Shown here: in pieces, positions 1-64,000 of the stretch
How positions within the stretch are numbered: the stretch's first letter is position 1
Layout: every line of letters begins with the position of its first letter
Source: Thermodesulfovibrionia bacterium
Lineage (GTDB): Bacteria > Nitrospirota > Thermodesulfovibrionia > UBA6902
DNA: 64,000 nt
Assembly (NCBI GenBank): GCA_020053105.1
Contig: JAGVNU010000030.1
Location: forward strand, 21,838 to 85,837
Reading direction: 5' to 3'
The notes under the pieces: generated by a model
Seen by the model: the letters and a program-made list of their open reading frames with translations, nothing else
Told to the model about the DNA's origin: nothing
The model's database searches: none
Program-made: the position numbers and the translations under genes

Positions 1-642
1 TTCTCCATTTATGCCGGCAAAAAAACCCAGGCGATAGAAACCGCTGTAATTTACCAGAGAAAGACTTTCGACTCCGCCTACTAACACTGCCTTGATCCGT
101 CTGAGCTTGATAAAATCAATTGCGTATTTTAATGCATCTATGCTTGAACTGTAGCCGTTAGAGATTGTCGTATTAAATCCCTGGATATTAAACCGGATTG
201 ATACCTGACTGGAGGCCGCGTTCATTACCGTTCCAGGGAAAAGTGCAACATTTGTAAAAAGAGGGCCTTCCTGAATTGTCTCTTTATCAAATTGGGCAAA
301 ATTCCATAAAGATGACAGGGTAGTTCCTGTACAGACCCCGATGTCATCAGTATTTTCATGGTTAATGCTGAGGCCTGCATCCTCAATCGCCAATTTTGCC
401 GCAGAACAAAGCAATCTTGAAGTTCTCTCGAGGTCCCGCAATCCTTTCTGTCCCAGAAACTTTGCAGGGGTGAAATTATCAATCTCACCTGCCAGTTTGC
501 ATTTAAACTGGCCTGTATCGAATCGTTTAACACGTTTGATCCCGGACCTTCCTTCTTTGAGGGCATGCCAGTACTCTTCCTTGCCTGTCCCGTTAGGCGC
601 GATTACTCCCAATCCTGTAATTACAATTCGTCTATCTTTCAT
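1..642 (-). CDS. Beta-ketoacyl synthase-like protein, N-terminal part (runs off window); catalytic Cys appears replaced (chain-length-factor-like)
   Basis: Own translation from ATG 642: MKDRRIVITGLGVIAPNGTGKEEYW...FPGTVMNAASSQVSIRFNIQGFNTTISNGYSSSIDAL, a FabF/KS N-terminal pattern; not in ORF track because it has no stop in the window. Confidence 0.85.
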   Translation of the reverse strand, partial: MKDRRIVITGLGVIAPNGTGKEEYWHALKEGRSGIKRVKRFDTGQFKCKLAGEIDNFTPAKFLGQKGLRDLERTSRLLCSAAKLAIEDAGLSINHENTDDIGVCTGTTLSSLWNFAQFDKETIQEGPLFTNVALFPGTVMNAASSQVSIRFNIQGFNTTISNGYSSSIDALKYAIDFIKLRRIKAVLVGGVESLSLVNYSGFYRLGFFAGINGE

Positions 643-646
643 AATT

Positions 647-1393
647 TCAAACTATGCTCAGTCCGCCGTCTATTACGAAAGTTTGGCCGGTAATATAACC
701 GGCATCATCACTGACTAAAAATTTAACAAGTATTGCAACTTCTTCAGCCCTGCCCACTCTGGCTAAAGGGACCTGTTTTATTAACTGTTCTTTATATTCA
801 TCTTTTAAACCTGCAAGCATGTCTGTCTCAATAAAGCCGGGCGCAACGGCATTCACCCTGATTTTATATGGCGCAACTTCCCTGGCAAGAGATTTGGTAA
901 ACCCAATGATTCCTGCTTTTGATGCAGAATAATTAGTTTGCCGGGCTATACCTACCATTCCGCTTACGGATGTAATATTAAGAATTACGCCGCTCTTCTG
1001 TTTTATTAGTCCTACTATGGCAGCCCGGCTGAGATTGAATGTTCCGTCCAAATTTGTATTTATTACTTCATGCCAGTCCTCGGGAGCCATAAGAGCCAGC
1101 GCCTTATCTTTAACCACACCGGCATTATTAATAACAATATCCAATCCTCCGAATAATTCTCTGGACTCATCTACCCATGATTTAACAGCGGCATAATCTT
1201 TAATGTCTGCTTGAAATGCTTTGGCTTTACCGCCTGAATCAAGTACTTCTTTCTCAAGAGTAAGCGCATCCTCGCTGCTTTTGAGAAAATTAAAACTTAT
1301 ATTTACACCTTCACGTGCCAGTTCAAGCGCTATGGCGCGGCCAATACCTCTCGCGGCTCCACTGATAATCGCTGTCTTATTTCCTTTCGTCAC
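647..1393 (-). CDS. fabG: 3-oxoacyl-ACP reductase (SDR)
   Basis: SGAARGIG, NNAG, YSASK, VNAVAPGFIETDM motifs; adjacent to KS gene. Confidence 0.9.
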   Translation of the reverse strand: MTKGNKTAIISGAARGIGRAIALELAREGVNISFNFLKSSEDALTLEKEVLDSGGKAKAFQADIKDYAAVKSWVDESRELFGGLDIVINNAGVVKDKALALMAPEDWHEVINTNLDGTFNLSRAAIVGLIKQKSGVILNITSVSGMVGIARQTNYSASKAGIIGFTKSLAREVAPYKIRVNAVAPGFIETDMLAGLKDEYKEQLIKQVPLARVGRAEEVAILVKFLVSDDAGYITGQTFVIDGGLSIV

Positions 1394-1733
1394 TACAAAA
1401 CCTGTCTTTCATTATAATAGCGCCTGATTTTATAAGATGTCCGGCATTTTCTATCTGATTAAATAACATCTCAATTTATACTAATATTGTTACAATTCAG
1501 TGCAGATGGCCTAACGGACTCTATAAAAATAGATTTTGATATGAAAAAAATTGCGATGTATTCATTATTAACAATTTCCCCCTGAGAAATCAAGCAAAAT
1601 GACACATTATACCCTCTTCTAATTTATAAGGTTATTATCAACAATATGGCATCGGCTGAAATGTGCTTCACTTTTTATTGTTGACTGACGTATCATACAT
1701 TTAATGCACTAAATCCGTAAGAGGAATAAATAT

Positions 1734-1919
1734 ATGGACCTTGAATCAAGAATCAAGTGTAGAGAATGTAAAGGGCAACTGACCCTGAAAATCGGCTGAA
1801 AAAGTGTCTATCTACGCTGCATGGATTGCAGCAGGAATTATACGATAGAAGAATATATCGATGAAATGGACCCCGCTTTTTGGCAGCAATTGTCTAAGCG
1901 TTCATGTGACAGGGCCTAG
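1734..1919 (+). CDS. Small dual-CxxC selenoprotein (UGA 1797-1799 read as Sec)
   Basis: MDLESRIKCRECKGQLTLKIG-U-KSVYLRCMDCSRNYTIEEYIDEMDPAFWQQLSKRSCDRA*; upstream SD-like AAGAGGA; frame stays open through UGA to a second CxxC; hairpin downstream. Confidence 0.8.
1816..1832 (+). promoter_or_regulatory. SECIS-like hairpin
   Basis: GCTGCA-TGGAT-TGCAGC perfect stem with G-containing loop, 16 nt 3' of the in-frame UGA. Confidence 0.65.
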
Positions 1920-1969
1920 AATTGTTGAACAAATCATTCGCCCTTTCCATCTTTTTTCCACTCCAAGTA

Positions 1970-1999
1970 TTGACAATTAAAATCATATTCCATTATCAT
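1970..1999 (+). promoter_or_regulatory. Sigma70-type promoter of rplM-rpsI
   Basis: TTGACA-N18-TATCAT. Confidence 0.55.
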
Positions 2000-2042
2000 G
2001 ATATGTTCAAAATATTTCGCAACTCATGTATAGAGAGGACAT

Positions 2043-2480
2043 ATGAAAACTATTTTTACTAAAAAAACCGATGTCAAACAGAAATGGCATATTGTAGATG
2101 CTGATGGTTTGGTTGTTGGGAGGCTGGCCTCACAGGTCGCAAAAGTGTTAAGAGGTAAAAACAAACCGGTTTTTACGCCCAATACGGATACCGGCGATTT
2201 CGTCGTTATCGTTAACGCAGACAAAGTGCGCTTTACAGGGAATAAACTTGAGCAAAAGGCATATTATCATCATTCTGGTTATCCAGGAGGAATTAAAAAG
2301 GAAATTGCCAGGGACATAATGGAAAAAAATCCTGAACGCATTCTTCTTTCTGCAGTCCGCGGTATGCTCCCGAAAAACAGACTTGGCAGACAGCAGCTCA
2401 GTAAATTAAAAGTATACAGAGGACTGGACCATCCGCATACAGCCCAGAACCCGGAAACTTTAAATCTCAATATCCAATAA
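2043..2480 (+). CDS. rplM: 50S ribosomal protein L13
   Basis: WHIVDADGLVVGRLAS, TPNTDTGD, HSGYPGG, VRGMLPKN. Confidence 0.98.
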   Translation: MKTIFTKKTDVKQKWHIVDADGLVVGRLASQVAKVLRGKNKPVFTPNTDTGDFVVIVNADKVRFTGNKLEQKAYYHHSGYPGGIKKEIARDIMEKNPERILLSAVRGMLPKNRLGRQQLSKLKVYRGLDHPHTAQNPETLNLNIQ

Positions 2481-2494
2481 GGAGCTTTTGAAAT

Positions 2495-2887
2495 ATGGCA
2501 GAAATTCAATATAACGCAACAGGCAGAAGGAAGACTTCCATCGCACAGGTATCTGTGAAACCAGGGACAGGCAATATTATTGTTAATAAAAAAGCTCTCA
2601 ATCAATATTTCCCGCATGAGACAATGAAGATGATTATACAGCAGCCCCTGAATGTAGCTGCCGTAAATGGTAAATATGACGTAACAGTGAGGGTCAAAGG
2701 CGGCGGATACAGCGGACAGGCCGCTGCAATCAGACATGCCATCTCGCGTGCCTTGTTATCAGTCAATTCGGACTTCAGGGGACAACTCAAAAAAGAAGGG
2801 CTATTGACAAGGGACCCAAGAGTAGTGGAACGTAAGAAGTACGGCCAGAAGGGCGCAAGAAAACGTTTCCAGTTCTCAAAGAGATAA
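2495..2887 (+). CDS. rpsI: 30S ribosomal protein S9
   Basis: TGRRKTS, GGGYSGQ, C-terminal RKRFQFSKR. Confidence 0.98.
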   Translation: MAEIQYNATGRRKTSIAQVSVKPGTGNIIVNKKALNQYFPHETMKMIIQQPLNVAAVNGKYDVTVRVKGGGYSGQAAAIRHAISRALLSVNSDFRGQLKKEGLLTRDPRVVERKKYGQKGARKRFQFSKR

Positions 2888-2985
2888 TTTTAATCCGTGA
2901 TGAGCAAAGTGTGTTAGCTTGTAGACAGATATCGATAACAACAGGTCTCACTCTTATAACTCATCACCAAACATTACGGTTCTAA

Positions 2986-4017
2986 ATGCTGAAAGTCGCT
3001 ATCTTAGGAGGAAGTGGTTACACAGGGTCCGAACTGTTACGTCTGCTTTTTTCACATCCGAATGCAGAAGTTACTGCCGTCACCTCTGAACGTTCATCCG
3101 GTCTGTTCATCTCTGACACGTTCATTAATTTCAGAAATACCTCATTAAAATTCGAAGCGCTTGATTTAAAAGCCCTGACAAAAAAAGCCGACCTGTTTTT
3201 TCTTTGTCTTCCGCACAAGACTTCTCAGGAAACAGTGGCGTTTTTCCATAATGCCGGGAAAAGAGTTATTGATCTTTCTGCAGATTACCGGCTAAAAGAC
3301 GCAGAGGTATACAAAGAGTGGTACAAGATTCCCCACCTTTACTCCCCTCTTCTGAAAAATGCCGTTTACGGTTTGCCTGAACTTTACAGGAATAAAATCA
3401 AAAAGGCATCAATCATAGCCAACCCGGGGTGTTATCCCACGAGCGCTATACTTGGTCTTGCCCCGGTCATGGGGGAAGATTTTATAAATGCAAATTCAAT
3501 TATTATAGATTCAAAATCGGGGACATCCGGCGCCGGCAGAAGTCCTGCACAGCCGTTTATGTTCTGCGAGGTCAATGAATCTGTCAGGGCATATGCAATA
3601 GGGGTCCACCGGCATACTCCGGAGATTGAGCAGGAACTGAGTTCTCTTTCAAAGAAAAAAATAAAAGTAATCTTTACTCCTCACCTTATCCCCATGGACA
3701 GAGGAATACTCAGCACTATTTACGTTCGTTTAAAAAAGAAGACGACCCTCTCGGATGTACAGAAATTATACCACCAGTTTTATCACAAAGAACCTTTTGT
3801 AAGAGTTTTGAAGAACGGTATATTTCCAGCCACAAAAGCTGTTAAAGGAAGCAACTATTGTGACATATCCGTTTCTATCGATAAGCAGACTCTCATAATC
3901 GTCAGCGCTATTGACAACCTCTTAAAGGGGGCCTCCGGCACAGCCGTGCATAACATGAATATAATGTATGGCTTTGACGAGACTGCCGGATTAATGTCCT
4001 CCCCTGCTTTCCCCTGA
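2986..4017 (+). CDS. argC: N-acetyl-gamma-glutamyl-phosphate reductase
   Basis: GGSGYTG, ANPGCYPT, SGTSGAG, IDNLLKGASG. Confidence 0.97.
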   Translation: MLKVAILGGSGYTGSELLRLLFSHPNAEVTAVTSERSSGLFISDTFINFRNTSLKFEALDLKALTKKADLFFLCLPHKTSQETVAFFHNAGKRVIDLSADYRLKDAEVYKEWYKIPHLYSPLLKNAVYGLPELYRNKIKKASIIANPGCYPTSAILGLAPVMGEDFINANSIIIDSKSGTSGAGRSPAQPFMFCEVNESVRAYAIGVHRHTPEIEQELSSLSKKKIKVIFTPHLIPMDRGILSTIYVRLKKKTTLSDVQKLYHQFYHKEPFVRVLKNGIFPATKAVKGSNYCDISVSIDKQTLIIVSAIDNLLKGASGTAVHNMNIMYGFDETAGLMSSPAFP

Positions 4018-5216
4018 TGAAAAGGGGTCCTGCACGAAATTTCGTCATACCGGGCTTTAAATTCGCAGGCATATCAGCTGGAATAAAAAAGTCCGGCAAT
4101 AGAGATCTGGCCCTGATATACTCGGAGGGCCCTTCCGTCACCGCCGGTCTTTTCACTACAAACAGGATTAAAGCGGCTCCGGTAAAGCTGGCTATCAAAA
4201 ACATTACATCCGGTAAAGCACAGGCCATTATTATAAACAGCGGTAATGCCAACGCCTGTACCGGTGAAAAAGGCATGAAAGCAGCCCGTGAGATCATCAC
4301 AGGCACAGCGCATGAACTCGGCATTTCCCCTGAACTTGTTTATTCATCATCCACCGGCATTATAGGCAGACCCTTTCCTGCGGAGACAATAAAAGAAGCT
4401 CTCCCTGCATTAATCAGAAAGCTGTCTCCTTTATCCTTAAAGCATGCAGCCTCTGCAATAATGACAACCGATACCTTTGCAAAGATATCTTTCAAGCAAG
4501 TAGAAATCGCCGGGAAAAAAGGAACAATTGCGGGAATTGCAAAGGGCGCCGGAATGATCTGCCCCAACATGGCCACGATGCTGTGTTTTATAGTCACCGA
4601 TATAGCAATAAATCCACAGGCGCTTGATGCAGCGCTCAGGGAAGCGGCAAACAGGTCCTTTAACATGTTATCTGTTGATAACGACATGAGCACGAATGAC
4701 ACCATAATGATTATGGCGAACGGCCTGCTTAATAATCCTCTTATAACAAAACGCTCCCCTGACTACGCAAATTTTAAAAGTGCGTTGAATGAATTAACAT
4801 ACGACCTTGCCAGGATGATTGCCGAAGACGGGGAAGGCGCGACAAAATTAATTGAGGTAATTGTTGAAGGAGCCAGGTCTGAATCAGATGCCGGGCGAAT
4901 TGCCCTGTCAGTTGCCAATTCGATGCTTGTAAAAACCGCAGTATATGGACGGGACCCGAACTGGGGCAGAATCATGGCCGCGATCGGTTACGCAGGTGCA
5001 GATGTCAATGAAAACAGGATAGATATCAGCATTAATAAAGTCAAACTTGTCAGCAAAGGCCTGGGGACCAAAAGGGAAAAAGCCGCAAGGACCGCTCTCT
5101 TAAATAAAAATATTGCCATCAGGATTGATTTGGGAACAGGCAAAGAAAACGCCAGGGCACTTACGTGTGATCTAACGGAAGGGTATATAAAAATAAATGC
5201 TCATTACGGGACGTAA
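4017..5216 (+). CDS. argJ: Bifunctional ornithine acetyltransferase
   Basis: NSGNANACTG, IMTTDT, KGAGMICPNMATML, DGEGATK, DPNWGRI. Confidence 0.97.
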   Translation: MKRGPARNFVIPGFKFAGISAGIKKSGNRDLALIYSEGPSVTAGLFTTNRIKAAPVKLAIKNITSGKAQAIIINSGNANACTGEKGMKAAREIITGTAHELGISPELVYSSSTGIIGRPFPAETIKEALPALIRKLSPLSLKHAASAIMTTDTFAKISFKQVEIAGKKGTIAGIAKGAGMICPNMATMLCFIVTDIAINPQALDAALREAANRSFNMLSVDNDMSTNDTIMIMANGLLNNPLITKRSPDYANFKSALNELTYDLARMIAEDGEGATKLIEVIVEGARSESDAGRIALSVANSMLVKTAVYGRDPNWGRIMAAIGYAGADVNENRIDISINKVKLVSKGLGTKREKAARTALLNKNIAIRIDLGTGKENARALTCDLTEGYIKINAHYGT

Positions 5217-5313
5217 ATTCAATTATTTTTCAACTGATGTTTTCAGAATATTCAGAATAAGAACTCTGCCAGTAATAATCTACTGATCCTTTTAATATCT
5301 GTGACTGAAGAAC

Positions 5314-5342
5314 TTGACACAATCTGACTACTCCTTTATTGT
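5314..5342 (+). promoter_or_regulatory. Sigma70-type promoter
   Basis: TTGACA-N17-TATTGT upstream of LysM gene. Confidence 0.5.
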
Positions 5343-5388
5343 AGTGTATATGTAACTAATTGCTTATAAAAATGCGGGAGAGTAAAAA

Positions 5389-6444
5389 ATGAAAAAAACT
5401 TTATTCTGGCTTCTTGTATTTAATATTTTTTTCATGACGGCTCAGATTACACGGGTGTCTGCATCAGAAGAATATATTGTAGAAAAAAAGGACACCCTGT
5501 GGGACATTTCCACCAGAAAGCTGGAAGACCCCTTTCTGTGGCCCAAGCTCTGGAATGTAAACCCTCATATTGAAAATCCGGACCTTATCTATCCAGGCAC
5601 AAAAATATTTATCCCTTCCAGGGACGAGTTAATGCAAATACCTGCTTTGCCAGATAAAGAGGTCCCGATGGCCGGAAAGCAACAAATTGAAACATCAAAA
5701 CCTAAAGCAAAACCTAAAGCAGAATCTAAATCCATCTGGAAATATGCGCCGGCAATGCAGAGAAAACATATCATTGAGAAGAATCTCTTTATAGCAAGCG
5801 GCTGGATATCGGACAAGTATCCGGGTATTGGAGAGGTAATATCCTCACCAACTAACCAGAAAATGGCCAGTAAAGCCGATATTGTTTACATAAAACTCCC
5901 GGAATCTCTTTCTCCGGACAAGCCGGCCTTCATTATTTCCGGAAATGACGATGCCATGATTAAAAAGCGGTTCTTTGCTATAAGAGATATAAAAATAGTT
6001 GAGCATCCGGTTTCAGGGGAAGAGATAGGACATCAAATAAGGATAGCCGGAATTCTGGAAGTAATCGGCATGGACGGCAATACTACTAAAGCAAGAATTA
6101 CCGATTCTTTTGAAAATATTAACATTGGCGATGGATTATTACCATATCAAGAATTGGAGCCGCCGCTTATCCCAGAGACTGTTCGCACGCCCAATATTCA
6201 GGGGTACATTATAGAATCACACATGAATTCTTATCTGGTAAGTGAAGGCAACGTTATTTTTCTGGATAAAGGGGAAAATGATGGCATCAAAGTCGGAGAT
6301 GTTTTTTCAGTCCTGAGAGAACAACCAGCAGAAGGACCGATAGGTAAAATACAAATAGTGTCTCTCCAGCCGACAACATCAGGCGCAGTTATATTACAAA
6401 ACTCTCAGGAAATAAAAATAGGTACGAAGTGGGGCCAGGAATAA
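5389..6444 (+). CDS. Exported LysM peptidoglycan-binding protein (TsaP-like)
   Basis: Signal peptide; YIVEKKDTLWDIS...WPKLWNVNPHIENPDLIYPG LysM; C-terminal FlgT-like LDKGENDGIKVGD. Confidence 0.8.
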   Translation: MKKTLFWLLVFNIFFMTAQITRVSASEEYIVEKKDTLWDISTRKLEDPFLWPKLWNVNPHIENPDLIYPGTKIFIPSRDELMQIPALPDKEVPMAGKQQIETSKPKAKPKAESKSIWKYAPAMQRKHIIEKNLFIASGWISDKYPGIGEVISSPTNQKMASKADIVYIKLPESLSPDKPAFIISGNDDAMIKKRFFAIRDIKIVEHPVSGEEIGHQIRIAGILEVIGMDGNTTKARITDSFENINIGDGLLPYQELEPPLIPETVRTPNIQGYIIESHMNSYLVSEGNVIFLDKGENDGIKVGDVFSVLREQPAEGPIGKIQIVSLQPTTSGAVILQNSQEIKIGTKWGQE

Positions 6445-6464
6445 TCCATAGCTGCAGATAATAT

Positions 6465-6502
6465 AAAAAGGTGAGCAATAATGATTTCTGCTCACCTTTT
6501 TT
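6465..6502. terminator. Bidirectional intrinsic terminator
   Basis: AAAAAGGTGAGCA...TGCTCACCTTTTT between convergent LysM gene and rpoD. Confidence 0.8.
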
Positions 6503-6529
6503 ATTTTAGAATGAATCCCGGATAAATTC

Positions 6530-7960
6530 TTATGTGCTTACCAGCGCCTTGAGGGCCTTCAGCCTGCTCGGGTGTTTCAGTTTCCTCAGTGCCTTTGCTT
6601 CAATCTGCCTTACTCTCTCTCTGGTAATTGTGAGATGCCTGCCCACCTCTTCAAGTGTATGGTCCCTGTCAACACCGATTCCAAATCTCATCCTGATGAC
6701 CTTTTCTTCTTTGGGGGTCAGGGTACCGAGGACCTTCTTGATATATCCCGAAATTTCCTTGCCTTCAGCATCAGCATACGGTGAAGGACTGTTCTTGTCT
6801 CCAATAAAATCTTCCAGTTCAGTGTCCTCATCACCAACAGGCGTCTGCAATGCAATCGGGTCCTGAATTGCCCTGAAAACTTCTTCGACCTTTCTTGTAG
6901 GAACTGTCAGTTTTTTTGCTATTTCATCGTCAGTGGGTTCACGCCCCAATTCCTGCGTCAATTCCCTTGATGCTTTGGTGACTCTGTTATAAAATTCCAT
7001 CATATGCACAGGCACCCGGATCGTTTTTGTCTGATCAATAAGCGCCCTGGTAATTGCCTGTCTTATCCACCATGTTGCGTATGTGCTGAATTTAAAACCC
7101 TTCTCATGTTTAAATTTATCTACAGCCTTCATAAGACCGATATTGCCTTCCTGAATCAGGTCAAGCAGAGGCAAGCCCCTGCCGACATAATTTTTGGCAA
7201 TATTGACTACCAGTCTGAGATTTCGTGTAATTAATTCGTTTTTAGCCTCAAGAACAAATGCCTGTACCCTGCTGATTCTTTCCCACAGTGTTATCAGCGT
7301 ATCAACCTTTACACCTATCTCTCCCTCAATTTTCCTGAAAGTCAATTGGACCCGGTTAGCAAGTTCTTCCATTGAAGTCAGTAATGCGCCACGCACTCTT
7401 TTCTTGCTCTTTTCGTTTATTATAAGGACCTTAAGAGACTTAAGGGAACCGCCATATTGATCCAGTTCTGTCTTGAAATCATCAACAACTTCGACATAAA
7501 GTTCAAGTCTGTAAAGGGTCAGTTCAATTATATGCGCTTTCCTTTCGTCTTCCTCCATTTCCAGCATGTCTTCATCACTGATGTAATCCTTTTCAATCTT
7601 CTTTGTTAAAGGAATAGTCTGGACGATTTCCGCGATTATTTCTTTTCCTTCATCCAGTTTTTTTGCCAACTCTACTTCTTCATCCTTGGAGAGAATTGAA
7701 ATATCTCCCATCGAATGGAAATAAGCCTGAACCAGATCTTCAGTCTTTTCATATTCCTGGGGTTCCACTTCTTCCAGCGGGAGTGCCTCGTCTGAATCAA
7801 CTATACGCACCCCCATGTCACTAAGGAGGTCCATAAGGTCTTCAATCTCATCAGGGGTAAAAAACTCCGAGGGCAGGGCCTCATTTATCTCATCATATGT
7901 GAGGACCCCACGTTTTTTCCCGACCTCAATTATTTCATCGAATACATCTTTTTCTTTCAT
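6530..7960 (-). CDS. rpoD: RNA polymerase sigma-70 factor, primary type
   Basis: Region 1.1 (GKKRGVLTYDEIN), NLRLVVNIAK, FSTYATWWIRQAITR, TRERVRQIE. Confidence 0.92.
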   Translation of the reverse strand: MKEKDVFDEIIEVGKKRGVLTYDEINEALPSEFFTPDEIEDLMDLLSDMGVRIVDSDEALPLEEVEPQEYEKTEDLVQAYFHSMGDISILSKDEEVELAKKLDEGKEIIAEIVQTIPLTKKIEKDYISDEDMLEMEEDERKAHIIELTLYRLELYVEVVDDFKTELDQYGGSLKSLKVLIINEKSKKRVRGALLTSMEELANRVQLTFRKIEGEIGVKVDTLITLWERISRVQAFVLEAKNELITRNLRLVVNIAKNYVGRGLPLLDLIQEGNIGLMKAVDKFKHEKGFKFSTYATWWIRQAITRALIDQTKTIRVPVHMMEFYNRVTKASRELTQELGREPTDDEIAKKLTVPTRKVEEVFRAIQDPIALQTPVGDEDTELEDFIGDKNSPSPYADAEGKEISGYIKKVLGTLTPKEEKVIRMRFGIGVDRDHTLEEVGRHLTITRERVRQIEAKALRKLKHPSRLKALKALVST

Positions 7961-8198
7961 ATTTTCCCTTTATTAATATTCAACTTGTAAGTTTAACATA
8001 TCTTTTTGTCAAATTCTAGGTTCTCTAATAAATATTTTTCAATTAACTTATTTGCTTTAATTTCAAACAGTTTGACTTTCCTATCGGCTTCCCGGGCTAG
8101 AAACATAAATGGGCACATTAACCTGTCAGTATTTCATGGCAAACTCAATTCAGCACCAGCACAAATTTCCCCGAATTCTCCGGGTCTAAATCCCGCGA

Positions 8199-8717
8199 CT
8201 ATTCATGGCTGGTTTGCTTAACAAAATATTTCAGAAGCTTATCATAAGTTTTGCTTAAATGTTCAGGCATGACCCTCGTCTCGGCAATAATGGGCATACT
8301 GTCTGTATCACCTGTCCAGCGAGGGACAACATGGATATGCATATGTGATTCCATTCCTGCGCCTGCAACTTTGCCGAAATTAAGACCCATATTAAACCCA
8401 TCAGGTCGCAGAACTTTCTTTAGTATCCGTACAGAACCATCTACAGTCTTGATTAAATCAAAAAGGACGTCATCAGACAGGCCATCGAAAGTCGAAGTGT
8501 GAAAATAAGGCACCACCATGAGGTGCCCGCTGTTATACGGATATCGGTTTAAAATTGTAAAACAGTATTTGCCTCTGTGTAATATCAGATTCTTTTTATC
8601 TCTGCTTTTGTTGATCTTGCTTCCGTCGTTTCCGGATACATTACAAAACAAGCAGCCATCATGTTTTTTTTCATCAAGGATATACTCCATCCTCCAGGGG
8701 GCCCACAGTCGTTTCAT
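8199..8717 (-). CDS. HIT family hydrolase (Ap4A hydrolase-like)
   Basis: LWAPWR, NRYPYNSGH, HMHIHVVPRW histidine triad. Confidence 0.9.
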   Translation of the reverse strand: MKRLWAPWRMEYILDEKKHDGCLFCNVSGNDGSKINKSRDKKNLILHRGKYCFTILNRYPYNSGHLMVVPYFHTSTFDGLSDDVLFDLIKTVDGSVRILKKVLRPDGFNMGLNFGKVAGAGMESHMHIHVVPRWTGDTDSMPIIAETRVMPEHLSKTYDKLLKYFVKQTSHE

Positions 8718-8737
8718 TTAACCTCCAAATTAAACAT

Positions 8738-8782
8738 AACAGTTTAAACCTTTCCAGCCGTTTTAACTGTTTAAGCAGTTCA
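8738..8782. repeat. Degenerate 9-bp tandem intergenic repeat
   Basis: AACAGTTTA AACCTTTCC AGCCGTTTT AACTGTTTA AGCAGTTCA. Confidence 0.45.
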
Positions 8783-8808
8783 GGCTTTAACGGCTTTATA
8801 TTAATAAA

Positions 8809-9579
8809 TCATTTCAATTTTTCGAGAACTTTTTGCATGTCCTCCCAGGTCAGCCATTTATCCTTCGGGTTCCTTAAAAGATACGCAGGATGAAATGTCG
8901 GCATGACCGGTATATCGTTATAACTATGGAAATTCCCCCTGAGCTTGCTGATTGTAATCTTCGAGCGTATTATCGTCTGTGCCGAAATCTTGCCGAGACA
9001 GACAATGACCTTCGGATTAATTATCGCTATTTGTCGTTCAACAAACGGCCCGCATATGGAAATTTCATCCTCCTCCGGGTTCCTGTTATTCGGAGGCCTG
9101 CACTTAACAATATTCGCTATATAAACATCTTGACGCTGTAGTCCCAATTTCAGGATAAGATTCGTAAGAAGTTTCCCTGCATCTCCGACAAAAGGTCTTG
9201 CCTGTATATCTTCGTCTCTGCCCGGCCCCTCGCCGATAAACATAATATCTGCATCGGCTTTCCCTTCTCCAAAGACAATGTTTTTACGGCCCGTTGAGAG
9301 CTTACACCGGTGGCAATCACCTATTTCATTTCTGAGTTCCTCCAGTGCAGTTTCTTTATTCGAATAATAATCGGCCGTTTGTTCTGCCACCTGCTGAGAG
9401 GGACTGCCCCGGTCCGGTTTATAATCTAAAACTGCTCCTCCTGATATTAAATTTAAAATATTCGCCCTCTTTAAGGGCAAATATTCAAACCCCAAGTCAC
9501 TATATAACTCCATTGCCTTTTTTAGTTCCTGTATCATCCCGGCCCTGTTATTCATTATTAACGGGAGTTGATCCTTCAT
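8809..9579 (-). CDS. Uracil-DNA glycosylase family 4 (Fe-S)
   Basis: CHRCKL, IGEGPG, KCRPPNNR, HPAYLLR. Confidence 0.93.
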   Translation of the reverse strand: MKDQLPLIMNNRAGMIQELKKAMELYSDLGFEYLPLKRANILNLISGGAVLDYKPDRGSPSQQVAEQTADYYSNKETALEELRNEIGDCHRCKLSTGRKNIVFGEGKADADIMFIGEGPGRDEDIQARPFVGDAGKLLTNLILKLGLQRQDVYIANIVKCRPPNNRNPEEDEISICGPFVERQIAIINPKVIVCLGKISAQTIIRSKITISKLRGNFHSYNDIPVMPTFHPAYLLRNPKDKWLTWEDMQKVLEKLK

Positions 9580-9586
9580 ATTTCGA

Positions 9587-10432
9587 CTACTCTCCCCATT
9601 TCAGCTTGGTCCTCAAAATGCGAAAATAATCTCTGTCATGCACAATGAGGAACTTAATTTTATACTCAGCTTTCCGTATCCTCACTTTATCAGTCACCTT
9701 TAAAGGAAATCCTTCCTGTCCGTCAAGGGTCATATATATGTCCTCTCCGGTCTTGATGCCTGCCTCCAATATGAATGCATCCGGCAGCACTATCGGTCTG
9801 CTGGTAAGTGTGTGAGGGCATATGGGGGTCAGCAGAAATGATTCAAGTGTGGGGTACATAATGGGGCCTCCGGCTGAAAGTGAATGGCCAGTTGATCCGG
9901 TAGGGGTGGACACAATTAATCCATCAACCCTGAATGTGGTGACATACTGATTGTTAATGCGTATGTCGATCTCGAACATTCTGGAGAGGGCGCTCTTATT
10001 TAACACAACATCGTTAAATGCACTGTTCTGTATTACCTTCTTTCCTCCCCTGTACACATCAGCCAGAAGCATTATCCGTTCTTCAAAACAGTACTTCTCG
10101 GAAAAAACCATGTCAATACAGTCACTGATCTCATCTCTGCTCAGTTCAGTAATAAAGCCAAGACTTCCGAGATTAACTCCAAGAATAGGAACGCCTGAAT
10201 CGCCTACAAGTCTTGTTACGCTTAAAAGAGTCCCGTCCCCCCCGAATACTATGATTATATCTGTTTTGGAGGGGATCTTTTTCCTCGGATAACCATCAAT
10301 TTTGAGGACCGCAGCCACATCATTCTCAACATACAGCTCACATTTCCTGCCTTTTAACAGGCGTATAAATTCCTTTATAGCCTTAATGGCCTCCGGTTCA
10401 CCTCTTTTTGCAATTATCCCGATTCTCTTCAT
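9587..10432 (-). CDS. nadK: NAD kinase
   Basis: GGDGT, ND motif, STPTGST, SAGGP. Confidence 0.96.
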   Translation of the reverse strand: MKRIGIIAKRGEPEAIKAIKEFIRLLKGRKCELYVENDVAAVLKIDGYPRKKIPSKTDIIIVFGGDGTLLSVTRLVGDSGVPILGVNLGSLGFITELSRDEISDCIDMVFSEKYCFEERIMLLADVYRGGKKVIQNSAFNDVVLNKSALSRMFEIDIRINNQYVTTFRVDGLIVSTPTGSTGHSLSAGGPIMYPTLESFLLTPICPHTLTSRPIVLPDAFILEAGIKTGEDIYMTLDGQEGFPLKVTDKVRIRKAEYKIKFLIVHDRDYFRILRTKLKWGE

Positions 10433-10530
10433 AACTATAAGTAATTATACCTGACTCTTAACTGTGCCGAAGAAAAAAGCATCTAAACGTACAATCCGCG
10501 TTTTCAGGATTTAACAGATAATTGACTTCT

Positions 10531-10962
10531 TCAATCAGGCGTCCCGATGTGGATGCCTTTTATTTCAATCTCTCTTGTATTTTCTTCTTTATGATGCAAA
10601 ATTACACGGACACTTTGTTCCGGGACCTCTTCCTCGGCCCTTTCGGCCCACTCAATTACGGCAATACCGTCAGCGCCGAGATAGTCCCGCAGTCCAAGCT
10701 CCGGCACTTCAGCAGGAGATAGCCTGTAAAGGTCTATATGATAAAAAGGTATGCTGACATTATATTCCGCAATGATAGTATAACTGGCGCTGGTTATGTC
10801 CCTTTCATTTATACCAAAAGCAGACGCAATCCCCTTGACCATCGTAGTCTTTCCTGCGCCAAGCTCGCCATAAAGACATACTACATCCCCGCGCTTAAGA
10901 CGCTCTCCCAGCCTGTGACCGATTTCCCTTGTCTCGGCATCGCTGTTACTTTGAAGCATCAT
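10531..10962 (-). CDS. tsaE: tRNA t6A biosynthesis ATPase
   Basis: GELGAGKT, HIDLYRL, IEWAE. Confidence 0.95.
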   Translation of the reverse strand: MMLQSNSDAETREIGHRLGERLKRGDVVCLYGELGAGKTTMVKGIASAFGINERDITSASYTIIAEYNVSIPFYHIDLYRLSPAEVPELGLRDYLGADGIAVIEWAERAEEEVPEQSVRVILHHKEENTREIEIKGIHIGTPD

Positions 10963-11404
10963 AAGTTATAGCTCTCACCATGTCCGCCTTGCCGACTATT
11001 CCGACGACAGCGCTTCCGTTCAGTACAGGGAGCAGGTGGACATGCTGCTCAGCCATAATCGTTGCAATATCCTCCAGAGAGGATTCTTCCCTTATTGATA
11101 CAACTTTCTTAGTGCATATTTCATCAACCGTTGCAGCAGCCATTTTTCTTATCTCTTCTTCTGCCTTGCCGGAACCCAAGAGTATATAGGCATCAAAAAG
11201 CCTGATCACTGTAGGAATATGGAACCGTTTATTCTTTCTGATGAGATCGTTTTCTGTAACAATACCAACCATCTTCTTTTCGTTGTTAACGACCGGGACC
11301 CCGCTGATTTTATGCTCCATAAGCAATCTCGCCAGCTCTTCTACCGTTGCTTCGGGTCTTACAGTAATCACGTCCTTTGTCATTATGTCCTTTGCCGTAA
11401 GCAT
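10946..11404 (-). CDS. CBS-pair protein
   Basis: AKDIMTKDVITV...ISGVPVV...GIVTENDL; second CBS LLPV...GIVGKADMV. Confidence 0.9.
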   Translation of the reverse strand: MLTAKDIMTKDVITVRPEATVEELARLLMEHKISGVPVVNNEKKMVGIVTENDLIRKNKRFHIPTVIRLFDAYILLGSGKAEEEIRKMAAATVDEICTKKVVSIREESSLEDIATIMAEQHVHLLPVLNGSAVVGIVGKADMVRAITYDASK

Positions 11405-11459
11405 TGCTCCTCCTTGGTAAAACGATTAAATTCTTCATCTGATAAAACGGTTTCCTATT

Positions 11460-12146
11460 CTACCACATTCCTATAAAACCACCCTGCCTTCCAGTACTGC
11501 CTCCGCTGTACCTGTAAGAATAATACTTGTGCGGATCACAGAAGGTGCAGTCTTCAGACTGCCAGATGCTCTGCGGAGGGATACCCATTTTTAATGCCTG
11601 AATCCGGTTTGCAGATGAAAGGTCGAGAAAGTATTTATTGCCCTGCCTGCTGTAATAGTCCCCTTTGCCTGTTGCCTTCTGCACCGCTGCATTAACATCA
11701 TCATCAACTTCATAGCTGCATTGCCTGATACTGGGGCCTATGGCGACCGATATTTCCGCTGGAAGGCATCCGAACTGCTCCTGCATTGCAGCTATTGTCT
11801 CCTTTAAAATCTGTTTTGCTGTCCCCCTCCAGCCTGCATGAACAGCGCCTATTATCCCTTTTCGTCCATCATATAAGAGAATAGGCACGCAATCAGCAAC
11901 TAATATCCCGATAAATATGTTTCTGACGTCAGTAACAACTGCGTCAGCAATTACAGGTTCACGGCCAGACTCAAGGATCTGAATATTACTGGTATGTTTT
12001 TGAATCGGCAAATAAATATCGTCCTTTGAAATATTAAATTCCCCGGCCAGGACTTCTTTAATATTATCATTGTCCTTTGACATATTCTTCGTCGTAAAAA
12101 AAGCCCTTACATTTAAAGAAGCTATATTGGCAGGTTCAATGATCAT
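11460..12146 (-). CDS. pgeF: Peptidoglycan editing factor / YfiH family
   Basis: QKH, ADCVPIL, HAGWRG, IGPSI, YSYR. Confidence 0.9.
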   Translation of the reverse strand: MIIEPANIASLNVRAFFTTKNMSKDNDNIKEVLAGEFNISKDDIYLPIQKHTSNIQILESGREPVIADAVVTDVRNIFIGILVADCVPILLYDGRKGIIGAVHAGWRGTAKQILKETIAAMQEQFGCLPAEISVAIGPSIRQCSYEVDDDVNAAVQKATGKGDYYSRQGNKYFLDLSSANRIQALKMGIPPQSIWQSEDCTFCDPHKYYSYRYSGGSTGRQGGFIGMW

Positions 12147-13750
12147 ACTATAGATTTAATTACCGATGGTATAGCATTAATAATATCAGAGGCAGTCAGT
12201 GACTGCTGGCTCTTCTTTTCGGCAGAAATGTCACCTGCAAAACCATGCAAAAAAACACCCAGCATCGATGCATCCGCAGGGGACATGCCTTGCGCAAGCA
12301 GGGCGGAGATCATTCCTGTCAGCACATCGCCCGCCCCGGCAGTGGCCATCCCGGGATTGCCGGTAGAATTCATGAAAGCTTCGCCCTTAGGCGTTGCCGT
12401 AACAGTAGGAACGCCTTTAAGTACGAGACAGGTTTTCGTTTTACTGGCAAAATCAAGAGCTATATTAATCCTGTCCTTCTCTATCTCCTCCCGATGGTTA
12501 AGGCGGGAGGTTGCCCCTGGGCTCCGCCGGCCAGCCGCCGGCTGATTCATTAACAGTCCTGCCATTTCACCCGGATGGGGCGTCAGGATTACCGGGGCGC
12601 TGCTCTTCTTTAATACCCCGGTGTTACCTGCAATGGCATTCAAACCATCGGCATCGATTACCATCGGAACGCGGGATTCCCGTATAAGCAGACTTACAAG
12701 GCCTGATAATTCTCTATCTACTGAAAGCCCGGGGCCTATGGCAAGGACATTCCCCCTTTTTTTGAGGAAATCAAGGATACCATCAGCTGCATTCATTGAA
12801 AGGGTCCCGTTTCCTTTATCAGAAAGCGGAAGAATCATCTCTTCAGTAACTCTTGATTGGAATGTATTCACAAGTGTATCGGGAATTCCAATTGTTACCA
12901 GACCTGCTCCGGTTCGCAGACATGCCTTTGCAGCCATCAGTGCAGCTCCTGTTTTCCCCCTTGATCCGGCAACTATCAGCACATGACCATACGTCCCCTT
13001 ATGAGAATATTTCGGCCTTACAGGAAGTAAAGACATGATGTCTTCTTTCTGGACCAGATTAATCTTTATCTTTTCTGATGCAAGCAGTGTCCGGGGAAAG
13101 CCGATCTCCTCAATATACAGCTGTCCGGCATACTCAGCGCCCGGATAGAGAAAATGCCCTCTCTTGGGCAGGCCAAATGTAACAGTGAAACGCGCTTTTA
13201 CGGCACAGCCCATTACCTGCCCTGTATCAGAAGAAATACCTGACGGGATATCCACTGAGACGACCGGGGCTGAAATTTTATTGATTGTTTTTATGACTTC
13301 GGCAAGCGGCGCCCTTACCTCCCTGCTTAGACCCGTACCAAGAAGTGCATCTACAATTAAAAATTCATTTGCACCACCTGAAGTGTATTTCGTCAGAAAA
13401 TGACTGACCGGACGCATTATGACACCGAATTTCCCTGCGGCTTCGTAATTTATTTTCGCATCGCCTTTTAAGCTTCCCGGATTTGCTGTCAGGTAAACTT
13501 CAACTTCCCTGCCCTGATTGTGCAGTAACCTTGCAATAACAAAACCATCGCCTCCGTTATTGCCTCCACCGCAGACAACTATTATCTTTCTTGCTTTGTT
13601 TTTGTTTGTGCCCTGACAAAATAAGTCATCTATCCGGGCAACAACACCGAGACCTGCCCTTTCCATAAGAACAGCCCCCGGTATACCGTATCTTTCAATG
13701 GAAATCCGGTCTATCCGCTGCATCTCTTCTGAAGTTGCTACTTTCAGCAT
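12143..13750 (-). CDS. nnr: Bifunctional NAD(P)HX epimerase/dehydratase
   Basis: GNNGGDG, DIPSG, HKGTYG, TPHPGE, GAGDVL. Confidence 0.96.
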   Translation of the reverse strand: MLKVATSEEMQRIDRISIERYGIPGAVLMERAGLGVVARIDDLFCQGTNKNKARKIIVVCGGGNNGGDGFVIARLLHNQGREVEVYLTANPGSLKGDAKINYEAAGKFGVIMRPVSHFLTKYTSGGANEFLIVDALLGTGLSREVRAPLAEVIKTINKISAPVVSVDIPSGISSDTGQVMGCAVKARFTVTFGLPKRGHFLYPGAEYAGQLYIEEIGFPRTLLASEKIKINLVQKEDIMSLLPVRPKYSHKGTYGHVLIVAGSRGKTGAALMAAKACLRTGAGLVTIGIPDTLVNTFQSRVTEEMILPLSDKGNGTLSMNAADGILDFLKKRGNVLAIGPGLSVDRELSGLVSLLIRESRVPMVIDADGLNAIAGNTGVLKKSSAPVILTPHPGEMAGLLMNQPAAGRRSPGATSRLNHREEIEKDRINIALDFASKTKTCLVLKGVPTVTATPKGEAFMNSTGNPGMATAGAGDVLTGMISALLAQGMSPADASMLGVFLHGFAGDISAEKKSQQSLTASDIINAIPSVIKSIV

Positions 13751-13943
13751 ATCGTTCTCACTGATTTTATATCTTTTGATATTTATTCACTCATTAGATT
13801 AAAGTAATAAATTATGAATTATCAACCGGAATCTTAACCTGTTCCGGTCTGTTAACTATATTCTGCAGAAACAAGACTGCCGGCATAATTGAAAAAATAT
13901 TTATCATCTTCATGTTCAATCTTATTCAGAAGGAGAATATACT

Positions 13944-14378
13944 ATGGCAAGGATCGGTATTTTGACCTGTTCCAATGCAACCCAGGACCTTGGATGCTCA
14001 TCATCCAGCTGTCTTGCTGATCTTCGAAAACGTAAAGGCGCATTTGAGGAATATCCCGAGGACAAGGAATTAACTCTGGTCGGTATTATCAACTGTCCGG
14101 GATGTCCCACGCTTACAGGTCCCGATAAGCTCCTTCAAAGGATTAAAGCATTAACTGAATATAAAGTGGACGCAATCCATTTTACCTATTGCATGACTGC
14201 ACTCTGTCCATTCAAAGAAAAATATAGAAACGCTCTGGAAGAGAAATTCCCTGATATTAAGATTGTGATGGGCACCCATAAATCAGCGCTCACTCCTGAG
14301 GCATACAGGGAGAAGATTAAAAAGCTTTTCAATCAGGACAGAAAAACAATGGTAGATGTGATTTTAAAGAGAGATTAA
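13944..14378 (+). CDS. CGGC-domain (Cys-rich, putative metal-binding) protein
   Basis: RIGILTC...GCSSSSC...INCPGCP...HFTYC...CP...MGTH pattern. Confidence 0.8.
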   Translation: MARIGILTCSNATQDLGCSSSSCLADLRKRKGAFEEYPEDKELTLVGIINCPGCPTLTGPDKLLQRIKALTEYKVDAIHFTYCMTALCPFKEKYRNALEEKFPDIKIVMGTHKSALTPEAYREKIKKLFNQDRKTMVDVILKRD

Positions 14379-14436
14379 GCCGGAGAGACCAGGTGGACCT
14401 TCATAGCTTTGCATAGCTACTGACTGCCGCCATTCA

Positions 14437-15156
14437 CTACCTGCTGTTTGTGTCAATCAGTCCCTTCATCTCTCTTACGGCTTTTTCTATCCCGACATAG
14501 ATTGAATTGGCAATTATACTGTGGCCGATATACAATCCTCTCAGCCCTTTAATGGCGGCGATCTTTTTTACATTCGCAAAGTTAAGCCCGTGGCCTGCAT
14601 TCACCTGCAGCCCTAACTCAAGCCCTTTCCTGACTGCCTTCTTTACCCTGTTAAGCTCCTCCGTCTTTTTTCTGCCTTTGGAATTGGCATAAAGTCCGGT
14701 ATGAATTTCAATCATCCGGGCGCCAAGTTCTTTTGAAATTACAATATCGGAGTCTGAGGGATTTATAAAAAGACTTACCGGTATCCCACTGCCCTGTATA
14801 ATGTCGATTGCGTATTTTATTTTCTTTCTGCCCTTTATCAGATCAAGCCCGCCTTCTGTCGTCAACTCTTCCCTCTTCTCAGGCACGAGAGTCACCATAT
14901 CAGGTCTGACCTTAAGCGCGATGCTTATCATTTCTTTTGTGGCGGCCATTTCCAGATTCAGTTCAATCGATATCTCACGCCTCACATTTATTAAGTCTCT
15001 GTCCTGAATGTGCCTTCTGTCTTCCCTGAGATGCAGGGTAATGCCATCCGCGCCGCCGAGTACAGCCAGCTCAGCCGCAGTCAGGGGGTCCGGCTCCATT
15101 TCTCTTCTCGCCTCTCTTACAGTGGCCACATGATCAACATTTACACCAAGAAGCAT
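14437..15156 (-). CDS. pdxJ: Pyridoxine 5'-phosphate synthase
   Basis: LGVNVDHVAT, HLREDRRHI, EIHTG, AGHGL; ATG 15156 follows GGAGG. Confidence 0.97.
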   Translation of the reverse strand: MLLGVNVDHVATVREARREMEPDPLTAAELAVLGGADGITLHLREDRRHIQDRDLINVRREISIELNLEMAATKEMISIALKVRPDMVTLVPEKREELTTEGGLDLIKGRKKIKYAIDIIQGSGIPVSLFINPSDSDIVISKELGARMIEIHTGLYANSKGRKKTEELNRVKKAVRKGLELGLQVNAGHGLNFANVKKIAAIKGLRGLYIGHSIIANSIYVGIEKAVREMKGLIDTNSR

Positions 15157-15363
15157 ATACACCTCCAGAATAAATCCCGAATAACATTAATAAGTAACCG
15201 GTCAAAATATTCGTACAAATTTTACTGGTTAACTTAATTTAAACAAAGAATCTTTGTCAAGCAGAAACACACTAAAATAAACATTGAAGATGATTTGACT
15301 TAGTTGTAATAAATCTGTTAATTTACAACTTATTTAAAATTTACAATATTACCGAGGGCAAAT

Positions 15364-15918
15364 ATGACAAAGAAAACAACAGCCAAGAAATCGAATATAA
15401 AAGCTGCCAGGACAACTAAATCGGTAAAGAAAGATCCAAAAAAGAATATGAAAGCATCCTCTAAATCGTCAACCCCCAAGAAAGAAATCGTGACCGCACC
15501 TTCAAAAAAGAAGCCGTCCGAAGCGCAAAAAAAGACGTCGTTATCAGAAAGAGATGCCGTAATACAGCGGATAAAACAGGACCTTCTAAATCAGAGAGAG
15601 GCTTTACTCAAGGAAGCAGAAGAAACTCTAAGCAGTCTCCCATCCGAGCTTAACTTCCCGGACATGGGGGACCAGGCCACTGCAGAAGCTGATCGAAATT
15701 TCATGCTCAGGCTCAGAGACAGAGAACGCATGCTGTTGAAAAAAATCGAAGAGACTATTGACCGTATTGAAAACGGCCCTTACGGCATATGCGATGAATG
15801 CGGTAACGAAATCGGAATAAAGCGTCTTGAGGCAAGGCCGGTGACAACATTGTGCATCGAATGTAAAACACGCCAGGAAGAAGAAGAAAGAATAGCCGAG
15901 GGCGGAAAATCGGAGTGA
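15364..15918 (+). CDS. dksA: DksA with Lys-rich N-terminal extension
   Basis: DMGDQA (DxxDxA), YGICDECG...RLEARPVTTLCIECK zinc finger. Confidence 0.9.
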   Translation: MTKKTTAKKSNIKAARTTKSVKKDPKKNMKASSKSSTPKKEIVTAPSKKKPSEAQKKTSLSERDAVIQRIKQDLLNQREALLKEAEETLSSLPSELNFPDMGDQATAEADRNFMLRLRDRERMLLKKIEETIDRIENGPYGICDECGNEIGIKRLEARPVTTLCIECKTRQEEEERIAEGGKSE

Positions 15919-15951
15919 TTTAGCATTCGGAGTCATTTAACGGAGCATTTC

Positions 15952-15980
15952 AAACCCTGCAGTATACTGCAGGGTTTTTT
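15952..15980 (+). terminator. Intrinsic terminator
   Basis: AAACCCTGCAG-TATA-CTGCAGGGTTTTTT. Confidence 0.85.
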
Positions 15981-16105
15981 ATTTTATTTCCTGACAGCGC
16001 CTTAATTACTGCTGATTACATGTGACAACATGATAATCTTCACCAGGTGGAAGAGTAGTCGGCGTGTAGTGTATTATATAAAAACTGAAATTGAAAACAG
16101 ATAAT

Positions 16106-16179
16106 GCCACCGTGGCTCAATCCGGCAGAGCATCGCATTCGTAATGCGGAGGTTAGGGGTTCAACTCCCCTCGGTGGCT
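16106..16179 (+). tRNA. tRNA-Thr(CGT)
   Basis: Cloverleaf: acceptor GCCACCG/CGGTGGC, D arm GCTC/GAGC, anticodon loop TT-CGT-AA, T arm AGGGG-TTCAACT-CCCCT; CCA not encoded. Confidence 0.93.
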
Positions 16180-16307
16180 TATTAAACATGTTCTATCAGG
16201 TTTAATATAGCGGGAGATGCGCCGTCCCGATAGATTTTCAGGGGTGTCTGGTTATTCGGGGAACATGGACGGCATATTTTTTGGTCCAAACGCGCGGGTC
16301 CAGCGGT

Positions 16308-18023
16308 TCAAGTAAACATATGGACATCAGAGCATTTCCATATATGTTCAAAATTGCAGATGACAACTAACGGACTGCCTGAGGTATCTTTTATTATTTC
16401 CCCGTTGCCGCTTACTGCCAGCAGCAGATCATCGAGTTTTAATAGTGATCCGTCGTAATCAACATCCCTGAGATTCTCCCTGACCTGCCTGAACAGCACC
16501 CTGCACTGTGCTTCATCAATAAGCCCCCTGAAGACTGCCCGGGCAAGATCTACAGGCGTATAGAGCGGGCCCGTCTGCCGGGCGACCCACTGGTCCGGCC
16601 CGTTATAGTAACCGCGAATGGTAATGTAATTATGACTTTCCTGAAGGATGGGATTGCCTTCCGGGTCCAAAATGTTAATATGTGATTCATATCTTCTGCG
16701 GTCCGTCGATGACTCTATCTTGGCGGTGCCGGTCATATATATGGCCCTTACATATACACAAGGTATCCCGAGTTTGTTCAGGTGATGGGCTATGGCAAAT
16801 TCTTCGAAAGGACTGTTTATGCCGAACTCGCGGACCCTGGGATTTAATCTCACCTCTTCTTCATCCGGAATTTCGCCGACCCTTGAAGTTTCCCAGACAA
16901 GATGAATATTGTCCTTTGTGATCGTATAGAAAACATCCTTGGCACTGGACAACCTGATAGACGGGGTCTTCCTCCATCGTTCAGGGAGAAAGTAGTCAAA
17001 TAAACGGGCGTTATTACCGACGACCCACAGATGCCCTCCCGTGCTTTCTGCATGACCATGAATATACGGCACGCCGAAGATCTCCATGTTTGTCAAATGA
17101 TCAGGCATAGGGGTCGGCGTAAAACGGTCACGCTGATCATCCAGGTAGGAATGCCTTCTGGAGTTCTTTACTTCCAGTTCGTGTTCAGGCGTGCGCAGCA
17201 GAAGTTCATAATCAACCACTGAATATTTTCCAATACTGATAAGATTATAGAGATAGTATATTTGATCGTCTCTGGAATCAATTGTCTGTGCCTGTCCGAT
17301 TTCCCTGATCCGCTCTGTATCGGCTTCGCTTATTATAATATGCTCCGGTTTCATGTCTGCAACTAAATATCCCTTTTTATTAAGGTCCGATGTAACGATC
17401 CTGTCTATTGCTTTAAGATGATGAATACGCATATCGTCTTCGAAATTAATATGCTGGAAAACTTCAGGGAGATTGTAGCCCTCAATCCATTCGTAAATAA
17501 GTTTGTACTGCTTGAGTATATCGATATCTATGCCCGGATGCCTGGCCCGGATACGGTTTATTTTTGCCTTTGACCTGCCGCTCTGCCACATCTGCATTAT
17601 TTCCGGCGGCACATAAATGACCATTGGAAGCTGAGTAATTATTTTCAGGTCCTTCGGGCCAAACCGGCACTCCCGCATTTCCATAACAAGGGAAAACTCT
17701 TCCCATGGGCTGTTAAACTCGGCGTCGCAAAATTCCATCAGCGTATGCGTATCTATAGGGACATCCTCCCCGACCCGGCAGTTCTTTACTACCAGATTAA
17801 GGACTTTCCCATCAACTTCTTTGGTCGGCAGCTTGTAGACAGAGCCAGTGCCTTTGAGTCTTAATTTATGCCTGTTGAACCAGTCCGGCTCATACCAGTT
17901 TTGCGTGTCGAAATGCCTCAGGTACTGTTCTGCAAATCTTGTTAAGTAAAGGTCCCCCCCATCACTGGTCTTGACGTGGGCATATACAACACCTAACACA
18001 TTAACTAATGTTTTTTTATGCAT
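16308..18023 (-). CDS. Conserved hypothetical protein with two tandem protein-kinase-like domains (second degenerate)
   Basis: GTGSVY, LVVK, SPWEEF, IYEWIEG, ADMKPEHII, VDYE; second repeat SRVGE/SPFEEF/CNFE. Confidence 0.6.
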   Translation of the reverse strand: MHKKTLVNVLGVVYAHVKTSDGGDLYLTRFAEQYLRHFDTQNWYEPDWFNRHKLRLKGTGSVYKLPTKEVDGKVLNLVVKNCRVGEDVPIDTHTLMEFCDAEFNSPWEEFSLVMEMRECRFGPKDLKIITQLPMVIYVPPEIMQMWQSGRSKAKINRIRARHPGIDIDILKQYKLIYEWIEGYNLPEVFQHINFEDDMRIHHLKAIDRIVTSDLNKKGYLVADMKPEHIIISEADTERIREIGQAQTIDSRDDQIYYLYNLISIGKYSVVDYELLLRTPEHELEVKNSRRHSYLDDQRDRFTPTPMPDHLTNMEIFGVPYIHGHAESTGGHLWVVGNNARLFDYFLPERWRKTPSIRLSSAKDVFYTITKDNIHLVWETSRVGEIPDEEEVRLNPRVREFGINSPFEEFAIAHHLNKLGIPCVYVRAIYMTGTAKIESSTDRRRYESHINILDPEGNPILQESHNYITIRGYYNGPDQWVARQTGPLYTPVDLARAVFRGLIDEAQCRVLFRQVRENLRDVDYDGSLLKLDDLLLAVSGNGEIIKDTSGSPLVVICNFEHIWKCSDVHMFT

Positions 18024-18101
18024 TCCAATTTAATTTTGTCTTTAGCAGTTATTTCCGAATGATAACAAGGGGACATTCGCATGTATATTCATACTATTGC
18101 C

Positions 18102-18812
18102 CTACGGCAGGGTTAACGTAAAGCAGCCTCCTCCGTACTCACCGCCGTTACTGATTGAGATAAATCCTTCCCGGTCTTTGTTCTTATGCAGCTTTACAAC
18201 CATCGACGCAAAATAAAGACCGAGACCTGTACTGCCGGTCTTGAAACTGACCCCACTGCCTTTCTGTACCCCTGTTCCCAGCATTTCCTCAGGATAACCC
18301 TGTCCGTCATCCTCTATGCTGAGCACCAGCCAGCCATTGATTTCATTAGCCCGTATTAATATCCTGCTTTTGGTATACCGGTATGCATTATTCAATATAT
18401 TATTAATAACCCCTGATATGAGATTGCTGTCCATAAACCAGGTCAAATCATCAGGGCATTCATTTAATATCTCTATCCCCTTATAATCCAGCAAGGGCCT
18501 ATTCTGCAGGGCGATCTCCTCAATCAGCTCGGAGACAGGGTAGTGAGATATATTAATGCTGAACTGATCACGGTCCATTTTATATAAGGTCAACAATTGT
18601 ATAAGATTAAAATTTACCCGTGTTGCTTCGTACTGCATTTGTGAAAGGTGCCTGTGTGACGGACATTTTTCAGACGTGCATGTGCCGACAACCTCATCAA
18701 GCGTATTAAGCAGCATGCTGAGTGAATTTTTCATATCGTGGGCCATTGAGGCCAGAAATGCCGGGAAGTCTACAAGCCGTTCAGTTTTGTCCATAATTAT
18801 GTCCTCACGCAT
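18102..18812 (-). CDS. Sensorless cytoplasmic histidine kinase
   Basis: AHDMKNSL H-box, NILNNA, EDDGQG, TGLGL; no TM segments. Confidence 0.88.
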   Translation of the reverse strand: MREDIIMDKTERLVDFPAFLASMAHDMKNSLSMLLNTLDEVVGTCTSEKCPSHRHLSQMQYEATRVNFNLIQLLTLYKMDRDQFSINISHYPVSELIEEIALQNRPLLDYKGIEILNECPDDLTWFMDSNLISGVINNILNNAYRYTKSRILIRANEINGWLVLSIEDDGQGYPEEMLGTGVQKGSGVSFKTGSTGLGLYFASMVVKLHKNKDREGFISISNGGEYGGGCFTLTLP

Positions 18813-20448
18813 CCGGCTTCTTGGAAGAGCCGGCTACTTTTTCATACAGGTTCAATAACTTCTGATATTTATCATAAGAAGGATCTATACTTTTAATCCG
18901 GTCAAGATACTGTGATGCCGTATAAAGGTACTTTTCGTTCGTCCCGCTCTTCTGCATATACATCATCAATGCCTGTGCGGCATTAGCATTGATGATCTTG
19001 CTCTCAGGAAGGCCCTTTGCTGCCTTTTCAAAATATTCGATGGCATCTTCAAGTTTGCCTTCCTCGATAAGACTCACCCCCTCATTGTTCAGTTTTATGA
19101 CTTCGTTCTTGGTTGTAGTTATGACCTTTGCCCCTTCTTCCTCTAGCTGAGAGTCCTTAAATACACCCTGCACCATAGCGAGGACCTTGTCATTGTCGTG
19201 ATTGTTCCTCACGATATTCTGCATGAACTGCATACCCTTTTCTTTTTCACCCAAATCAAAGCAGACCCTGGCAAGGTCCATGGTTGCCTCCATCGGGACC
19301 TTGCCCGACAGTTTTTCGAGAAGCCTCGTGGCCTCCTGAATTGTCTTCCTGGCATCTTCTTTCCGGTTCATTCCCTTATAAACAATCCCTTCCATAGAGA
19401 CGGTCTGAAACATGGCTTCAATGTTTCCCTTGAACTCATTACGTGCGCTGTTAAGGACCTGGAGCGCCTCATCCGGGGAGTCCTTTTTTATCATGGTTTT
19501 TGCCAGGCCGGTGTAATAAGACGGACTTTTGAAACATGAATGTTTCCCTATGGCAATAGCCGATTTAAAGGCCTCTTCCGCTGCGTCATAATCGCCGATT
19601 TTACCGGAAATGTCCCCTATTGTCTGGTGACGCAATATGGCTTTAGGCGATATCCCGATAGCTGTCAAAAGCACCTTCTGCGCCTCGTCCAGCGCCTCCA
19701 GTTCCTGAAGAGCCTTTGCCAGCCAGTCGTATGCCTCCATATAAGTTTTGTTGTCATCTAAAACCGACTTGAACATGTCCTTTGCCTTCAGATATTCCCC
19801 TTTATGGAAATGCACCTTTCCCATTCCCATTTTGGCCCATGAGATTTCCCTCATGGAAAGCACTTTCTCAAAAACGGCCGCAGCTTCATCATAGCGCCCG
19901 ATAGTGATACAGAGATCGCCTTTCAACCTCAGATACTCAAGCATATACCTCGGAATATTTATTGCGCGCTCATCGCAGAGTGTAATTGCACGTAAATATT
20001 CCTTATTGCGGACTGCGGTTTCAATGTCCTCAAAATCGGTTTTTCTCTTTAAGATTTTCTCCAGTCTCATTGTTACCATTTCTTTAGAAATCGGCTTAAT
20101 CAGATAGTCATCGGGCTGATATTCAACAGCTCCCATGACCATAGGCATGGTGTTTTCAGCCGTCAGCATTACAAAGATGCTGGAATACCGGATCAGGCCC
20201 CGGTGCTTGGCCTCTTCCAGTATCTGCTGGCCGTCTTTTTTGTCATGTCCGAGATTGTAATCGCACATAACAATATCGTATGCCTTGCTCTCCATCTTCT
20301 GGATCGCACTGTCACCACTGTAGGCATCGTCAATATCCTTTGCGCCTAATGATTCGAGCATCCTTACCATGAGCCGCCTGAAACTGGAGAAGTCATCAAC
20401 GATCAGGATTTTCTTATGTTTATAGTCAATTGCCATTTGTTGATTCAA
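18805..20448 (-). CDS. Response regulator with TPR output
   Basis: IVDD...CDYNL...LTAE...IKP receiver followed by multiple TPR-like helical repeats. Confidence 0.88.
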
Positions 20449-22241
20449 ACCTGTTTCCCGAGTGCGTCAATGAATCCCTGAAACTGTTTTTTAAGTCTCT
20501 CCGGCATACGATTGCCGAATGTGGAGAAGTGTTTTTCGATATCAGGGACCTCCGCCTTCCAGGCCGTCAGGTCTATGCTCATCAGTTCTTTCATGTTATC
20601 AGTTGACAGATTAAGGCCGCTGAGATCAAGGTCTTTTTCGTTAGGCAATAACCCTATGGGGGTCTTTTGGGCCCCTACCCTGCCGTCTATGCGCTCGCAT
20701 ATCCATTTCAGCACACGGCTGTTGTCGCTGAATCCGGGCCATAAAAATTTGCCGTCCTGACTCTTTCTGAACCAGTTAACATAAAAAACCCTCGGCGCCC
20801 TGCTGCCCAGCCTGTCACCCATATCAAACCAATGCTGGAAATAGTCGCCCATGTTGTACCCGCAGAACGGCTTCATGGCAAACGGATCTCTCCTGAGATT
20901 GCCGACAGCCCCTATGTTGGCTGCTGTTGTCTCCGAGGCCGCGGTTGCGCCAAGGAAGACCCCGTGGTCCCAGTCAAAGGCCTCATACACCAACGGCACT
21001 ACATCAGTGCGGCGGCCGCCGAATATGAAGATATCAATAGGCACGCCCTCGGGCTTCTCCCAGTCTTTACATATTACCGGACACTGGGACGCTGGAGCTG
21101 TAAAGCGCGCATTTGCATGGGCGGCGTCAGTGGAACTCTGAGGCGTCCAGTCCTTCCCCTTCCAGTCAATCACATGCGCAGGCTCGTCGCCGTCCATGCC
21201 TTCCCACCATACATCTCCATCATCGGTAAGGGCGCAATTTGTAAAAATAACATTTTCCTTCAATGTGTCCATTGCCATCGGGTTCGTGCTGTATGATGTC
21301 CCTGGGGCCACTCCAAAAAACCCGTTTTCAGGATTGATGGCATGAAGACGTCCGTCAGGCCCAACATTCATCCAGGCAATGTCATCTCCGATACATTCGC
21401 ATTTCCAGCCGGCAATTGAAGGCTGCATCATTGCCAGATTGGTCTTTCCGCAGGCAGAGGGAAAGGCGGCCGCAATATGATACTGTTTCCCTTCAGGGTT
21501 GGTGAGACGGAGAATCAGCATATGCTCCGCCATCCATCCTTCGCGTTTTGCCATGGCTGACGCAATACGAAGGGCCAGGCACTTCTTCCCAAGCAGGGCG
21601 TTGCCGCCGTAGCCTGATCCATATGACCAGATCAGGTTCTCTTCGGGGAAATGACTGATATATTTTTTCTCAATCGGCGCACACGGCCATTTGGTGTCTT
21701 TCTGCCCCGGCGCAAGAGGAGCGCCGACTGAATGGAGACAGGGAATAAAGTCGCCGTATGCGCCCAGCAGTTCCAGCACCTGTGAACTGACACGGGTCAT
21801 AATATGCATATTCACAACTACATAAGGACTGTCGGAGATTTCAATTCCGATTTTTGAAATAGGAGAGCCGATGGGTCCCATTGAAAAAGGTATCACATAC
21901 ATCGTGCGGCCCTTCATGCATCCCCTGTAAAGATCCAGCATGGTCTTTTTTAAATCACTTGGGGCAATCCAGTTGTTCGTAGGTCCGGCATCTTCCCTTG
22001 AAGCAGTGCTGATATAAGTATTGTCTTCGACCCGGGCCACATCGCTTGGATCGGACCTGAATAAAAAACTGTTCGGACGTTTCTTGAGCGGTATCGCTAT
22101 CCCGCTTTTAATGAGTTTGTCCATCATGAGCCTGTATTCATCTTTAGAGCCGCTGCATACATAAATATCATCAGGGGCACATAGGTCCGCCACTTCCCTG
22201 ATCCATCTGTTGAGCTTTTCATTCTTAACGGTAACGCTCAT
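20445..22241 (-). CDS. pckG: Phosphoenolpyruvate carboxykinase (GTP)
   Basis: [40 protein letters not shown]. Confidence 0.97.
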
Positions 22242-22447
22242 ATATTTCTCTCCTTGTATTTCTCCTTTTTTCTTTCATTCGTACTCTTGAATTCCACGGG
22301 GAAAACGAAGAAATCGTACTGACCTGGCTGCCGGGCATCTGTCTCTACGGTCAATTATACATATTGTCACTCTATTATTTCCATGATAGTAATTCTATGG
22401 TAGAGGCAATGAATTAATTGCCCGCTTTAGGTTACAATACTACCGCT

Positions 22448-23116
22448 ATGACGATGGATTTCCCGGACATGATAAGACAACTGGTAGTATCCGCACTCCC
22501 GATACTTATTGCAATTACATTCCATGAGGTGTCTCATGGTTACATAGCTTACAGGCTTGGCGACCCCACCGCGAAGTTAATGGGAAGACTCACGCTTAAT
22601 CCACTTGCTCACATCGACCTTATAGGCACTATAATTCTGCCCGGCATTCTTCTGATCACAGGCGCCCCTGTCTTCGGATACGCAAAGCCTGTCCCGATTA
22701 ACCCTGCCAACTTCAGAGATCCAAAAAGAGATATGGCCATATCTGCAGCGGCCGGGCCTATAACAAACGCGTGTCTCGCTATTTTAAGCCTGCTGATCTT
22801 AAAGTTCCTGATAATCCCATCGGCGTCTTTATTGCCAGGGAGCCTGGGCCACGCAGTCCTTACGCCGTTAACAATGATGTTCACCCAAAGCATCATAATA
22901 AACGTTGTCCTTGCTTCGTTCAACCTGCTGCCCATTCCTCCTCTTGACGGAGGCAGGGTGCTTGTCGGGCTTTTGCCTCACAGGCAGGCTGTTGCATATA
23001 GCAGGATTGAGCCATACGGTTTTTTTATTGTAATCCTTCTTCTGATGACGGGGATCGCAAATTTTTTTGTTACTCCTCTTATCAATATATTTTTGGCGTT
23101 TCTCAGTCTGTTCTGA
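22448..23116 (+). CDS. Site-2 protease (M50) family
   Basis: HEVSH, AAGP, FNLLPIPPLDG; ATG start chosen over upstream TTG 22418. Confidence 0.92.
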   Translation: MTMDFPDMIRQLVVSALPILIAITFHEVSHGYIAYRLGDPTAKLMGRLTLNPLAHIDLIGTIILPGILLITGAPVFGYAKPVPINPANFRDPKRDMAISAAAGPITNACLAILSLLILKFLIIPSASLLPGSLGHAVLTPLTMMFTQSIIINVVLASFNLLPIPPLDGGRVLVGLLPHRQAVAYSRIEPYGFFIVILLLMTGIANFFVTPLINIFLAFLSLF

Positions 23117-23134
23117 GAGAAAGGGGTTTATTAG

Positions 23135-24130
23135 TTGGCAAAACAGAGAGTCCTCAGCGGAATTCAGCCCAGCGGCAGATTGCATATAGGCAATCTCGTG
23201 GGCGCCCTGCAAAACTGGGTGAAATTGCAGGACAAATATGAATGCTTTTATTTTATCGCGGACTGGCATGCGCTCACATCTCAATATGCGGACACATCAC
23301 AGTTAAAAGATAATATCAAAGATGTGCTGGTTAATTGCCTCGCTGCGGGGCTTGATCCGGAAAGGGCAACCATCTTTGCACAGTCCCGAGTTGTTGAACA
23401 CGCCGAACTTCATGTGCTGCTGTCAATGGTCACTCCGTTGGCCTGGCTTGAACGGGTTCCTACATATAAAGAAAAACAGACAGAGGTCAAGGACAAAGAC
23501 CTTAACACTTACGGCTTCCTCGGCTACCCGCTGCTTCAGTCGGCAGACATATTGATTTACCGTGCGAATTATGTGCCGGTAGGCGTTGACCAGATGCCTC
23601 ACCTTGAGATTACACGGGAGATAGGCAGACGGTTTAATAATTTGTACGGGGAGGTTTTCCCTGAGCCTGAGGGGTTGCTGACTGAATTCCCCAAGGTTGT
23701 CGGGACTGACGGCAGAAAGATGAGCAAGACGTACGGCAACTGCATTTACCTTTCTGATTCGCCAAAAGAAGTTGAGCAGAAGGTAAGAACAATGACAACC
23801 GATCCCCACAGGATCAAGCGAACCGACAAAGGCGATCCGGAACTTTCTCCTGTCTATCATCTCCACAAAATATTTTCTTCAAAAGAAGAGCAGCAACAGG
23901 TCTCCGACGGATGCCGCACAGCCGGGATAGGATGCATTGACTGCAAAAAGGTCCTGATAAAAAATCTCTTATCAGTGATGGAGCCGATTTGGGAAAAGCG
24001 AAATCACTTCCTTGGGCAGCCGGACCTTCTTGAAGACATATTGGCATCAGGTTCTGAAAAGGCAAGACACGCGGCAAAAGATACTATGCTTAATGTCAGA
24101 AAAGCAATCGGACTTGGCAGTATATCGTAA
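23135..24130 (+). CDS. trpS: Tryptophan-tRNA ligase
   Basis: HIGN, YPLLQSAD, VGVDQ, KMSKT. Confidence 0.97.
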   Translation: MAKQRVLSGIQPSGRLHIGNLVGALQNWVKLQDKYECFYFIADWHALTSQYADTSQLKDNIKDVLVNCLAAGLDPERATIFAQSRVVEHAELHVLLSMVTPLAWLERVPTYKEKQTEVKDKDLNTYGFLGYPLLQSADILIYRANYVPVGVDQMPHLEITREIGRRFNNLYGEVFPEPEGLLTEFPKVVGTDGRKMSKTYGNCIYLSDSPKEVEQKVRTMTTDPHRIKRTDKGDPELSPVYHLHKIFSSKEEQQQVSDGCRTAGIGCIDCKKVLIKNLLSVMEPIWEKRNHFLGQPDLLEDILASGSEKARHAAKDTMLNVRKAIGLGSIS

Positions 24131-24143
24131 TCATTTTTTTGGA

Positions 24144-25028
24144 TCAAGCCTGCCGCTTGAATAATTTAATACCTGTGCGGAAAGCCTCCAACGATTCCAA
24201 AGAAGACGCGATTCTCCAGTCACATTCCTTGTAGACATCAAACCAGATCAGCGCCTGAATGCGTGGGAATTTTGTCTCAATGACATGTAATGCTTCATTT
24301 ATCCAAAGCCCTTTGTTTCCACCTGCCCCCGTGCTGGCCATCTCCCCTATCATAATCGGGCAACGGCTGAGAGCAGTCAGCGTATTGTAGGCATCTGAAA
24401 AAATCTCTTCAAAACTCTGCCATTCCGACCACTCCCTTTCACCTCCCCAGTTATATCCGTCCATTGCCACCCAATCAACAACGTCATCTCCTGGAAAATA
24501 GTCTTCCATCCTGTTAACAGGTGTCGGCGGATATGAACGTGCATATGGACTCCATACCCATTGAATCCTGAAAGAGGCTTCCCTGTTGACGAGATTTCGA
24601 ATATGGTCCCATGCAGCGATAAAATCACCGGGAGAATTGCCATTCACTGTACCGCACCACGGATACCAGTTCCCGTTCATTTCATGCATTACCCTCAGAA
24701 ACACAGTACGGGGGAATGATGAAAGCTCTCCGGCAAAAGACCGGATATAATCATCGTATCGGCCTGCAATGATATTTTTCAATGCAAAATCGGGTTGGTC
24801 GCAAGCCCTCTCCTCACGCTCCGGAAGCATCCAGGGTTCCCATGTCAGAAATACATCACGTGTCGATGATTTAAGGCGGTCAAGCCAGGGAAGATCGTCC
24901 TTAATGGAACACCGGTTCCAGGCCCTGAATACAGAAACAATATCTATTGCCGTCCCATAGGCGTCTTCAATAGATGCAAGTTCAGATTCATCAAGGGGCT
25001 CATGAAGACGGTAAATTCCGAACTTCAT
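24144..25028 (-). CDS. Glycoside hydrolase family 26
   Basis: TWEPW, RVMHEMNGNWYPW (acid/base), YFPGDDVVDW, DGYN, IGE nucleophile; no obvious signal peptide. Confidence 0.85.
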   Translation of the reverse strand: MKFGIYRLHEPLDESELASIEDAYGTAIDIVSVFRAWNRCSIKDDLPWLDRLKSSTRDVFLTWEPWMLPEREERACDQPDFALKNIIAGRYDDYIRSFAGELSSFPRTVFLRVMHEMNGNWYPWCGTVNGNSPGDFIAAWDHIRNLVNREASFRIQWVWSPYARSYPPTPVNRMEDYFPGDDVVDWVAMDGYNWGGEREWSEWQSFEEIFSDAYNTLTALSRCPIMIGEMASTGAGGNKGLWINEALHVIETKFPRIQALIWFDVYKECDWRIASSLESLEAFRTGIKLFKRQA

Positions 25029-26563
25029 CGCATAAGACGTTTTGGATAAAGGCTCAGCTCAACAAAACGCCAGAGGATAGCAACGGTCCAGCAGGCCCAG
25101 AACACATTGATAACAAGGAACCAGCGATCGTTCCTGATCGTTACAATCCCATATACCACCGCAGCCACGGACAAAAGAATAAACAATACGTGCGGAAGGC
25201 ATTTTGATATACGCGTGCCGATCTTGTAGTGCCCGCTGCTTTTATTAGTGACCGTGTATTCAGGGAGACTGCTCCTGCTGAACAATGCCGTAAAAAAAGC
25301 GCTGAAATATACATGAAAGAGTCCGGCCTGGGCCTGGAACCTTTTAAAGGTATGCAAATTATAAGTTGTAATCTTGTTGGAGAACAAATAAAGTAAAAAG
25401 TAAGGCGTTCTTGCAATAACATAATGCCAGAACGGCTCCCGTAACATGAAATGGTGGGTAAAGAGCGCCCAAATCGGAATAATAAAGAATATGGGCAGGA
25501 AAATACCAAACGCCACATAGTGAAACCCATTGTGGAAATATTGCAGCCGCTGATAAAAATCAAGCCCCTTCTTAAAAAGTGGATTGTCCCACAATATTGA
25601 ACGTATTGAATCAACAGCCCATTGCCACCGCTGCTTTGTATGGCTGACCACTTCTTGAGGAGCGGTCCCTTCTGTATAGCTTTCATCATGGTATACAGAT
25701 CTCCAGCCATTACTGTGGAGCAGCATTGAGGTGTACACGTCCTCAACCATGTTCCATGTTGAAAATCCCCCGACAGATTCAAGCGCGGACCTTCTGTACA
25801 TGACCCCGCTGCCGCAGGAAAACGCCGCGTTGTCATAGTCCTTCCCGGACATCATAACTCCGTAAAACACATCGTCTGCATTGCTCCATGGATCGCCCTG
25901 GGGGAGTTTAAAAACCTGTTTGGTCTGGACAAAGCCTATTTTCGGAAGACTGAAATATCCGATGATGCGGTCAATGATCTCAGGACGCGCAACCTGGTCC
26001 GCGTCAAGGGCCAGAATAAGCTCACCGCCGGTAAGTTTCAACCCGTAGTTCAGATTTCCTGCTTTTCGGTCTTCATGGGTCAGCCTTCGGATGTACTGAA
26101 CGGAGTACCGTTCACATAGTGATTGAACTGTATCATCCTCACCGTCATCCAGCACATAGATTTTTTTATTGTCATAATTAATGAATGACGCAGCAGACAG
26201 TGTTTTCTCGATGATCTCAACCGGCTCTTTGTTGACAGGAATTAAAATATCCACGCTGAAGTTCTGTTTTTCAAGCGGCGGCCCTTCCGGCCGGTGATGC
26301 CGTTTGGCCCACAGCACATTTCCCCACAGGAGAAAGAGCAGGAGGAATACGGACTCTGTCACAAGAAAAGGGACAACTATATACCAGTATTGCCATTGCG
26401 CATTCACATAACACCAGCCAAGGTAGAATGCGGCAGCAAGGGTAACGGCAATGGAAAAAAGCTGCCCTGAAATCCTGTTTTTCCTGCGTTCCTTCTCGCC
26501 GTACCTCTGGTAAGTTCCTTTACCGCGAAGATCATTTATCCAACTTTTGATATTATTTTTCAT
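25025..26563 (-). CDS. Processive GT2 polysaccharide synthase (BcsA-like, no PilZ)
   Basis: N- and C-terminal TMs; LDDG, KAGNLN, LDAD, QTKQ, FSCGSG, VED, QRWQW. Confidence 0.87.
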   Translation of the reverse strand: MKNNIKSWINDLRGKGTYQRYGEKERRKNRISGQLFSIAVTLAAAFYLGWCYVNAQWQYWYIVVPFLVTESVFLLLFLLWGNVLWAKRHHRPEGPPLEKQNFSVDILIPVNKEPVEIIEKTLSAASFINYDNKKIYVLDDGEDDTVQSLCERYSVQYIRRLTHEDRKAGNLNYGLKLTGGELILALDADQVARPEIIDRIIGYFSLPKIGFVQTKQVFKLPQGDPWSNADDVFYGVMMSGKDYDNAAFSCGSGVMYRRSALESVGGFSTWNMVEDVYTSMLLHSNGWRSVYHDESYTEGTAPQEVVSHTKQRWQWAVDSIRSILWDNPLFKKGLDFYQRLQYFHNGFHYVAFGIFLPIFFIIPIWALFTHHFMLREPFWHYVIARTPYFLLYLFSNKITTYNLHTFKRFQAQAGLFHVYFSAFFTALFSRSSLPEYTVTNKSSGHYKIGTRISKCLPHVLFILLSVAAVVYGIVTIRNDRWFLVINVFWACWTVAILWRFVELSLYPKRLMR

Positions 26564-26571
26564 AAGAAGTG

Positions 26572-27639
26572 TTAAAACCTGTGTTGAAAGGCAAGAGTAT
26601 AATTTATTGCCCAATAGCGGTCGGTCTCTCCCTGCCTGTCAATACCCTCGTTCTGATCAAACCATCTTACATCAAACCGCAGGGACGATTGTTCCGTGAA
26701 TTTGTAAGACGTGGAAAGGAAGGCGGCCTTTGACAGCCCGTCGCTTTTGGGAGAATATGAAAGGGCGCCCTCTGCGCCAAATGAGAGATGCTCCCGGTAA
26801 TCCTGACGATACTCAAGCCGAAGGGTATGCGTCTCAAAATTCACAGGGTCCCAGTAGGCGGACTCGACATGATCTCCGCTTCTCGTGAGAGGCGACGGGT
26901 CATTAATATCAAGATAAAAGTAATTGTAAGCTGTCCTTATATACGGAGCGTCAAGCACCTGATAACCTGCTTCGAACATGAAACTTTTTTTCTCATTGCT
27001 GTCTGAATAGTCACCATATATAATTTCTCCTGCAAATGAGACCTTCGGGACAGGGGCATATAAAAGATAAAACTTATAGTCGTCACTTTTAATGTCAAGA
27101 TCAACCGGGCCGATGGTCACCACATAGCTGTAAATGATATTATTAAACGGCAGCACGGTGTCAATAATATCAAAGTGCCTGAAACTCAATTCAGTAAACA
27201 CGTTAGCTGATGGCTGATAGCGTATGCTCGCCCCGCCATTCAGGTTTGAATTGTCATTATCATAATAATTTTCAGACAAGCGGGCCAATACGCTTGTGCT
27301 TTCCGAAATCCTCTTTTCTCCCTTAATAAACAGACTGTGTCTCAAGATATCGTCAAAGCCATCCTGAGAAAATTCCGAAAGGACATAGCCGGCCTCAAGA
27401 TATAAATCCGTCCCAGGGGAAACACCAAACTCAACTCCTGCGCTTTTCCGCGTAAAATCAGATGAGTTGGTAAAGTATTCTGACAGGAGTCTCATTGATG
27501 GAGCAGTGAAAAAGGGAAAAGAGTCATTCTGCTCTTGTATTTGCGGCGCTGATATATCGCTGCCTTCAGCAGCAGGCGAGATTTCAGCTGTCATGCATAA
27601 TAATGCTGTCAGGAGTAAAATGATTGTATTCTGTCGCAT
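26572..27639 (-). CDS. Outer-membrane beta-barrel protein (putative polysaccharide export pore)
   Basis: Signal peptide, alternating beta-strand pattern, YWDP loop, terminal aromatic (LAFQHRF). Confidence 0.65.
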   Translation of the reverse strand: MRQNTIILLLTALLCMTAEISPAAEGSDISAPQIQEQNDSFPFFTAPSMRLLSEYFTNSSDFTRKSAGVEFGVSPGTDLYLEAGYVLSEFSQDGFDDILRHSLFIKGEKRISESTSVLARLSENYYDNDNSNLNGGASIRYQPSANVFTELSFRHFDIIDTVLPFNNIIYSYVVTIGPVDLDIKSDDYKFYLLYAPVPKVSFAGEIIYGDYSDSNEKKSFMFEAGYQVLDAPYIRTAYNYFYLDINDPSPLTRSGDHVESAYWDPVNFETHTLRLEYRQDYREHLSFGAEGALSYSPKSDGLSKAAFLSTSYKFTEQSSLRFDVRWFDQNEGIDRQGETDRYWAINYTLAFQHRF

Positions 27640-27720
27640 GTCTTCAGATATTTTGATTACTAATGATACAGGAATTTCTTCGTCGAGGCAAGCAATAAAC
27701 GGTATAATGAATTCAGATTT

Positions 27721-27756
27721 AAATACAAAAGGGGCGCCGGAAGAGGATTCCGGCGC
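27721..27756 (-). terminator. Intrinsic terminator after PEP-CTERM genes
   Basis: GCGCCGGAA/TTCCGGCGC stem followed on minus strand by CCCTTTTGTATTT. Confidence 0.6.
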
Positions 27757-27804
27757 ATAAAGATTTTTTCTATCGAAGGGACAGTTGCACGGCCCTTTTC
27801 ATCA

Positions 27805-28521
27805 TTAATAACATTTTTTTCTCTGATGCCAGACAACTAACAGAGTGGCCCCTGTTATAAACAATAATACTTGTCCCGGCTCCGGCACAACATTGACATT
27901 CAACTTCACACTGCCTGCATTGTCAACGGAATTATAGTCATTGATATAAAAATAAAGGTTGGTGTCTTCTTTTAAGGAAATGGTCATTCCATCCACGTTT
28001 GAACGGTAGTAATTTAATGCATTATCTTTGGTGTCGGTAATGTAGGAGCCTTCGCCGAACTTGAAGCTGTCTCCGTATGAAGCATACATTTGTACATAAG
28101 CATTCCAGTCATTATTTCCCCAGTGGTCAGTCAAGTTATAGGCTTCAGAATCAGGGGCCAGACTTATCTCATACAAACCCTTCTCTAAAAAAACGCTGGT
28201 CCAGATCGGACTTGACGGCTTATTAAACGGGTCCCCTCCGGATTCCAGCCACCAATTAAAATTCTGCCCCTTTAAATCCGTTACAAGTTCATCCAGATTG
28301 TTCCACTGAAGTGCTCCTGATCCATACCGCCACTGATAAGTATAAATGCCGCTATCTCTGTCCCTGACATAAAGATATGTACTCTCCAGGTTGTCTGCCC
28401 ACCATCCAGCATTTGCAATACCGTCAAGAGTCACAGTAGTGGTTGAAGCATGAGAGTATGAAAAGGAAATTACTACCTGCAGCATAATCGCAAACAAAAT
28501 ACTGATTAACCTTTGACGCAT
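27805..28521 (-). CDS. PEP-CTERM sorting-domain protein
   Basis: Signal peptide; C-terminal VVPEPGQVLLFITGATLLVVWHQRKK. Confidence 0.88.
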   Translation of the reverse strand: MRQRLISILFAIMLQVVISFSYSHASTTTVTLDGIANAGWWADNLESTYLYVRDRDSGIYTYQWRYGSGALQWNNLDELVTDLKGQNFNWWLESGGDPFNKPSSPIWTSVFLEKGLYEISLAPDSEAYNLTDHWGNNDWNAYVQMYASYGDSFKFGEGSYITDTKDNALNYYRSNVDGMTISLKEDTNLYFYINDYNSVDNAGSVKLNVNVVPEPGQVLLFITGATLLVVWHQRKKCY

Positions 28522-28611
28522 TTTTTAGTCTCCTAATATATATATTTCATTCATCTGAGACGGGTTGAATAAATAATTTCTCTGCTAATTTTCATATTAC
28601 CGAAACGAGTT

Positions 28612-29139
28612 TTATATTCTTCTTCTCACATACCTTCTGACTGCCAGTGTTGCGCCGCCGGCTAAAAACAGTATCGTGCTTACAGGCTCAGGCACAACCG
28701 TGGTCGTGCCGGAGAATGCGAATTTATTTCCCTGGGCGTTATTAAATTCAGCTGCAAAGTCACTGTCCCCTAATTGATGATCAATAATAAAGCTAAATCC
28801 GCCAAGGGAATTGCCGGCAGCAATATAATCATTCTGGTTTATGGACATTGTATTTACAAATGTGTTTGTATTTGTCCCGGTCCATACCGTGCCAAACCAC
28901 CCGTCGGGAAGCGGAGAACCTGTGGTCGTAGACAGGATATCGAAGTAAAAACGTACTTTATAAAGAGATTCACCTGCCGTGGATGTGTTATTAAAAATGT
29001 AATCATACTGATATGATCCGCTTCCTAAATTTGTCTCATTGTATAATATGCTTGCACTTGGAGATGCAAATGCCGTTGAAACAAACATTAGCATGCAAGC
29101 TAAAACCACTGTCGTCATTAAAAGATTTTTCAGTTTCAT
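28612..29139 (-). CDS. PEP-CTERM sorting-domain protein
   Basis: Signal peptide; C-terminal VVPEPVSTILFLAGGATLAVRRYVRRR. Confidence 0.9.
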   Translation of the reverse strand: MKLKNLLMTTVVLACMLMFVSTAFASPSASILYNETNLGSGSYQYDYIFNNTSTAGESLYKVRFYFDILSTTTGSPLPDGWFGTVWTGTNTNTFVNTMSINQNDYIAAGNSLGGFSFIIDHQLGDSDFAAEFNNAQGNKFAFSGTTTVVPEPVSTILFLAGGATLAVRRYVRRRI

Positions 29140-29174
29140 AACATTCTCCCTATATTTTTTATATTTTTAATTTA

Positions 29175-30587
29175 CTAAGTTATCGTGAACCCTGAGCCGT
29201 CTATCAGATGCAAAGGACCTGCCACTGGATCAGGAACGGCGACTCCGTCAATCTCCATACCCATTCTGTCAGGGCTGCCGTCTTTCACAGTTACTGTAAA
29301 GGTGTGTCCCTGCTCTCCATTCAATGTCCCTGTGCCTGTGATAGTTGCAGTTCCATTTGCAATTACCGGCGCATTAATTGATGTGGCCTGAAAGAATGTG
29401 TCCTCAAAGTCATAGCTTAATGAACCCTCTCCGATGTCTGACACATTCAGATTCAATGTTGCCGGGAACGGACAGGTCTGGCCAATTCCTGAAATAGAAG
29501 TGTCTTCTATCGTAAAACCTGCGCCATCTATGATCAGTAATGGACCTACAATAGAGACTGTCCCGGAAATACCGTCAATCTGCATAGCCATCTTATCCGG
29601 GCCGTCTTTAACAGTTGCTATAAATATATGGTTCGGGTCGCCATTCAGATTTCCAGTGCCTGTGATAAGCGCTGATCCATCGGGAAGCATTATCACACTT
29701 GAAATTTCTGTGGCCTCCAGAAATGTTTCCTGGTACTCATACCTCAACGTACTCGTTTCAAGAGAAGTTACATCTACATTCAAGTTTAAAGTCGCCGGGA
29801 ACGGACATGTTTGGCCCGTGCCTGATACGAAAGAGTCTGTAAGCGCATTTGCTACCTCTCCTTCTTCAATGAGATCGTCCGGCTCATCTAACTTGTCGAA
29901 ATGTGCCTCTCCGACCGGGACCCCGTTTAATGAAATTATGACCGTCCCATGGGTTATATCTATATACAGATTGAGGTCGTCAATTACACCGTCAAGGCCT
30001 GTTCCGTCTGCTTCATAATCATCATCGGTGAGCGGATTGCTATTTGAGGCATTGTAAGCCGGATTATTAAGTATTGGGGCCAGCAAAGTCAGGATATCAC
30101 TAATAGCTTTATCGATATCAGTTTGTGCTACTGGATGAGTCAGCGGGTTATTGTAAACATCAGCCGGGTCTAAGCCGGAAGCAGCAGCTATTGCGAGATT
30201 TGTCAGAGGATTAACATTGGCAGTCCCTGGATTAATCGAGACGGAATAAAGAGTAATAGGCCGTCCATTTATTACGCCCTCTGCGCGAATATAAAAAGGC
30301 GGGTTGTTGAACCCGGTTACATCAATAGAATAATTTCCATTCGCATCTATCGGATATGGCCCGTGCTCCGTACCACTTGAATCTTTAACATAAACGTTGC
30401 CACCTGCCAGCGGAGCCCCAATTGCCGCAACACCTGATACTGTCTCAGGCTGACTGCCTGGCTGCGGGATAGAACCACTGCTGCTGCCGCCACCACCTCC
30501 TCCTCCGCTGCCGCAAGCTGTTAAAGATAAGGCCAGTAAAACTGCCAATAACATGCCGATGATATATCTCAACTCTTTGTGTTTCAT
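29175..30587 (-). CDS. Surface lipoprotein with Gly/Ser linker and two ~110-aa beta-rich C-terminal repeats
   Basis: Lipobox LTAC-GSGGGGGG; repeats both begin SGxGQTCPFPATLNLNV and end DGxGFTI; start set at ATG 30587 to give a normal signal peptide. Confidence 0.75.
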   Translation of the reverse strand: MKHKELRYIIGMLLAVLLALSLTACGSGGGGGGGSSSGSIPQPGSQPETVSGVAAIGAPLAGGNVYVKDSSGTEHGPYPIDANGNYSIDVTGFNNPPFYIRAEGVINGRPITLYSVSINPGTANVNPLTNLAIAAASGLDPADVYNNPLTHPVAQTDIDKAISDILTLLAPILNNPAYNASNSNPLTDDDYEADGTGLDGVIDDLNLYIDITHGTVIISLNGVPVGEAHFDKLDEPDDLIEEGEVANALTDSFVSGTGQTCPFPATLNLNVDVTSLETSTLRYEYQETFLEATEISSVIMLPDGSALITGTGNLNGDPNHIFIATVKDGPDKMAMQIDGISGTVSIVGPLLIIDGAGFTIEDTSISGIGQTCPFPATLNLNVSDIGEGSLSYDFEDTFFQATSINAPVIANGTATITGTGTLNGEQGHTFTVTVKDGSPDRMGMEIDGVAVPDPVAGPLHLIDGSGFTIT

Positions 30588-30741
30588 CTCTTCTTTATTA
30601 CCCCCTATTTTGATCGACTTTGCAAAACGGCATTCATTGACTGTTGTATTAAGGATATGAAGCGACACTTAACCACCTTACTAAATTTTAATTTTGGATT
30701 TATCTCAGCTAATGAAATCGATAAACGACTACAGGGGATAA

Positions 30742-30757
30742 AGCAAAATATTTGCCA
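30742..30757 (-). promoter_or_regulatory. Sigma54 (-24/-12) promoter
   Basis: Minus strand TGGCAAATATTTTGCT = GG-N10-GC upstream of lipoprotein/PEP-CTERM genes. Confidence 0.65.
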
Positions 30758-30926
30758 GCACTTCTATAGCAAAAACATTATTGGCTTTTTCGTTACTAAA
30801 CAGGTCGTTAAGTCAATAGAGAGTTGTTTTTCATTGTACACGGACGAATAAAAGATGTGCCTTTGAACTGGATGTCCCGCACACTTGTGTGCCATGCTAC
30901 ACTTAGCAATTCTTCCTTATAATTCC

Positions 30927-30953
30927 TCAAGTTTTCTCTTCCAGCTCCGATAT
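30927..30953 (+). promoter_or_regulatory. Sigma28 (FliA)-type promoter
   Basis: TCAAG-N14-TCCGATAT, 25 nt before ATG 30979. Confidence 0.55.
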
Positions 30954-30978
30954 AACAACTAAGACCAGGGAGGATAAA

Positions 30979-32031
30979 ATGATAGTAAACAGCTCTGACA
31001 TATCAATGGCCTCAAAGTATTCGCTTGTTCAGCATTACGAAAAAACCGAAGAACTTCAGATGTGGGTCGGGGAAGAAAATCCTTTCGAGCCACGGGAAAA
31101 ACGGTCCGCGTCACAGGACAGGGTTTCCATAACAGAAGACGCAAGAAACTATGTTGCGAAAAAACGGGAGGCCCAGGAGGCGGAAGAAGCCGATCTAGAA
31201 GAAAGGGTGACCGGCAAGCTCATGCTTATAAAGCTCCTAGTCGAATCCTTTACAGGAAAGAAAATAAACCTGAGGGACCTTAAGGAAATGAATGATGATT
31301 CAGATTCAGCAGTGACCTCTTCGGAGACAGAAGAAGCCCATGCTGAGGAAGGACAGCCTGAAAGATGGGGCTTAATATATAACAGCCGTGAATCCTACTA
31401 TGAACATGAGAAGCTGTCATTTAAGGCTAAAGGGACTGTCACGACAGCAGACGGCAGGGAAATAGACTTCAAGCTTCACCTTAAACTGGACAGAAAATAC
31501 ATGTCTGAAGAATCCGTCAGTATCCGTGCTGGGGACGCGGCATTGACGGATCCACTGGTGATAAATTATGCAGGCCCGGCAGCTGATCTCACAAACACCA
31601 AATTTTCTTTTGACCTTGATGCAGACGGTACAGATGATAATATCTCCTTTGTCAGGCCTGGAAGCGGGCTTCTCACCCTAGACCTGAATAATGATGGGGC
31701 AGTCAACAACGGCACAGAGCTCTTCGGCCCCTCGACAGGGAATGGATTTACTGAACTGGCGGCATATGATGAGGACGTTAACAGATGGATCGACGAGAAC
31801 GATTCGGTATTTACCAAACTCAGTATATGGACAAAGGACGCTGAGGGAAACGATATTCTTTCCTCGCTGAAGGAAAAGGGTATCGGAGCCATATATCTGG
31901 AAAATATCAGTACGGAGTTTAACTTAAAAGATACCGGCAACCAGCTTAACGGGCAGGTTGCAAGTACGGGCTTATACCTGAATGAGAACGGTACCCCCGG
32001 GACTATTCAGCAGGCAAATATCGTAGTATAA
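30979..32031 (+). CDS. Conserved hypothetical acidic protein with DxDxDG motifs
   Basis: GTVTTADGREIDF, DPLVIN, FDLDADG, LDLNNDG, ELFG, DENDSVF; SD GGGAGG. Confidence 0.75.
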   Translation: MIVNSSDISMASKYSLVQHYEKTEELQMWVGEENPFEPREKRSASQDRVSITEDARNYVAKKREAQEAEEADLEERVTGKLMLIKLLVESFTGKKINLRDLKEMNDDSDSAVTSSETEEAHAEEGQPERWGLIYNSRESYYEHEKLSFKAKGTVTTADGREIDFKLHLKLDRKYMSEESVSIRAGDAALTDPLVINYAGPAADLTNTKFSFDLDADGTDDNISFVRPGSGLLTLDLNNDGAVNNGTELFGPSTGNGFTELAAYDEDVNRWIDENDSVFTKLSIWTKDAEGNDILSSLKEKGIGAIYLENISTEFNLKDTGNQLNGQVASTGLYLNENGTPGTIQQANIVV

Positions 32032-32110
32032 TAATTTACTGTTTACAGCAAAGCAGGAAGGGTCTGGAAATTTCCGGAACCTTTTTGTTTTAATTGTTGA
32101 AGCTGATATC

Positions 32111-32878
32111 ATGAACCACATAAAACTTATCCTACAATATGACGGGACAGACTACGCGGGATGGCAGGTACAGGCAAATGCCGCCACTATCCAGGGACAT
32201 CTTGAAGATATCATCTTTACAATCACTGGAGAACGCTCAAGAGTTACTGGAGCGGGAAGGACTGACGCCGGAGTTCACGCACTTGAGCAGGTTGCCGCTT
32301 TCAGGACAAACTCCAATTTATCTCCTGAGGTTTTCATGCGCGCCCTTAACGCTACTTTGCCGCCGGACATCAGGGTATTGAATGCAGCGGGATGTCCCGA
32401 AGATTTTCATCCCCGTTATGATGCAAAAAACAAGACGTACACGTATCTTATTTCCGGCATGGGGGCATATTCCGTTTTCATCCCAAGATATTCATGGAAT
32501 ATGCGCTGTAAACTTGATACAGGCTCAATGAAAGAAGCAGCGTTTTACTTAATAGGGAGACATGATTATTCTTCTTTTCGCGCGTCAGGGTGCAGTTCCA
32601 GTCACCCTGTCAGGGAAATCAGCGGGATTGAAATCTCTGAAATGGATACGATCGAGTTTATTGGTTTCAGCTTCGATATCCCCGTAATAAAAATAAGCAT
32701 AACGGCTACGGCCTTTCTGAGACATATGGTACGTAACATCGTTGGGACTCTTGTTGATGCGGGAAGGAAGAAATTTACGCCATCGCGTATAAAGCAGATT
32801 CTTGATGCAAAAGACAGGCGTCTTGCGGGAAGGACAGCGCCGGCCTGCGGGTTGTATATGGAAAAAATAGTGTATTAG
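32111..32878 (+). CDS. truA: tRNA pseudouridine(38-40) synthase
   Basis: YDGTDYAGWQ, GRTDAGVHA, FLRHMVRNIVG, TAPACGL. Confidence 0.97.
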   Translation: MNHIKLILQYDGTDYAGWQVQANAATIQGHLEDIIFTITGERSRVTGAGRTDAGVHALEQVAAFRTNSNLSPEVFMRALNATLPPDIRVLNAAGCPEDFHPRYDAKNKTYTYLISGMGAYSVFIPRYSWNMRCKLDTGSMKEAAFYLIGRHDYSSFRASGCSSSHPVREISGIEISEMDTIEFIGFSFDIPVIKISITATAFLRHMVRNIVGTLVDAGRKKFTPSRIKQILDAKDRRLAGRTAPACGLYMEKIVY

Positions 32879-32893
32879 AAGTCTAAAAGGTCT

Positions 32894-34270
32894 TCACCCC
32901 ACGACATTAAAATTCCTGACCCTCAGCTCTACGCCCAAATCCTTTGCAACCTCTCTGCATTTTTCGATATTTATTCCGGGTACTTTGACAACGGTGACCT
33001 TCACATCAGGAATAACTTTAAGCGCTTCCTGTATAAATGAGATAACGCCCCTGTACGCGCCCTTGATGGAAGGCCTGCATATTTTGTCGTATTTTTTTTC
33101 ATCCTCCGCATCGAGGCTGATTGAAATGCTGTCAACAACGTCCTTTAATTCCGGGACTATGTTTCTCCCGTTGATTATATTCCCGTGTCCATTCGTGTTT
33201 ATCCTGACCCTGCCGCCCTGCCCTTTTATCCATTTGGCCACTTTCTTCACAACATCAAGCCTTAACAGCGGCTCGCCGATGCCGCAGAAGACAATTTCAC
33301 TGTATGCCTTCGGGTCCTTTATCGCCTTGATTACCTGTGCTGCAGTTGGCTCTTTTTCAAGCTGAAGGTTATGTCCCTTTACATAGGTCGTGCGGAACTT
33401 GACACAGAACCCGCATTTATTGGTGCATTTGTTCGTAATGTTCAGGTACAGCGAGTCCCTTATCCTGTATGCTATTTCTCCATGTTCAGATATGTCCCCT
33501 ATCTTGAAAAGTCTCATTGCATTGTGAGTCGTAATCCGGGCCAGATCAGCAAAATTGACACCCCTTATGTCCGCCACAACCTCCGCTGTATGTTTAAGGC
33601 ATGCCGGCTCGTTCCTTTTCCCCCTTAAAGGTACAGGACTCAGATAAGGGGCGTCCGTTTCTATCAGTAAAAAATCATCCGGGATTAATTTAGCCGCTTC
33701 CCTCAGATCAGCCGCATTCTTATATGTGACCGGTCCTGCAATAGAGATGCAGAAGCCGAGTTCCATCGCCTTTTCAGCCATGTCCATGTCCCCTGAAAAA
33801 CAGTGGAGAACGCCCAGTGTGTCTGACGACTCTTCCCTGAGCACCCGCAGCGTATCATTTTTTGCTTCCCTGCTATGAACGATTGCCGGCAGACCAAGTC
33901 CCTTTGCAAGTGCGAGCTGCTTCCTGAAAGCCTCTATCTGCACCCCTTTGGGAGAATGCAGATAATGATAATCAAGGCCTATTTCCCCGATTGCTACTAC
34001 CTTAGGCTCTTTCGCCCACTTCTTCACTTCCTTATATAACGAGTCATCCAGGTCCTTAGCATCATGCGGATGGATCCCTGCTGCGGCATATACATTAGGA
34101 TACTTTTTCGATAACTCCAGGCCTCTTAAGTTTCCATTTTTGTCAGAACCTGCATTTATCATGTATCCTATGCCTGCTTCCTCAGCACGCTTCAGAACAT
34201 CGGCTCTGTCTTCATCAAATGCCTCATTTTCCAGATGGCAATGCGTATCTATAAGCACATGTTTCACCAA
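32894..34270 (-). CDS. tatD: TatD nuclease fused to TatD-associated radical SAM domain
   Basis: DTHCH, GIHPH, GEIGLD, HCFSG, ETDAPYL; C-terminal LYLNITNKCTNKCGFC, FCGIGEP. Confidence 0.9.
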   Translation of the reverse strand: MVKHVLIDTHCHLENEAFDEDRADVLKRAEEAGIGYMINAGSDKNGNLRGLELSKKYPNVYAAAGIHPHDAKDLDDSLYKEVKKWAKEPKVVAIGEIGLDYHYLHSPKGVQIEAFRKQLALAKGLGLPAIVHSREAKNDTLRVLREESSDTLGVLHCFSGDMDMAEKAMELGFCISIAGPVTYKNAADLREAAKLIPDDFLLIETDAPYLSPVPLRGKRNEPACLKHTAEVVADIRGVNFADLARITTHNAMRLFKIGDISEHGEIAYRIRDSLYLNITNKCTNKCGFCVKFRTTYVKGHNLQLEKEPTAAQVIKAIKDPKAYSEIVFCGIGEPLLRLDVVKKVAKWIKGQGGRVRINTNGHGNIINGRNIVPELKDVVDSISISLDAEDEKKYDKICRPSIKGAYRGVISFIQEALKVIPDVKVTVVKVPGINIEKCREVAKDLGVELRVRNFNVVG

Positions 34271-34480
34271 GCGGTTTCCTCCATAACTGTATAATTATGT
34301 ACTTTTTTTAATAGAAGAATCGGGACCCGCGATAATTTCCGTTTATGCAATTAATTCACAAGCTTCCAGATTCTGATTTTTATGTTAGTGAAATATTAAT
34401 GATTTGTCAAAGCCGTGACCTTGTAATTTTCCGTAGAATATGGTAATTTCTCAATTTATTATATATAAGGGGGAGCCCAT

Positions 34481-34696
34481 ATGAAAGAAGAGGAAACCAT
34501 GAGTGTTTTAAGGAATGAGAATGAAGAATATAGAAAACTTGAGGAAGATCACAGGAAATTAGATCAGGCCCTTGATGCAATGCATAAAAAGAAGTATCTT
34601 ACCACTGATGAAGAGGTAGAGAAAAAGAGAATGCAGAAACAGAAACTTCAATATAAAGACCGTATGGCCCAGATAATCAGAGACCATAAACATTAA
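34481..34696 (+). CDS. DUF465/YdcH-like small coiled-coil protein
   Basis: EYRKLEEDHRKLD...KRMQKQKLQYKDRM. Confidence 0.75.
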   Translation: MKEEETMSVLRNENEEYRKLEEDHRKLDQALDAMHKKKYLTTDEEVEKKRMQKQKLQYKDRMAQIIRDHKH

Positions 34697-34698
34697 AG

Positions 34699-34725
34699 GT
34701 ATGGGCGGGGTCACCCCGCCCGTAC
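34699..34725. repeat. REP-like palindrome
   Basis: GTATGGGCGGGG-TCA-CCCCGCCCGTAC. Confidence 0.55.
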
Positions 34726-34757
34726 ATGTTAGGCGGGCCGTTTAAATATAAAAAAAA

Positions 34758-36413
34758 ATGAAAAGTGATTTAATTAAAAAAGGACTGGAAAGAGTACCGC
34801 ACAGGGCCTTGCTGTATGCTACGGGAATTCCCCGTTCTGAGATGAATAAACCCTTTATCGGGGTAGCCACAAGCTTTACGGATATTATCCCCGGGCATGC
34901 CGGCATGCGTGACCTTGAAAGGTTTATAGAAAAAGGCGTCCATACCGGCGGCGGTTATCCGTTCTTCTTTGGAATTCCCGGGATTTGTGACGGCATTGCC
35001 ATGGGGCACCGCGGGATGCATTACAGCCTTGCTTCAAGGGAACTGATCGCGGACATGGTTGAAACCGTTGCCGAGGCCCATCAGCTGGACGGCCTTGTGC
35101 TTCTCACTAATTGTGACAAAATTACCCCTGGAATGCTAATGGCAGCTGCCAGGGTCAATGTCCCGTCAATAGTGGTCACCGCCGGTCCCATGATGTCAGG
35201 GCACTTAAGAGGCAAGAGACTTTCATTCGTAAATGACGCCTATGAAGCAATCGGCAAATATAAAAAAGGACTTCTGACTAATTCCGACCTGGCAGAGCTG
35301 GAGGTATGCTCCTGTCCCGGAGCAGGGTCCTGTCAGGGGATGTATACTGCAAACACGATGGCCTGTGTGACCGAGGCCCTCGGTATGAGCCTTCCCGGAT
35401 GCGCAACCGCCCTCGCAGTGTCGTCAAAAAAGCGGAGACTTGCATTTGAAAGCGGCAGCAGAATAGTGGAACTCGTGAAAAAGAATATAACACCCCGGAA
35501 GATATTGACCCAAAAGGCCTTTGAAAACGCAATCAGGGTAGATATGGCATTAGGAGGCTCAACAAATACGGTTTTACATATTCCGGCAATCGCTCACGAG
35601 GCTGAGGTATCTCTGTCCCTGGAACTATTTGATAAAATAAGCAGCAAGACCCCTCATATCTCCAATATGCTGCCGGGCGGGACCCATTATCTGGAAGACC
35701 TCGATTATGCAGGCGGGATACCGGCAGTTTTCAAGAGATTGAAATCCAGCCTGAATAACGCTGCCACCATTTCGGGCATGAAAACATTCGACATTGCCGA
35801 CAAGGCTGAGATCATAGATCCTGAAGTTATAAGACCGCTCAACAAGGCATACCATAAAGAAGGCGGTATAGCGGTCTTAAAGGGCTCTCTTGCCCCTGAC
35901 GGAGCAGTGGTAAAACAGACGGCAGTGAGCAGTAACATGATGCGATTCAAAGGCAAGGCAAGGGTGTTTAACTCAGAGGAAAATACAATGAAGGCCATTC
36001 TCTCAGGAAAGATCAGGCCCGGTGACGTTGTAGTCATCCGGTACGAGGGGCCTAAGGGCGGGCCTGGCATGCGTGAGATGTTAAACGCAACCGCCACTAT
36101 AGCCGGCATGGGAATGGGCGAGTCAGTGGCATTAATAACCGACGGACGTTTTTCCGGGGGAACAAGGGGGCCGTGTATCGGCCATGTATCTCCGGAAGCA
36201 ATGGAAGGCGGCCCTATTGCAATTGTCAGGGACGGCGATATTATCAGTATTGATATACCGAAAAGAAAAATTGATTTACTTGTGAAAGAAGAAGAGATAA
36301 CGAAGAGATTTAAAACACACAAGGCGATTAAACCCAAAATAAACAAGGGCTGGCTTGCGAGATACGCTAAATTAGTGACCTCGGCAAGCACAGGCGCAGT
36401 GATGAAGTCGTAG
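34758..36413 (+). CDS. ilvD: Dihydroxy-acid dehydratase
   Basis: [38 protein letters not shown]. Confidence 0.97.
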
Positions 36414-36462
36414 GGCAAAGTCATCTCGCCCTTCAAGGTTCAAAATTAAATATGGAGATAAA

Positions 36463-38193
36463 ATGAAAAAAAGCGGCGCTGAAATATTGATTGAATGTCT
36501 GAAGAAAGAAGGGGTAAAACACATCTTCGGTTATCCGGGAGGCGTGGTCCTCAATATCTTTGATGTTCTTTATTATGCAAAAGATATTGAGCTTATCCTT
36601 ACCAGGCATGAACAGGGGGCAGTACATGCGGCAGACGGTTATGCAAGGGCAAGCGGTAAAGTCGGTGTTGTGCTTATTACCTCAGGTCCCGGAGCAACCA
36701 ACACGGTAACCGGAATTGCCACCGCCTCGATGGATTCCATCCCGCTTGTGGTGTTTTCCGGACAGGTGCCGACTATGCTCATCGGAAATGACGCGTTTCA
36801 GGAAGCAGACATAGTAGGGATCACAAGGCCATGTACAAAACACAATTTCCTTGTAAAAGACGTTAAGGACCTCGCACAGACTGTGAGAGAAGCATTTCAC
36901 ATAGCATCTACGGGAAGACCGGGCCCTGTTTTAATAGACCTGCCAAAGGACGTGACAGCGGGTTCAACCGATTTCATCTGGCCTGAGGAAGTCAAGATCA
37001 GAAGTTATAACCCGACGTATCACGGGAACAAATATATGATAAACCAGGCCGCTCAGATGATAGCACAGGCGAAGAAGCCTGTCATAATGGCCGGAGGGGG
37101 CGTGATATTATCAGGCGCGTCAAAAGAGCTGAAGGAATTGGCGGAGCTTGCAAAAATGCCTGTTACCATGACCCTGATGGGGCTCGGCGGATTTCCCGGG
37201 ACCAATAAACTGTCCATGGGCATGCTTGGCATGCACGGCACATTTTATGCCAACACAGCCGTTCAGAATTCAGACCTTCTCATAGGAATCGGTGTGAGGT
37301 TTGACGACCGCGTCACTGGAAAGACCGACTCGTTTGCTCCTCATGCAAAGATAATCCAGATTGACATTGATCCGACATCAATCAGGAAAAATGTACGGGT
37401 GGACCTGCCGGTAGTCGGAGATGTAAAAAACGTATTAAAAGACCTGATAAAGGTACTCAAGGAATCAAAAGAACAGTGGGGCGCGATCAGAAGCTCGTGG
37501 CTAAAGCAGATAGACAAATGGAAAGAGGAAAGACCTCTCACATACAGATTTGACAAAAATATCATCAAACCCGAATTTGTCGTGGAAAAGATATACGAAC
37601 TCACAAAAGGTGAAGCGATAATCTGCACCGAAGTGGGACAGAACCAGATGTGGGCAGCACAGTTTTACAAATATGATCAGCCGAGAAAATTTGTATCTTC
37701 CGGCGGGCTCGGGACCATGGGGTACGGGTTCCCTGCCGCAATCGGCGCCCAGTTCGCATGTCCTGACAAAGTTGTCATTGACATAGCAGGAGATGGAAGC
37801 ATCCAGATGAACATTCAGGAACTGGCAACCGCAGTCATCAATAAACTGCCGGTTAAAGTGGCGATCCTGAACAACGGCTACCTTGGAATGGTCAGGCAGT
37901 GGCAGGAATTGTTCTTCAAAGAGCGTTATTCTCATACGCACCTTGAATCCGGGAACCCTGATTTCGTCAAGGTCGCAGAGGCCTATGGCGCAGTAGGATT
38001 AAGGGCGACTAAGCCGGAGGAAGTGGCGCCTGTTATCAAAGAGGCGCTCAAGGTAAAGAACCGTCCGGTCTTTATGGACTTCGTCGTGGACTGGAAGGCA
38101 AAGGTCTTCCCGATGGTCCCTGCGGGAGCGGCAATAGACCAGATGATATTCAATGAAGAAAAAGAAGAGAAGAAACTTAAGGCAGTGAAATAG
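36463..38193 (+). CDS. ilvB: Acetolactate synthase large subunit
   Basis: RHEQGA, SGPGATN, GMLGMHG, GDGS...NN TPP motif, MVRQWQ. Confidence 0.97.
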   Translation: MKKSGAEILIECLKKEGVKHIFGYPGGVVLNIFDVLYYAKDIELILTRHEQGAVHAADGYARASGKVGVVLITSGPGATNTVTGIATASMDSIPLVVFSGQVPTMLIGNDAFQEADIVGITRPCTKHNFLVKDVKDLAQTVREAFHIASTGRPGPVLIDLPKDVTAGSTDFIWPEEVKIRSYNPTYHGNKYMINQAAQMIAQAKKPVIMAGGGVILSGASKELKELAELAKMPVTMTLMGLGGFPGTNKLSMGMLGMHGTFYANTAVQNSDLLIGIGVRFDDRVTGKTDSFAPHAKIIQIDIDPTSIRKNVRVDLPVVGDVKNVLKDLIKVLKESKEQWGAIRSSWLKQIDKWKEERPLTYRFDKNIIKPEFVVEKIYELTKGEAIICTEVGQNQMWAAQFYKYDQPRKFVSSGGLGTMGYGFPAAIGAQFACPDKVVIDIAGDGSIQMNIQELATAVINKLPVKVAILNNGYLGMVRQWQELFFKERYSHTHLESGNPDFVKVAEAYGAVGLRATKPEEVAPVIKEALKVKNRPVFMDFVVDWKAKVFPMVPAGAAIDQMIFNEEKEEKKLKAVK

Positions 38194-38207
38194 ATTGTCA
38201 GTTGTTT

Positions 38208-38276
38208 GTCATTCCCGCGAAGGCGGATATCCAGAACATATTTAAAATACTGGATTCCCGTTTCCACGGGAATGAC
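38208..38276. repeat. Palindromic miniature element (GTCATTCCCG...CGGGAATGAC type)
   Basis: 10-bp perfect terminal inverted repeat with inner ATCCAG/CTGGAT stem, between ilvB and ilvN. Confidence 0.7.
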
Positions 38277-38313
38277 GCTAAAGCAAATCTCTAAACAAAT
38301 TCGAGGAGAAAAC

Positions 38314-38805
38314 ATGCGTCATACAATTTCGGTGCTTGTAGAAAATAAATTCGGGGTCCTTTCGAGAATCTCCGGGTTGTTCAGTGGAAGGGGTTATAAC
38401 ATCGAAAGCCTTTCAGTAGGTGAAACAATTGACCCGGCAGTTTCAGTTATGACAATTGTTACAACAGGTGAAGACCAGGTAGTTGAACAGATAACAAAGC
38501 AGCTTAACAAGCTCATTGACGTCATCAAGGTCGTGGACTTCATGGAGATCGAGCACGTAGAAAGGGAGATGGTCCTCGTAAAGGTCTCTCCGAGAAAGGA
38601 AGACCGCATCGAGGTCTTGAGACTCGCGGAGATATTCAGGGGCAGGATAGTCGATTCAGGGACAACGACATTCACCATAGAAATCACCGGTGAAGAAAAA
38701 AAGATAGCCGCCTTCATCGAACTCGTCAAGCCCTTCGGCATAAAAGAGTTCGTCCGCACCGGCAAGGTCGCCATCGCCCGTGAAGGGGTTAAGAAAGCGA
38801 AATAG
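38314..38805 (+). CDS. ilvN: Acetolactate synthase small subunit
   Basis: [36 protein letters not shown] domain; SD GAGGAG. Confidence 0.96.
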
Positions 38806-39000
38806 GAAGCTTTGATTCCCCGAAGCAAAACAATCGGGAACTGACACGATATACTTGCATGCAGATTTATTTTAATCTCAGAGCGATTTTATAATATCTT
38901 CTCAATTAGCCAGGCACTTAATTTATAGTTTTTCCGACCAGCAAGATATCCTGTCCGGAAAAGGAGACTAGCCATAGCGGATTCAATTGCACTACTGTCT

Positions 39001-39672
39001 TTGTTAATAGGCCTTGAATTAGTCCTCGGGGTAGACAACGTTCTGGTGATCGCCATCTTCGTGGGACGCCTGGAGGAGTCACAGAGAAACAGGGCAAGGC
39101 TTCTGGGTTTAAGCCTTGCCCTGATCGCCAGGATTGTGATGCTTGTCATCGTCCTGGCCCTTGCCAGTCTGACAAACCCGGTCATATGGAATTTATCGGC
39201 CAGGGATTTGATCCTGCTTGCGGGCGGGCTGTTTCTGTTGTATAAGGCGGTGCGGGAGATACATCATACAGTTGAGCTGAGGGAAGAGGCGGAGATGGCC
39301 GCGAGGAAGAGCCCGGGTAATTATTTCAATATCATTCTGCAGATCGTGCTTTTAGACATCGTATTTTCCATTGATTCAGTAATAACAGCCGTTGGATTAA
39401 CGAATAAATTGTGGGTCATTATAGTCTCGGTGCTGGTGTCTTTTGCCGCTATTCTCGCTTATGCAAAACCTATCGGCGAATATATCATCCGGCACCCGGC
39501 GCTGAAGATCCTGGCCCTGTCGTTTCTGATAACCATCGGCGTGACCATCTTTATGGAAGGAATGCACAAGCATGTTCCCAAGGCCTATATTTACCTGCCG
39601 ATGGGGTTCGCGTTATTGGTGGAGATACTGCAGATGAGATATGCATTTAAAAAGAAGGCCCTGCGGCTGTAA
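39001..39672 (+). CDS. TerC family membrane protein
   Basis: LELVLGVDN, LDIVFSIDSVITAVG, PKAYIY; true start may be ATA 38974. Confidence 0.9.
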   Translation: MLIGLELVLGVDNVLVIAIFVGRLEESQRNRARLLGLSLALIARIVMLVIVLALASLTNPVIWNLSARDLILLAGGLFLLYKAVREIHHTVELREEAEMAARKSPGNYFNIILQIVLLDIVFSIDSVITAVGLTNKLWVIIVSVLVSFAAILAYAKPIGEYIIRHPALKILALSFLITIGVTIFMEGMHKHVPKAYIYLPMGFALLVEILQMRYAFKKKALRL

Positions 39673-39695
39673 CTGTAAACAATTTGAGACGGGGT

Positions 39696-41054
39696 CTATG
39701 CTTCCAATCCGTATTTTTTCAGTTTTCTCCAGAGCGACACCCTGTCTATGCCGAGTATCTGCGCTGCAAGTGTTTTATTTTCTCCGGCCTCTTTTAATAC
39801 CCACTTTATATAAGACTCTTCCTGCTCCTGAAGAGACGGGATCTTGCCTTCTTTTTTCCTGAAAGTCCTGATGCTCAATTCCCTTAAATCCTCCGGCAGA
39901 TGGACCACCTCGATTGCATTGCCGTTTGAAAGCGCGACACCCCTTTCCATGATATTTTCCAGTTCCCTTACATTGCCCGGGAAATCATAATTCATCAAAA
40001 GGCCTATTACATCCGGAGATATTTCAGAAACGTCCTTTTTCATAAGAGTCGCATACTTTTTTAAAAAATAATAGCTTAAAAAAGGGATATCGTCTTTTCG
40101 CTCCGACAAAGGGGGAATAAACAAAGAGACAACGTTTATCCTGAAATAAAGGTCCTGCCTGAAAAGCCCCTCTTTTATCGCGCCCTGTATGTCCCTGTTG
40201 GTGGCAGCCACGAACCGGACATCGGCTTTTATTGAGGCAGTCCCCCCGAGCCGCAGGAACTCTTTCTCCTGAATCGCCCTTAAAATCTTGACCTGCATGG
40301 AAGGCGGCATCTCCACTATCTCATCAAGGAATAAAGTGCCGCCTGAGGCCATTTCTATCAACCCTTTTTTCATCTCGTTGGCCCCTGTAAACGCACCCTT
40401 TTCATGTCCGAAGAGTTCATTCGACAGAAGCTCCTCAGTAAAAGCGCCGCAGTTGATCGCGAAAAAAGGCCCTTCTGCGCGGCTGCTGTTAAAATGTATA
40501 TACCTTGCCATCAATTCCTTCCCGGTACCGCTCTCCCCCCTCAGCAGGACATTGCAATCCGTAGGCGCTATCTGCCGCGCGGTATCGAGGAGCCTCTGCA
40601 TATTGACATCCTGGGTCACTATCTTGACCTTCCCCTCATATCTCTCCAGTTGCTCCCTTAACTGAGCATTCTCTTTTTTCAGCCTGACTTTTTCAAAGGC
40701 CTCCTTTACTATCTTTCTGACTTCGTCGAGTTTGAAGGGCTTTGTTATGTAGTCATAAGCCCCTTCTTTCATGGCCATAATGGCTGACTGGACCGTTGCA
40801 TAACCGGTCATCATGATCACCTCGGTATCGGGATAGATATTCCGGCATTTCTCGAGTATCTGCGCGCCGTCCACTTTTTCCATCCGCAGATCGGTAAGCA
40901 CAACATCAAATTCCTGATTATCGAGAATCTTTAAAGCATTAGGCCCGCTGTTTGCCCCGACAACCTCATATCCTTCTTTTTTCATGGCGTGCACTAAATT
41001 TCTAAGTGCAATTTTTTCATCTTCTACGATCAGCATTCTTGTCTTGCCGTTCAT
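39696..41054 (-). CDS. Sigma54-dependent response regulator (NtrC family)
   Basis: REC; GESGTGKE, ELFGHEKGAFTGA, FLDEI, PGNVREL; Fis-type HTH. Confidence 0.95.
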   Translation of the reverse strand: MNGKTRMLIVEDEKIALRNLVHAMKKEGYEVVGANSGPNALKILDNQEFDVVLTDLRMEKVDGAQILEKCRNIYPDTEVIMMTGYATVQSAIMAMKEGAYDYITKPFKLDEVRKIVKEAFEKVRLKKENAQLREQLERYEGKVKIVTQDVNMQRLLDTARQIAPTDCNVLLRGESGTGKELMARYIHFNSSRAEGPFFAINCGAFTEELLSNELFGHEKGAFTGANEMKKGLIEMASGGTLFLDEIVEMPPSMQVKILRAIQEKEFLRLGGTASIKADVRFVAATNRDIQGAIKEGLFRQDLYFRINVVSLFIPPLSERKDDIPFLSYYFLKKYATLMKKDVSEISPDVIGLLMNYDFPGNVRELENIMERGVALSNGNAIEVVHLPEDLRELSIRTFRKKEGKIPSLQEQEESYIKWVLKEAGENKTLAAQILGIDRVSLWRKLKKYGLEA

Positions 41055-43075
41055 TTTATCAGCACCATATCAACAATATCTTCGACCCTGTCCACCAGAT
41101 GAATTTCGAGCCCCTTTTTAACATCCGCGGGAAGACCTTCAATATTCACATTGTTCCTCGACGGCAATATCACTGTACTCACCCCTGCCCTGCGCGCAGC
41201 CAGAAGCTTTTCCTTTATCCCTCCGACAGGAAGTATTCTTCCGCTCAGGGTCAATTCGCCTGACACAGCCACATCCCTTTTTGCCGGCCTTCCGGTCAAT
41301 AGCGAGATCAGGGAGATCACGATAGTTGCGCCTGCGGAAGGCCCGTCCTTGGGGATAGCTCCTGCAGGGACATGGACATGGATGTCCTGCAATTCAAAGA
41401 AGTTCTCGTCGATATTAAAAGAAACGGCGTTGCTTCTTATATAGCTCAGTGCGGCCTGCGCGGATTCACGCATGACAGTGCCGAGCGAACCCGTCAAAAT
41501 AAGTTCTCCTTTTCCCTTCATCTTGGCCGCCTCGACAAAAATAATGGCGCCTCCTGTTTCGGTCCATACGAGTCCGGTTGTAACGCCGACGCGGTTCTTC
41601 TCGTCCGCTACTTCAAAGTAATATTTTTTCGATCCAAGATATTTCTCTACAAGCTCAGGCGTTATCCTTAATACCTCTTCACCTTCCTTTGGAAACGAAG
41701 AGGCCCGGGCGGATTTCTGGACATGCTCAGCGGCTATTTTCCTGCACATGGCGGCAATCTGCCTTTCGAGATTTCTTATGCCTGCCTCATGGGTATATTC
41801 CTGAATGATCTTTAATACAGCCCCGGAAGAAAATTCCGGAGGAAACTCCGACAGGCCCTTTTCATGTATCTGTTTTGGAACAATATACCTCATGGCGATA
41901 TTCGCTTTTTCATCTTCCGTGTAACCCGAGAATTCTATTATTTCCATCCGGTCTCTAAGGGCGGCCTGAATATTGTCCGCGACATTTGCCGTTACAATAA
42001 ACATGACACTTGAAAGGTCAAAAGGCACGTCGACATAATGGTCGATGAAATTCAGGTTCTGCTCCGGGTCAAGGACCTCAAGCAAGGCTGACGCAGGGTC
42101 CCCCTTAAAATCCTGTCCCACCTTGTCCAGTTCATCGAGCATAATAACAGGATTGGACGATTCAACCCTGTTGATCTCATCGAGAATGCGCCCGGGCATG
42201 GCGCCTGCGTATGTCCTCCTGTGCCCCCTTATTTCAGCCTCGTCTTTGACACCGCCGAGTGAAATCCTGGCGAATTTCCTTCCAAGCGCATCTGCTATCG
42301 CCCTGCCCAGCGACGTCTTTCCTGTTCCGGGCGGGCCTGCAAAACAGAGCACAGAGCCTTTTGTAGAGCGGGTTGAAAATTTTTTCTCAAGCGCCTTTTT
42401 TACAACCGAACGGACGTCCTCGAGTTTAAACGGTTTTGCAATATAGTGAAAAGCGCCTTTCTTTATCGCATCCACGGCAGTATCTACGGAGGCAAAGCCG
42501 GTGATCATTATGACCTGCGTGTCGGGGTATTTATGTTTTGCCTTTTCCAGGACGTCTGTCCCGCTTATCTTCGGCATCTTGAGGTCGGTGATTACAACGT
42601 CAAAATCAAAATCCTCCAGCCTCTGAAAAGCCTCTTCCCCACTGCCGGCGGTGGCTATTGAATAACCTTCTTTTTTCAGCATATGCTCCAGATTCCGAAC
42701 GACTATGGACTCATCATCAACTATCAGTATCCGGGGGTTTTTGTTGGCCACAAGTATCTTGACAGCCAGATGCTCCAGTATCCTTTCTTTAATGCCCGTC
42801 AATCCGTAATGTCTTTCATCAAGGATCTTCTGCGCCCTGGCAAGGTCCAGATTGTCTTCTGTTTTTTTGTTCCAGGGCAGTCTTGTAAGATAGTCAATAT
42901 AGGCAAGCCCGATTGTATATTCTGCTACTGCGGGACTGATCTTTGACAGCATCTCGAACTCATTGTTGGCCACGAGTTGGACCTTGGGCGGCATTTTGGC
43001 GGCATTGATCTTCTGCCGCAACTCCTCCACGGCTTCAGACTGAATTTTTTCGTCCGATTTTTTGAAGATACCCAT
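41051..43075 (-). CDS. lon: Lon protease lacking the N-domain, with a receiver domain inserted in the AAA+ module
   Basis: LPW..HYGL..KERILEHLAV, then REC (VDDE, TDLKMP, ITG, AKP), then GPPGTGKT, RGHRRTY, LDELDK, PKDGPSAG, GGIKEK. Confidence 0.9.
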   Translation of the reverse strand: MGIFKKSDEKIQSEAVEELRQKINAAKMPPKVQLVANNEFEMLSKISPAVAEYTIGLAYIDYLTRLPWNKKTEDNLDLARAQKILDERHYGLTGIKERILEHLAVKILVANKNPRILIVDDESIVVRNLEHMLKKEGYSIATAGSGEEAFQRLEDFDFDVVITDLKMPKISGTDVLEKAKHKYPDTQVIMITGFASVDTAVDAIKKGAFHYIAKPFKLEDVRSVVKKALEKKFSTRSTKGSVLCFAGPPGTGKTSLGRAIADALGRKFARISLGGVKDEAEIRGHRRTYAGAMPGRILDEINRVESSNPVIMLDELDKVGQDFKGDPASALLEVLDPEQNLNFIDHYVDVPFDLSSVMFIVTANVADNIQAALRDRMEIIEFSGYTEDEKANIAMRYIVPKQIHEKGLSEFPPEFSSGAVLKIIQEYTHEAGIRNLERQIAAMCRKIAAEHVQKSARASSFPKEGEEVLRITPELVEKYLGSKKYYFEVADEKNRVGVTTGLVWTETGGAIIFVEAAKMKGKGELILTGSLGTVMRESAQAALSYIRSNAVSFNIDENFFELQDIHVHVPAGAIPKDGPSAGATIVISLISLLTGRPAKRDVAVSGELTLSGRILPVGGIKEKLLAARRAGVSTVILPSRNNVNIEGLPADVKKGLEIHLVDRVEDIVDMVLIK

Positions 43076-43099
43076 TTCCTAACGATAATAACCCAACCA

Positions 43100-43262
43100 T
43101 GTTGCATAATGCAATCTCCGGCAATTCAGATGCAACGATATTTTTATATGGCCCCGCATTAATACTCAAAGGCCCGATATTAAGAGTTGAAACCCGGTGA
43201 AATATTCACCTCAAATTAGCCGTTTAAGTGCTTCCTATTTTATGGCAGATGCAAAATGCAAC
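43100..43262. promoter_or_regulatory. Candidate enhancer sites GTTGCA-N3-TGCAAC
   Basis: GTTGCATAATGCAAT (43101), ATTCAGATGCAAC (43124), GATGCAAAATGCAAC (43248). Confidence 0.5.
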
Positions 43263-43339
43263 GGTTATCAATATTTCTCCAACTGCCTGTCATCCGAATA
43301 AAACATTTTAAAACAAGGAGATAAATTGTTTTTGTCTTC

Positions 43340-43355
43340 CGGCACGGATATTGAT
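43340..43355 (+). promoter_or_regulatory. Candidate sigma54 promoter (variant -12)
   Basis: CGGCACGGATATTGAT: GG-N10-GA rather than GC. Confidence 0.45.
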
Positions 43356-43411
43356 ATAACCAAATCATCAAAGAAGAAAAAAACTTAAAACAGCAAATAC
43401 CTGGAAAGGAG

Positions 43412-43597
43412 ATGAAAATGATAAAACTTCTAAAAAAATTAGAGGATGTTTATGCAGCAGCCGCTTTCGCAGAAGCAGGCGAACACGAAACAGCAAGAGA
43501 AATCATGAGAGAGGAGAAGAGGACTGAGAAGAGAGATCAGATTACACCCAGGCCGCGCATTCAGTTAAGGGCCTCCGGAAGAGACCGGAAAAATTAA
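43412..43597 (+). CDS. Small protein with AAAFAEAGExETARE motif
   Basis: LEDVYAAAAFAEAGEHETAREIM; same motif opens the next gene. Confidence 0.75.
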   Translation: MKMIKLLKKLEDVYAAAAFAEAGEHETAREIMREEKRTEKRDQITPRPRIQLRASGRDRKN

Positions 43598-43628
43598 ACA
43601 GTAATTTCCTTGCACTCAGGGAGATGAC

Positions 43629-44108
43629 ATGAAAAAGTTGATAAAAAAATTTGAAGATGCGATGTGTGCAGCGGCCTTTGCAGAGGCAGGAGAATTTGAA
43701 ACTGCAAGGGAAATTGCAAAGGGAAGACAGAAGGTGCTGCTTACATTAACAGGAAATGTCTCTGACAGGAAATCATTTAAATATGCGCTTAATATCTGCA
43801 GGCGCATAGGCGCAGGGCTTGAGATCCTGAACATATCAAAGAATGATGAAATGCTTCAGATGTTAAAAGAATTCCAGAATGAACTGAAGAGAGGGGGTGT
43901 CGCGTGCGAGATTTTTCAGGAGAGTGGCTGCATAAAGGAGGCCATCATTCACCACACGGGAAAAAGGGGTGATATCCAGTTTGTGGTCGTTGAATCGTCA
44001 GATGCCTTAAATATTAAATGCAAAAAGGATGACAGAGAGCTTTCAAAAATTTGGGAGGGACTAAAGTGCCCTCTGGTCCTGGTTTCCGGGACGGGGCTTA
44101 AGATTTAA
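43629..44108 (+). CDS. AAAFAEAGE motif plus USP-like domain protein
   Basis: FEDAMCAAAFAEAGEFETAREI then KVLL...KYALNICRRIGAGLEIL...CPLVLV. Confidence 0.7.
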   Translation: MKKLIKKFEDAMCAAAFAEAGEFETAREIAKGRQKVLLTLTGNVSDRKSFKYALNICRRIGAGLEILNISKNDEMLQMLKEFQNELKRGGVACEIFQESGCIKEAIIHHTGKRGDIQFVVVESSDALNIKCKKDDRELSKIWEGLKCPLVLVSGTGLKI

Positions 44109-44139
44109 TAACCAATATTTAATGACCAAGGAGGGAAAT

Positions 44140-44391
44140 ATGTCACACAGCAATGTAAAAAGAAAGCCGGTCGGCAAGATGGTGCTGATGGGCGTAATAT
44201 CAGTGACGCTTTATGCGCTGCTGTTGTTAAAGCAGGATGTTATTAACGAGTATATCGGTCAAGGCGGCATGTATGCGTTCCTGCCGATAATAACGGCATT
44301 CTTATTCTCATTTGTTCACGGCACATTTACGGGCGACTTCTGGACAGTTATGGGTGTAGAGGCCGCAAAGAAGAAGAAGGAGGTAAAATAA
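44140..44391 (+). CDS. Small two-TM membrane protein
   Basis: SD AAGGAGG; FLPIITAFLFSFVHGTFTGDFWTVMG. Confidence 0.75.
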   Translation: MSHSNVKRKPVGKMVLMGVISVTLYALLLLKQDVINEYIGQGGMYAFLPIITAFLFSFVHGTFTGDFWTVMGVEAAKKKKEVK

Positions 44392-44392
44392 C

Positions 44393-45481
44393 ATGCACGA
44401 TATAGCACAAGTAGCGTCAAACTTTATAAATCTTGATATCATGACTATTTCGTACCTGTTTTTTGTCGGGTTTGTCGGAGGTCTCGTAAGCGGGTTCATT
44501 GGTTCAGGAGGAGCATTCGTGCTCACACCGGCCATGATGAGTCTTGGAGTGCCCGGACTTGTTGCAGTGGCAAGCAACATGTGCCACAAATTTCCCAAGG
44601 CACTTATCGGCTCTATCAAGCGGGCAAAATACGGACAGGTTGATGTGAAAATGGGAATTGTTCTCGGCATTTCTGCCGAAGCCGGAGTTCTTTACGGCGC
44701 GCACATTCAGGAGAGCATCAAAAAGTCATTCGGAGAGGCAGGTTCCAATCTTTATGTCAGCGTGGCCTTTGTGGTAATACTTGCTATAGTTGGCGGTTTT
44801 GTATTATATGACGCATGGAAGACCTACAAATCCGGAAATACCAACGAAGAAGAAAAGGTCACCAAGCTTGCGCTCTGGGTCCAATCCATTAACATTCCCG
44901 GCACAATGGTTTATTTCAAATGTCTGAATGCAAAGATTTCAGTTCTCTTCACCATCCCTCTTGGATTTGCAACCGGAATGCTGGCGGCAACAATTGCGGT
45001 AGGCGGGTTCATCGGGGTGCCTGCCATGATTTACGTCCTGGGCGCTCCAAGTCTCCTGGCTTCTGCAACTGAACTGGTAATAGCTTTTGTAATGGGACTC
45101 GGCGGCTCATTTAAATTTGCACTGCACGGACTCGTTGATATCAGGCTGGCCATGATTATCCTTGCAGGCTCTCTCTTCGGCATTCAGCTCGGAGCAATTG
45201 GGACGACTTATGTAAAGCCGTTCATGATTAAGGTTGTCATGGGCACAATTATGGTCATCGTCCTGTTCAGCCGTGGCTTGATGGTGCCTGTTTATCTCTC
45301 GGAGCTGGGCTTAATACAGACCTTGAGTGAAGGCACAGTGAAGATAATGAAAAACACAAGCTTCGGCATAATGATAACCGCATTGCTTTTGGGAGCATTC
45401 ATAGTGCTGCGCGCGATGTGGCAGGGGAAAAAGGCGGAGCAATTGGCAACGCAGGAAGCATACGAGCATGGTAAAATATAG
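44393..45481 (+). CDS. TauE/SafE family sulfite-exporter-like transporter
   Basis: GFIGSGGAFVLTP and IAVGGFIGVP repeats; polytopic. Confidence 0.87.
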   Translation: MHDIAQVASNFINLDIMTISYLFFVGFVGGLVSGFIGSGGAFVLTPAMMSLGVPGLVAVASNMCHKFPKALIGSIKRAKYGQVDVKMGIVLGISAEAGVLYGAHIQESIKKSFGEAGSNLYVSVAFVVILAIVGGFVLYDAWKTYKSGNTNEEEKVTKLALWVQSINIPGTMVYFKCLNAKISVLFTIPLGFATGMLAATIAVGGFIGVPAMIYVLGAPSLLASATELVIAFVMGLGGSFKFALHGLVDIRLAMIILAGSLFGIQLGAIGTTYVKPFMIKVVMGTIMVIVLFSRGLMVPVYLSELGLIQTLSEGTVKIMKNTSFGIMITALLLGAFIVLRAMWQGKKAEQLATQEAYEHGKI

Positions 45482-45483
45482 CA

Positions 45484-46338
45484 ATGGGTTTATACCGTAA
45501 GATACTCGTTGCCTTTGACGGATCAGAATCAAGCGTGAATGCCCTTTTACAGGCATTCACGCTTGCCAATGACGAAAAGTGCTGGATAACCGTCGCTACC
45601 ATAGTCCCGTCGTACGAAGGCGACCTCGATCTTACCGGAGTAAAGGACATTCATGAAACCCTCAGGCACACCGGAGAAGTAATCTCATCCAAAGCAAAGA
45701 CAATTGCAGATAAGGAAAGGGCCCTCATAAAAACAGTGGTTGAAGAAGGACCGCCTTTTGAAAAACTGGTTGAAATTGCGGAAACTGAAAACGCCGGGAT
45801 CATTGTCATGGGCAGACGGGGAATGTCCCGTCTTGAGAGGGCCTTTGTAGGCAGCGTTACGGCGCGCGTCATTGGACACAGCACAAGAGATGTGCTGGTC
45901 GTGCCGGAGCATGCGGCAATCGAATGGAAAAATATCCTTATTACGACTGACGGCTCAAAATACAGTGAGGCAGCCTCGAAGAAGGCGATAGCTTTCGCAA
46001 AGGCATACGGCGGGGAATTAAAGGTCCTTTCTGTGGTGGATGTCCCCCCGGAATTAAATGCAGAATCTCCGGCAACCGTGGAAAAGCTGATTAAAAAGGC
46101 AAAGGGATATGTCGAGGTTGTGAAGAAACTGGCGGAGGAGGCAAATGTAAGGACAGAGACCTTTGTGAGAGAAAGCGAAGCCTATCAGATAATAACCAGT
46201 ATTGCAAGAGAGCAAAATGTGGGGACTGTTGTAATGGGATCACACGGAAGGACCGGCCTGAAAAGACTCCTCATGGGAAGCGTTACCGAGAAGGTCATAG
46301 GACATACACTCTGCCCCGTGCTTGTTGTAAAACCCTGA
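45484..46338 (+). CDS. Tandem universal stress protein
   Basis: Two USP domains (ILVAFDGS...MGRRG...GSVT; ILITTDGS...MGSHG...GSVT). Confidence 0.92.
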   Translation: MGLYRKILVAFDGSESSVNALLQAFTLANDEKCWITVATIVPSYEGDLDLTGVKDIHETLRHTGEVISSKAKTIADKERALIKTVVEEGPPFEKLVEIAETENAGIIVMGRRGMSRLERAFVGSVTARVIGHSTRDVLVVPEHAAIEWKNILITTDGSKYSEAASKKAIAFAKAYGGELKVLSVVDVPPELNAESPATVEKLIKKAKGYVEVVKKLAEEANVRTETFVRESEAYQIITSIAREQNVGTVVMGSHGRTGLKRLLMGSVTEKVIGHTLCPVLVVKP

Positions 46339-46638
46339 CCCGGACTTTTTGACCCGCATATTTTTGTTTTCAATAACATAAAGAAAAGTCTTTTCCTGGA
46401 AGCACAGAAAATTACTGATACGGCAAAGAGGATTGCTTCAAAGAACGGGACATCCATCAAAGTTGAGATACTCGAAGGCCACCCGGCGGAGCAAATCATA
46501 GAGACTGCAAAGAAGTCAGATAATGATTTGATTGTCATGGGAAGCTATGGATGGAGAGGCGTTGACAAGGCAATTATAGGGAGCACTGCTGAGAGGGTTG
46601 TTGTTCATGCATCCTGCCCTATATTGGTTGCCAGGTAA
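46339..46638 (+). pseudogene. 5'-truncated USP fragment
   Basis: Own translation: ...EGHPAEQIIETAKKSDNDLIVMGSYGWRGVDKAIIGSTAERVVVHASCPILVAR*; first USP strand and a start codon are missing. Confidence 0.7.
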
Positions 46639-46790
46639 TATGAAATAAAAGGCCGCAGAACAGCTCTTCGATCAGCAAATGGTCCCCCCCTGGGCACGAC
46701 TCGACGGGACTGTCTGCTTGTTCCAAATTAAACCACACCACACCTGACTCTTTATCAAAAACCAAAAATATTGTATCTTAGAGATTACCA

Positions 46791-48503
46791 TTGAAAAAGA
46801 TGAACTTAAAAATCTGGCATAAGATGATAATCGGTATCTCTATCCCTTCTCTTTTCACCCTGATCGGCGGCATACTGACGTACAGCTATATAAGTGATGT
46901 AAAGATAAGGCATGGTTATGTTCAGATTGCAGATGACTTAAAGGAGCAGGTGCTTGAAATCAGACGAAATGAAAAAAATTTTCTTCTTCACAAAGATGTG
47001 GAATATTACAGATATTTCCAGGATGCAATCTCCGGCCTTAACAAATCAGTCAACGCGATATCTCCGCCGACCGTTGTTGAAATAGGAAAAGATTTGTCCC
47101 TGCTTCGCGGGTCCGTACCGGCATATCTTGGTTTTGCAGATGACCTTTTCGAATATTATCAACAGGAAATCAATGTTGTTGAAAAGGTGCGTGAAGAGGG
47201 CAGAAAACTGGAAGCCTTTGTAGCAACGGGGAAGTACTCAAAGGATCTTACCACAAGCTTTATTCTTAATCTCAGACGTTTTGAAAAAAACTATGTGCTT
47301 TATCGTGATAATGTCTCTTATAACGAGTTGGAAAGCGCGCTTTCGCAAATTAATAATATAACCCCTTTTTGTTTTGACTGTGTTGAATATAAAGAGGCCA
47401 TCCATGACCTCTTTTCTACCTATAAAAAAATGGATGAAAAGGTAAATGATCTGCAGTCTACCGGGAATAAACTTGAAGAAACTACGTATAAAATAGCAAC
47501 CAGTGAAAGACAAAAGGTAAACTCTTTTTTTACTCGTACACAGCAGCATCTGGTCCTGGCCCTCATCTTACTCTGTATCCTGGGCCCGTTTTTTGTGAAT
47601 AAAACTGCAAGTTATATAGTCGCGCCGATTAAAAGACTCGCTGAAATTACAAAAAAAATTTCAGAGGGCGATTTAACACTAAGGGCGCCGCTCAAAGAGC
47701 ATGATGAAACCCATACGCTTGCACTGTCTTTCAATACCATGCTCGACCAATTGCAGTTAACACATGAATCACTGGGACAAAGCCTGGAACTTTTACATGC
47801 AAAACAGATAGAAGTTGAAAAACGCGCATCACTCGGTTTCCTTGTATCGGGTATTACCCATGAGTTGAATAACCCCCTGAACAACATATCCCTGACTGCT
47901 GAGACAATGAGGGAAGATATGGGTGAAATTACCCCTGAAGAGCTTAAAGAATATATCCAGGATATACTTACACAGAGTGAGCGTGCCAAGAATATTATAG
48001 CAGACCTTCTCGAATTTGTAGGTACGCAAAAGACCACAGTTATGGAGAAGATGGATATTGTAAATGTTATAGAAGAAGCAATCAGACTTGTTGCAAATGA
48101 GCTGAAAGTTGCCGGCATAAATTTAAAAACAGACCTCCCTAACAGCCCTTTTTTCGTATATGGAAACCATGGCAAATTAGAAGAAGTCTTCGTTAATATC
48201 ATTATAAATGCAATACACGCAATAAAAAATGAAGGAACACTGACAATAAATGCCAGGCATGATACAGTAACTAACCATATATTCATCCATATCTCTGACA
48301 CAGGGCATGGAATACCTGAGGAACATATAAAAAATATATTTGAACCATTTTTCACGACCAAGGAGGCTGGAGAAGGCACCGGACTCGGTCTGTCAGTCAG
48401 TCAGAGTATTGTACGGGAGCACAAGGGTGAAATTGACGTTGAGAGTGAAGTAGGCAATGGCACTACTTTCACAATTAAACTGCCTTTGTCAGGAATTCGC
48501 TAA
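46791..48503 (+). CDS. Membrane sensor histidine kinase (periplasmic helical repeats, HAMP, HisKA, HATPase)
   Basis: Two TMs, THELNNPL, SDTGHG, FEPFFTTK, GTGLGL; periplasmic PFCFDC. Confidence 0.93.
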   Translation: MKKMNLKIWHKMIIGISIPSLFTLIGGILTYSYISDVKIRHGYVQIADDLKEQVLEIRRNEKNFLLHKDVEYYRYFQDAISGLNKSVNAISPPTVVEIGKDLSLLRGSVPAYLGFADDLFEYYQQEINVVEKVREEGRKLEAFVATGKYSKDLTTSFILNLRRFEKNYVLYRDNVSYNELESALSQINNITPFCFDCVEYKEAIHDLFSTYKKMDEKVNDLQSTGNKLEETTYKIATSERQKVNSFFTRTQQHLVLALILLCILGPFFVNKTASYIVAPIKRLAEITKKISEGDLTLRAPLKEHDETHTLALSFNTMLDQLQLTHESLGQSLELLHAKQIEVEKRASLGFLVSGITHELNNPLNNISLTAETMREDMGEITPEELKEYIQDILTQSERAKNIIADLLEFVGTQKTTVMEKMDIVNVIEEAIRLVANELKVAGINLKTDLPNSPFFVYGNHGKLEEVFVNIIINAIHAIKNEGTLTINARHDTVTNHIFIHISDTGHGIPEEHIKNIFEPFFTTKEAGEGTGLGLSVSQSIVREHKGEIDVESEVGNGTTFTIKLPLSGIR

Positions 48504-48508
48504 CAAAA

Positions 48509-48895
48509 ATGAATAAGACACGCATCATGATTGTCGATGACGAGCCGATCGTAGGGAAAAGACTTAAACGATTGCTTGAAAAAGACGGTTACGAAGTCGA
48601 GATTTTCACAAAGGGCTCGGTTGCGCTTGAAGAATGTGACCGGAAACATTTTGATATTGTCATAACCGACCTCAAAATGGGCGGTGTCGACGGCATGAAG
48701 GTTCTCGAAACTGTAAGGGGGAAAAACCCGGACACAAAGGTAATTATCATCACGGGTTTCCGCAAAATGGAATCATCGAATGAGGCATTCATCAAAGGGG
48801 CGTTCGATTATCTTGTAAAGCCGTTTAAAATTGAAGACCTCAAGCGGATCATCAAAAAAGCGGAATCCGAATTGAAAAATTCCTCCGGGCAGTAA
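48509..48895 (+). CDS. Single-domain response regulator
   Basis: IVDDE, ITDLKM, ITG, VKP. Confidence 0.92.
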   Translation: MNKTRIMIVDDEPIVGKRLKRLLEKDGYEVEIFTKGSVALEECDRKHFDIVITDLKMGGVDGMKVLETVRGKNPDTKVIIITGFRKMESSNEAFIKGAFDYLVKPFKIEDLKRIIKKAESELKNSSGQ

Positions 48896-48941
48896 TGTCC
48901 GATCAAATATCATCCAAAATCTTACAGATATTTTCAAGGCC

Positions 48942-49835
48942 TTACCGGGCTTTTACCACCAGCACGGCGCAATCAGCAAGTCCGATAACTCGTTCGGTTA
49001 CGCTCCCCATGAAGAGTTTCACAAGTCCGGTCCTGCCGTGACTACCGACTACAATGAGGTCTGCCTTGTTCTCTTTTGCCGTTTCGATGATAGCTTCGTA
49101 CGGCCTTCCTGCAAGGATGAATCCTTTGACCCTGACCCCGTTTTCTTCAGCGAGCTTTTTTACGTTCTTAACATTTTTTTCTGCTTCCTGAAATTCCTTA
49201 TCAGAGATGGCCCCTCTTTGCATTTCAGAATGAACGATAGCAAAAGGTGATTCAGCTTCTGAAGGCACAACAGAGATCACGATGAGGTTGGAGTCGCAGC
49301 TTTTTGCAATGCTGATCGCCTCGCTTATCGCCGCGTCACTGTATTTTGAGCCGTCGATTGCTACGATAATATTCCTGAATTCAACTCTCGCCGCCCTTGG
49401 GACTACGAGCACTTTGCAAGGGGCATGTCCTATGACCCTTGCGGTCTCACTACCCATCATAAGCCTCTTGAGACCTTTCCTCCCGCGTCTTCCCATGATT
49501 ATCATCTCGGCCTTGTTTTTCTCTGCCTCTTCAACAATGTATTTATAAGGCTCCTCGCCCTGGTGCACTATTATTTCGCAGTCAACCCCTTCTTTTGAGG
49601 CCCTCTCTTTTACGGCTTCAAGGCGCTGCCTTGCCTCTTTTTCAGCCTTCTCGACAAGCTGCGGGGCCATAATTTCGAATTCGGGATTTGTCTCAACAAC
49701 AGAGACGGCAAGCAGCCTGCTTGAACAGGTCTTTGAAAGATTTATCGCCTCTCTCACGGCGCCTTCACTGAATTCAGAGCCGTCTGTGGATAAAAGCAAC
49801 TTTTCAAGTTTTGCCGCCGGGCAATATTGTGCCAT
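48942..49835 (-). CDS. Tandem universal stress protein
   Basis: Two USP domains; paralog of 45484. Confidence 0.92.
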   Translation of the reverse strand: MAQYCPAAKLEKLLLSTDGSEFSEGAVREAINLSKTCSSRLLAVSVVETNPEFEIMAPQLVEKAEKEARQRLEAVKERASKEGVDCEIIVHQGEEPYKYIVEEAEKNKAEMIIMGRRGRKGLKRLMMGSETARVIGHAPCKVLVVPRAARVEFRNIIVAIDGSKYSDAAISEAISIAKSCDSNLIVISVVPSEAESPFAIVHSEMQRGAISDKEFQEAEKNVKNVKKLAEENGVRVKGFILAGRPYEAIIETAKENKADLIVVGSHGRTGLVKLFMGSVTERVIGLADCAVLVVKAR

Positions 49836-49836
49836 T

Positions 49837-50256
49837 TTAATGACCTCCTGCTGTTAAGATTCCTGATGCTGCAAGCAGAAGTACACAAACCTCCAACAAA
49901 GCTATTATGAGGTAGGTGGTGTCCTTTTTTCTGATAAATATCGGAACTACTCTCAAATAACATGCCATCGTTACTCCCGCAAGCACAGCGACCCCGATGA
50001 AATTAAGCATATCTCCATTATTGAGCAAAGAGGCCCACCCCCACCCCACAGGGGCGCCTGTCTCGTGGATATAGTCGGCGGCGCGCAATTTCCAGAGGCT
50101 CTGCAGCTTATTGAAATCCACCACATTCGGCAGAAGTCCGCTTACATAAATTATAAAAGTTATTACAAGAATACCGAGCCCGGTCCATGCGCCGTTGCCA
50201 AGAAGACCTGCGTACGCCAATTGTTCCTCAGATGCCTTTGGTTTATCATCGTTCAT
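49837..50256 (-). CDS. DUF1634-like membrane protein
   Basis: EEQLAYA, PVGWGW, GDMLNF, LLAASGIL; directly downstream of TauE. Confidence 0.75.
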   Translation of the reverse strand: MNDDKPKASEEQLAYAGLLGNGAWTGLGILVITFIIYVSGLLPNVVDFNKLQSLWKLRAADYIHETGAPVGWGWASLLNNGDMLNFIGVAVLAGVTMACYLRVVPIFIRKKDTTYLIIALLEVCVLLLAASGILTAGGH

Positions 50257-50266
50257 GTTTATCCTC

Positions 50267-51244
50267 CTAATTCCAAATTCCTAGGCCCTTCAACAAGGCC
50301 CTCAAGCCTGACACAAACAGCAGTCCTATTACCATCCATTTAATAACTTTGGGCTTTGCCGTCGCAAGGATTTTTACGCCTATTCTGGAACCAAGCATGA
50401 CTCCAATAACGGAAGGCACTACCATGAGAGGCAGGACCGCTCCTTTGTTAATGAAAACCCATGCAGCAGCAGTATCTGTTATCGAAAGCAGGAATACACT
50501 CGATGCAACGGATACTTTTAAAGGAGCGCCCATAAGGAGATTCAGGACCGGCACATTTGCCCATCCGGCGCCGAGACCGAACATGCCGGCCATAACTCCA
50601 ATTATGATAAACAGGAATAACGCCTGCGGCGTCCTGTGGACATGCCATTCAATGTCTTTTCCAAGCGATTCCTCGCGATATATTCCCATTATCCCCAATG
50701 CGGAGGAAAGCGCGTCAGGCTTCGGCACAATAGGGAAGTCGGATTTTTTTGCAAGAAGCAGAATGAAGACTATCCCTATTATTGTCGCTCCAAGGAGTGT
50801 CTGGACTATATTTGTCGGAAGTGCAAGACCTATCATCGCGCCTCCTATTGCCGCGGCTGATGCGATCAGCGCCATAGGCATTGAGAGCCTGAGGCTTGCA
50901 AGATTTCTCTTGAGAAGTCCTGGTCCGGCTGCCAGCGCTGTGGATAATGCAACCAGCAACCCGGTTGCTCTCACAAAATCGAGATGAAAAGGGAAAAATC
51001 CGCTGACAATAGGGACATAAAGAACTCCGCCGCCTACGCCGCCGAGCACGGCCACAATTCCAAGAACAAATGTAAACACAAACAAAGCTAACGGCCAGAC
51101 CCACCATGCAACATCGGAAGTTGGTTCCTGAGAAAGTGTTAAAGCTTCTGTAGATGCAAACGCGGTGGCAACTCCCAGGATTAAAGTTAAAAATACCATT
51201 ACTGCTACGAAAGTCTTTAAAATTTTGAGTGTACCTGGCAACAT
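50267..51244 (-). CDS. TauE/SafE family transporter
   Basis: LGGVGGGVLYVP, FGLGAGWANVP; start ATG 51244 after AAGGAAGGA. Confidence 0.87.
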   Translation of the reverse strand: MLPGTLKILKTFVAVMVFLTLILGVATAFASTEALTLSQEPTSDVAWWVWPLALFVFTFVLGIVAVLGGVGGGVLYVPIVSGFFPFHLDFVRATGLLVALSTALAAGPGLLKRNLASLRLSMPMALIASAAAIGGAMIGLALPTNIVQTLLGATIIGIVFILLLAKKSDFPIVPKPDALSSALGIMGIYREESLGKDIEWHVHRTPQALFLFIIIGVMAGMFGLGAGWANVPVLNLLMGAPLKVSVASSVFLLSITDTAAAWVFINKGAVLPLMVVPSVIGVMLGSRIGVKILATAKPKVIKWMVIGLLFVSGLRALLKGLGIWN

Positions 51245-51319
51245 TAATTTGTCCTTCCTTATTATGAGATTTGATTTATTGCAAATACTGTTATCGGGTA
51301 TCGAGAGCAAGACATCATT

Positions 51320-51355
51320 GTTTCAAATTGCATCAGAGCCTGCTTATTTTGCAAC
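51320..51355. promoter_or_regulatory. Pair of candidate enhancer sites similar to those at 43.1-43.3 kb
   Basis: GTTTCAAATTGCATC and TGCTTATTTTGCAAC. Confidence 0.4.
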
Positions 51356-51589
51356 AAACCGGTTTATATCATAATGAACTGAGCTGGATAAAATCAATAA
51401 AAATGAGTTTATAATTATATAAGATTTTTATTAAGGACGGGAGCCGCGTAGAGAACGACAGGTGCGGACTACGGGAAGTTCTATAACAGAAAACACTATT
51501 TTACAATAAATTCACACTGTTCTCTTATGATATGGACCAAACAAAAGTCATCGGAGGAACACACTAGTTAAATCAAAATTAGGCGCCTA

Positions 51590-51670
51590 TTAACTGGTGG
51601 CCATAACAGCAACAAGAGCAATCAACAACGAAAAGAAAAATACAAAACCCAATGCCTTGAGAAATTTCAC
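51590..51670 (-). CDS. 26-aa single-TM small protein
   Basis: AAAGGAGG-N6-GTG; MKFLKALGFVFFFSLLIALVAVMATS*. Confidence 0.5.
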   Translation of the reverse strand: MKFLKALGFVFFFSLLIALVAVMATS

Positions 51671-51891
51671 GTCAAGCCTCCTTTCTTCTTTATGCCAAAA
51701 ATATATTTTCATGACTGGAGGAATTCATTACCAGCTCTCGCTGCATCGGCAAGAAAGCCTCCGGGTTTAAAGCTGTATGGGATAATTATGGACCTCCGCT
51801 ATGACCTTGTCTACTAAAAAAGATTAATGCGTACATAAGCTGTCTTGATTCGGCCCGTGGAATTACAACGGGGAAAATATCTGATGAGGAG

Positions 51892-53040
51892 TTACAGTTT
51901 GACTATATCGAGGATATCTCTGAGGGGACCTGGGATATTTTCAGCGCTGCCGGCCGTCACAATGAATATGACCTTTGAGAGATCATACGGCACATCCACA
52001 TAACGATCGGTGAAATTGCGGTTCTTATGGGGAGCGATCACCTCCATCAGGACAGATGAGATGTCACCCCTGAAATCCCGGGATGCCGCGTCCAGCCCCT
52101 CAAGCATAAAAACAGGATCAGCGGCGCCTGCACGACGGATCTCATCGATAATACATCCGGGGCTTGCATCGTCAGCTGCCCGGTCCAGCCCTCTGACGTC
52201 AGACTCCTCTTTTATTTCTGACAGCGAAATGCTGATGAATTTTCTGCCAAGGGCTGCGGCAATCATTTTAGCAACAGAGATCTGCACTTCTAGCGACGGC
52301 CCCTCAAAGCAAAGGACGTCCCGCTTCCAGTTCAAATACTTATGTCTGAGAGCGTCTTTAACAGATGAGAGTAAGTCATCGACCCTGACAGGCTTTTCAA
52401 TGTAGTGAAACGCCCCCATCCTTAACGCCTGCACTGCGGTGTCCACAGTTGCATAACCCGTAATCATAATGACCCGCGTTCCAGGATACTTGTTGATGGT
52501 TTCTTTAATAATAGCCGTCCCGTCAACTTCTCCCATAATCAGGTCCGTAATCACCAGATCAATATCAGAAGCCTTCAGCTTATCAATGGCTTCTGTCCCG
52601 CTGCCGGCCGTTACAACTGTATAGCCCTCTCTTTCAAGGATGTACGTTAAACTCTCAAGGGCGATCCGTTCATCATCCACGACCAGAATCTTGGGTTTTT
52701 TATAGTTATTTGCAAACTTGCCGTTCAGATGCTCCAGTATCCTCTGCCTGCTGCCGCTGTCAAGCACATGCTCATTCAATATTTTTTCAACGCCCGAAAG
52801 CTCAGGCTTTTTTTCTGAGGCCTTATTCCATGGCAGGCTGGCAAGATAACCGACATAGGCTAATGCGTTTAAATGTTTGGAGGTCCCGGGACTGACGATT
52901 GACAGCGCTTCCATCGCCTGCTTGGCAGTGTCAGCTAACTTCTGTACATCAGACGGCATCCCGGCAGATGCGAGCATTTGCCTCAGCTCCTGTATTGACA
53001 GAGAGCGAAGTCTTTTATTAAATTCTTGGAACCCTTTCAA
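51892..53040 (-). CDS. Degenerate Lon-REC paralog (intact receiver, broken Walker A/B, no protease domain)
   Basis: LPW..RILEHL, REC (VDDE, TDLIM, ITG, EKP), CFEGPSLEVQIS, MLEGLD, FTDRYVDVPYDLSKVIFIVTA, ends at PLRDILDIVKL. Confidence 0.8.
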   Translation of the reverse strand: MKGFQEFNKRLRSLSIQELRQMLASAGMPSDVQKLADTAKQAMEALSIVSPGTSKHLNALAYVGYLASLPWNKASEKKPELSGVEKILNEHVLDSGSRQRILEHLNGKFANNYKKPKILVVDDERIALESLTYILEREGYTVVTAGSGTEAIDKLKASDIDLVITDLIMGEVDGTAIIKETINKYPGTRVIMITGYATVDTAVQALRMGAFHYIEKPVRVDDLLSSVKDALRHKYLNWKRDVLCFEGPSLEVQISVAKMIAAALGRKFISISLSEIKEESDVRGLDRAADDASPGCIIDEIRRAGAADPVFMLEGLDAASRDFRGDISSVLMEVIAPHKNRNFTDRYVDVPYDLSKVIFIVTAGSAENIPGPLRDILDIVKL

Positions 53041-53216
53041 AGATTGTCCCTGACTGCATAAGTATTTGTGGTTTGCTCAACTTCTTTAAATTGGATGTAA
53101 GTATACCAGTTTGTTTACGGCAAGTAAAATCTGCGGATTTTATATCATTTACTTTTTCCGCATCCTGTTATTTAACAATACCGTTAAAATATTGTATCCT
53201 AACATACGCAAAACAT

Positions 53217-54926
53217 ATGAAATTAAAAATCTGGCATAAAATGATCATCGGGATAACAATCCCTTCCCTGATTGCCGTGTTAGGAGGCATCCTGACCTAC
53301 GGCTATATGAACGATATAAAAAACAGGCAGGGTTCCATGCGTATCGCGGACGGATTAAAGGAGAACGCTCTCGAAATCAGAAGAAATGAAAGAAATTTTC
53401 TTCATTACAGGGACGTTGAGCATCAAAAAAGACTCCTCGATGCCATAAATACATTGACCCGGTCAGTCAATAATATCTCTCCCAATGCGTCTGAAAAAAT
53501 CGCGAGGCGCGGATTCCCCCTTCTCAGCGAAACACAGGAACAATATGCGGACCTTACAAATAAGCTGAATGAGAATTTCCTGAAAGAGGCTGAGATCGCA
53601 GGAAGGGTAAGAAAGGAGGGCGAAAAGCTGGAGACCCTTGTAGCGGCGCGGAAACAGGCAAAAGAACTCTCTACAGACTTTGTCCTCCGCCTGAGACTGC
53701 TGGAAAAGAATTACATGTTTTATCGTGACAAAGAATCTTATTCAGATCTGGACAAGAGTCTTTTACAGATAAAGAATATTACCCCTTTCTGTTATGGATG
53801 TACCCCTTATATCGACTCTGTCCGAGAGCTTTTTACGGCCTATAAAATTAGTGGTTCCCTGACAGACAGTCTTCAGGCAGCAGGCGATACGCTGGAGCAA
53901 ATAACAGAAGAAATAGCGGAACGTGAAAGACAGAGGATCAGCTCCTTCATCGACCATACGCAAAACCTCCTGCTGGCGGCCCTCTTACTGCTTTTTTCTT
54001 TGGGTCCTCTATTCGTATACAAGACCGCTTCTTCAATAGTGAAGCCGATTAACAGGCTTGCTGAAATTACGAGGAAGATTTCCGGGGGGGAAATCACCCT
54101 GAGGGCGCCGCTTAAAGAGCATGATGAGACCTACTCTCTTGCTGTGTCCTTCAACAGCATGCTCGATAATCTCCAGAAGACCCAGCAGTCCCTGAAGGAA
54201 AGCCTGGGCCTCCTTAATGAAAAGCAGGCCCAGCTTGTGGAATCTGAGAAACGCGCCTCAATGGGTTTTCTTGTGGCCGGTGTTGCGCATGAGCTGAATA
54301 ATCCACTGAATAATATTTCTCTCCGTGCTGAGATAGTCAGTAAAGAGATACAGAAATATTCCGACGAAAAACTCAGCAATTACGTGCAGGACATAGTGAT
54401 GCAGAGCGAACGCGCCCATAACATAATCAATAATTTACTCGACTTCGCAAGGGCCCGCAAATCTGCAGAAATGGAAAAACAGGACATAGTCCGCATTGTA
54501 AATGATTCCTTGAATCTTGTGGCCAGCCAGCTCAGAATCACCAATATTAAACTGAACAAGGACATCCCGGACAGGGCTTTCTACGTCAATGGGAACCGCA
54601 GCAAGCTGGAACAGATACTCATCAGCATCATAACCAATGCCATTCAGGCGATGAAGGATTCCGGCACATTGACCGTAGGGGTCGGGCAGGACAATATCAA
54701 CCGGAATGTCCTTGTGAAAATCAGCGATACCGGGAAGGGGATACCTGAGAGTGACATTAAGAACATCTTTGACCCTTTCTTTACAACAAAACCCCCTGGC
54801 GAAGGCACCGGTCTCGGACTGGCAGTCAGTCAGACCCTTGTGACGGAACATAAAGGTGAAATTCTTGTTGCAAGTAAAGTCGGGAGCGGGACTACATTCA
54901 CTATAAAATTACCGCTGTGTAAATAG
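53217..54926 (+). CDS. Membrane sensor histidine kinase, paralog of 46791
   Basis: [12 protein letters not shown] start shared with paralog; [16 protein letters not shown]; periplasmic PFCYGC. Confidence 0.93.
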
Positions 54927-54931
54927 CGGTA

Positions 54932-55084
54932 CTATTTCCCATTGGAATTCTTCAGGTGCTCTTCAATATTTCTGGTGATATCTATCATCAGGTCTTTACC
55001 CGAGGTCGTGTAATCGGCAGTCCTGATCTCCGTAATTTCTTTTAAAGAGCGTATGACCGCGTCTATCTTCTTGGCCTCTTCCAT
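54932..55084 (-). other. 50-aa ORF, probable gene remnant
   Basis: MEEAKKIDAVIRSLKEITEIRTADYTTSGKDLMIDITRNIEEHLKNSNGK*. Confidence 0.4.
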
Positions 55085-55090
55085 CACAAT

Positions 55091-55486
55091 TCATATGCTA
55101 TGAATCAGATATATCACAAGAAACATCCCTATAGCAATGCTAGAGATCATGAGTAAGACATCGAGTATTAATGAAGGCCGGTAAGTGTCTTCGTCTATCT
55201 GCATCTCAATTTTCTTGTATCTTATAAAAGCGAGCACCCCCATCAATGCGCCGAGCGCCACAAGGATAATCCCAAAAACCGTCGAATATCCGCGAGGGGG
55301 AGCAGCGACCGTCTTCCCGGCAAGAAAAGAAAACTGTTTTGTAAATATTGCGAACCTTTCAACAACAAAACCGAATGCCATTATCGCAATACTCGTCCTG
55401 ATCCAGGAGAGAAAAGTCCTTTCATTAGCCATGTGGACACGGCGGTTGCGGACCCTTGGGACTTTTTCACCTTTATCGTCGTTCAT
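55091..55486 (-). CDS. YidH/DUF202 membrane protein
   Basis: HMANERTFLSWIRTSIAIMAFGF. Confidence 0.9.
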   Translation of the reverse strand: MNDDKGEKVPRVRNRRVHMANERTFLSWIRTSIAIMAFGFVVERFAIFTKQFSFLAGKTVAAPPRGYSTVFGIILVALGALMGVLAFIRYKKIEMQIDEDTYRPSLILDVLLMISSIAIGMFLVIYLIHSI

Positions 55487-55558
55487 TACTTCACACCTTT
55501 AGAGGAATTATACCCTGTATTCCACTGATGCGCATCGATAAGTTCAGGATATTTACGA

Positions 55559-55888
55559 CTATCCTTTCTCCAAAGCCTTAACAGCAATCCCGCACGAATC
55601 AAAACTATCAAGAAAAAGCGGGTACGGTTCAACAGGGCAAAGATCATAGAGCTTCTTCACAAAGTCCAGTACATATGGGGCGCTGCGGTGGCGCATATGG
55701 GCATCATTGTCGGCAAAAATCATAAAATGGATAAAACTCGCCGGGTCCTTCTTTAACTGGAGTGAGTTGTATAGCAGCGTTTTGGGTTCATGCTCCCTAA
55801 CATTTGATATAAGTCCGCTTATGACTGTCTTTGCCTCTTCAACCCTGTCCTTATGTACCGTAAAAGGAATCATTACATATTCGTTCAT
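55559..55888 (-). CDS. ABM/dimeric alpha-beta barrel protein
   Basis: VREHEPKTLLY...FADNDAHMRHRSAPY pattern. Confidence 0.7.
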   Translation of the reverse strand: MNEYVMIPFTVHKDRVEEAKTVISGLISNVREHEPKTLLYNSLQLKKDPASFIHFMIFADNDAHMRHRSAPYVLDFVKKLYDLCPVEPYPLFLDSFDSCGIAVKALEKG

Positions 55889-55907
55889 TGTTATCCTCTC
55901 TTTTTTA

Positions 55908-55943
55908 TATAGTTCAAACCGCTTAAACGGCTTGAGCGTTTTT
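55908..55943. repeat. Degenerate 9-bp tandem intergenic repeat
   Basis: TATAGTTCA AACCGCTTA AACGGCTTG AGCGTTTTT. Confidence 0.4.
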
Positions 55944-56441
55944 TTATTCGTCCGTCTTTTTATTTATCACATCCACAACCGTTTTCATCAGCAAAAACAA
56001 GTAGCCCATGTCCTCTTCTCCGAGAAGTACCGGGTCCTCCTCCTGGTCCGCTTCAAAGAGGGTCTCCACAACATACCGGATGACATAAGGCTGCGAGGAC
56101 ATCTGCACCCTTGCTACTCTTTCAAAGAATTTTTCATGGGCGCCACCGAGACTCTCCAGGAGTTTTTCATTATCTTCGTAACATGCAATGATTTCATCGG
56201 AAGATATTTTCCCGATTTTCTTTCCGTACCCGTTCTGAAACATGCGGTGTATGACGAAGAACATATAGACGGCAAGCTCCCTGATTTCCTGGTCAAGGTC
56301 TTCCGTCATTTCCATAATAAACGCCAGGATCTCAGGCTGGCTCTTTCCAACCAGCTGCGCTTCTTCATAGGCCTGCTCGTCAGTATAGCCGGCAAATCCC
56401 TCCCAAGTTTCATCAACTAATTCTTCTGATAAAGGTCCCAT
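55944..56441 (-). CDS. Hypothetical acidic helical protein
   Basis: Long ORF with SD; internal QPEILAFI / QPYVIRYV echo. Confidence 0.7.
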   Translation of the reverse strand: MGPLSEELVDETWEGFAGYTDEQAYEEAQLVGKSQPEILAFIMEMTEDLDQEIRELAVYMFFVIHRMFQNGYGKKIGKISSDEIIACYEDNEKLLESLGGAHEKFFERVARVQMSSQPYVIRYVVETLFEADQEEDPVLLGEEDMGYLFLLMKTVVDVINKKTDE

Positions 56442-56531
56442 TGATTTTCCCTTTCGTGTTCACATCATCTCTGGTAAAGAAATCCATAGATTACCGATTT
56501 CTGCATTATCATATTACCATAAGCAGGCGTC

Positions 56532-57320
56532 ATGAATCAGTTAAATTCAAAGGAGACGATGACGGATTGTCTTCCATTTAGAAACTTCAGGCTTTACAAT
56601 AATGGTAAACTTATTACTGGATTAAGGAGGTGGTTTCAAATAAAATTAAGCATAATAGTTCCAGTTCTGAATGAAGCCGGTAACCTCCGCAATTCACTTA
56701 ATCAACTTCGTTTGTCCGGCAATGAAGAATTGATAATTGTCGACGGCGGCAGCAGCGACAAGACCGTATCCATCGCAAGGGAGTTCACCGAAAAAGTATT
56801 TGAAGCCAGGACCGGGAGGGCAAACGTCATGAACTACGGGGCGGGCAAGGCCGGCGGCGATATCCTCCTCTTTCTTCATGCCGATTGTATACCGCCTGAT
56901 AACAGATTTACATTAATAAGAGACGCTCTCAGTAACGGGAACATTGCAGCCGGCGCCTTTTCGCTCCGAATCAACCATCCAGGTTTTGGGTTCAGACTGA
57001 TTGAGTCCATCGCAAACATCAGGTCCTGCATTACTTCACTTATTTATGGTGATCAGGGGATGTTTCTTCGGAAAGAGACTTTCGATAACATAGGGGGGTT
57101 TGCAGGTATTCCGTTAATGGAGGACATCGAGATATCCAGGAGACTTAGAAAAGAAGGCAAGATTGTTTTCATAAAACCGCCGATCAAGGTATCCCCAAGA
57201 CGGTGGTTAAAGGAAGGGATAATATATACTACGCTAAGAGACTGGACTATCGCTTTTTCATACACATTTTTTAAAATATCTCCTGAAAGGCTTATCAAAC
57301 ATTATAAAGAGGTCCGTTGA
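56532..57320 (+). CDS. GT2 glycosyltransferase, TIGR04283-like
   Basis: LSIIVPVLNEA, VDGGSSD, FLHAD, YGDQG, PLMED, SPRRW; real start probably near 56640. Confidence 0.85.
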   Translation: MNQLNSKETMTDCLPFRNFRLYNNGKLITGLRRWFQIKLSIIVPVLNEAGNLRNSLNQLRLSGNEELIIVDGGSSDKTVSIAREFTEKVFEARTGRANVMNYGAGKAGGDILLFLHADCIPPDNRFTLIRDALSNGNIAAGAFSLRINHPGFGFRLIESIANIRSCITSLIYGDQGMFLRKETFDNIGGFAGIPLMEDIEISRRLRKEGKIVFIKPPIKVSPRRWLKEGIIYTTLRDWTIAFSYTFFKISPERLIKHYKEVR

Positions 57321-57916
57321 AGAACAGAAACGCATTGATCATAATCGCCAAGTATCCTGACGCAGGATTTGTCAAAACACGGCTGAACGGTTTTATGCCG
57401 GATGAAAAAATACTTGAACTATATAAATACCTGCTGGAACAGACCATTCACAAGCTCCGGACCATTCCGGGTGTTGATACATATATCGCGTATGCGCCAG
57501 AACATGCTGAAAAATATTTTTCACGGTTCGGGGCCGGACTGATCCGCTTGTCCTCATGTGACCTGGGACTGAATATGGCTTATGCATTTAAAACTGTTTT
57601 TAATATGGGATATCAAAAGGCCGCGCTTGTCGGAGCGGACATTCCGGACTTAACGGAAGCAATCATCCTGCAGGCCTTTGATTTGCTGTCTGATACTGAT
57701 CTCGTTTACGGTCCTGCTGAAGACGGGGGCTATTATTTAGTGGGTATGAGAATGCTGATTCAGGAGGTCTTTGAAAACGTGCCATGGTCTTCGGACAAGA
57801 CACTCAGTAAAAGCCTGGAACAGGCCGAACAATTCGATTATACTGTGGGGTTTACAAAAACTTTAAGGGATATCGATACTATTGAGGACGTGAAGAAAGC
57901 TGGTTTCGCTGTTTAA
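57317..57916 (+). CDS. CofC-like glycosyltransferase, TIGR04282/DUF2064-like
   Basis: AKYP..GFVKTRL, DLG..M, GADIPDL, GPAEDGGYYLVG, VPWS, DIDT.ED. Confidence 0.88.
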   Translation: MKNRNALIIIAKYPDAGFVKTRLNGFMPDEKILELYKYLLEQTIHKLRTIPGVDTYIAYAPEHAEKYFSRFGAGLIRLSSCDLGLNMAYAFKTVFNMGYQKAALVGADIPDLTEAIILQAFDLLSDTDLVYGPAEDGGYYLVGMRMLIQEVFENVPWSSDKTLSKSLEQAEQFDYTVGFTKTLRDIDTIEDVKKAGFAV

Positions 57917-58037
57917 AACTGTCGCAGCCTGTATTCTCTTCATAATATCTTCAACATTTTCATTTACTCTATTTGCAGGTAAGTTGCATTGATGTTTTAT
58001 TCAGATAAATTGGAGCAGTAATTCAGCTCTGTGGTAA

Positions 58038-58066
58038 TTGACATGAAATTATATTCCTGATATTCT
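58038..58066 (+). promoter_or_regulatory. Sigma70-type promoter
   Basis: TTGACA-N17-TATTCT. Confidence 0.55.
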
Positions 58067-58140
58067 TTTCTTGCTGCATGATATCGAATGAGATTTATCT
58101 CATCATTATAAATCAGATCACTAAAAGGAGGTATTCTTCC

Positions 58141-58710
58141 ATGTTAAAAACGCTTTCAGGAGTTTTTCTTTCTCTTCTTCTCATCACTTTTTTTGTATCT
58201 TCTGCCGGCGCTGCTGAATATATCGGGGCAAAGAAATGCAAGGCCTGTCATATGAAACAGTTCAAGTCATGGTCAGAGACGAAAATGGCAAAAAGTTTTG
58301 AGAACCTTAAAGCGGGTGTTAAGGCAGATGAAAAAAAGAAGGCCGGTTTGGACCCTGCCAAAGACTACACAGCCGACAAGAATTGTCTGAGATGTCATAC
58401 CACCGGCTACGGTAAACCAGGTGGTTTTGTAAGTTTGGAAAAGACCCCGGACCTGATTGATGTACAGTGCGAGGCCTGTCATGGTCCCGGAGCTGACTTT
58501 AGTCAGGTCATGAAGAAAGACAAGCAGTTTAAATTAACTGACGTCAAGGGCGCCGGGCTGACAGTTCCTAATGAAAAAGAGAACAACTGTATGGAATGCC
58601 ACGGCGGCGACAGCCCGTTCAATGAAAAAGTTGATGCCAAATACAAGTTTGATATCAAGGACAGGCTCAAAAAGACCCACGAACATTTCCCGCTTAAATA
58701 CGAACACTAA
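58141..58710 (+). CDS. Periplasmic tetraheme cytochrome c (c554-like family)
   Basis: Signal peptide; CKACH, CLRCH, CEACH, CMECH; SD AAAGGAGG. Confidence 0.88.
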   Translation: MLKTLSGVFLSLLLITFFVSSAGAAEYIGAKKCKACHMKQFKSWSETKMAKSFENLKAGVKADEKKKAGLDPAKDYTADKNCLRCHTTGYGKPGGFVSLEKTPDLIDVQCEACHGPGADFSQVMKKDKQFKLTDVKGAGLTVPNEKENNCMECHGGDSPFNEKVDAKYKFDIKDRLKKTHEHFPLKYEH

Positions 58711-58729
58711 GACATATTTTCAAATAATA

Positions 58730-58761
58730 AGAAAGGGAGTCTGATGTCAGACTCCCTTTCT
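58730..58761. terminator. Terminator-like hairpin between convergent genes
   Basis: AGAAAGGGAGTCTGA-TG-TCAGACTCCCTTTCT. Confidence 0.75.
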
Positions 58762-58817
58762 ATATATATTTCGGGAGCGAACTGCATTTCGTCCGAACGC
58801 TTAGACCATAACCACAT

Positions 58818-59561
58818 TTAATTTCTCTTCCTCGCCCTGAAATACGCGCCTTTCGTGAACTTGGAGGTCAAAACCCCTGTTAAACCGGTAAACTCAGCAT
58901 GATCAAAACCTGTGTCCCTCATTTGTTCAACGAGGTCCCGGACCGGGACCGCATCCCCAATTCAGCCGGACCAGCCGTCAAAGCAGGCCACCACCTTTTC
59001 CGGAAGATCGTCATTAAGGACAACGTCAGCGAACTGAAAACAGCCGCCGGGCTTAAGCACCCTGTAAACCTCCCTGAGAGATTTTTCTTTTAAGGGTGAC
59101 AGATAAATCGTCCCGTTTGAAATGATAACGTCAAAGGTATTGTCATTAAATGGGACCGCTTCCAAGGCCGCAGCCTGTATCTCACAGTTTGACAACCCCA
59201 TACTAACAATATTCCTCCGCGCCTTCTCCGCCATTTCCGGGACCAGGTCAATCCCATACACCCGGCCTTCAGGTCCTGTGAAATGACTTGCCGTGACAAC
59301 ATCAAATCCCCCGCCGCATCCTGCATCCAAGACAATATCTCCGTGTCGAACAGGACCCAGACTGAACGGATTACCAACACCGCAAAAGGATTCAATAATG
59401 CCTTCAGGAATAGCTCCGGCACCCTGTAGATCATAACCAAGCATTAACAAGCCTTCCCTGCCGGTGGGATATTTGAACCGGTCCCTTATTGAACATGATA
59501 TTTCCGCGTATTTCCTGCGTACTTTCTCATGGACGTCGTTTGAACTGAGTTTATTTTTCAT
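58818..59561 (-). CDS. ArsM-like SAM methyltransferase selenoprotein (UGA 58962-58964 read as Sec)
   Basis: FCGVGNP, VLDAGCGGG; reads through WSG-U-IGDAVPVRDLVEQMRDTGF...KGAYFRARKRN*. Confidence 0.82.
58934..58950 (-). promoter_or_regulatory. SECIS-like hairpin
   Basis: Minus strand GGTCCCG-GTC-CGGGACC starting 11 nt after the UGA. Confidence 0.7.
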
Positions 59562-59696
59562 AAGTCCAATTCATCCCTTGTTAAGATCATGATGCAATAA
59601 TTTATGAATAGTGCCGGTTAGAGAATATTAGGCAGCGGATATCAAAGCCGGGAGACCAACGCGCATACGCCCTGATTTGTTTTTCATAACAGCAGA

Positions 59697-59990
59697 TTAC
59701 CTGAAGTAATTGCCGCGAACAGTATCTTCACAATCTCCATTAAAGGAGGCCAATCCTGATTTACAGTTTTTGCCGCACTCATAATAACCTTTTTGAAGAG
59801 CATCCTTTGACTTAAGCATTGCCATGCTGGCCGCTTCGCATTTTTCGAGACTCTTAAATTCTCCGGAACTGATGTGTATCAATAAGTTGCCTCTATCAGG
59901 GAACACAAGCCCTTCCCATAAATCTTCGGAAGAACATCCGATAATAATCGACAATACAACCAGATAAAAAGCAATTTTCAGTCTTCGCAT
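59697..59990 (-). CDS. Small Cys-rich lipoprotein
   Basis: Hydrophobic signal plus IIGC lipobox; YECGKNC. Confidence 0.65.
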   Translation of the reverse strand: MRRLKIAFYLVVLSIIIGCSSEDLWEGLVFPDRGNLLIHISSGEFKSLEKCEAASMAMLKSKDALQKGYYECGKNCKSGLASFNGDCEDTVRGNYFR

Positions 59991-60190
59991 CTCTGCCTTC
60001 TCTCCATTGTGGTCTTGAAAAAGTCTCTATACAGACCTAAGACATTATCAACATACCGGTATTTATAATAAATAAAAAGTGCATGAGATTTAAAGTCTTT
60101 ATTGAAAATATATTTCCTTATTGTATCCTTCCCCTCATTTTTCTTATGGCATTTGACACAAAGGCATTTTAGTGCTAAAAAGTATTTATT

Positions 60191-60334
60191 GTGATTTGCA
60201 GAAACTGCCGAACAACACTCAATAGGAAACATCGCAAATGGTGGATGAGGATGTTCATCTTTACCAAACTATACAAGTGTCCGGCGTGTGACAGATCGTA
60301 CTTACAGTTATTCAATTTTTTAATAAGCCTTTAA
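60191..60334 (+). CDS. 47-aa zinc-ribbon-like small protein
   Basis: MICRNCRTTLNRKHRKWWMRMFIFTKLYKCPACDRSYLQLFNFLISL*; weak SD. Confidence 0.5.
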   Translation: MICRNCRTTLNRKHRKWWMRMFIFTKLYKCPACDRSYLQLFNFLISL

Positions 60335-60353
60335 AGGTTTGCTGAATTTCGTG

Positions 60354-61427
60354 TTATACCGTCTTTTCAGGACCCGCCGTGTCCTCACGTTCAGCTTCTT
60401 CGAGGGTATAAATTTCCAATAATGATAAACACAGCGCTGCAATAAGCGGCCCCAGAACAAATCCAAGGAAGCCTAAATAATTGATCCCCCCTAAGACGCT
60501 GAAGAAAACCAAAAGGGTATGCAATTTGGTCCTGCCGCCGATAACAAGTGGCCTGATTACATTATCAATGCTGCCGATCAAAACGGCACTGTACACTATA
60601 AAGCCTATGCCTTTTGCATAACTGGCCGTTAACAGCAGATAAATCCCGGCCGGCACCCATATGGCAGCACACCCTATAACCGGAATAAATGAAAATACCC
60701 CCATTGCGGTCCCCCATAAAACCGGCGAAGGAAGGCCGAAGGCAAAAAAAGCAATTCCACCGAGCACGCCCTGCGCGACCGCAACAGCCAGACCTCCATA
60801 AATTGCCGCAACAACCAGTTCCCTTACGCGCTGTTCAAGCCTGTCTTTTTGTACCTCCGAAAAAGGCAGCAGCCTCTTTATGAAGTTAACAAGCGAATTC
60901 CCGTCTACCAGAAAATAATATGTTGTTAAACAAATCATGAAGAAGTTTACTATGACCATTACTGCATTCGTAAAAAAATCAGTTGTATGCGTCGCGATTA
61001 AGTTCCCGATTGACTTTAAGGAATCAATCGCCCCCTGCCGGAAGTCAAATCCTTCAAATATCTTGAACGAACTGAGCTCGTCAAATAAGGCTTTCAGACT
61101 CGGGTGGTCCTGGATCTGAGTCACTGTTTCAAATCCCTTTTCCTCAATAGCGCTGTAACCATCGGTAATTTCATTCACAAGGGACCCCACAATAAAAGAG
61201 AACGGGCCCAACATTATAATCAGAATAAATATCAGGGTAATCAGGGAAGCCAGCCAGGGTCTTTTTATAAACCTGAGCAGGAAATTATTAAGAGGATAAA
61301 ACGTAATGCTCAGGACCATGGCCCATGCTATTATAATCAGAAACGGGCTGAACACCTTGTATAACAGATAAAACAGGACAACAATGATCGCCAGTGAAAT
61401 TGTTTTATATAGCCATTCCGTTTTCAT
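60354..61427 (-). CDS. AI-2E family transporter
   Basis: Polytopic; IPVIG, IDNVIRP, LGGINYLGFLGFVLGP. Confidence 0.9.
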   Translation of the reverse strand: MKTEWLYKTISLAIIVVLFYLLYKVFSPFLIIIAWAMVLSITFYPLNNFLLRFIKRPWLASLITLIFILIIMLGPFSFIVGSLVNEITDGYSAIEEKGFETVTQIQDHPSLKALFDELSSFKIFEGFDFRQGAIDSLKSIGNLIATHTTDFFTNAVMVIVNFFMICLTTYYFLVDGNSLVNFIKRLLPFSEVQKDRLEQRVRELVVAAIYGGLAVAVAQGVLGGIAFFAFGLPSPVLWGTAMGVFSFIPVIGCAAIWVPAGIYLLLTASYAKGIGFIVYSAVLIGSIDNVIRPLVIGGRTKLHTLLVFFSVLGGINYLGFLGFVLGPLIAALCLSLLEIYTLEEAEREDTAGPEKTV

Positions 61428-61555
61428 AATCAGGGAAGAAATTCAATAGGTATTTTACAGCATTTATAATAAATTGGGTAACTATTGAGGTAATTAAAGA
61501 GTCCGCGCTACCGCAAGAGAGCTTTATCTGATATCTGCGATTTGCAATTACTTGT

Positions 61556-63133
61556 TTACCTGAGAACCCGCCCCGGCGCTTCCCCTGTCAACTTACCATC
61601 CGACAGGACCGGTTTACCATTAATAAAGACATGATGAATCCCTTCCGGTCTTTGGAAGGGGTCCCTGTAATCAGCGGTATCAATTATTTTAGAGGGATCA
61701 AATATCGTGATGTCAGCGAATAAACCCTTTTCAAGAACTCCGCGCCGCCCGATTTGAAAAATCTTCGCAGACAATCCCGTCATCTTATAAACAGCTTCGC
61801 TGAGCGTCAGGACCCCGAGTTCTCTGACATACCGTCCCAGTATCCGTGGAAAGGAGCCAAAGCCCCTGGGATGGGGCATCCCTTTTGCCGTGACGCCGCT
61901 GAAACTCCTGACTGCGCTGTCCGTGCCTATCGCGCAATATGGACGTTTCAGAATGGATTTAAGATTATCTTCATTCATCGTAAAAAAAATGGCCCCGACA
62001 TTTAAACCTTCATCCAGCAAAACATCAAACACGGTCCGCAATTCCGACTTGCTCTGGGCTCCGGCTATTTCAGAAATACTCTTGCCTTCCATCCATCGGT
62101 TGTTTTCCGATCCTACAGAAGATATTACCACTTTTTCCCAATCAGATGACCGGGGATAGTCTTTGAGAATGTCCTGTTCAAGTTCCGCACTCTGGTTCTT
62201 CAATCGGGATATTTCTTTGTTATGTCCTCCTTCAAATGCCCAGGAAGGCAGAACCGTATCGAGGTCCGTGCTTGAGGCTATGTAGGGATATCTGTCGCAA
62301 GTAACTGAGATACCATTGCCACGCGCTTTTTCAATCATATCGAAAACGTTATCGAGCTTATTCCAGTTCTTTTCACCGCTGGTTTTGATATGAGATATAT
62401 GAGCGTGTATTCCTGCTTTATCTGCTATGTCAATGACTTCTTTTACAGATTCAAGGAGTTTGTCTCCTTCACTTCTCATGTGGGTTGTGTAAATACCTTT
62501 ATACTTTGCTGCTTCCTTTGCAAGCCCGATAATTTCAGAAGTGCGTGAATATACGCCCGGAGGATAGATCAGCCCGGTAGAAAGACCTTTTGCACCTTCA
62601 TCCATGGAACTTCGCAGCAGGGCCACCATCTTTGCCATATCAGACTCCGAGAGGGACCGATCCGTATACCCTACAACGGATGCCCTGATATTGCCGTGTC
62701 CTGCAAGCGTTACGAAATTAATGGCCAGTTTCCTTTTTTCCAAAAGCTTGAAGTACTCTGGAAAAGTCCCCCATCTGTCTTTTATATTTATCGCATCTAA
62801 CTCACTCTCCCTCCGTTCAAGCGCCGGCCCGTATAGAGGGGCAGCAGATAAGCCGCAATTGCCGTTTATTTCAGTAGTGACCCCCTGGGATATCTTCCCT
62901 TCTGCCTTACCGTCCGCAAGCAGATTAAATTCGGAATGCGAATGAGCGTCTATAAAACCCGGGCAAACAATAAGTCCTCTGACATTTATAATCCTGTCAG
63001 CATTGACATGTGAAAGATCGCCTATATCCTTTATTAAGTCACCTTCTATGGCAATATCCATGCGCTTCGGAAGAACCTCCGGTGACGACCCGTCAATAAT
63101 AGTTCCGCCCTTAAGTAAATAATCAATGCTCAA
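61556..63133 (-). CDS. N-acyl-D-amino-acid deacylase (D-aminoacylase)
   Basis: PGFIDAHSH, GNCG, STGLIYPPG, HMRSE, HPRGFGSFPR. Confidence 0.93.
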   Translation of the reverse strand: MSIDYLLKGGTIIDGSSPEVLPKRMDIAIEGDLIKDIGDLSHVNADRIINVRGLIVCPGFIDAHSHSEFNLLADGKAEGKISQGVTTEINGNCGLSAAPLYGPALERRESELDAINIKDRWGTFPEYFKLLEKRKLAINFVTLAGHGNIRASVVGYTDRSLSESDMAKMVALLRSSMDEGAKGLSTGLIYPPGVYSRTSEIIGLAKEAAKYKGIYTTHMRSEGDKLLESVKEVIDIADKAGIHAHISHIKTSGEKNWNKLDNVFDMIEKARGNGISVTCDRYPYIASSTDLDTVLPSWAFEGGHNKEISRLKNQSAELEQDILKDYPRSSDWEKVVISSVGSENNRWMEGKSISEIAGAQSKSELRTVFDVLLDEGLNVGAIFFTMNEDNLKSILKRPYCAIGTDSAVRSFSGVTAKGMPHPRGFGSFPRILGRYVRELGVLTLSEAVYKMTGLSAKIFQIGRRGVLEKGLFADITIFDPSKIIDTADYRDPFQRPEGIHHVFINGKPVLSDGKLTGEAPGRVLR

Positions 63134-63738
63134 ATTCTTTCTCCCATATCAGATATCTCTTTCGCCTTTTGCAGACTCCGCTCAAAGAGGGGAGTCAGTA
63201 ATGAAACAGCAAGTCTGACTTTGCCAGCCAGGTTTGTTCCTTCAGACTTTTTAACATCTTTGTATAATTCCAGTGCCTCATCATAAACAATCGGCAACAG
63301 CCGAAGAGTAAGTGACATAGTCAATATAAGCTCCTTGACAAATCCGGATCTTCCGACAGGTCCAAGGAGCCTGCCCATGCCGGAGACCAGATCCTCTGCC
63401 CTGGTTGTAGCAGTTAAAACCTTTGCCCCGAGTATTAATATTACGAGTCTTAAAGTCAGCCGCCCTCCTCTTACAAGGCCATCTTGAGTTACCGGAAAAC
63501 CAAAGATTCTGTAGATTACCGTCCCTTCCTGAAATAGGATATTGCTGACAAAAGTAAATGAAAGAAACAGGCCTATGGGGATTATACCTCGCTTGAGAGT
63601 AGATGCGGGTACTTTATATGCAATGGCTGCAACACAACAGAGTATAATAAGATGCAGCGTATCGGAGTTAATAAAAAAAACTGTTATGACCAGCACTATA
63701 TACAGAACAATCCTGGTCTGGGGACTGAATACTTTCAT
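63130..63738 (-). CDS. ECF transporter T component (EcfT/CbiQ-like)
   Basis: TM helices; LTATT..EDL, LTLRLLP, LLTPLFERSL. Confidence 0.75.
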   Translation of the reverse strand: MKVFSPQTRIVLYIVLVITVFFINSDTLHLIILCCVAAIAYKVPASTLKRGIIPIGLFLSFTFVSNILFQEGTVIYRIFGFPVTQDGLVRGGRLTLRLVILILGAKVLTATTRAEDLVSGMGRLLGPVGRSGFVKELILTMSLTLRLLPIVYDEALELYKDVKKSEGTNLAGKVRLAVSLLTPLFERSLQKAKEISDMGERI

Positions 63739-63798
63739 CCTGCATCCCGCAGAAAAGCAGGCTGCAACCCTTGCAATTGCGAACGTGGAAATTTAATT

Positions 63799-64000
63799 TC
63801 ATCCCCCGGAGACATGCTTTTGAAATGAATCCACAACCAGGTCTGAATGTGAAATATAGGCATCAATTCCTTTAGCTATGGCCTCCGCCACTTTATTTCT
63901 ATAACTGTCCGCAGCAAGTCTCTTTTCTTCCTCATGATTACTTATAAAAGAAATCTCAACAAGAATAGACGGCATCTCAGCTCCCACAAGGACATAAAAC
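63799..64000 (-). CDS. N-acetylmuramoyl-L-alanine amidase, C-terminal part (runs off window)
   Basis: YVLVGAEMPSILVEISFISNHEEEKRL...AEAIAKGI. Confidence 0.88.
   Translation of the reverse strand, partial: FYVLVGAEMPSILVEISFISNHEEEKRLAADSYRNKVAEAIAKGIDAYISHSDLVVDSFQKHVSGG

Follow-up and report, generated by a model that had tools for sequence, protein, structure and literature searches.

A receiver-bearing Lon locus in a Thermodesulfovibrionia bacterium as a probable rearranged, lineage-specific version of the DVU3303-3305-type module

Gene content of the locus

The window (the whole 64-kb stretch of DNA analysed here) contains a dense group of signalling, protease and transporter genes, whose positions are given in Table 1. 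All components that the original prediction had placed in this region could be identified where expected, including four similar receivers (37-55% pairwise identity), two paralogous sensor kinases (HK1 and HK2, 54% identical over the full length) and palindromes common to the upstream regions. The acidic pair, the phospho-acceptor Asp, the Thr/Ser and the Lys (the DD/D/T/K pocket) are kept in all four receivers. For comparison, 39 Nitrospirota loci encoding the receiver-bearing Lon (Lon-REC) were chosen from approximately 64 genomes with matches.

Table 1. Positions of genes and predicted control elements at the locus
Feature	Position	Strand	Basis
RR54: REC, Sigma54_activat and HTH_8, GAFTGA loop	39696-41054	-	Pfam and translation
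Lon-REC: REC, AAA, Lon_lid and Lon_C, 674-aa ORF	41051-43075	-	Pfam
UAS1 palindrome	43099-43117		PWM
UAS2 palindrome	43247-43264		PWM
Predicted sigma-54-type promoter	43337-43360	+	PWM, conserved element
59-aa AEAGE-motif protein, first gene of sigma-54 operon (operon 1)	43418-43597	+	Sequence
159-aa protein: AEAGE motif, then divergent USP-like domain	43629-44108	+	Sequence
mem89, 89-aa small membrane protein	44122-44391	+	Sequence
TauE1, TauE/SafE family	44393-45481	+	Pfam PF01925, 121.1 bits
USP1, tandem universal stress protein	45484-46338	+	Pfam Usp, two stretches
USP C-terminal remnant	46339-46638	+	Sequence, tblastn
HK1 sensor kinase	46791/46800-48503	+	Pfam
RRsolo, stand-alone receiver	48509-48895	+	Pfam
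USP2, tandem USP, last gene of TauE2 operon	48942-49835	-	Pfam
mem139, 139-aa membrane protein	49837-50256	-	TauE2 partner by position
TauE2, TauE/SafE of other subfamily	50267-51244	-	Pfam, 117.1 bits
TauE2 control region	51318-51397	-	UAS PWM and promoter-like match
Pseudo-Lon ('dead Lon'): REC and partial AAA	51892-53040	-	Pfam
HK2 sensor kinase	53217-54926	+	Pfam

RR54, the counterpart of DVU3305 of Desulfovibrio vulgaris, was matched by the Pfam families Sigma54_activat (228 bits), Response_reg (100 bits) and HTH_8, and its gene overlaps the stop of the Lon-REC gene by 4 nt. Lon-REC scored 743.6 against the TIGR00763 cut-off of 608, and its residues 16-108 and 237-672 could be aligned with residues 251-343 and 346-771 of E. 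coli Lon (PDB 6u5z); the receiver (approximately residues 109-236) follows the 3-helix bundle/alpha-0 region and precedes the Walker A strand. Lon-REC is collinear with LonA (E. coli 6u5z, 4ypn and TIGR00763) in its 3-helix bundle, AAA+ domain, lid and S16 protease with Ser-Lys dyad, whereas the N-terminal LON domain of ~250 residues, which binds substrates, is absent (PF02190 could not be found by Pfam, and the alignment begins at E. coli residue 251) and a 128-residue receiver is placed between E. coli residues 343 and 346. The motifs GPPGTGKT, MLDELD, DGPSAG and GGIKEK could be read from the translation, and Walker A/B, Ser580 and Lys623 were invariant in 26 members of the Lon-REC family. 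By these motifs, Lon-REC is an active-looking LonA. The same genome also encodes RpoN and a separate, canonical Lon of 796 aa. The receivers of RR54 and Lon-REC are the most similar pair of the locus (55% identical) and have the alpha-1 motif RNLxH in common, which makes it plausible that a single kinase input branches to transcription and proteolysis.

HK1 is composed of a transmembrane segment, a periplasmic domain of ~215 aa with a CxxC, a second transmembrane segment, HAMP, HisKA and HATPase. No family match could be obtained for its periplasmic sensor, and the CxxC was present at the same position in all seven kinases of the HK1/HK2 type. RRsolo begins 5 nt after the HK1 stop, and a pair of kinase and lone receiver recurs in two other loci (L031 and L033). 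The kinases could be provisionally paired with receivers only by adjacency and similarity.

The two AEAGE proteins of operon 1 share AAAFAEAGExETAREI. The 59-aa protein had tblastn matches in 26 of the 39 Nitrospirota loci, and the motif is also present in the first divergent gene of seven loci titled Desulfobacterota-type. The 159-aa protein, found in 31 of the 39, had no family match in Pfam or NCBIfam; its neighbours in the Atlas are hypothetical or USP-like clusters of ~150-160 aa from Nitrospirota and Thermodesulfobacteriota. The product of mem89, for which Pfam and NCBIfam likewise gave no family match, was identified in 27 of the 39 Nitrospirota loci and in 36 of the 54 loci of a wider set, always directly upstream of TauE1. 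TauE1 itself is 72-86% identical to its orthologues in Nitrospirota loci and 56-66% identical to those in other phyla, and is likely the counterpart of DVU3299. USP1 was present in 29 of the 39 loci. It is followed in frame, after its TGA stop, by a USP remnant that has no start codon and whose translation matches USP genes by tblastn with up to 54% identity.

Two TauE operons, each with a tandem USP and a membrane partner, had been predicted. Both are present, and both transporters exceed the PF01925 cut-off of 32.6 bits, but they are not duplicates: TauE1 and TauE2 have no BLASTP similarity (E = 1.9) and belong to different subfamilies, and the two operons do not represent a duplication. The two USPs are 41% identical. 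mem139, whose best family match was a non-significant one to DUF1634 (E = 0.62), adjoins TauE2 in all eight TauE2-bearing Nitrospirota loci. On the basis of orthologue starts and ribosome-binding sites, TauE2 most likely starts at 51244 and HK2 at 53217.

Predicted promoters and activator sites

A palindrome with the consensus TGTTGCATTTTACAACAT is common to UAS1, UAS2 and the site upstream of TauE2. A scan of the whole 64 kb with a PWM built from 42 orthologous sites gave these three sites, of which two precede operon 1 and the third precedes TauE2, and no other site scoring above 11. UAS1 (GTTGCATAATGCAA, PWM score 22.6) precedes the start codon of Lon-REC by ~25 nt, and a position ~24 nt from the Lon start is kept in many loci. 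For UAS2 (GATGCAAAATGCAACGG, 17.3), the distance to the downstream -24 element is ~90 nt and the placement relative to the promoter is conserved, and the spacing of the pair is ~87 nt in many loci. Sites of this type were also present upstream of Lon-REC in 29 of the 38 non-Nitrospirota loci. We infer that these palindromes are binding sites of the activator RR54.

The predicted sigma-54 promoter of operon 1 reads CGGCACG-N4-TTGAT, and an orthologous element, TGGCA[CT]G-N4-TTG[TA][AT], could be identified in all but one of the 25 orthologous intergenic regions compared. With a PWM score of 19.8, it was the only match above 14 on either strand of the 64 kb. It should be noted that the -12 element is non-canonical, having TTGA or TTGT in place of TTGC, and that a strict search of the locus for TGGCAC-N5-TTGC gave no match. 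The control region of TauE2 contains a sigma-70-like TTGATT-18-TATGAT (51397-51368), followed by GTTGCAAAATAAGC and then by the UAS-type GATGCAATTTGAAACAA (51335-51318, PWM score 20.2), a layout also found in two other loci (L040 and L049). The sigma-70-like element is a weak consensus match, matches in this region being not above those in shuffles, and a UAS-like site 90-120 nt upstream of TauE2 was found in only 4 of 11 regions. The two TauE operons appear to be differently wired, with a sigma-54 promoter for operon 1 versus a sigma-70-like promoter plus activator site for TauE2.

In the NtrB/NtrC system, the same sites activate glnAp2 (sigma-54) at a distance and overlap the sigma-70 promoters glnAp1 and glnL, causing repression. 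The position of UAS1 near the Lon start and that of the site after the sigma-70-like promoter of TauE2 are similar to this arrangement, and in the window repression is suggested only by these site positions.

Conservation of the module and the pseudo-Lon

The full set of RR54, kinase, 159-aa AEAGE protein, mem89, TauE1 and USP1 was found within 10 kb in 24 of the 39 Nitrospirota loci. RR54 orthologues, 66-81% identical, lie beside Lon-REC in 31 of these loci, and TauE1 is present in 32. Among 38 loci with titles other than Nitrospirota, 34 contained RR54 and 25 contained both mem89 and TauE1. Sulfate-reducing lineages, namely Thermodesulfovibrionales-type Nitrospirota and Desulfobacterota, commonly carry the module, which was also found in loci titled Acidobacteriota and Pseudomonadota. 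The components recur together across genomes and phyla, in line with the original prediction.

The parallel with Desulfovibrio that had been drawn in the original prediction was also correct. In D. vulgaris Hildenborough, DVU3303 (REC-Lon), DVU3304 (kinase) and DVU3305 (sigma-54 regulator) are described as a 'three-component system' (Rajeev 2011, PMC3333781; Trotter 2023, PMC10102598), and DVU3305 is reported to target its own operon and DVU3302-3298 (Rajeev 2011, PMC3333781), a regulon also tabulated by Kazakov 2015 (PMC4641369). Rajeev 2011 (PMC3333781) proposed that the Lon activity requires phosphorylation, and reported that the genes respond to high pH, heat and stationary phase with increased expression, an induction described there as part of a general stress response. 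Pairwise cofitness among the DVU3303-3305 genes was above 0.9, and the transporter DVU3299 was important under chlorate (Trotter 2023, PMC10102598). Relatives of the system in Thermodesulfovibrio are noted in this Desulfovibrio literature (PMC3333781/PMC4641369/PMC10102598). In our comparison, Desulfovibrionaceae-titled loci were used as stand-ins for the D. vulgaris Hildenborough proteins: in five loci titled Desulfovibrionaceae or Desulfovibrio (L107, L110, L115, L119 and L124), Lon-REC was 46-49% identical and accompanied by RR54, and three of them also contained mem89-TauE1.

The window and the DVU3303-3305 system have in common a receiver-bearing Lon beside a sigma-54 response regulator, and a divergently transcribed operon that encodes membrane, hypothetical and USP proteins together with a putative anion transporter and has a conserved regulator site. 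They differ in the kinase: the window lacks one between the Lon and regulator genes, and has an HK1/2-type CxxC kinase after the USP. Most of the 39 Nitrospirota loci have a kinase between or beside the Lon-RR54 pair, whose sensor differs from that of HK1 (~72% of HK1 matched at ~31% identity), whereas HK1, non-orthologous to this usual operon kinase, is located behind USP1 at a distance of 3.7 kb. A search of the window's own genome (83% complete) gave no orthologue of the canonical kinase sensor, and another locus (L123), which has only one kinase of the HK1/2 type, shows the gene order of the window. We infer that the HK1/2-type kinase replaces the usual operon kinase. Extras of the window are HK2, the pseudo-Lon, RRsolo and the TauE2 operon, which is unrelated to that of TauE1 and has one site. 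The core of the locus is not new, and the locus is probably a rearranged, lineage-specific version of the DVU3303-3305-type module; new in this lineage are the displaced kinase with a different CxxC sensor and a conserved, protease-less dead Lon beside its own kinase.

The 'dead Lon' of the original prediction is indeed dead in its motifs, and it also ends after the AAA alpha/beta subdomain, which goes beyond the earlier description. It combines the Lon 3-helix bundle and an intact receiver with an AAA alpha/beta core that is ATPase-dead, and lacks the lid and the protease domain. In the window, GPSLEVQIS and MLEGLD replace the Walker motifs, and an Ile occupies the Arg-finger position. Judging from its 47% identity to Lon-REC and the same receiver insertion point, the pseudo-Lon is derived from Lon-REC and not from canonical Lon. 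We identified 47 short homologues (44-82% identity) with the same end position, of which 46-47 kept the receiver pocket, three the Walker B Glu and none the Arg finger. The dN/dS was ~0.2 (0.07-0.44 by segment), with 0.07-0.11 for the receiver and 0.22-0.24 for the dead AAA core in three orthologue pairs. An AF2 model had a pLDDT of 87.7, and its best PDB match was 4ypn, a LonA fragment of 3-helix bundle plus AAA alpha/beta (TM 0.86 on target). In all three contexts with flanking sequence (the window, L033 and L163), the pseudo-Lon adjoins an HK2 orthologue; those of L033 and L163 are 87-89% identical and divergent from the pseudo-Lon. Only 2 of the 401 species genomes searched contained the pseudo-Lon, and both of them (G000 and G350) also carry Lon-REC. 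By its pattern of sequence conservation, the 'dead Lon' represents a conserved protein family and not a decaying gene.

Proposed wiring and alternative explanations

The locus is probably an elaboration of the DVU3303-3305-type module, specific to this lineage, that works as follows. A kinase of the HK1/HK2 type would sense an extracytoplasmic cue via its helical periplasmic CxxC domain and phosphorylate both RR54 and Lon-REC. Phosphorylated RR54 would switch on operon 1, autoregulate the Lon-RR54 operon via UAS1, and modulate the unrelated TauE2-mem139-USP2 operon, probably by repression, via the single palindrome that follows the sigma-70-like promoter. Phosphorylation of the receiver may also switch the ring assembly or the ATPase of Lon-REC by analogy with NtrC1-type REC-AAA+ proteins, and proteolysis of its substrates would therefore be coupled to the same signal. 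In NtrC1/DctD-type activators, phosphorylation relieves a receiver-imposed inhibition of AAA+ ring assembly; they are similar to Lon-REC in having the receiver directly N-terminal to a ring-forming AAA+ domain, and differ in their output, which is sigma-54 remodelling rather than proteolysis.

The least certain step concerns HK2 with the pseudo-Lon and HK1 with the lone receiver, which might, depending on phosphorylation, modulate Lon-REC or the flow of phosphate, acting for example as poison subunit, adaptor or phosphate sink. CpdR, a single-domain receiver, is an adaptor of ClpXP. RssB, which has a receiver and a degenerate enzyme domain, links phosphorylation state to ClpXP, also as an adaptor (PMC7226468). 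Both may be considered functional analogues of the pseudo-Lon and the lone receiver; homology is limited to the receiver, and the degenerate domain of the pseudo-Lon comes from the protease's own AAA+ core. Only tentatively, and as a proposal that we regard as rather unlikely, the pseudo-Lon regulators of ~380 aa might constitute a family, not described so far, of protease modulators that arose from the protease itself and are switched by phosphorylation; once phosphorylated by HK2, they would act on Lon-REC as a ring poison subunit or a docked adaptor. If so, a poison subunit would kill two ATP sites and one protease site of the ring, and a second sensory input would set the extent of the proteolysis triggered by the first, an RssB/CpdR-like principle operating on Lon.

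Lon proteolysis is normally controlled through substrates and adaptors, and a Lon motor with a two-component receiver would represent a direct link from kinase to protease. Neither phosphotransfer to the Lon receiver nor phospho-dependent proteolysis could be found for any family member in literature searches that yielded only the three Desulfovibrio papers, and fifteen years after the first mention no biochemical study of a receiver-Lon was found there. The window offers three testable handles: the predicted promoter/operator set of the regulon, a kinase naturally exchanged for one with a CxxC sensor, and a conserved dead paralogue from which the tuning of a receiver-Lon protease could be learned. 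The module is found widely among sulfate reducers and further anaerobic lineages. Under chlorate, loss of the signalling genes helps whereas loss of the transporter hurts (Trotter 2023, PMC10102598). These opposite phenotypes do not fit a simple wiring in which the activator turns on the transporter, and suggest net negative control or a second promoter. Chlorate has been proposed for souring control, and since the module alters chlorate tolerance in Desulfovibrio, its substrates and its transporter are of practical interest.

The original prediction had explained the locus as a sulfur-oxyanion circuit, in which a periplasmic sulfite, thiosulfate, polysulfide or redox signal would turn on proteolysis along with two sulfite-type exporters, and the brakes would be the dead Lon and the lone receiver. 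Although both transporters match the TauE/SafE family, this family (TauE/DUF81) is broad and a Pfam match gives no substrate; the sulfur-oxyanion link consists of the family name only. The phenotype of DVU3299 involves an oxyanion, but that oxyanion is chlorate, the only published genetic phenotype in the papers searched (PMC10102598), and induction in D. vulgaris was by high pH, heat and stationary phase (PMC3333781). Prevalence in sulfate-reducing lineages would agree with the circuit, whereas the Acidobacteriota- and Pseudomonadota-titled loci and the unrelated, differently wired TauE1 and TauE2 would not. The sole backing for a sulfur or redox signal is the CxxC conserved in 7/7 HK1/HK2-type kinases, within an uncharacterised sensor domain, and most family members use another sensor; the CxxC sensor is therefore not defining. 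A sulfur-oxyanion circuit seems unlikely.

Another explanation, doubtful though somewhat easier to entertain, is that HK2 and the pseudo-Lon form an independent pair whose output binds a different partner (the housekeeping LonA or another AAA+ protein), and that they lie near Lon-REC by common descent only and are not functionally coupled to it. Such a pair occurs in L163 without Lon-REC, RR54 or TauE genes within 8.3 kb, and in G350 it is on a different contig from Lon-REC; moreover, the alpha-1 of the pseudo-Lon receiver (LESLTYIL) is unlike those of Lon-REC and RR54, and the canonical Lon is available in the genome. However, Lon-REC accompanies the pseudo-Lon in both G000 and G350, HK2 is a paralogue of the kinase in the Lon-REC locus, and the pseudo-Lon stems from Lon-REC itself. 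We also considered whether the truncated Lon could be a decaying duplication pseudogene, and the locus a set of neighbouring two-component systems without joint function. The loss of Walker A, Walker B, the Arg finger, the lid and the protease domain would be expected from such decay, and the USP remnant implies that the locus has undergone deletions. This reading is disfavoured and very improbable, given the common end position and receiver pocket of the 47 short homologues, the low dN/dS even in the dead AAA core, the confidently predicted fold and the co-occurrence of the surrounding module across phyla.

Gene content and conservation of the locus

Every gene named in the original prediction, which proposed a phosphorylation-gated Lon proteolysis circuit tied to sulfur-oxyanion transporters, could be identified in the window (see the table below). 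The candidate system exists and is conserved, its core having already been described. In Desulfovibrio, the sigma-54 regulator DVU3305, the kinase DVU3304 and DVU3303, a regulator 'containing a lon protease', were termed a three-component general-stress system, whose targets include its own operon and DVU3302-3298 (membrane, hypothetical and USP proteins); orthologues were reported in Thermodesulfovibrio, Thioalkalivibrio and Dechloromonas, and phosphorylation was suggested as a requirement for the Lon activity of DVU3303 (Rajeev 2011, PMC3333781). An identical DVU3305 regulon appears in the table of Kazakov 2015 (PMC4641369). DVU3303-3305 had pairwise cofitness above 0.9; loss of DVU3303, DVU3304 and DVU3305 was beneficial in 6.25 mM chlorate, and DVU3299, an anion transporter among the targets, was important under chlorate (Trotter 2023, PMC10102598). 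Our literature search found no biochemical study of a receiver-bearing Lon system. The window represents a variant of the described system, and its most interesting element is one of the additions, a conserved pair formed by a short Lon-like protein (pseudo-Lon) and the sensor kinase HK2.

Features of the locus in window coordinates
Feature	Position	Strand	Basis or remark
RR54, REC/sigma-54 AAA+/HTH_8 activator	39696-41054	-	ORF listing, Pfam
Lon-REC, 674 aa, REC + AAA + Lon_lid + Lon_C	41051-43075	-	ORF listing, Pfam
Palindrome UAS1, near Lon-REC start	43099-43117		PWM
Extra half-site GATGCAACG	43129-43137		
Palindrome UAS2, nearer operon 1 promoter	43247-43264		PWM
Putative sigma-54 promoter of operon 1	43337-43360		PWM
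Small AEAGE protein	43418-43597	+	AAAFAEAGExETAREI, common to AEAGE159
AEAGE159	43629-44108	+	AAAFAEAGExETAREI, common to small AEAGE protein
mem89 (89-aa membrane protein), TauE1, tandem USP1	44122-46338	+	ORF listing, Pfam
USP C-terminal remnant, ~99 codons	46339-46638	+	In frame straight after USP1 TGA stop
HK1	46800-48503	+	ORF listing, Pfam
Lone RR, 128 aa	begins 5 nt after HK1	+	ORF listing, Pfam
TauE2, 139-aa mem139, tandem USP2 (convergent operon)	51244-48942	-	ORF listing, Pfam
Third palindrome	51318-51335		PWM
26-codon ORF MKFLKALGFVFFFSLLIALVAVMATS	51594-51674	-	GGAGG ribosome-binding site
Pseudo-Lon, 382 aa, REC + partial AAA	51892-53040	-	ORF listing, Pfam
HK2	53217-54926	+	ORF listing, Pfam

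Using residues 1-260 of Lon-REC, the receiver-bearing Lon, as query, full-length matches were found in 64 of 401 species genomes sampled from the phylum. Regions of +/-10 kb were fetched for 39 of these 64, a non-random choice from the ranked list, some being cut by contig ends; one pseudo-Lon locus was fetched besides. Searches of the 39 loci with the window proteins (tblastn) detected a kinase in at least 33, TauE1 in 32, the sigma-54 response regulator RR54 and AEAGE159 in 31 each, USP1 in 29, mem89 in 27 and the small AEAGE protein in 26, the full set being present in 24. The usual order in these relatives is RR54, kinase and Lon-REC on one strand, with small AEAGE, AEAGE159, mem89, TauE1 and USP transcribed divergently. 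A second species-genome scan yielded 54 Lon-REC loci (a few on the same contigs as the 39), 38 of which were titled outside Nitrospirota, in Desulfobacterota lineages, Acidobacteriota and Pseudomonadota. Among these 38, RR54 was found in 34 and mem89-TauE1 in 25 (56-66% identity), and an AEAGE-motif gene came first in the divergent operon in 7. Thus, the predicted co-occurrence of the components in other genomes was borne out.

With regard to the two TauE operons, USP1 and USP2 shared 41% identity, and no BLASTP similarity could be detected between TauE1 and TauE2, which are thus not duplicates. No family could be assigned to mem89, mem139 or either AEAGE protein (Pfam at E up to 5; NCBIfam). 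The USP remnant lacks an ATG, GTG or TTG start and is at most 54% identical to USP genes of related loci; it is probably what a deletion left of a further USP gene. In many Nitrospirota loci (L039, L043, L047, L052, L055, L058, L061-L063 and L065), a second kinase and a second sigma-54 regulator (45-48% identity to RR54) lie downstream of the TauE1-USP operon, followed in some by a further AEAGE/TauE/USP set; the module therefore tends toward tandem paralogous copies.

Lon-REC and the sensor kinases

Alignment of Lon-REC to E. coli Lon (6u5z) placed residues 16-108 on Ec 251-343 and residues 237-672 on Ec 346-771. Since the alignment begins at Ec 251, the N-terminal LON substrate domain is absent, and an inserted receiver of ∼128 residues separates the 3-helix-bundle/alpha-0 region from the Walker A strand. 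Walker A and B, Ser580 and Lys623 were invariant among 26 family members. Lon-REC scores above the TIGR00763 'lon' cut-off, which is why public records name it plain 'endopeptidase La'. Its monomer AF2 model was of moderate quality (pLDDT 73.6, pTM 0.51).

Several unusual relatives were observed. P0217 (997 aa) and P0218 (889 aa) have two tandem 3-helix-bundle + AAA+ modules before one protease domain and no receiver; they are among the best representatives for Lon-REC. P0222 (568 aa) is cut off within the protease region and carries an AEAGE-type motif (TFAEAGEFDTAR) at its end; possible causes are a run-through in gene calling, an artefact of assembly or a deletion that joined Lon-REC to the adjoining small AEAGE gene. 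The Lon-REC frame is broken by two in-frame TGA codons in L065 (G209:C12), and in L054 (G322:C3) the open frame covers only 302 aa, the remainder matching separately; these cases suggest occasional decay or sequencing frameshifts.

The four receivers of the window showed 37-55% pairwise identity and all kept the phospho-acceptor pocket. Those of Lon-REC and RR54 were the most similar (55%) and share an RNLxH motif in alpha-1, from which pseudo-Lon and the lone RR depart. HK1 and HK2 shared 54% identity over their full length. In most loci, the operon kinase matched only ∼72% of HK1 at ∼31% identity and therefore has a different sensor. No kinase lies between Lon-REC and RR54 in the window, and no orthologue of the sensor of this canonical kinase was found in the window genome (83% complete). 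A related locus (L123) has the window order, with one HK1/2-type kinase following the USP gene; such a kinase has evidently taken the place of the usual one in the operon. Neither the canonical sensor nor that of HK1 (a periplasmic domain of ∼215 aa) matched a family (Pfam at E up to 5; NCBIfam). A CxxC occurs at the same position of the periplasmic domain in all seven HK1/2-type kinases. A terminator scan around HK1 and the lone RR was compatible with either co-transcription with operon 1 or a separate unit.

Pseudo-Lon and its kinase

Protein search identified ∼47 short clusters of 348-424 aa with 44-82% identity to pseudo-Lon; P0100, a short match resembling a cut full Lon, was left out of the set. 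The short form could be a decaying gene, as its catalytic features are largely lost: 3 of the 47 members have a Walker B Glu and 2 an intact P-loop, and the arginine finger is missing from all. Other observations speak against this reading. All members stop at one shared position, where the AAA alpha/beta subdomain finishes, and 46-47 of the 47 kept the receiver pocket. The dN/dS values, from three orthologues whose three pairs are not independent, were 0.07-0.11 for the receiver, 0.22-0.24 for the dead AAA core and 0.35-0.44 for the N-terminal helices. Finally, in each of the three contexts where flanking sequence is available (window, L033 and L163), pseudo-Lon divergently adjoins an HK2 orthologue (87-89% identity). 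Pseudo-Lon is therefore not a decaying gene but a conserved response regulator of pseudo-enzyme type that has a kinase of its own, the gene context resting on these three loci.

The short form is rare: among the 401 species genomes it occurred only in the window genome and its congener (G350), and 2 of 80 loci in a metagenome scan were of this type, most being full-length Lon-REC. The AF2 fold of pseudo-Lon was confident (pLDDT 87.7), with a LonA '3-helix bundle + AAA alpha/beta' fragment (4ypn) as the best PDB match. Complex prediction for Lon-REC 1-470 with pseudo-Lon gave a score of 0.23 (mark 0.32) in a run without controls, which speaks neither for nor against an interaction. We also considered whether the 12-kb block from TerC to pseudo-Lon was an insertion, as TerC lies near pseudo-Lon in L163; the idea was abandoned, since a 769-aa gene intervenes there.

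Promoters, palindromes and a proposed mechanism

The motif TGGCA[CT]G-N4-TTG[TA][AT] was found in 24 of 25 aligned orthologous Lon|AEAGE intergenic regions and is predicted to be a sigma-54 promoter whose -12 element is non-canonical. The window element scored 19.8 by PWM, the next best in 64 kb being 13.4, and rpoN is present in the genome. Because of the non-canonical -12 element, a strict search (TGGCAC-N5-TTGC, one mismatch) found nothing between the genes of the locus, window matches being at chance level; a GG-N10-GC scan missed the element because its -12 is TTGA. Upstream of this promoter lie two palindromes (consensus TGTTGCATTTTACAACAT), the first ∼24 nt from the Lon start codon. They are typically 87 nt apart; the window spacing is 147 nt vs ∼87 nt in most relatives. 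A generic search for inverted repeats was uninformative; the PWM retrieved only the three tabulated palindromes in the window (all else at most 11). The motif precedes Lon-REC in 29 of the 38 non-Nitrospirota loci.

The third palindrome lies 91 nt before TauE2, downstream of a sigma-70-like TTGATT-18-TATGAT (a weak match, not above shuffles). This layout recurs in L040 and L049, and a site 90-120 nt upstream of TauE2 was present in 4 of 11 regions, L123 among them. No sigma-54 promoter was found before TauE2.

Operon 1 would be activated via the sigma-54 promoter and palindromes, the Lon operon would be autoregulated through UAS1, and TauE2 might be repressed or modulated through the third palindrome. 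This transcriptional half of the mechanism is well supported by comparative evidence and the Desulfovibrio binding data; we infer the phospho-gating of proteolysis from architecture and cofitness. Caution is needed with a simple model of an on-switch for the transporter, since in D. vulgaris under chlorate the system is detrimental and the transporter is needed; these opposite phenotypes would fit a negative action of Lon-REC on products of the operon, or a dual control of promoters. Nothing apart from the family name and the taxa speaks for the sulfur-oxyanion reading. Pseudo-Lon could act as a poison subunit, adaptor or phosphate sink, and the lone RR might serve as one of the brakes originally proposed.

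A sequencing-run search for the window DNA returned no matching RNA run and a single DNA run that contained a small fraction of the words. The 26-codon ORF, which lies between pseudo-Lon and the promoter region of TauE2, resembles one hydrophobic helix.

Follow-up and report, generated by a model that had tools for sequence, protein, structure and literature searches.

A Lon-type protease with an inserted receiver domain in a Thermodesulfovibrionia bacterium is probably switched by a sensor kinase

In this report, we found that a gene of a Thermodesulfovibrionia bacterium encodes a LonA-type protease that lacks the N-domain of that family and carries a complete receiver (REC) domain in front of its AAA+ core. 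To judge from its sequence, a sensor kinase probably switches the proteolytic activity of this protein, which we call REC-Lon. We place at about 0.55 the probability of a more specific reading, namely that REC-Lon is a protease of the DVU3303 family, gated by phosphorylation, that forms one output of a branched two-component pathway. REC-Lon represents a known kind of protein, from a widespread family first reported for Desulfovibrio in 2011, and is less novel than an earlier note on this DNA assumed. The stretch analyzed (“the window”) comprises 64,000 nt (GCA_020053105.1 JAGVNU010000030.1:21838-85837), and positions are counted from its first letter (Table 1).

Table 1. Features of the window, with residue numbers referring to REC-Lon
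Feature	Position	Strand	Remarks
REC - sigma54 AAA+ - HTH_8 activator	39696..41054	-	452 aa; ORF call, Pfam
REC-Lon gene	41051..43075	-	674 aa; LonA-type protease, receiver inserted, no N-domain
S16 protease domain, residues 471-673	41057..41665	-	S580 (41336..41338), K623 (41207..41209)
AAA+ large subdomain and Lon lid, residues 237-460	41696..42367	-	Pfam, alignment; Walker A K253 (42317..42319)
Inserted receiver, residues 109-236	42368..42751	-	Pfam REC 116-225 (42401..42730); D164 (42584..42586)
Helical region, residues 1-108	42752..43075	-	Homologous to E. coli Lon 251-343; 68.8 bits, E 4e-18
Palindrome GTTGCATAATGCAAT	43101..43115	.	26-40 nt upstream of REC-Lon ATG; fits DVU3305 motif GTTGC-N5-GCAAC
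Second motif copy GATGCAAAATGCAAC	43248..43262	.	78-92 nt upstream of sigma54-type promoter
Sigma54-type -24/-12 site CGGCACGGATATTGAT	43340..43355	+	Faces divergent operon
Divergent operon	43413..46338	+	Small ORF of ~61 aa first
Usp-like protein, 159 aa	43629..44108	+	Divergent operon
Membrane protein, 89 aa	Between 159-aa Usp-like and TauE/SafE genes	+	Divergent operon
TauE/SafE-family permease	44393..45481	+	Divergent operon
Tandem Usp	45484..46338	+	Divergent operon
HAMP-HisKA-HATPase histidine kinase	46791..48503	+	Candidate phosphodonor
Single-domain receiver	48509..48895	+	Directly after kinase
REC-Lon paralog, no protease domain	51892..53040		Degenerate ATPase, intact receiver; newly seen
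Second kinase	53073..54926		Adjoins truncated paralog

Domain architecture of REC-Lon

The Pfam domains of REC-Lon are Response_reg (PF00072; residues 116-225, E 3.8e-30, 104.8 bits against a cut-off of 30.2), AAA (243-383), Lon_lid (PF22667; 405-455) and Lon_C (PF05362; 471-673, E 2.5e-84). The model TIGR00763 (“endopeptidase La”) matches in two stretches with 743.6 bits (cut-off 608.05), and the E. coli-type equivalog NF008053 reaches 589.6 bits, short of its cut-off of 891. Alignments with known Lon structures are also split. Residues 16-108 correspond to 251-343 of E. coli Lon (6u5z), and 237-672 to 346-771 (480.6 bits); with B. subtilis Lon (3m6a), the equivalences are 12-108 to 6-102 and 235-673 to 103-531. 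Because the alignments to both Lons fall into two blocks, the intervening ~126-128 residues (109-236) constitute a clean insertion.

The insertion point lies between the helix ending KERILEHLAV and the strand VLCFAGPPGTGKT. The earlier note had described a complete REC domain at this place, ahead of the Walker A strand, and the residues expected of one are there: D120, D121, D164, T192, Y211 and K214. It had also described the N-domain as absent, which the present analysis bears out; a Pfam search of the protein gave no LON_substr_bdg (PF02190) at E <= 0.01, and the alignment to E. coli Lon begins only at residue 251, such that the N-terminus of REC-Lon corresponds to E. coli residue ~236-251. 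The region before the insertion ends in the AAA+ helix alpha0, which bears the HYGL motif. In an AlphaFold2 (AF2) monomer model (pTM 0.59), from which only secondary structure and confidence were taken, this N-terminal part has helices at 3-25, 30-45, 51-65, 78-88 and 93-110. The receiver is joined to the remainder by tethers of ~4 and ~6 residues, with alpha5 ending at 235 and beta1 starting at 242; the linker at 237-239 is of low confidence.

The catalytic machinery is intact, in agreement with the earlier description of the pore loop, Walker B and Ser-Lys dyad. It comprises the Walker A motif GPPGTGK253TS, the pore loop GHRRTY289, the Walker B residues D314/E315, N364 and R376, and the dyad S580-K623, which aligns to residues 679 and 722 of E. 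coli Lon (numbers counted off the 6u5z alignment).

REC-Lon shares the helical region before the AAA+ module, the lid and the S16 domain with canonical LonA proteins (6u5z, 3m6a and Meiothermus Lon, 4ypl), and its top Foldseek matches are LonA chains. It differs from them in that the equivalent of E. coli residues 1-~250 is gone and that a 128-residue receiver sits between alpha0 and beta1. The nearest solved relatives of that receiver are those of the NtrC family (3dzd, E 1.2e-23; 1ny5, E 3.4e-21). In sigma54 activators of the NtrC1/DctD type, the state of the receiver controls ring assembly. REC-Lon resembles these activators in that receiver alpha5 runs into the AAA+ core, but its receiver is internal, a long coiled-coil linker is missing, and it acts by proteolysis; further, Pfam did not find the sigma54-interaction AAA+ domain (PF00158) in REC-Lon, whereas the neighboring activator has it (E 5.9e-68). 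By analogy, REC-Lon may work like the NtrC1/DctD proteins, although it stands outside that family. His-Asp signaling is also linked to an AAA+ protease by the receiver proteins RssB and CpdR, which direct proteolysis by ClpXP in trans. Those are separate adaptors acting on ClpX, whereas REC-Lon carries its receiver within the protease chain itself. The NCBIfam models of CpdR and RssB score 72 and 63 bits on REC-Lon (cut-offs 180 and 700), which reflects the common REC fold only.

Conservation and distribution of the family

Among the best 120 database matches listed, PF00072 and PF00004 occur together in all 120 and PF05362 in 119; the architecture is not a product of chance. D120, D121, D164, T192, Y211 and K214 are invariant in all 54 aligned family members, as are K253, Y289, E315, S580 and K623. 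The motifs GxPGxGKTS (Walker A), GHR[RK]TY (pore loop) and DGPS[AS]G are retained by every one of 153 family rows, a set of proteins of 655-730 aa in which the window protein is included twice. In the full-length family, conservation is highest in the AAA+ large domain (0.88) and stands at 0.74 in the REC domain. These alignments indicate that the receiver half and the Lon half are both under selection.

Of 301 genomes sampled from the window’s phylum, 51 have the REC-Lon junction, and a second large clade belongs to the Desulfobulbaceae. Hundreds of homologs have the identical junction, which rules out a misassembly or fusion artifact. A quick tree places the REC-bearing proteins on one side of a branch and 14 canonical LonA proteins on the other (SH-aLRT 96, or 97 when the REC columns are left out). 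When residues 1-260 were used as the query, ~25 of the 150 listed rows matched the helical region and receiver in a single stretch, many of them fragments; multi-receiver proteins dominated the search. A contig scan of genomes with REC-Lon as the single query returned only loci of the window’s phylum and canonical Lons, with no Desulfovibrio locus; in the canonical Lons (L053-L072), the match jumps over the receiver. A search of the literature (CC-licensed PMC papers and bioRxiv preprints) brought up no article on the biochemistry or structure of any receiver-Lon fusion.

The neighboring activator and a candidate kinase

The start codon of the activator gene and the stop codon of REC-Lon share the sequence ATGA. 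The overlap pointed out in the earlier note is thus real and measures 4 nt, but the arrangement is specific to this window’s locus: of 44 related loci, 10 have a kinase gene interposed between those of the protease and activator, and a further 10 have a divergent kinase-activator pair. An orthologous activator is encoded within 3.5 kb of REC-Lon in 23 of the 44, accompanied by a kinase in 20 of those 23.

The receivers of the two proteins are closely alike. They are identical at 65 of 121 positions (54%) without a gap, and the activator’s receiver is the best of 54 REC matches to that of REC-Lon in its own genome. In 21 related loci the corresponding identity is 47-63% (median 55); for other activators in the same loci, it is 30-53% (median 42, 14 values). 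The alpha1 helix, which is the kinase-docking surface of receivers, is nearly identical between the two. By these sequence comparisons, they are sister receivers. In the window, the likely phosphodonor of REC-Lon is the histidine kinase encoded at the end of the divergent operon.

Similarity to the DVU3303-DVU3305 system of D. vulgaris

In Rajeev 2011 (PMC3333781), DVU3303, annotated as “ATP-dependent protease La, truncation”, is called a response regulator “containing a lon protease”, and its proteolysis is proposed to depend on phosphorylation. This Lon-type protease response regulator, a histidine kinase and the sigma54 activator DVU3305 make up the “three-component system” DVU3303-3305. 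The divergent operon linked to DVU3305 encodes hypothetical, membrane and UspA proteins (PMC3333781, Table S5), and the binding motif of the activator is GTTGC-N5-GCAAC (Tables S7/S9). A sigma54 promoter, TTGGCACGGGGCTTGTT, with a TTGT -12 element, is predicted for DVU3302 (Table S10), while DVU3303-3305 are marked as being without one (PMC3333781). Rajeev et al. also list an orthologous activator in Thermodesulfovibrio yellowstonii, of the window’s phylum (PMC3333781).

The window matches this regulon. Both proteases consist of a receiver, a Lon AAA+ module and a Lon protease domain, with no N-domain; each is accompanied by a kinase, a sigma54 response regulator and a divergent operon for membrane and UspA proteins. 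A GTTGC-N5-GCAAC site lies near the protease start codon in each (at -8 in D. vulgaris and -26 in the window). The motif occurs twice in the 553-nt divergent region of the window and three times in the whole 64 kb, against 1.61 expected. In both organisms, a sigma54 promoter with a TTGT-type -12 element is found only on the divergent operon. Of 22 related intergenic regions, 21 have an equivalent site toward the Usp/TauE operon at the conserved position, whereas no conserved sigma54-type site toward REC-Lon was found in the 22, the best scores (9.5-12.5) falling at scattered positions. With no conserved promoter facing it, we have dropped the idea that REC-Lon is itself sigma54-dependent. Unlike the DVU3303 system, the window has overlapping protease and activator genes with no kinase gene between them, has its candidate kinase at the end of the divergent operon, and contains a second, paralogous module. 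Architecture, synteny and regulatory motifs place REC-Lon in the DVU3303 family as a probable ortholog.

A homolog of the 159-aa protein adjoins REC-Lon in 28 of the 44 loci. Two adjacent small proteins of the divergent operon have a common conserved N-terminal motif, AAAFAEAGE.

Fitness data from Trotter 2023 (PMC10102598) give a pairwise cofitness >0.9 across DVU3303:DVU3305, the protease, kinase and activator genes. For chlorate, the same data show DVU3299, the regulated permease gene, to be beneficial and the three signaling genes to be detrimental (PMC10102598). REC-Lon appears to work together with the kinase and activator and not in opposition to them. In D. vulgaris, however, DVU3303 comes first in its operon, and the cofitness may therefore be a polar effect. 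Further, a simple scheme in which the activator turns on the permease and the protease helps fails to explain the fitness signs reported for chlorate.

A truncated paralog and a canonical Lon

The truncated paralog belongs to a family with ~47 other database clusters of 348-386 aa, which have a common end point and a conserved receiver. In this family, column identity in the alpha4-beta5 part of the receiver is 0.91, while the ATPase motifs decay. A decaying pseudogene is ruled out by the clusters that end alike and keep the receiver; nothing Lon-like was present in the 580 nt past the stop codon. The paralog thus shows that the scaffold of N-terminal helices, REC and AAA+ can persist where its function does not require proteolysis. 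One such function would be that of a dead subunit, phosphorylated by the second kinase, that joins or caps REC-Lon rings and creates a two-input switch. We consider this quite unlikely; if true, REC-Lon proteolysis would be set by the balance of two signals.

The genome also retains a canonical Lon, on contig C33, which is its sole PF02190 match. That it is kept marks REC-Lon as an extra, specialized enzyme. The possibility that an N-domain is supplied to REC-Lon in trans was rejected, as no stand-alone PF02190 gene was found in this 83%-complete genome.

Proposed mechanism and alternatives

Direct control of REC-Lon by His-Asp phosphorylation is the reading favored by the sequence evidence: an invariant phospho-acceptor quintet, conserved Lon catalytic residues, linkage of the gene to a kinase, and a sister receiver in the co-encoded activator. 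We infer that a single histidine kinase would phosphorylate both sister receivers; here it would probably be that at 46791..48503, and in some relatives the one encoded between the two genes. Through one receiver, the sigma54 activator would bind the GTTGC-N5-GCAAC sites and fire the sigma54 promoter of the TauE-permease/Usp operon. The other output would be REC-Lon itself. Phosphorylation of D164 would rearrange the alpha4-beta5-alpha5 face of the receiver, and the pair of short tethers close to the nucleotide pocket would pass this change on, such that ATP hydrolysis, ring assembly or both are switched. Lacking an N-domain, REC-Lon would be expected to be a regulatory protease of narrow range and not one of quality control.

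The targets of such a protease could lie within its own pathway. The earlier note suggested that REC-Lon degrades the activator; in a fuller form of this idea, the phosphorylated receivers of the two proteins would pair via alpha4-beta5-alpha5, and the protease would destroy the active activator in a negative feedback. The co-operonic genes, overlapping here, and the 54% identity of the sister receivers fit such pairing, and Lon proteases commonly degrade regulators. This feedback predicts opposite phenotypes for protease and activator mutants, however, and the near-identical fitness patterns of the D. vulgaris mutants weigh against it, if weakly given the possible polarity. The suggestion gained no support here, and we regard it as unlikely. 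Alternatively, REC-Lon, once switched on, could remove the products of the divergent operon (the Usp-like proteins, the small AAAFAEAGE proteins or the TauE permease) and so reset the response. The frequent proximity of the 159-aa homolog to REC-Lon and, in the D. vulgaris fitness data, the opposite chlorate signs of the signaling genes and DVU3299 are consistent with this, and the shared N-terminal motif could conceivably be a tag. Such a reset draws on gene neighborhood and one phenotype, with the role of the motif a guess, and seems improbable to us.

Other explanations assign the receiver a task apart from the control of proteolysis. It could drain or buffer the phosphoryl groups of the shared kinase, with the protease being constitutive or of minor importance. 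The near-identity of the alpha1 helices would suit such a sink, and the paralog family, in keeping its receiver while its ATPase motifs decay, suggests that a receiver-centered function can be selected on its own. However, the AAA+ large domain of REC-Lon is more conserved than its receiver, and every catalytic residue is kept. Further, a single-domain receiver already follows the kinase, which makes a clean insertion six residues before beta1 an odd design for a sink; we hold this explanation to be rather doubtful. The domain could also be a pseudo-receiver, never phosphorylated, that merely replaces the N-domain structurally in oligomerization or docking. In LonA, assembly is supported by the N-domain, whose loss calls for a replacement. 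Yet the invariance of D120, D121, D164, T192 and K214 in 54 of 54 sequences, and the association of the gene with those for a kinase and a sister receiver, make this highly improbable.

Conclusions

Regulated proteolysis and two-component signaling are usually joined by separate adaptor proteins. In REC-Lon, where the receiver forms part of the protease and adjoins the nucleotide pocket, a kinase could control ATP-dependent proteolysis without an intermediary. The family is frequent among anaerobic bacteria of the sulfur cycle, with members in the window’s phylum, a large clade in the Desulfobulbaceae and, according to the literature, members in Desulfovibrio. It belongs to a stress and anion-export regulon for which D. 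vulgaris shows a chlorate phenotype. With a host open to genetics, a regulon already defined and obvious mutations to introduce, the control of REC-Lon can be put to a direct test. Finally, the paralog family with its dead ATPase is a natural variant that separates the function of the receiver from proteolysis.

Architecture of REC-Lon

REC-Lon, the 674-residue product of a minus-strand ORF at 41051..43075, is a Lon by the TIGR00763 definition (NCBIfam endopeptidase La), a model that it passes in two stretches with 743.6 bits versus a cut-off of 608. One feature of classical LonA is missing from it, namely the N-domain: a Pfam search of REC-Lon returned no LON substrate-binding match. The cut-off of the E. 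coli-type equivalog NF008053 was missed (589.6 versus 891). In alignments to solved Lon structures, REC-Lon residues 16-108 correspond to E. coli Lon 251-343 and residues 237-672 to 346-771, and in B. subtilis Lon the same two stretches abut, at residues 102 and 103. Thus, the receiver is a clean insertion of ~126-128 residues between the helix ending in KERILEHLAV and the strand VLCFAGPPGTGKT. The start of REC-Lon coincides with that of the last quarter of the canonical N-terminal region.

The receiver residues D120, D121, D164, T192, Y211 and K214 are all present at their codons, as is the Lon residue K253. Judged by its sequence, the inserted domain is a bona fide receiver. The REC-Lon stop and the start of the next gene share the tetranucleotide ATGA, a 4-nt overlap; the next gene encodes a 452-aa activator with REC, sigma54-interaction and HTH_8 domains (Pfam). 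These results confirm every part of the description in the earlier note: the absent N-domain, the receiver placed between KERILEHLAV and the Walker A strand, the intact pore loop (Y289), Walker B (D314/E315) and Ser-Lys dyad (S580, K623), and the overlap with a sigma54 activator gene.

Distribution and conservation of the family

Among the best 120 database matches to REC-Lon residues 1-260, PF00072 and PF00004 occur in all and PF05362 also in 119; most of these proteins are 666-725 aa long and belong to records of Nitrospirota or Thermodesulfovibrionales. Searching with a representative of 50% identity led to another large clade, the few named members of which are Desulfobulbus or Desulfobulbaceae (e.g., Desulfobulbus propionicus DSM 2032). 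Full-span matches to the helical-REC-Walker A junction (E <= 1.5e-94) were found in 51 of 301 species genomes sampled from the phylum, the window's own included, and in no genome of three well-sampled families (0/50, 0/28 and 0/24). Not one of the 153 rows of 655-730 aa (the window's protein counted twice) has lost the Walker A, pore-loop or catalytic-Ser motif, and a 54-sequence alignment shows no variation at the five receiver residues or at the Lon catalytic residues. In a quick maximum-likelihood tree, one branch separates the REC-bearing proteins from 14 canonical LonA (SH-aLRT 96, or 97 once the receiver columns are removed). The tree is compatible with a single origin of REC-bearing Lon, but its canonical sample is small.

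The window's own genome (83% complete) also codes for a canonical Lon, whose open frame of 796 aa has the genome's sole LON_substr_bdg match. Three further, weak Lon_C-like matches of 41, 35 and 21 bits lie on separate contigs of that genome (C42:29844-30155, C4:70177-70488 and C54:45563-45886), where the open frames measure 822, 857 and 521 aa, respectively. Elsewhere, the REC-Lon gene of one sampled genome (G209:C12:1252176-1252895) has two in-frame TGA codons, and the REC-Lon alignments at related loci L047 and L050 are split; these three genes look broken and may be pseudogenes or assembly errors.

Gene order and the divergent operon

Gene order was counted in the 44 of 47 related loci whose REC-Lon alignment spans the receiver, the other three being dropped. 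The order REC-Lon, kinase, activator occurs in 10, as in Desulfovibrio vulgaris; the kinase-activator pair is divergent and upstream in 10; and the activator directly follows REC-Lon in 3, with gaps of 127-804 nt. No orthologous activator was found within 3.5 kb in 21 of the 44, several of which end near the gene. Given this varied order, the 4-nt overlap is a local feature. A kinase/single-domain receiver pair is convergent to REC-Lon in several relatives (L008-L011, L035). On the opposite strand of the window, downstream of the activator gene, 34758..38805(+) and 39001..39672(+) hold three ORFs that by eye resemble genes of branched-chain amino-acid synthesis (dihydroxy-acid dehydratase, acetolactate synthase large and small subunits), followed by a TerC-family membrane protein (Pfam).

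Homologues of the 159-aa protein of the divergent operon adjoin REC-Lon in 28 of the 44 loci. A protein atlas groups this protein with clusters auto-named universal stress proteins, which we take as a lead only. It and the small ORF open with a common motif, M.KL[LI]KK[LF]ED...AAAFAEAGE.ETAREI, that occurs just twice in the six-frame translation of the window.

Two of the window's three copies of GTTGC-N5-GCAAC (<=1 mismatch; chance expectation 1.61 in 64 kb) fall in the 553-nt intergenic region. For D. vulgaris, DVU3305 sites are tabulated 5' of DVU3303: GTTGCGATATGCAAC(A) at -89 and GCTGCATAATGCAAC(A) at -8 (PMC3333781, Tables S7 and S9). In 21 of 22 related intergenic regions, the window's included, an equivalent best site of the form [TC]GGCA[CT]-N5/6-TG[TA] sits about equally far away, and no conserved sigma54-type site toward REC-Lon was found in the 22. 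In the Usp/TauE operon promoter of the window and loci L006-L050, TTGT or TTGA replaces the usual TTGC at -12, an unusual element that the window has in common with the predicted DVU3302 promoter, TTGGCACGGGGCTTGTT (PMC3333781, Table S10).

Features of REC-Lon (by residue) and of the window (by nucleotide)
Feature	Location	Strand	Remarks
Response_reg receiver domain	residues 116-225		Pfam, E 3.8e-30
AAA domain	residues 243-383		Pfam
Lon lid	residues 405-455		Pfam
Lon S16 protease domain	residues 471-673		Pfam, E 2.5e-84
GTTGC-N5-GCAAC copy 1, GTTGCATAATGCAAT	43101		motif scan
GTTGC-N5-GCAAC copy 2, GATGCAAAATGCAAC	43248		motif scan
sigma54-type -24/-12 site, CGGCACGGATATTGAT	43340..43355	+	faces Usp/TauE operon
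Small ORF (~61 aa)	43413..43598	+	first gene divergent from REC-Lon
159-aa protein	43629..44108	+	second; no Pfam match
89-aa membrane protein			third
TauE/SafE-family permease			fourth
Tandem Usp protein			fifth
HAMP histidine kinase			sixth
Single-domain receiver	48509..48895	+	seventh; 5 nt past kinase gene
Second module	48942..54926		paralogous; headed by truncated paralogue
Tandem Usp	48942..49835	-	second module
139-aa membrane protein	49837..50256	-	second module
TauE-like permease	50267..51310	-	second module
Truncated REC-Lon paralogue, 382 aa	51892..53040	-	47% identical to REC-Lon 1-381
Divergent paralogous kinase	53073..54926	+	likeness to 46791..48503 kinase by eye

Sister receivers

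The receivers of REC-Lon and the activator are identical at 65 of 121 residues without a gap, and the activator receiver ranks first past self among 54 receiver matches in the genome, with the truncated paralogue second. This pair is 47-63% identical in 21 related loci (median 55); for other activators of the same loci the range is 30-53% (median 42; 14 values, 18 self matches having been dropped). In many genomes of the phylum sample, the second-best match falls on a receiver whose frame is ~455-475 aa long and lies 3-4 kb away from REC-Lon, on the same contig. Since helix alpha1, the main kinase-docking surface of receivers, is nearly alike in the Lon and activator receivers, we infer that a single kinase probably serves both. 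The single-domain receiver, 47% identical to that of REC-Lon, is possibly a third acceptor for this kinase.

A truncated paralogue

The truncated paralogue keeps the helical region and runs precisely to where the AAA+ large subdomain finishes, lacking lid and protease domain, and no Lon-like sequence was found in the 580 nt past its stop. The receiver residues are retained, together with degenerate forms of Walker A (GPSLEVQIS), the pore loop and Walker B. AF2 gives it the same order of secondary-structure elements (mean pLDDT 86.8). This form recurs in ~47 other database clusters of 348-386 aa, and in 49 of 50 short rows (the window's protein counted twice) the receiver motifs persist alongside freely varying ATPase motifs; the remaining row appears to be a piece of a full-length protein. 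Within the truncated family, alpha4-beta5 has a column identity of 0.91, the receiver 0.77, the AAA-like stretch 0.60 and the helical stretch 0.52; members of the full-length family are most alike in the AAA+ large domain (0.88). The truncated family is monophyletic and nested within the Nitrospirota REC-Lon clade (SH-aLRT 100 and 99), and among the 301 sampled genomes it was found only in the window's own. The second module has no activator gene. In the boldest reading, the truncated paralogue would be a receiver-controlled dead subunit of, or decoy for, REC-Lon.

Discussion

Receiver beta1 begins ~4 residues past AAA+ helix alpha0, the bearer of the conserved HYGL motif, and alpha5 ends 6 residues ahead of AAA+ strand beta1, with a linker to which the AF2 model (mean pLDDT 80.2 overall) gives low confidence. 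In the AAA+ topology both tether positions flank the nucleotide pocket and face the adjacent subunit; a change in the alpha4-beta5-alpha5 face would thus be well placed to act on the ATPase or the ring. We propose that phosphorylation would shift this face and so alter ATP hydrolysis or ring assembly. Receivers of NtrC1-type activators, the nearest solved relatives of the REC-Lon receiver, do alter one or the other. Judging by N-terminally truncated LonA, REC-Lon, without an N-domain, would be expected to handle few substrates.

According to Rajeev et al. (2011, PMC3333781), the D. vulgaris Lon-type response regulator DVU3303 shares an operon with a kinase (DVU3304) and a sigma54 response regulator (DVU3305). 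DVU3305 binds DNA ahead of this operon and ahead of the divergent genes DVU3302-3298, whose products are hypothetical, membrane and UspA proteins. Orthologous activators, mostly with a Lon-type regulator, are reported there from other Desulfovibrio, Thermodesulfovibrio yellowstonii, Thioalkalivibrio and Dechloromonas. Kazakov et al. (2015, PMC4641369) list DVU3302-DVU3298 as sigma54-dependent and mark DVU3303-DVU3305 as lacking a sigma54 promoter.

According to Trotter et al. (2023, PMC10102598), pairwise cofitness of DVU3303:DVU3305 exceeds 0.9 and these genes are detrimental in chlorate. Going by this cofitness, protease, kinase and activator seem to work in one direction; alternatively, polar insertions in the operon's first gene could produce the pattern. 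The protease could conceivably remove products of the regulated operon; this would fit the report that DVU3299, a regulated putative anion transporter gene, is beneficial in chlorate (PMC10102598), opposite to the signalling genes.

No biochemical or structural work on a receiver-Lon protein turned up in a search of CC-licensed PMC papers and bioRxiv preprints. The mechanism offered in the earlier note, direct control by phosphorylation, had already been proposed in print in 2011. REC-Lon is placed with DVU3303 by its architecture, synteny, activator motif and promoter form, and it therefore joins an already known kind. Lacking a sigma54-interaction domain, REC-Lon is not a member of the NtrC1 family, but its mode of action may resemble that of a regulated AAA+ protein of the NtrC1 type.
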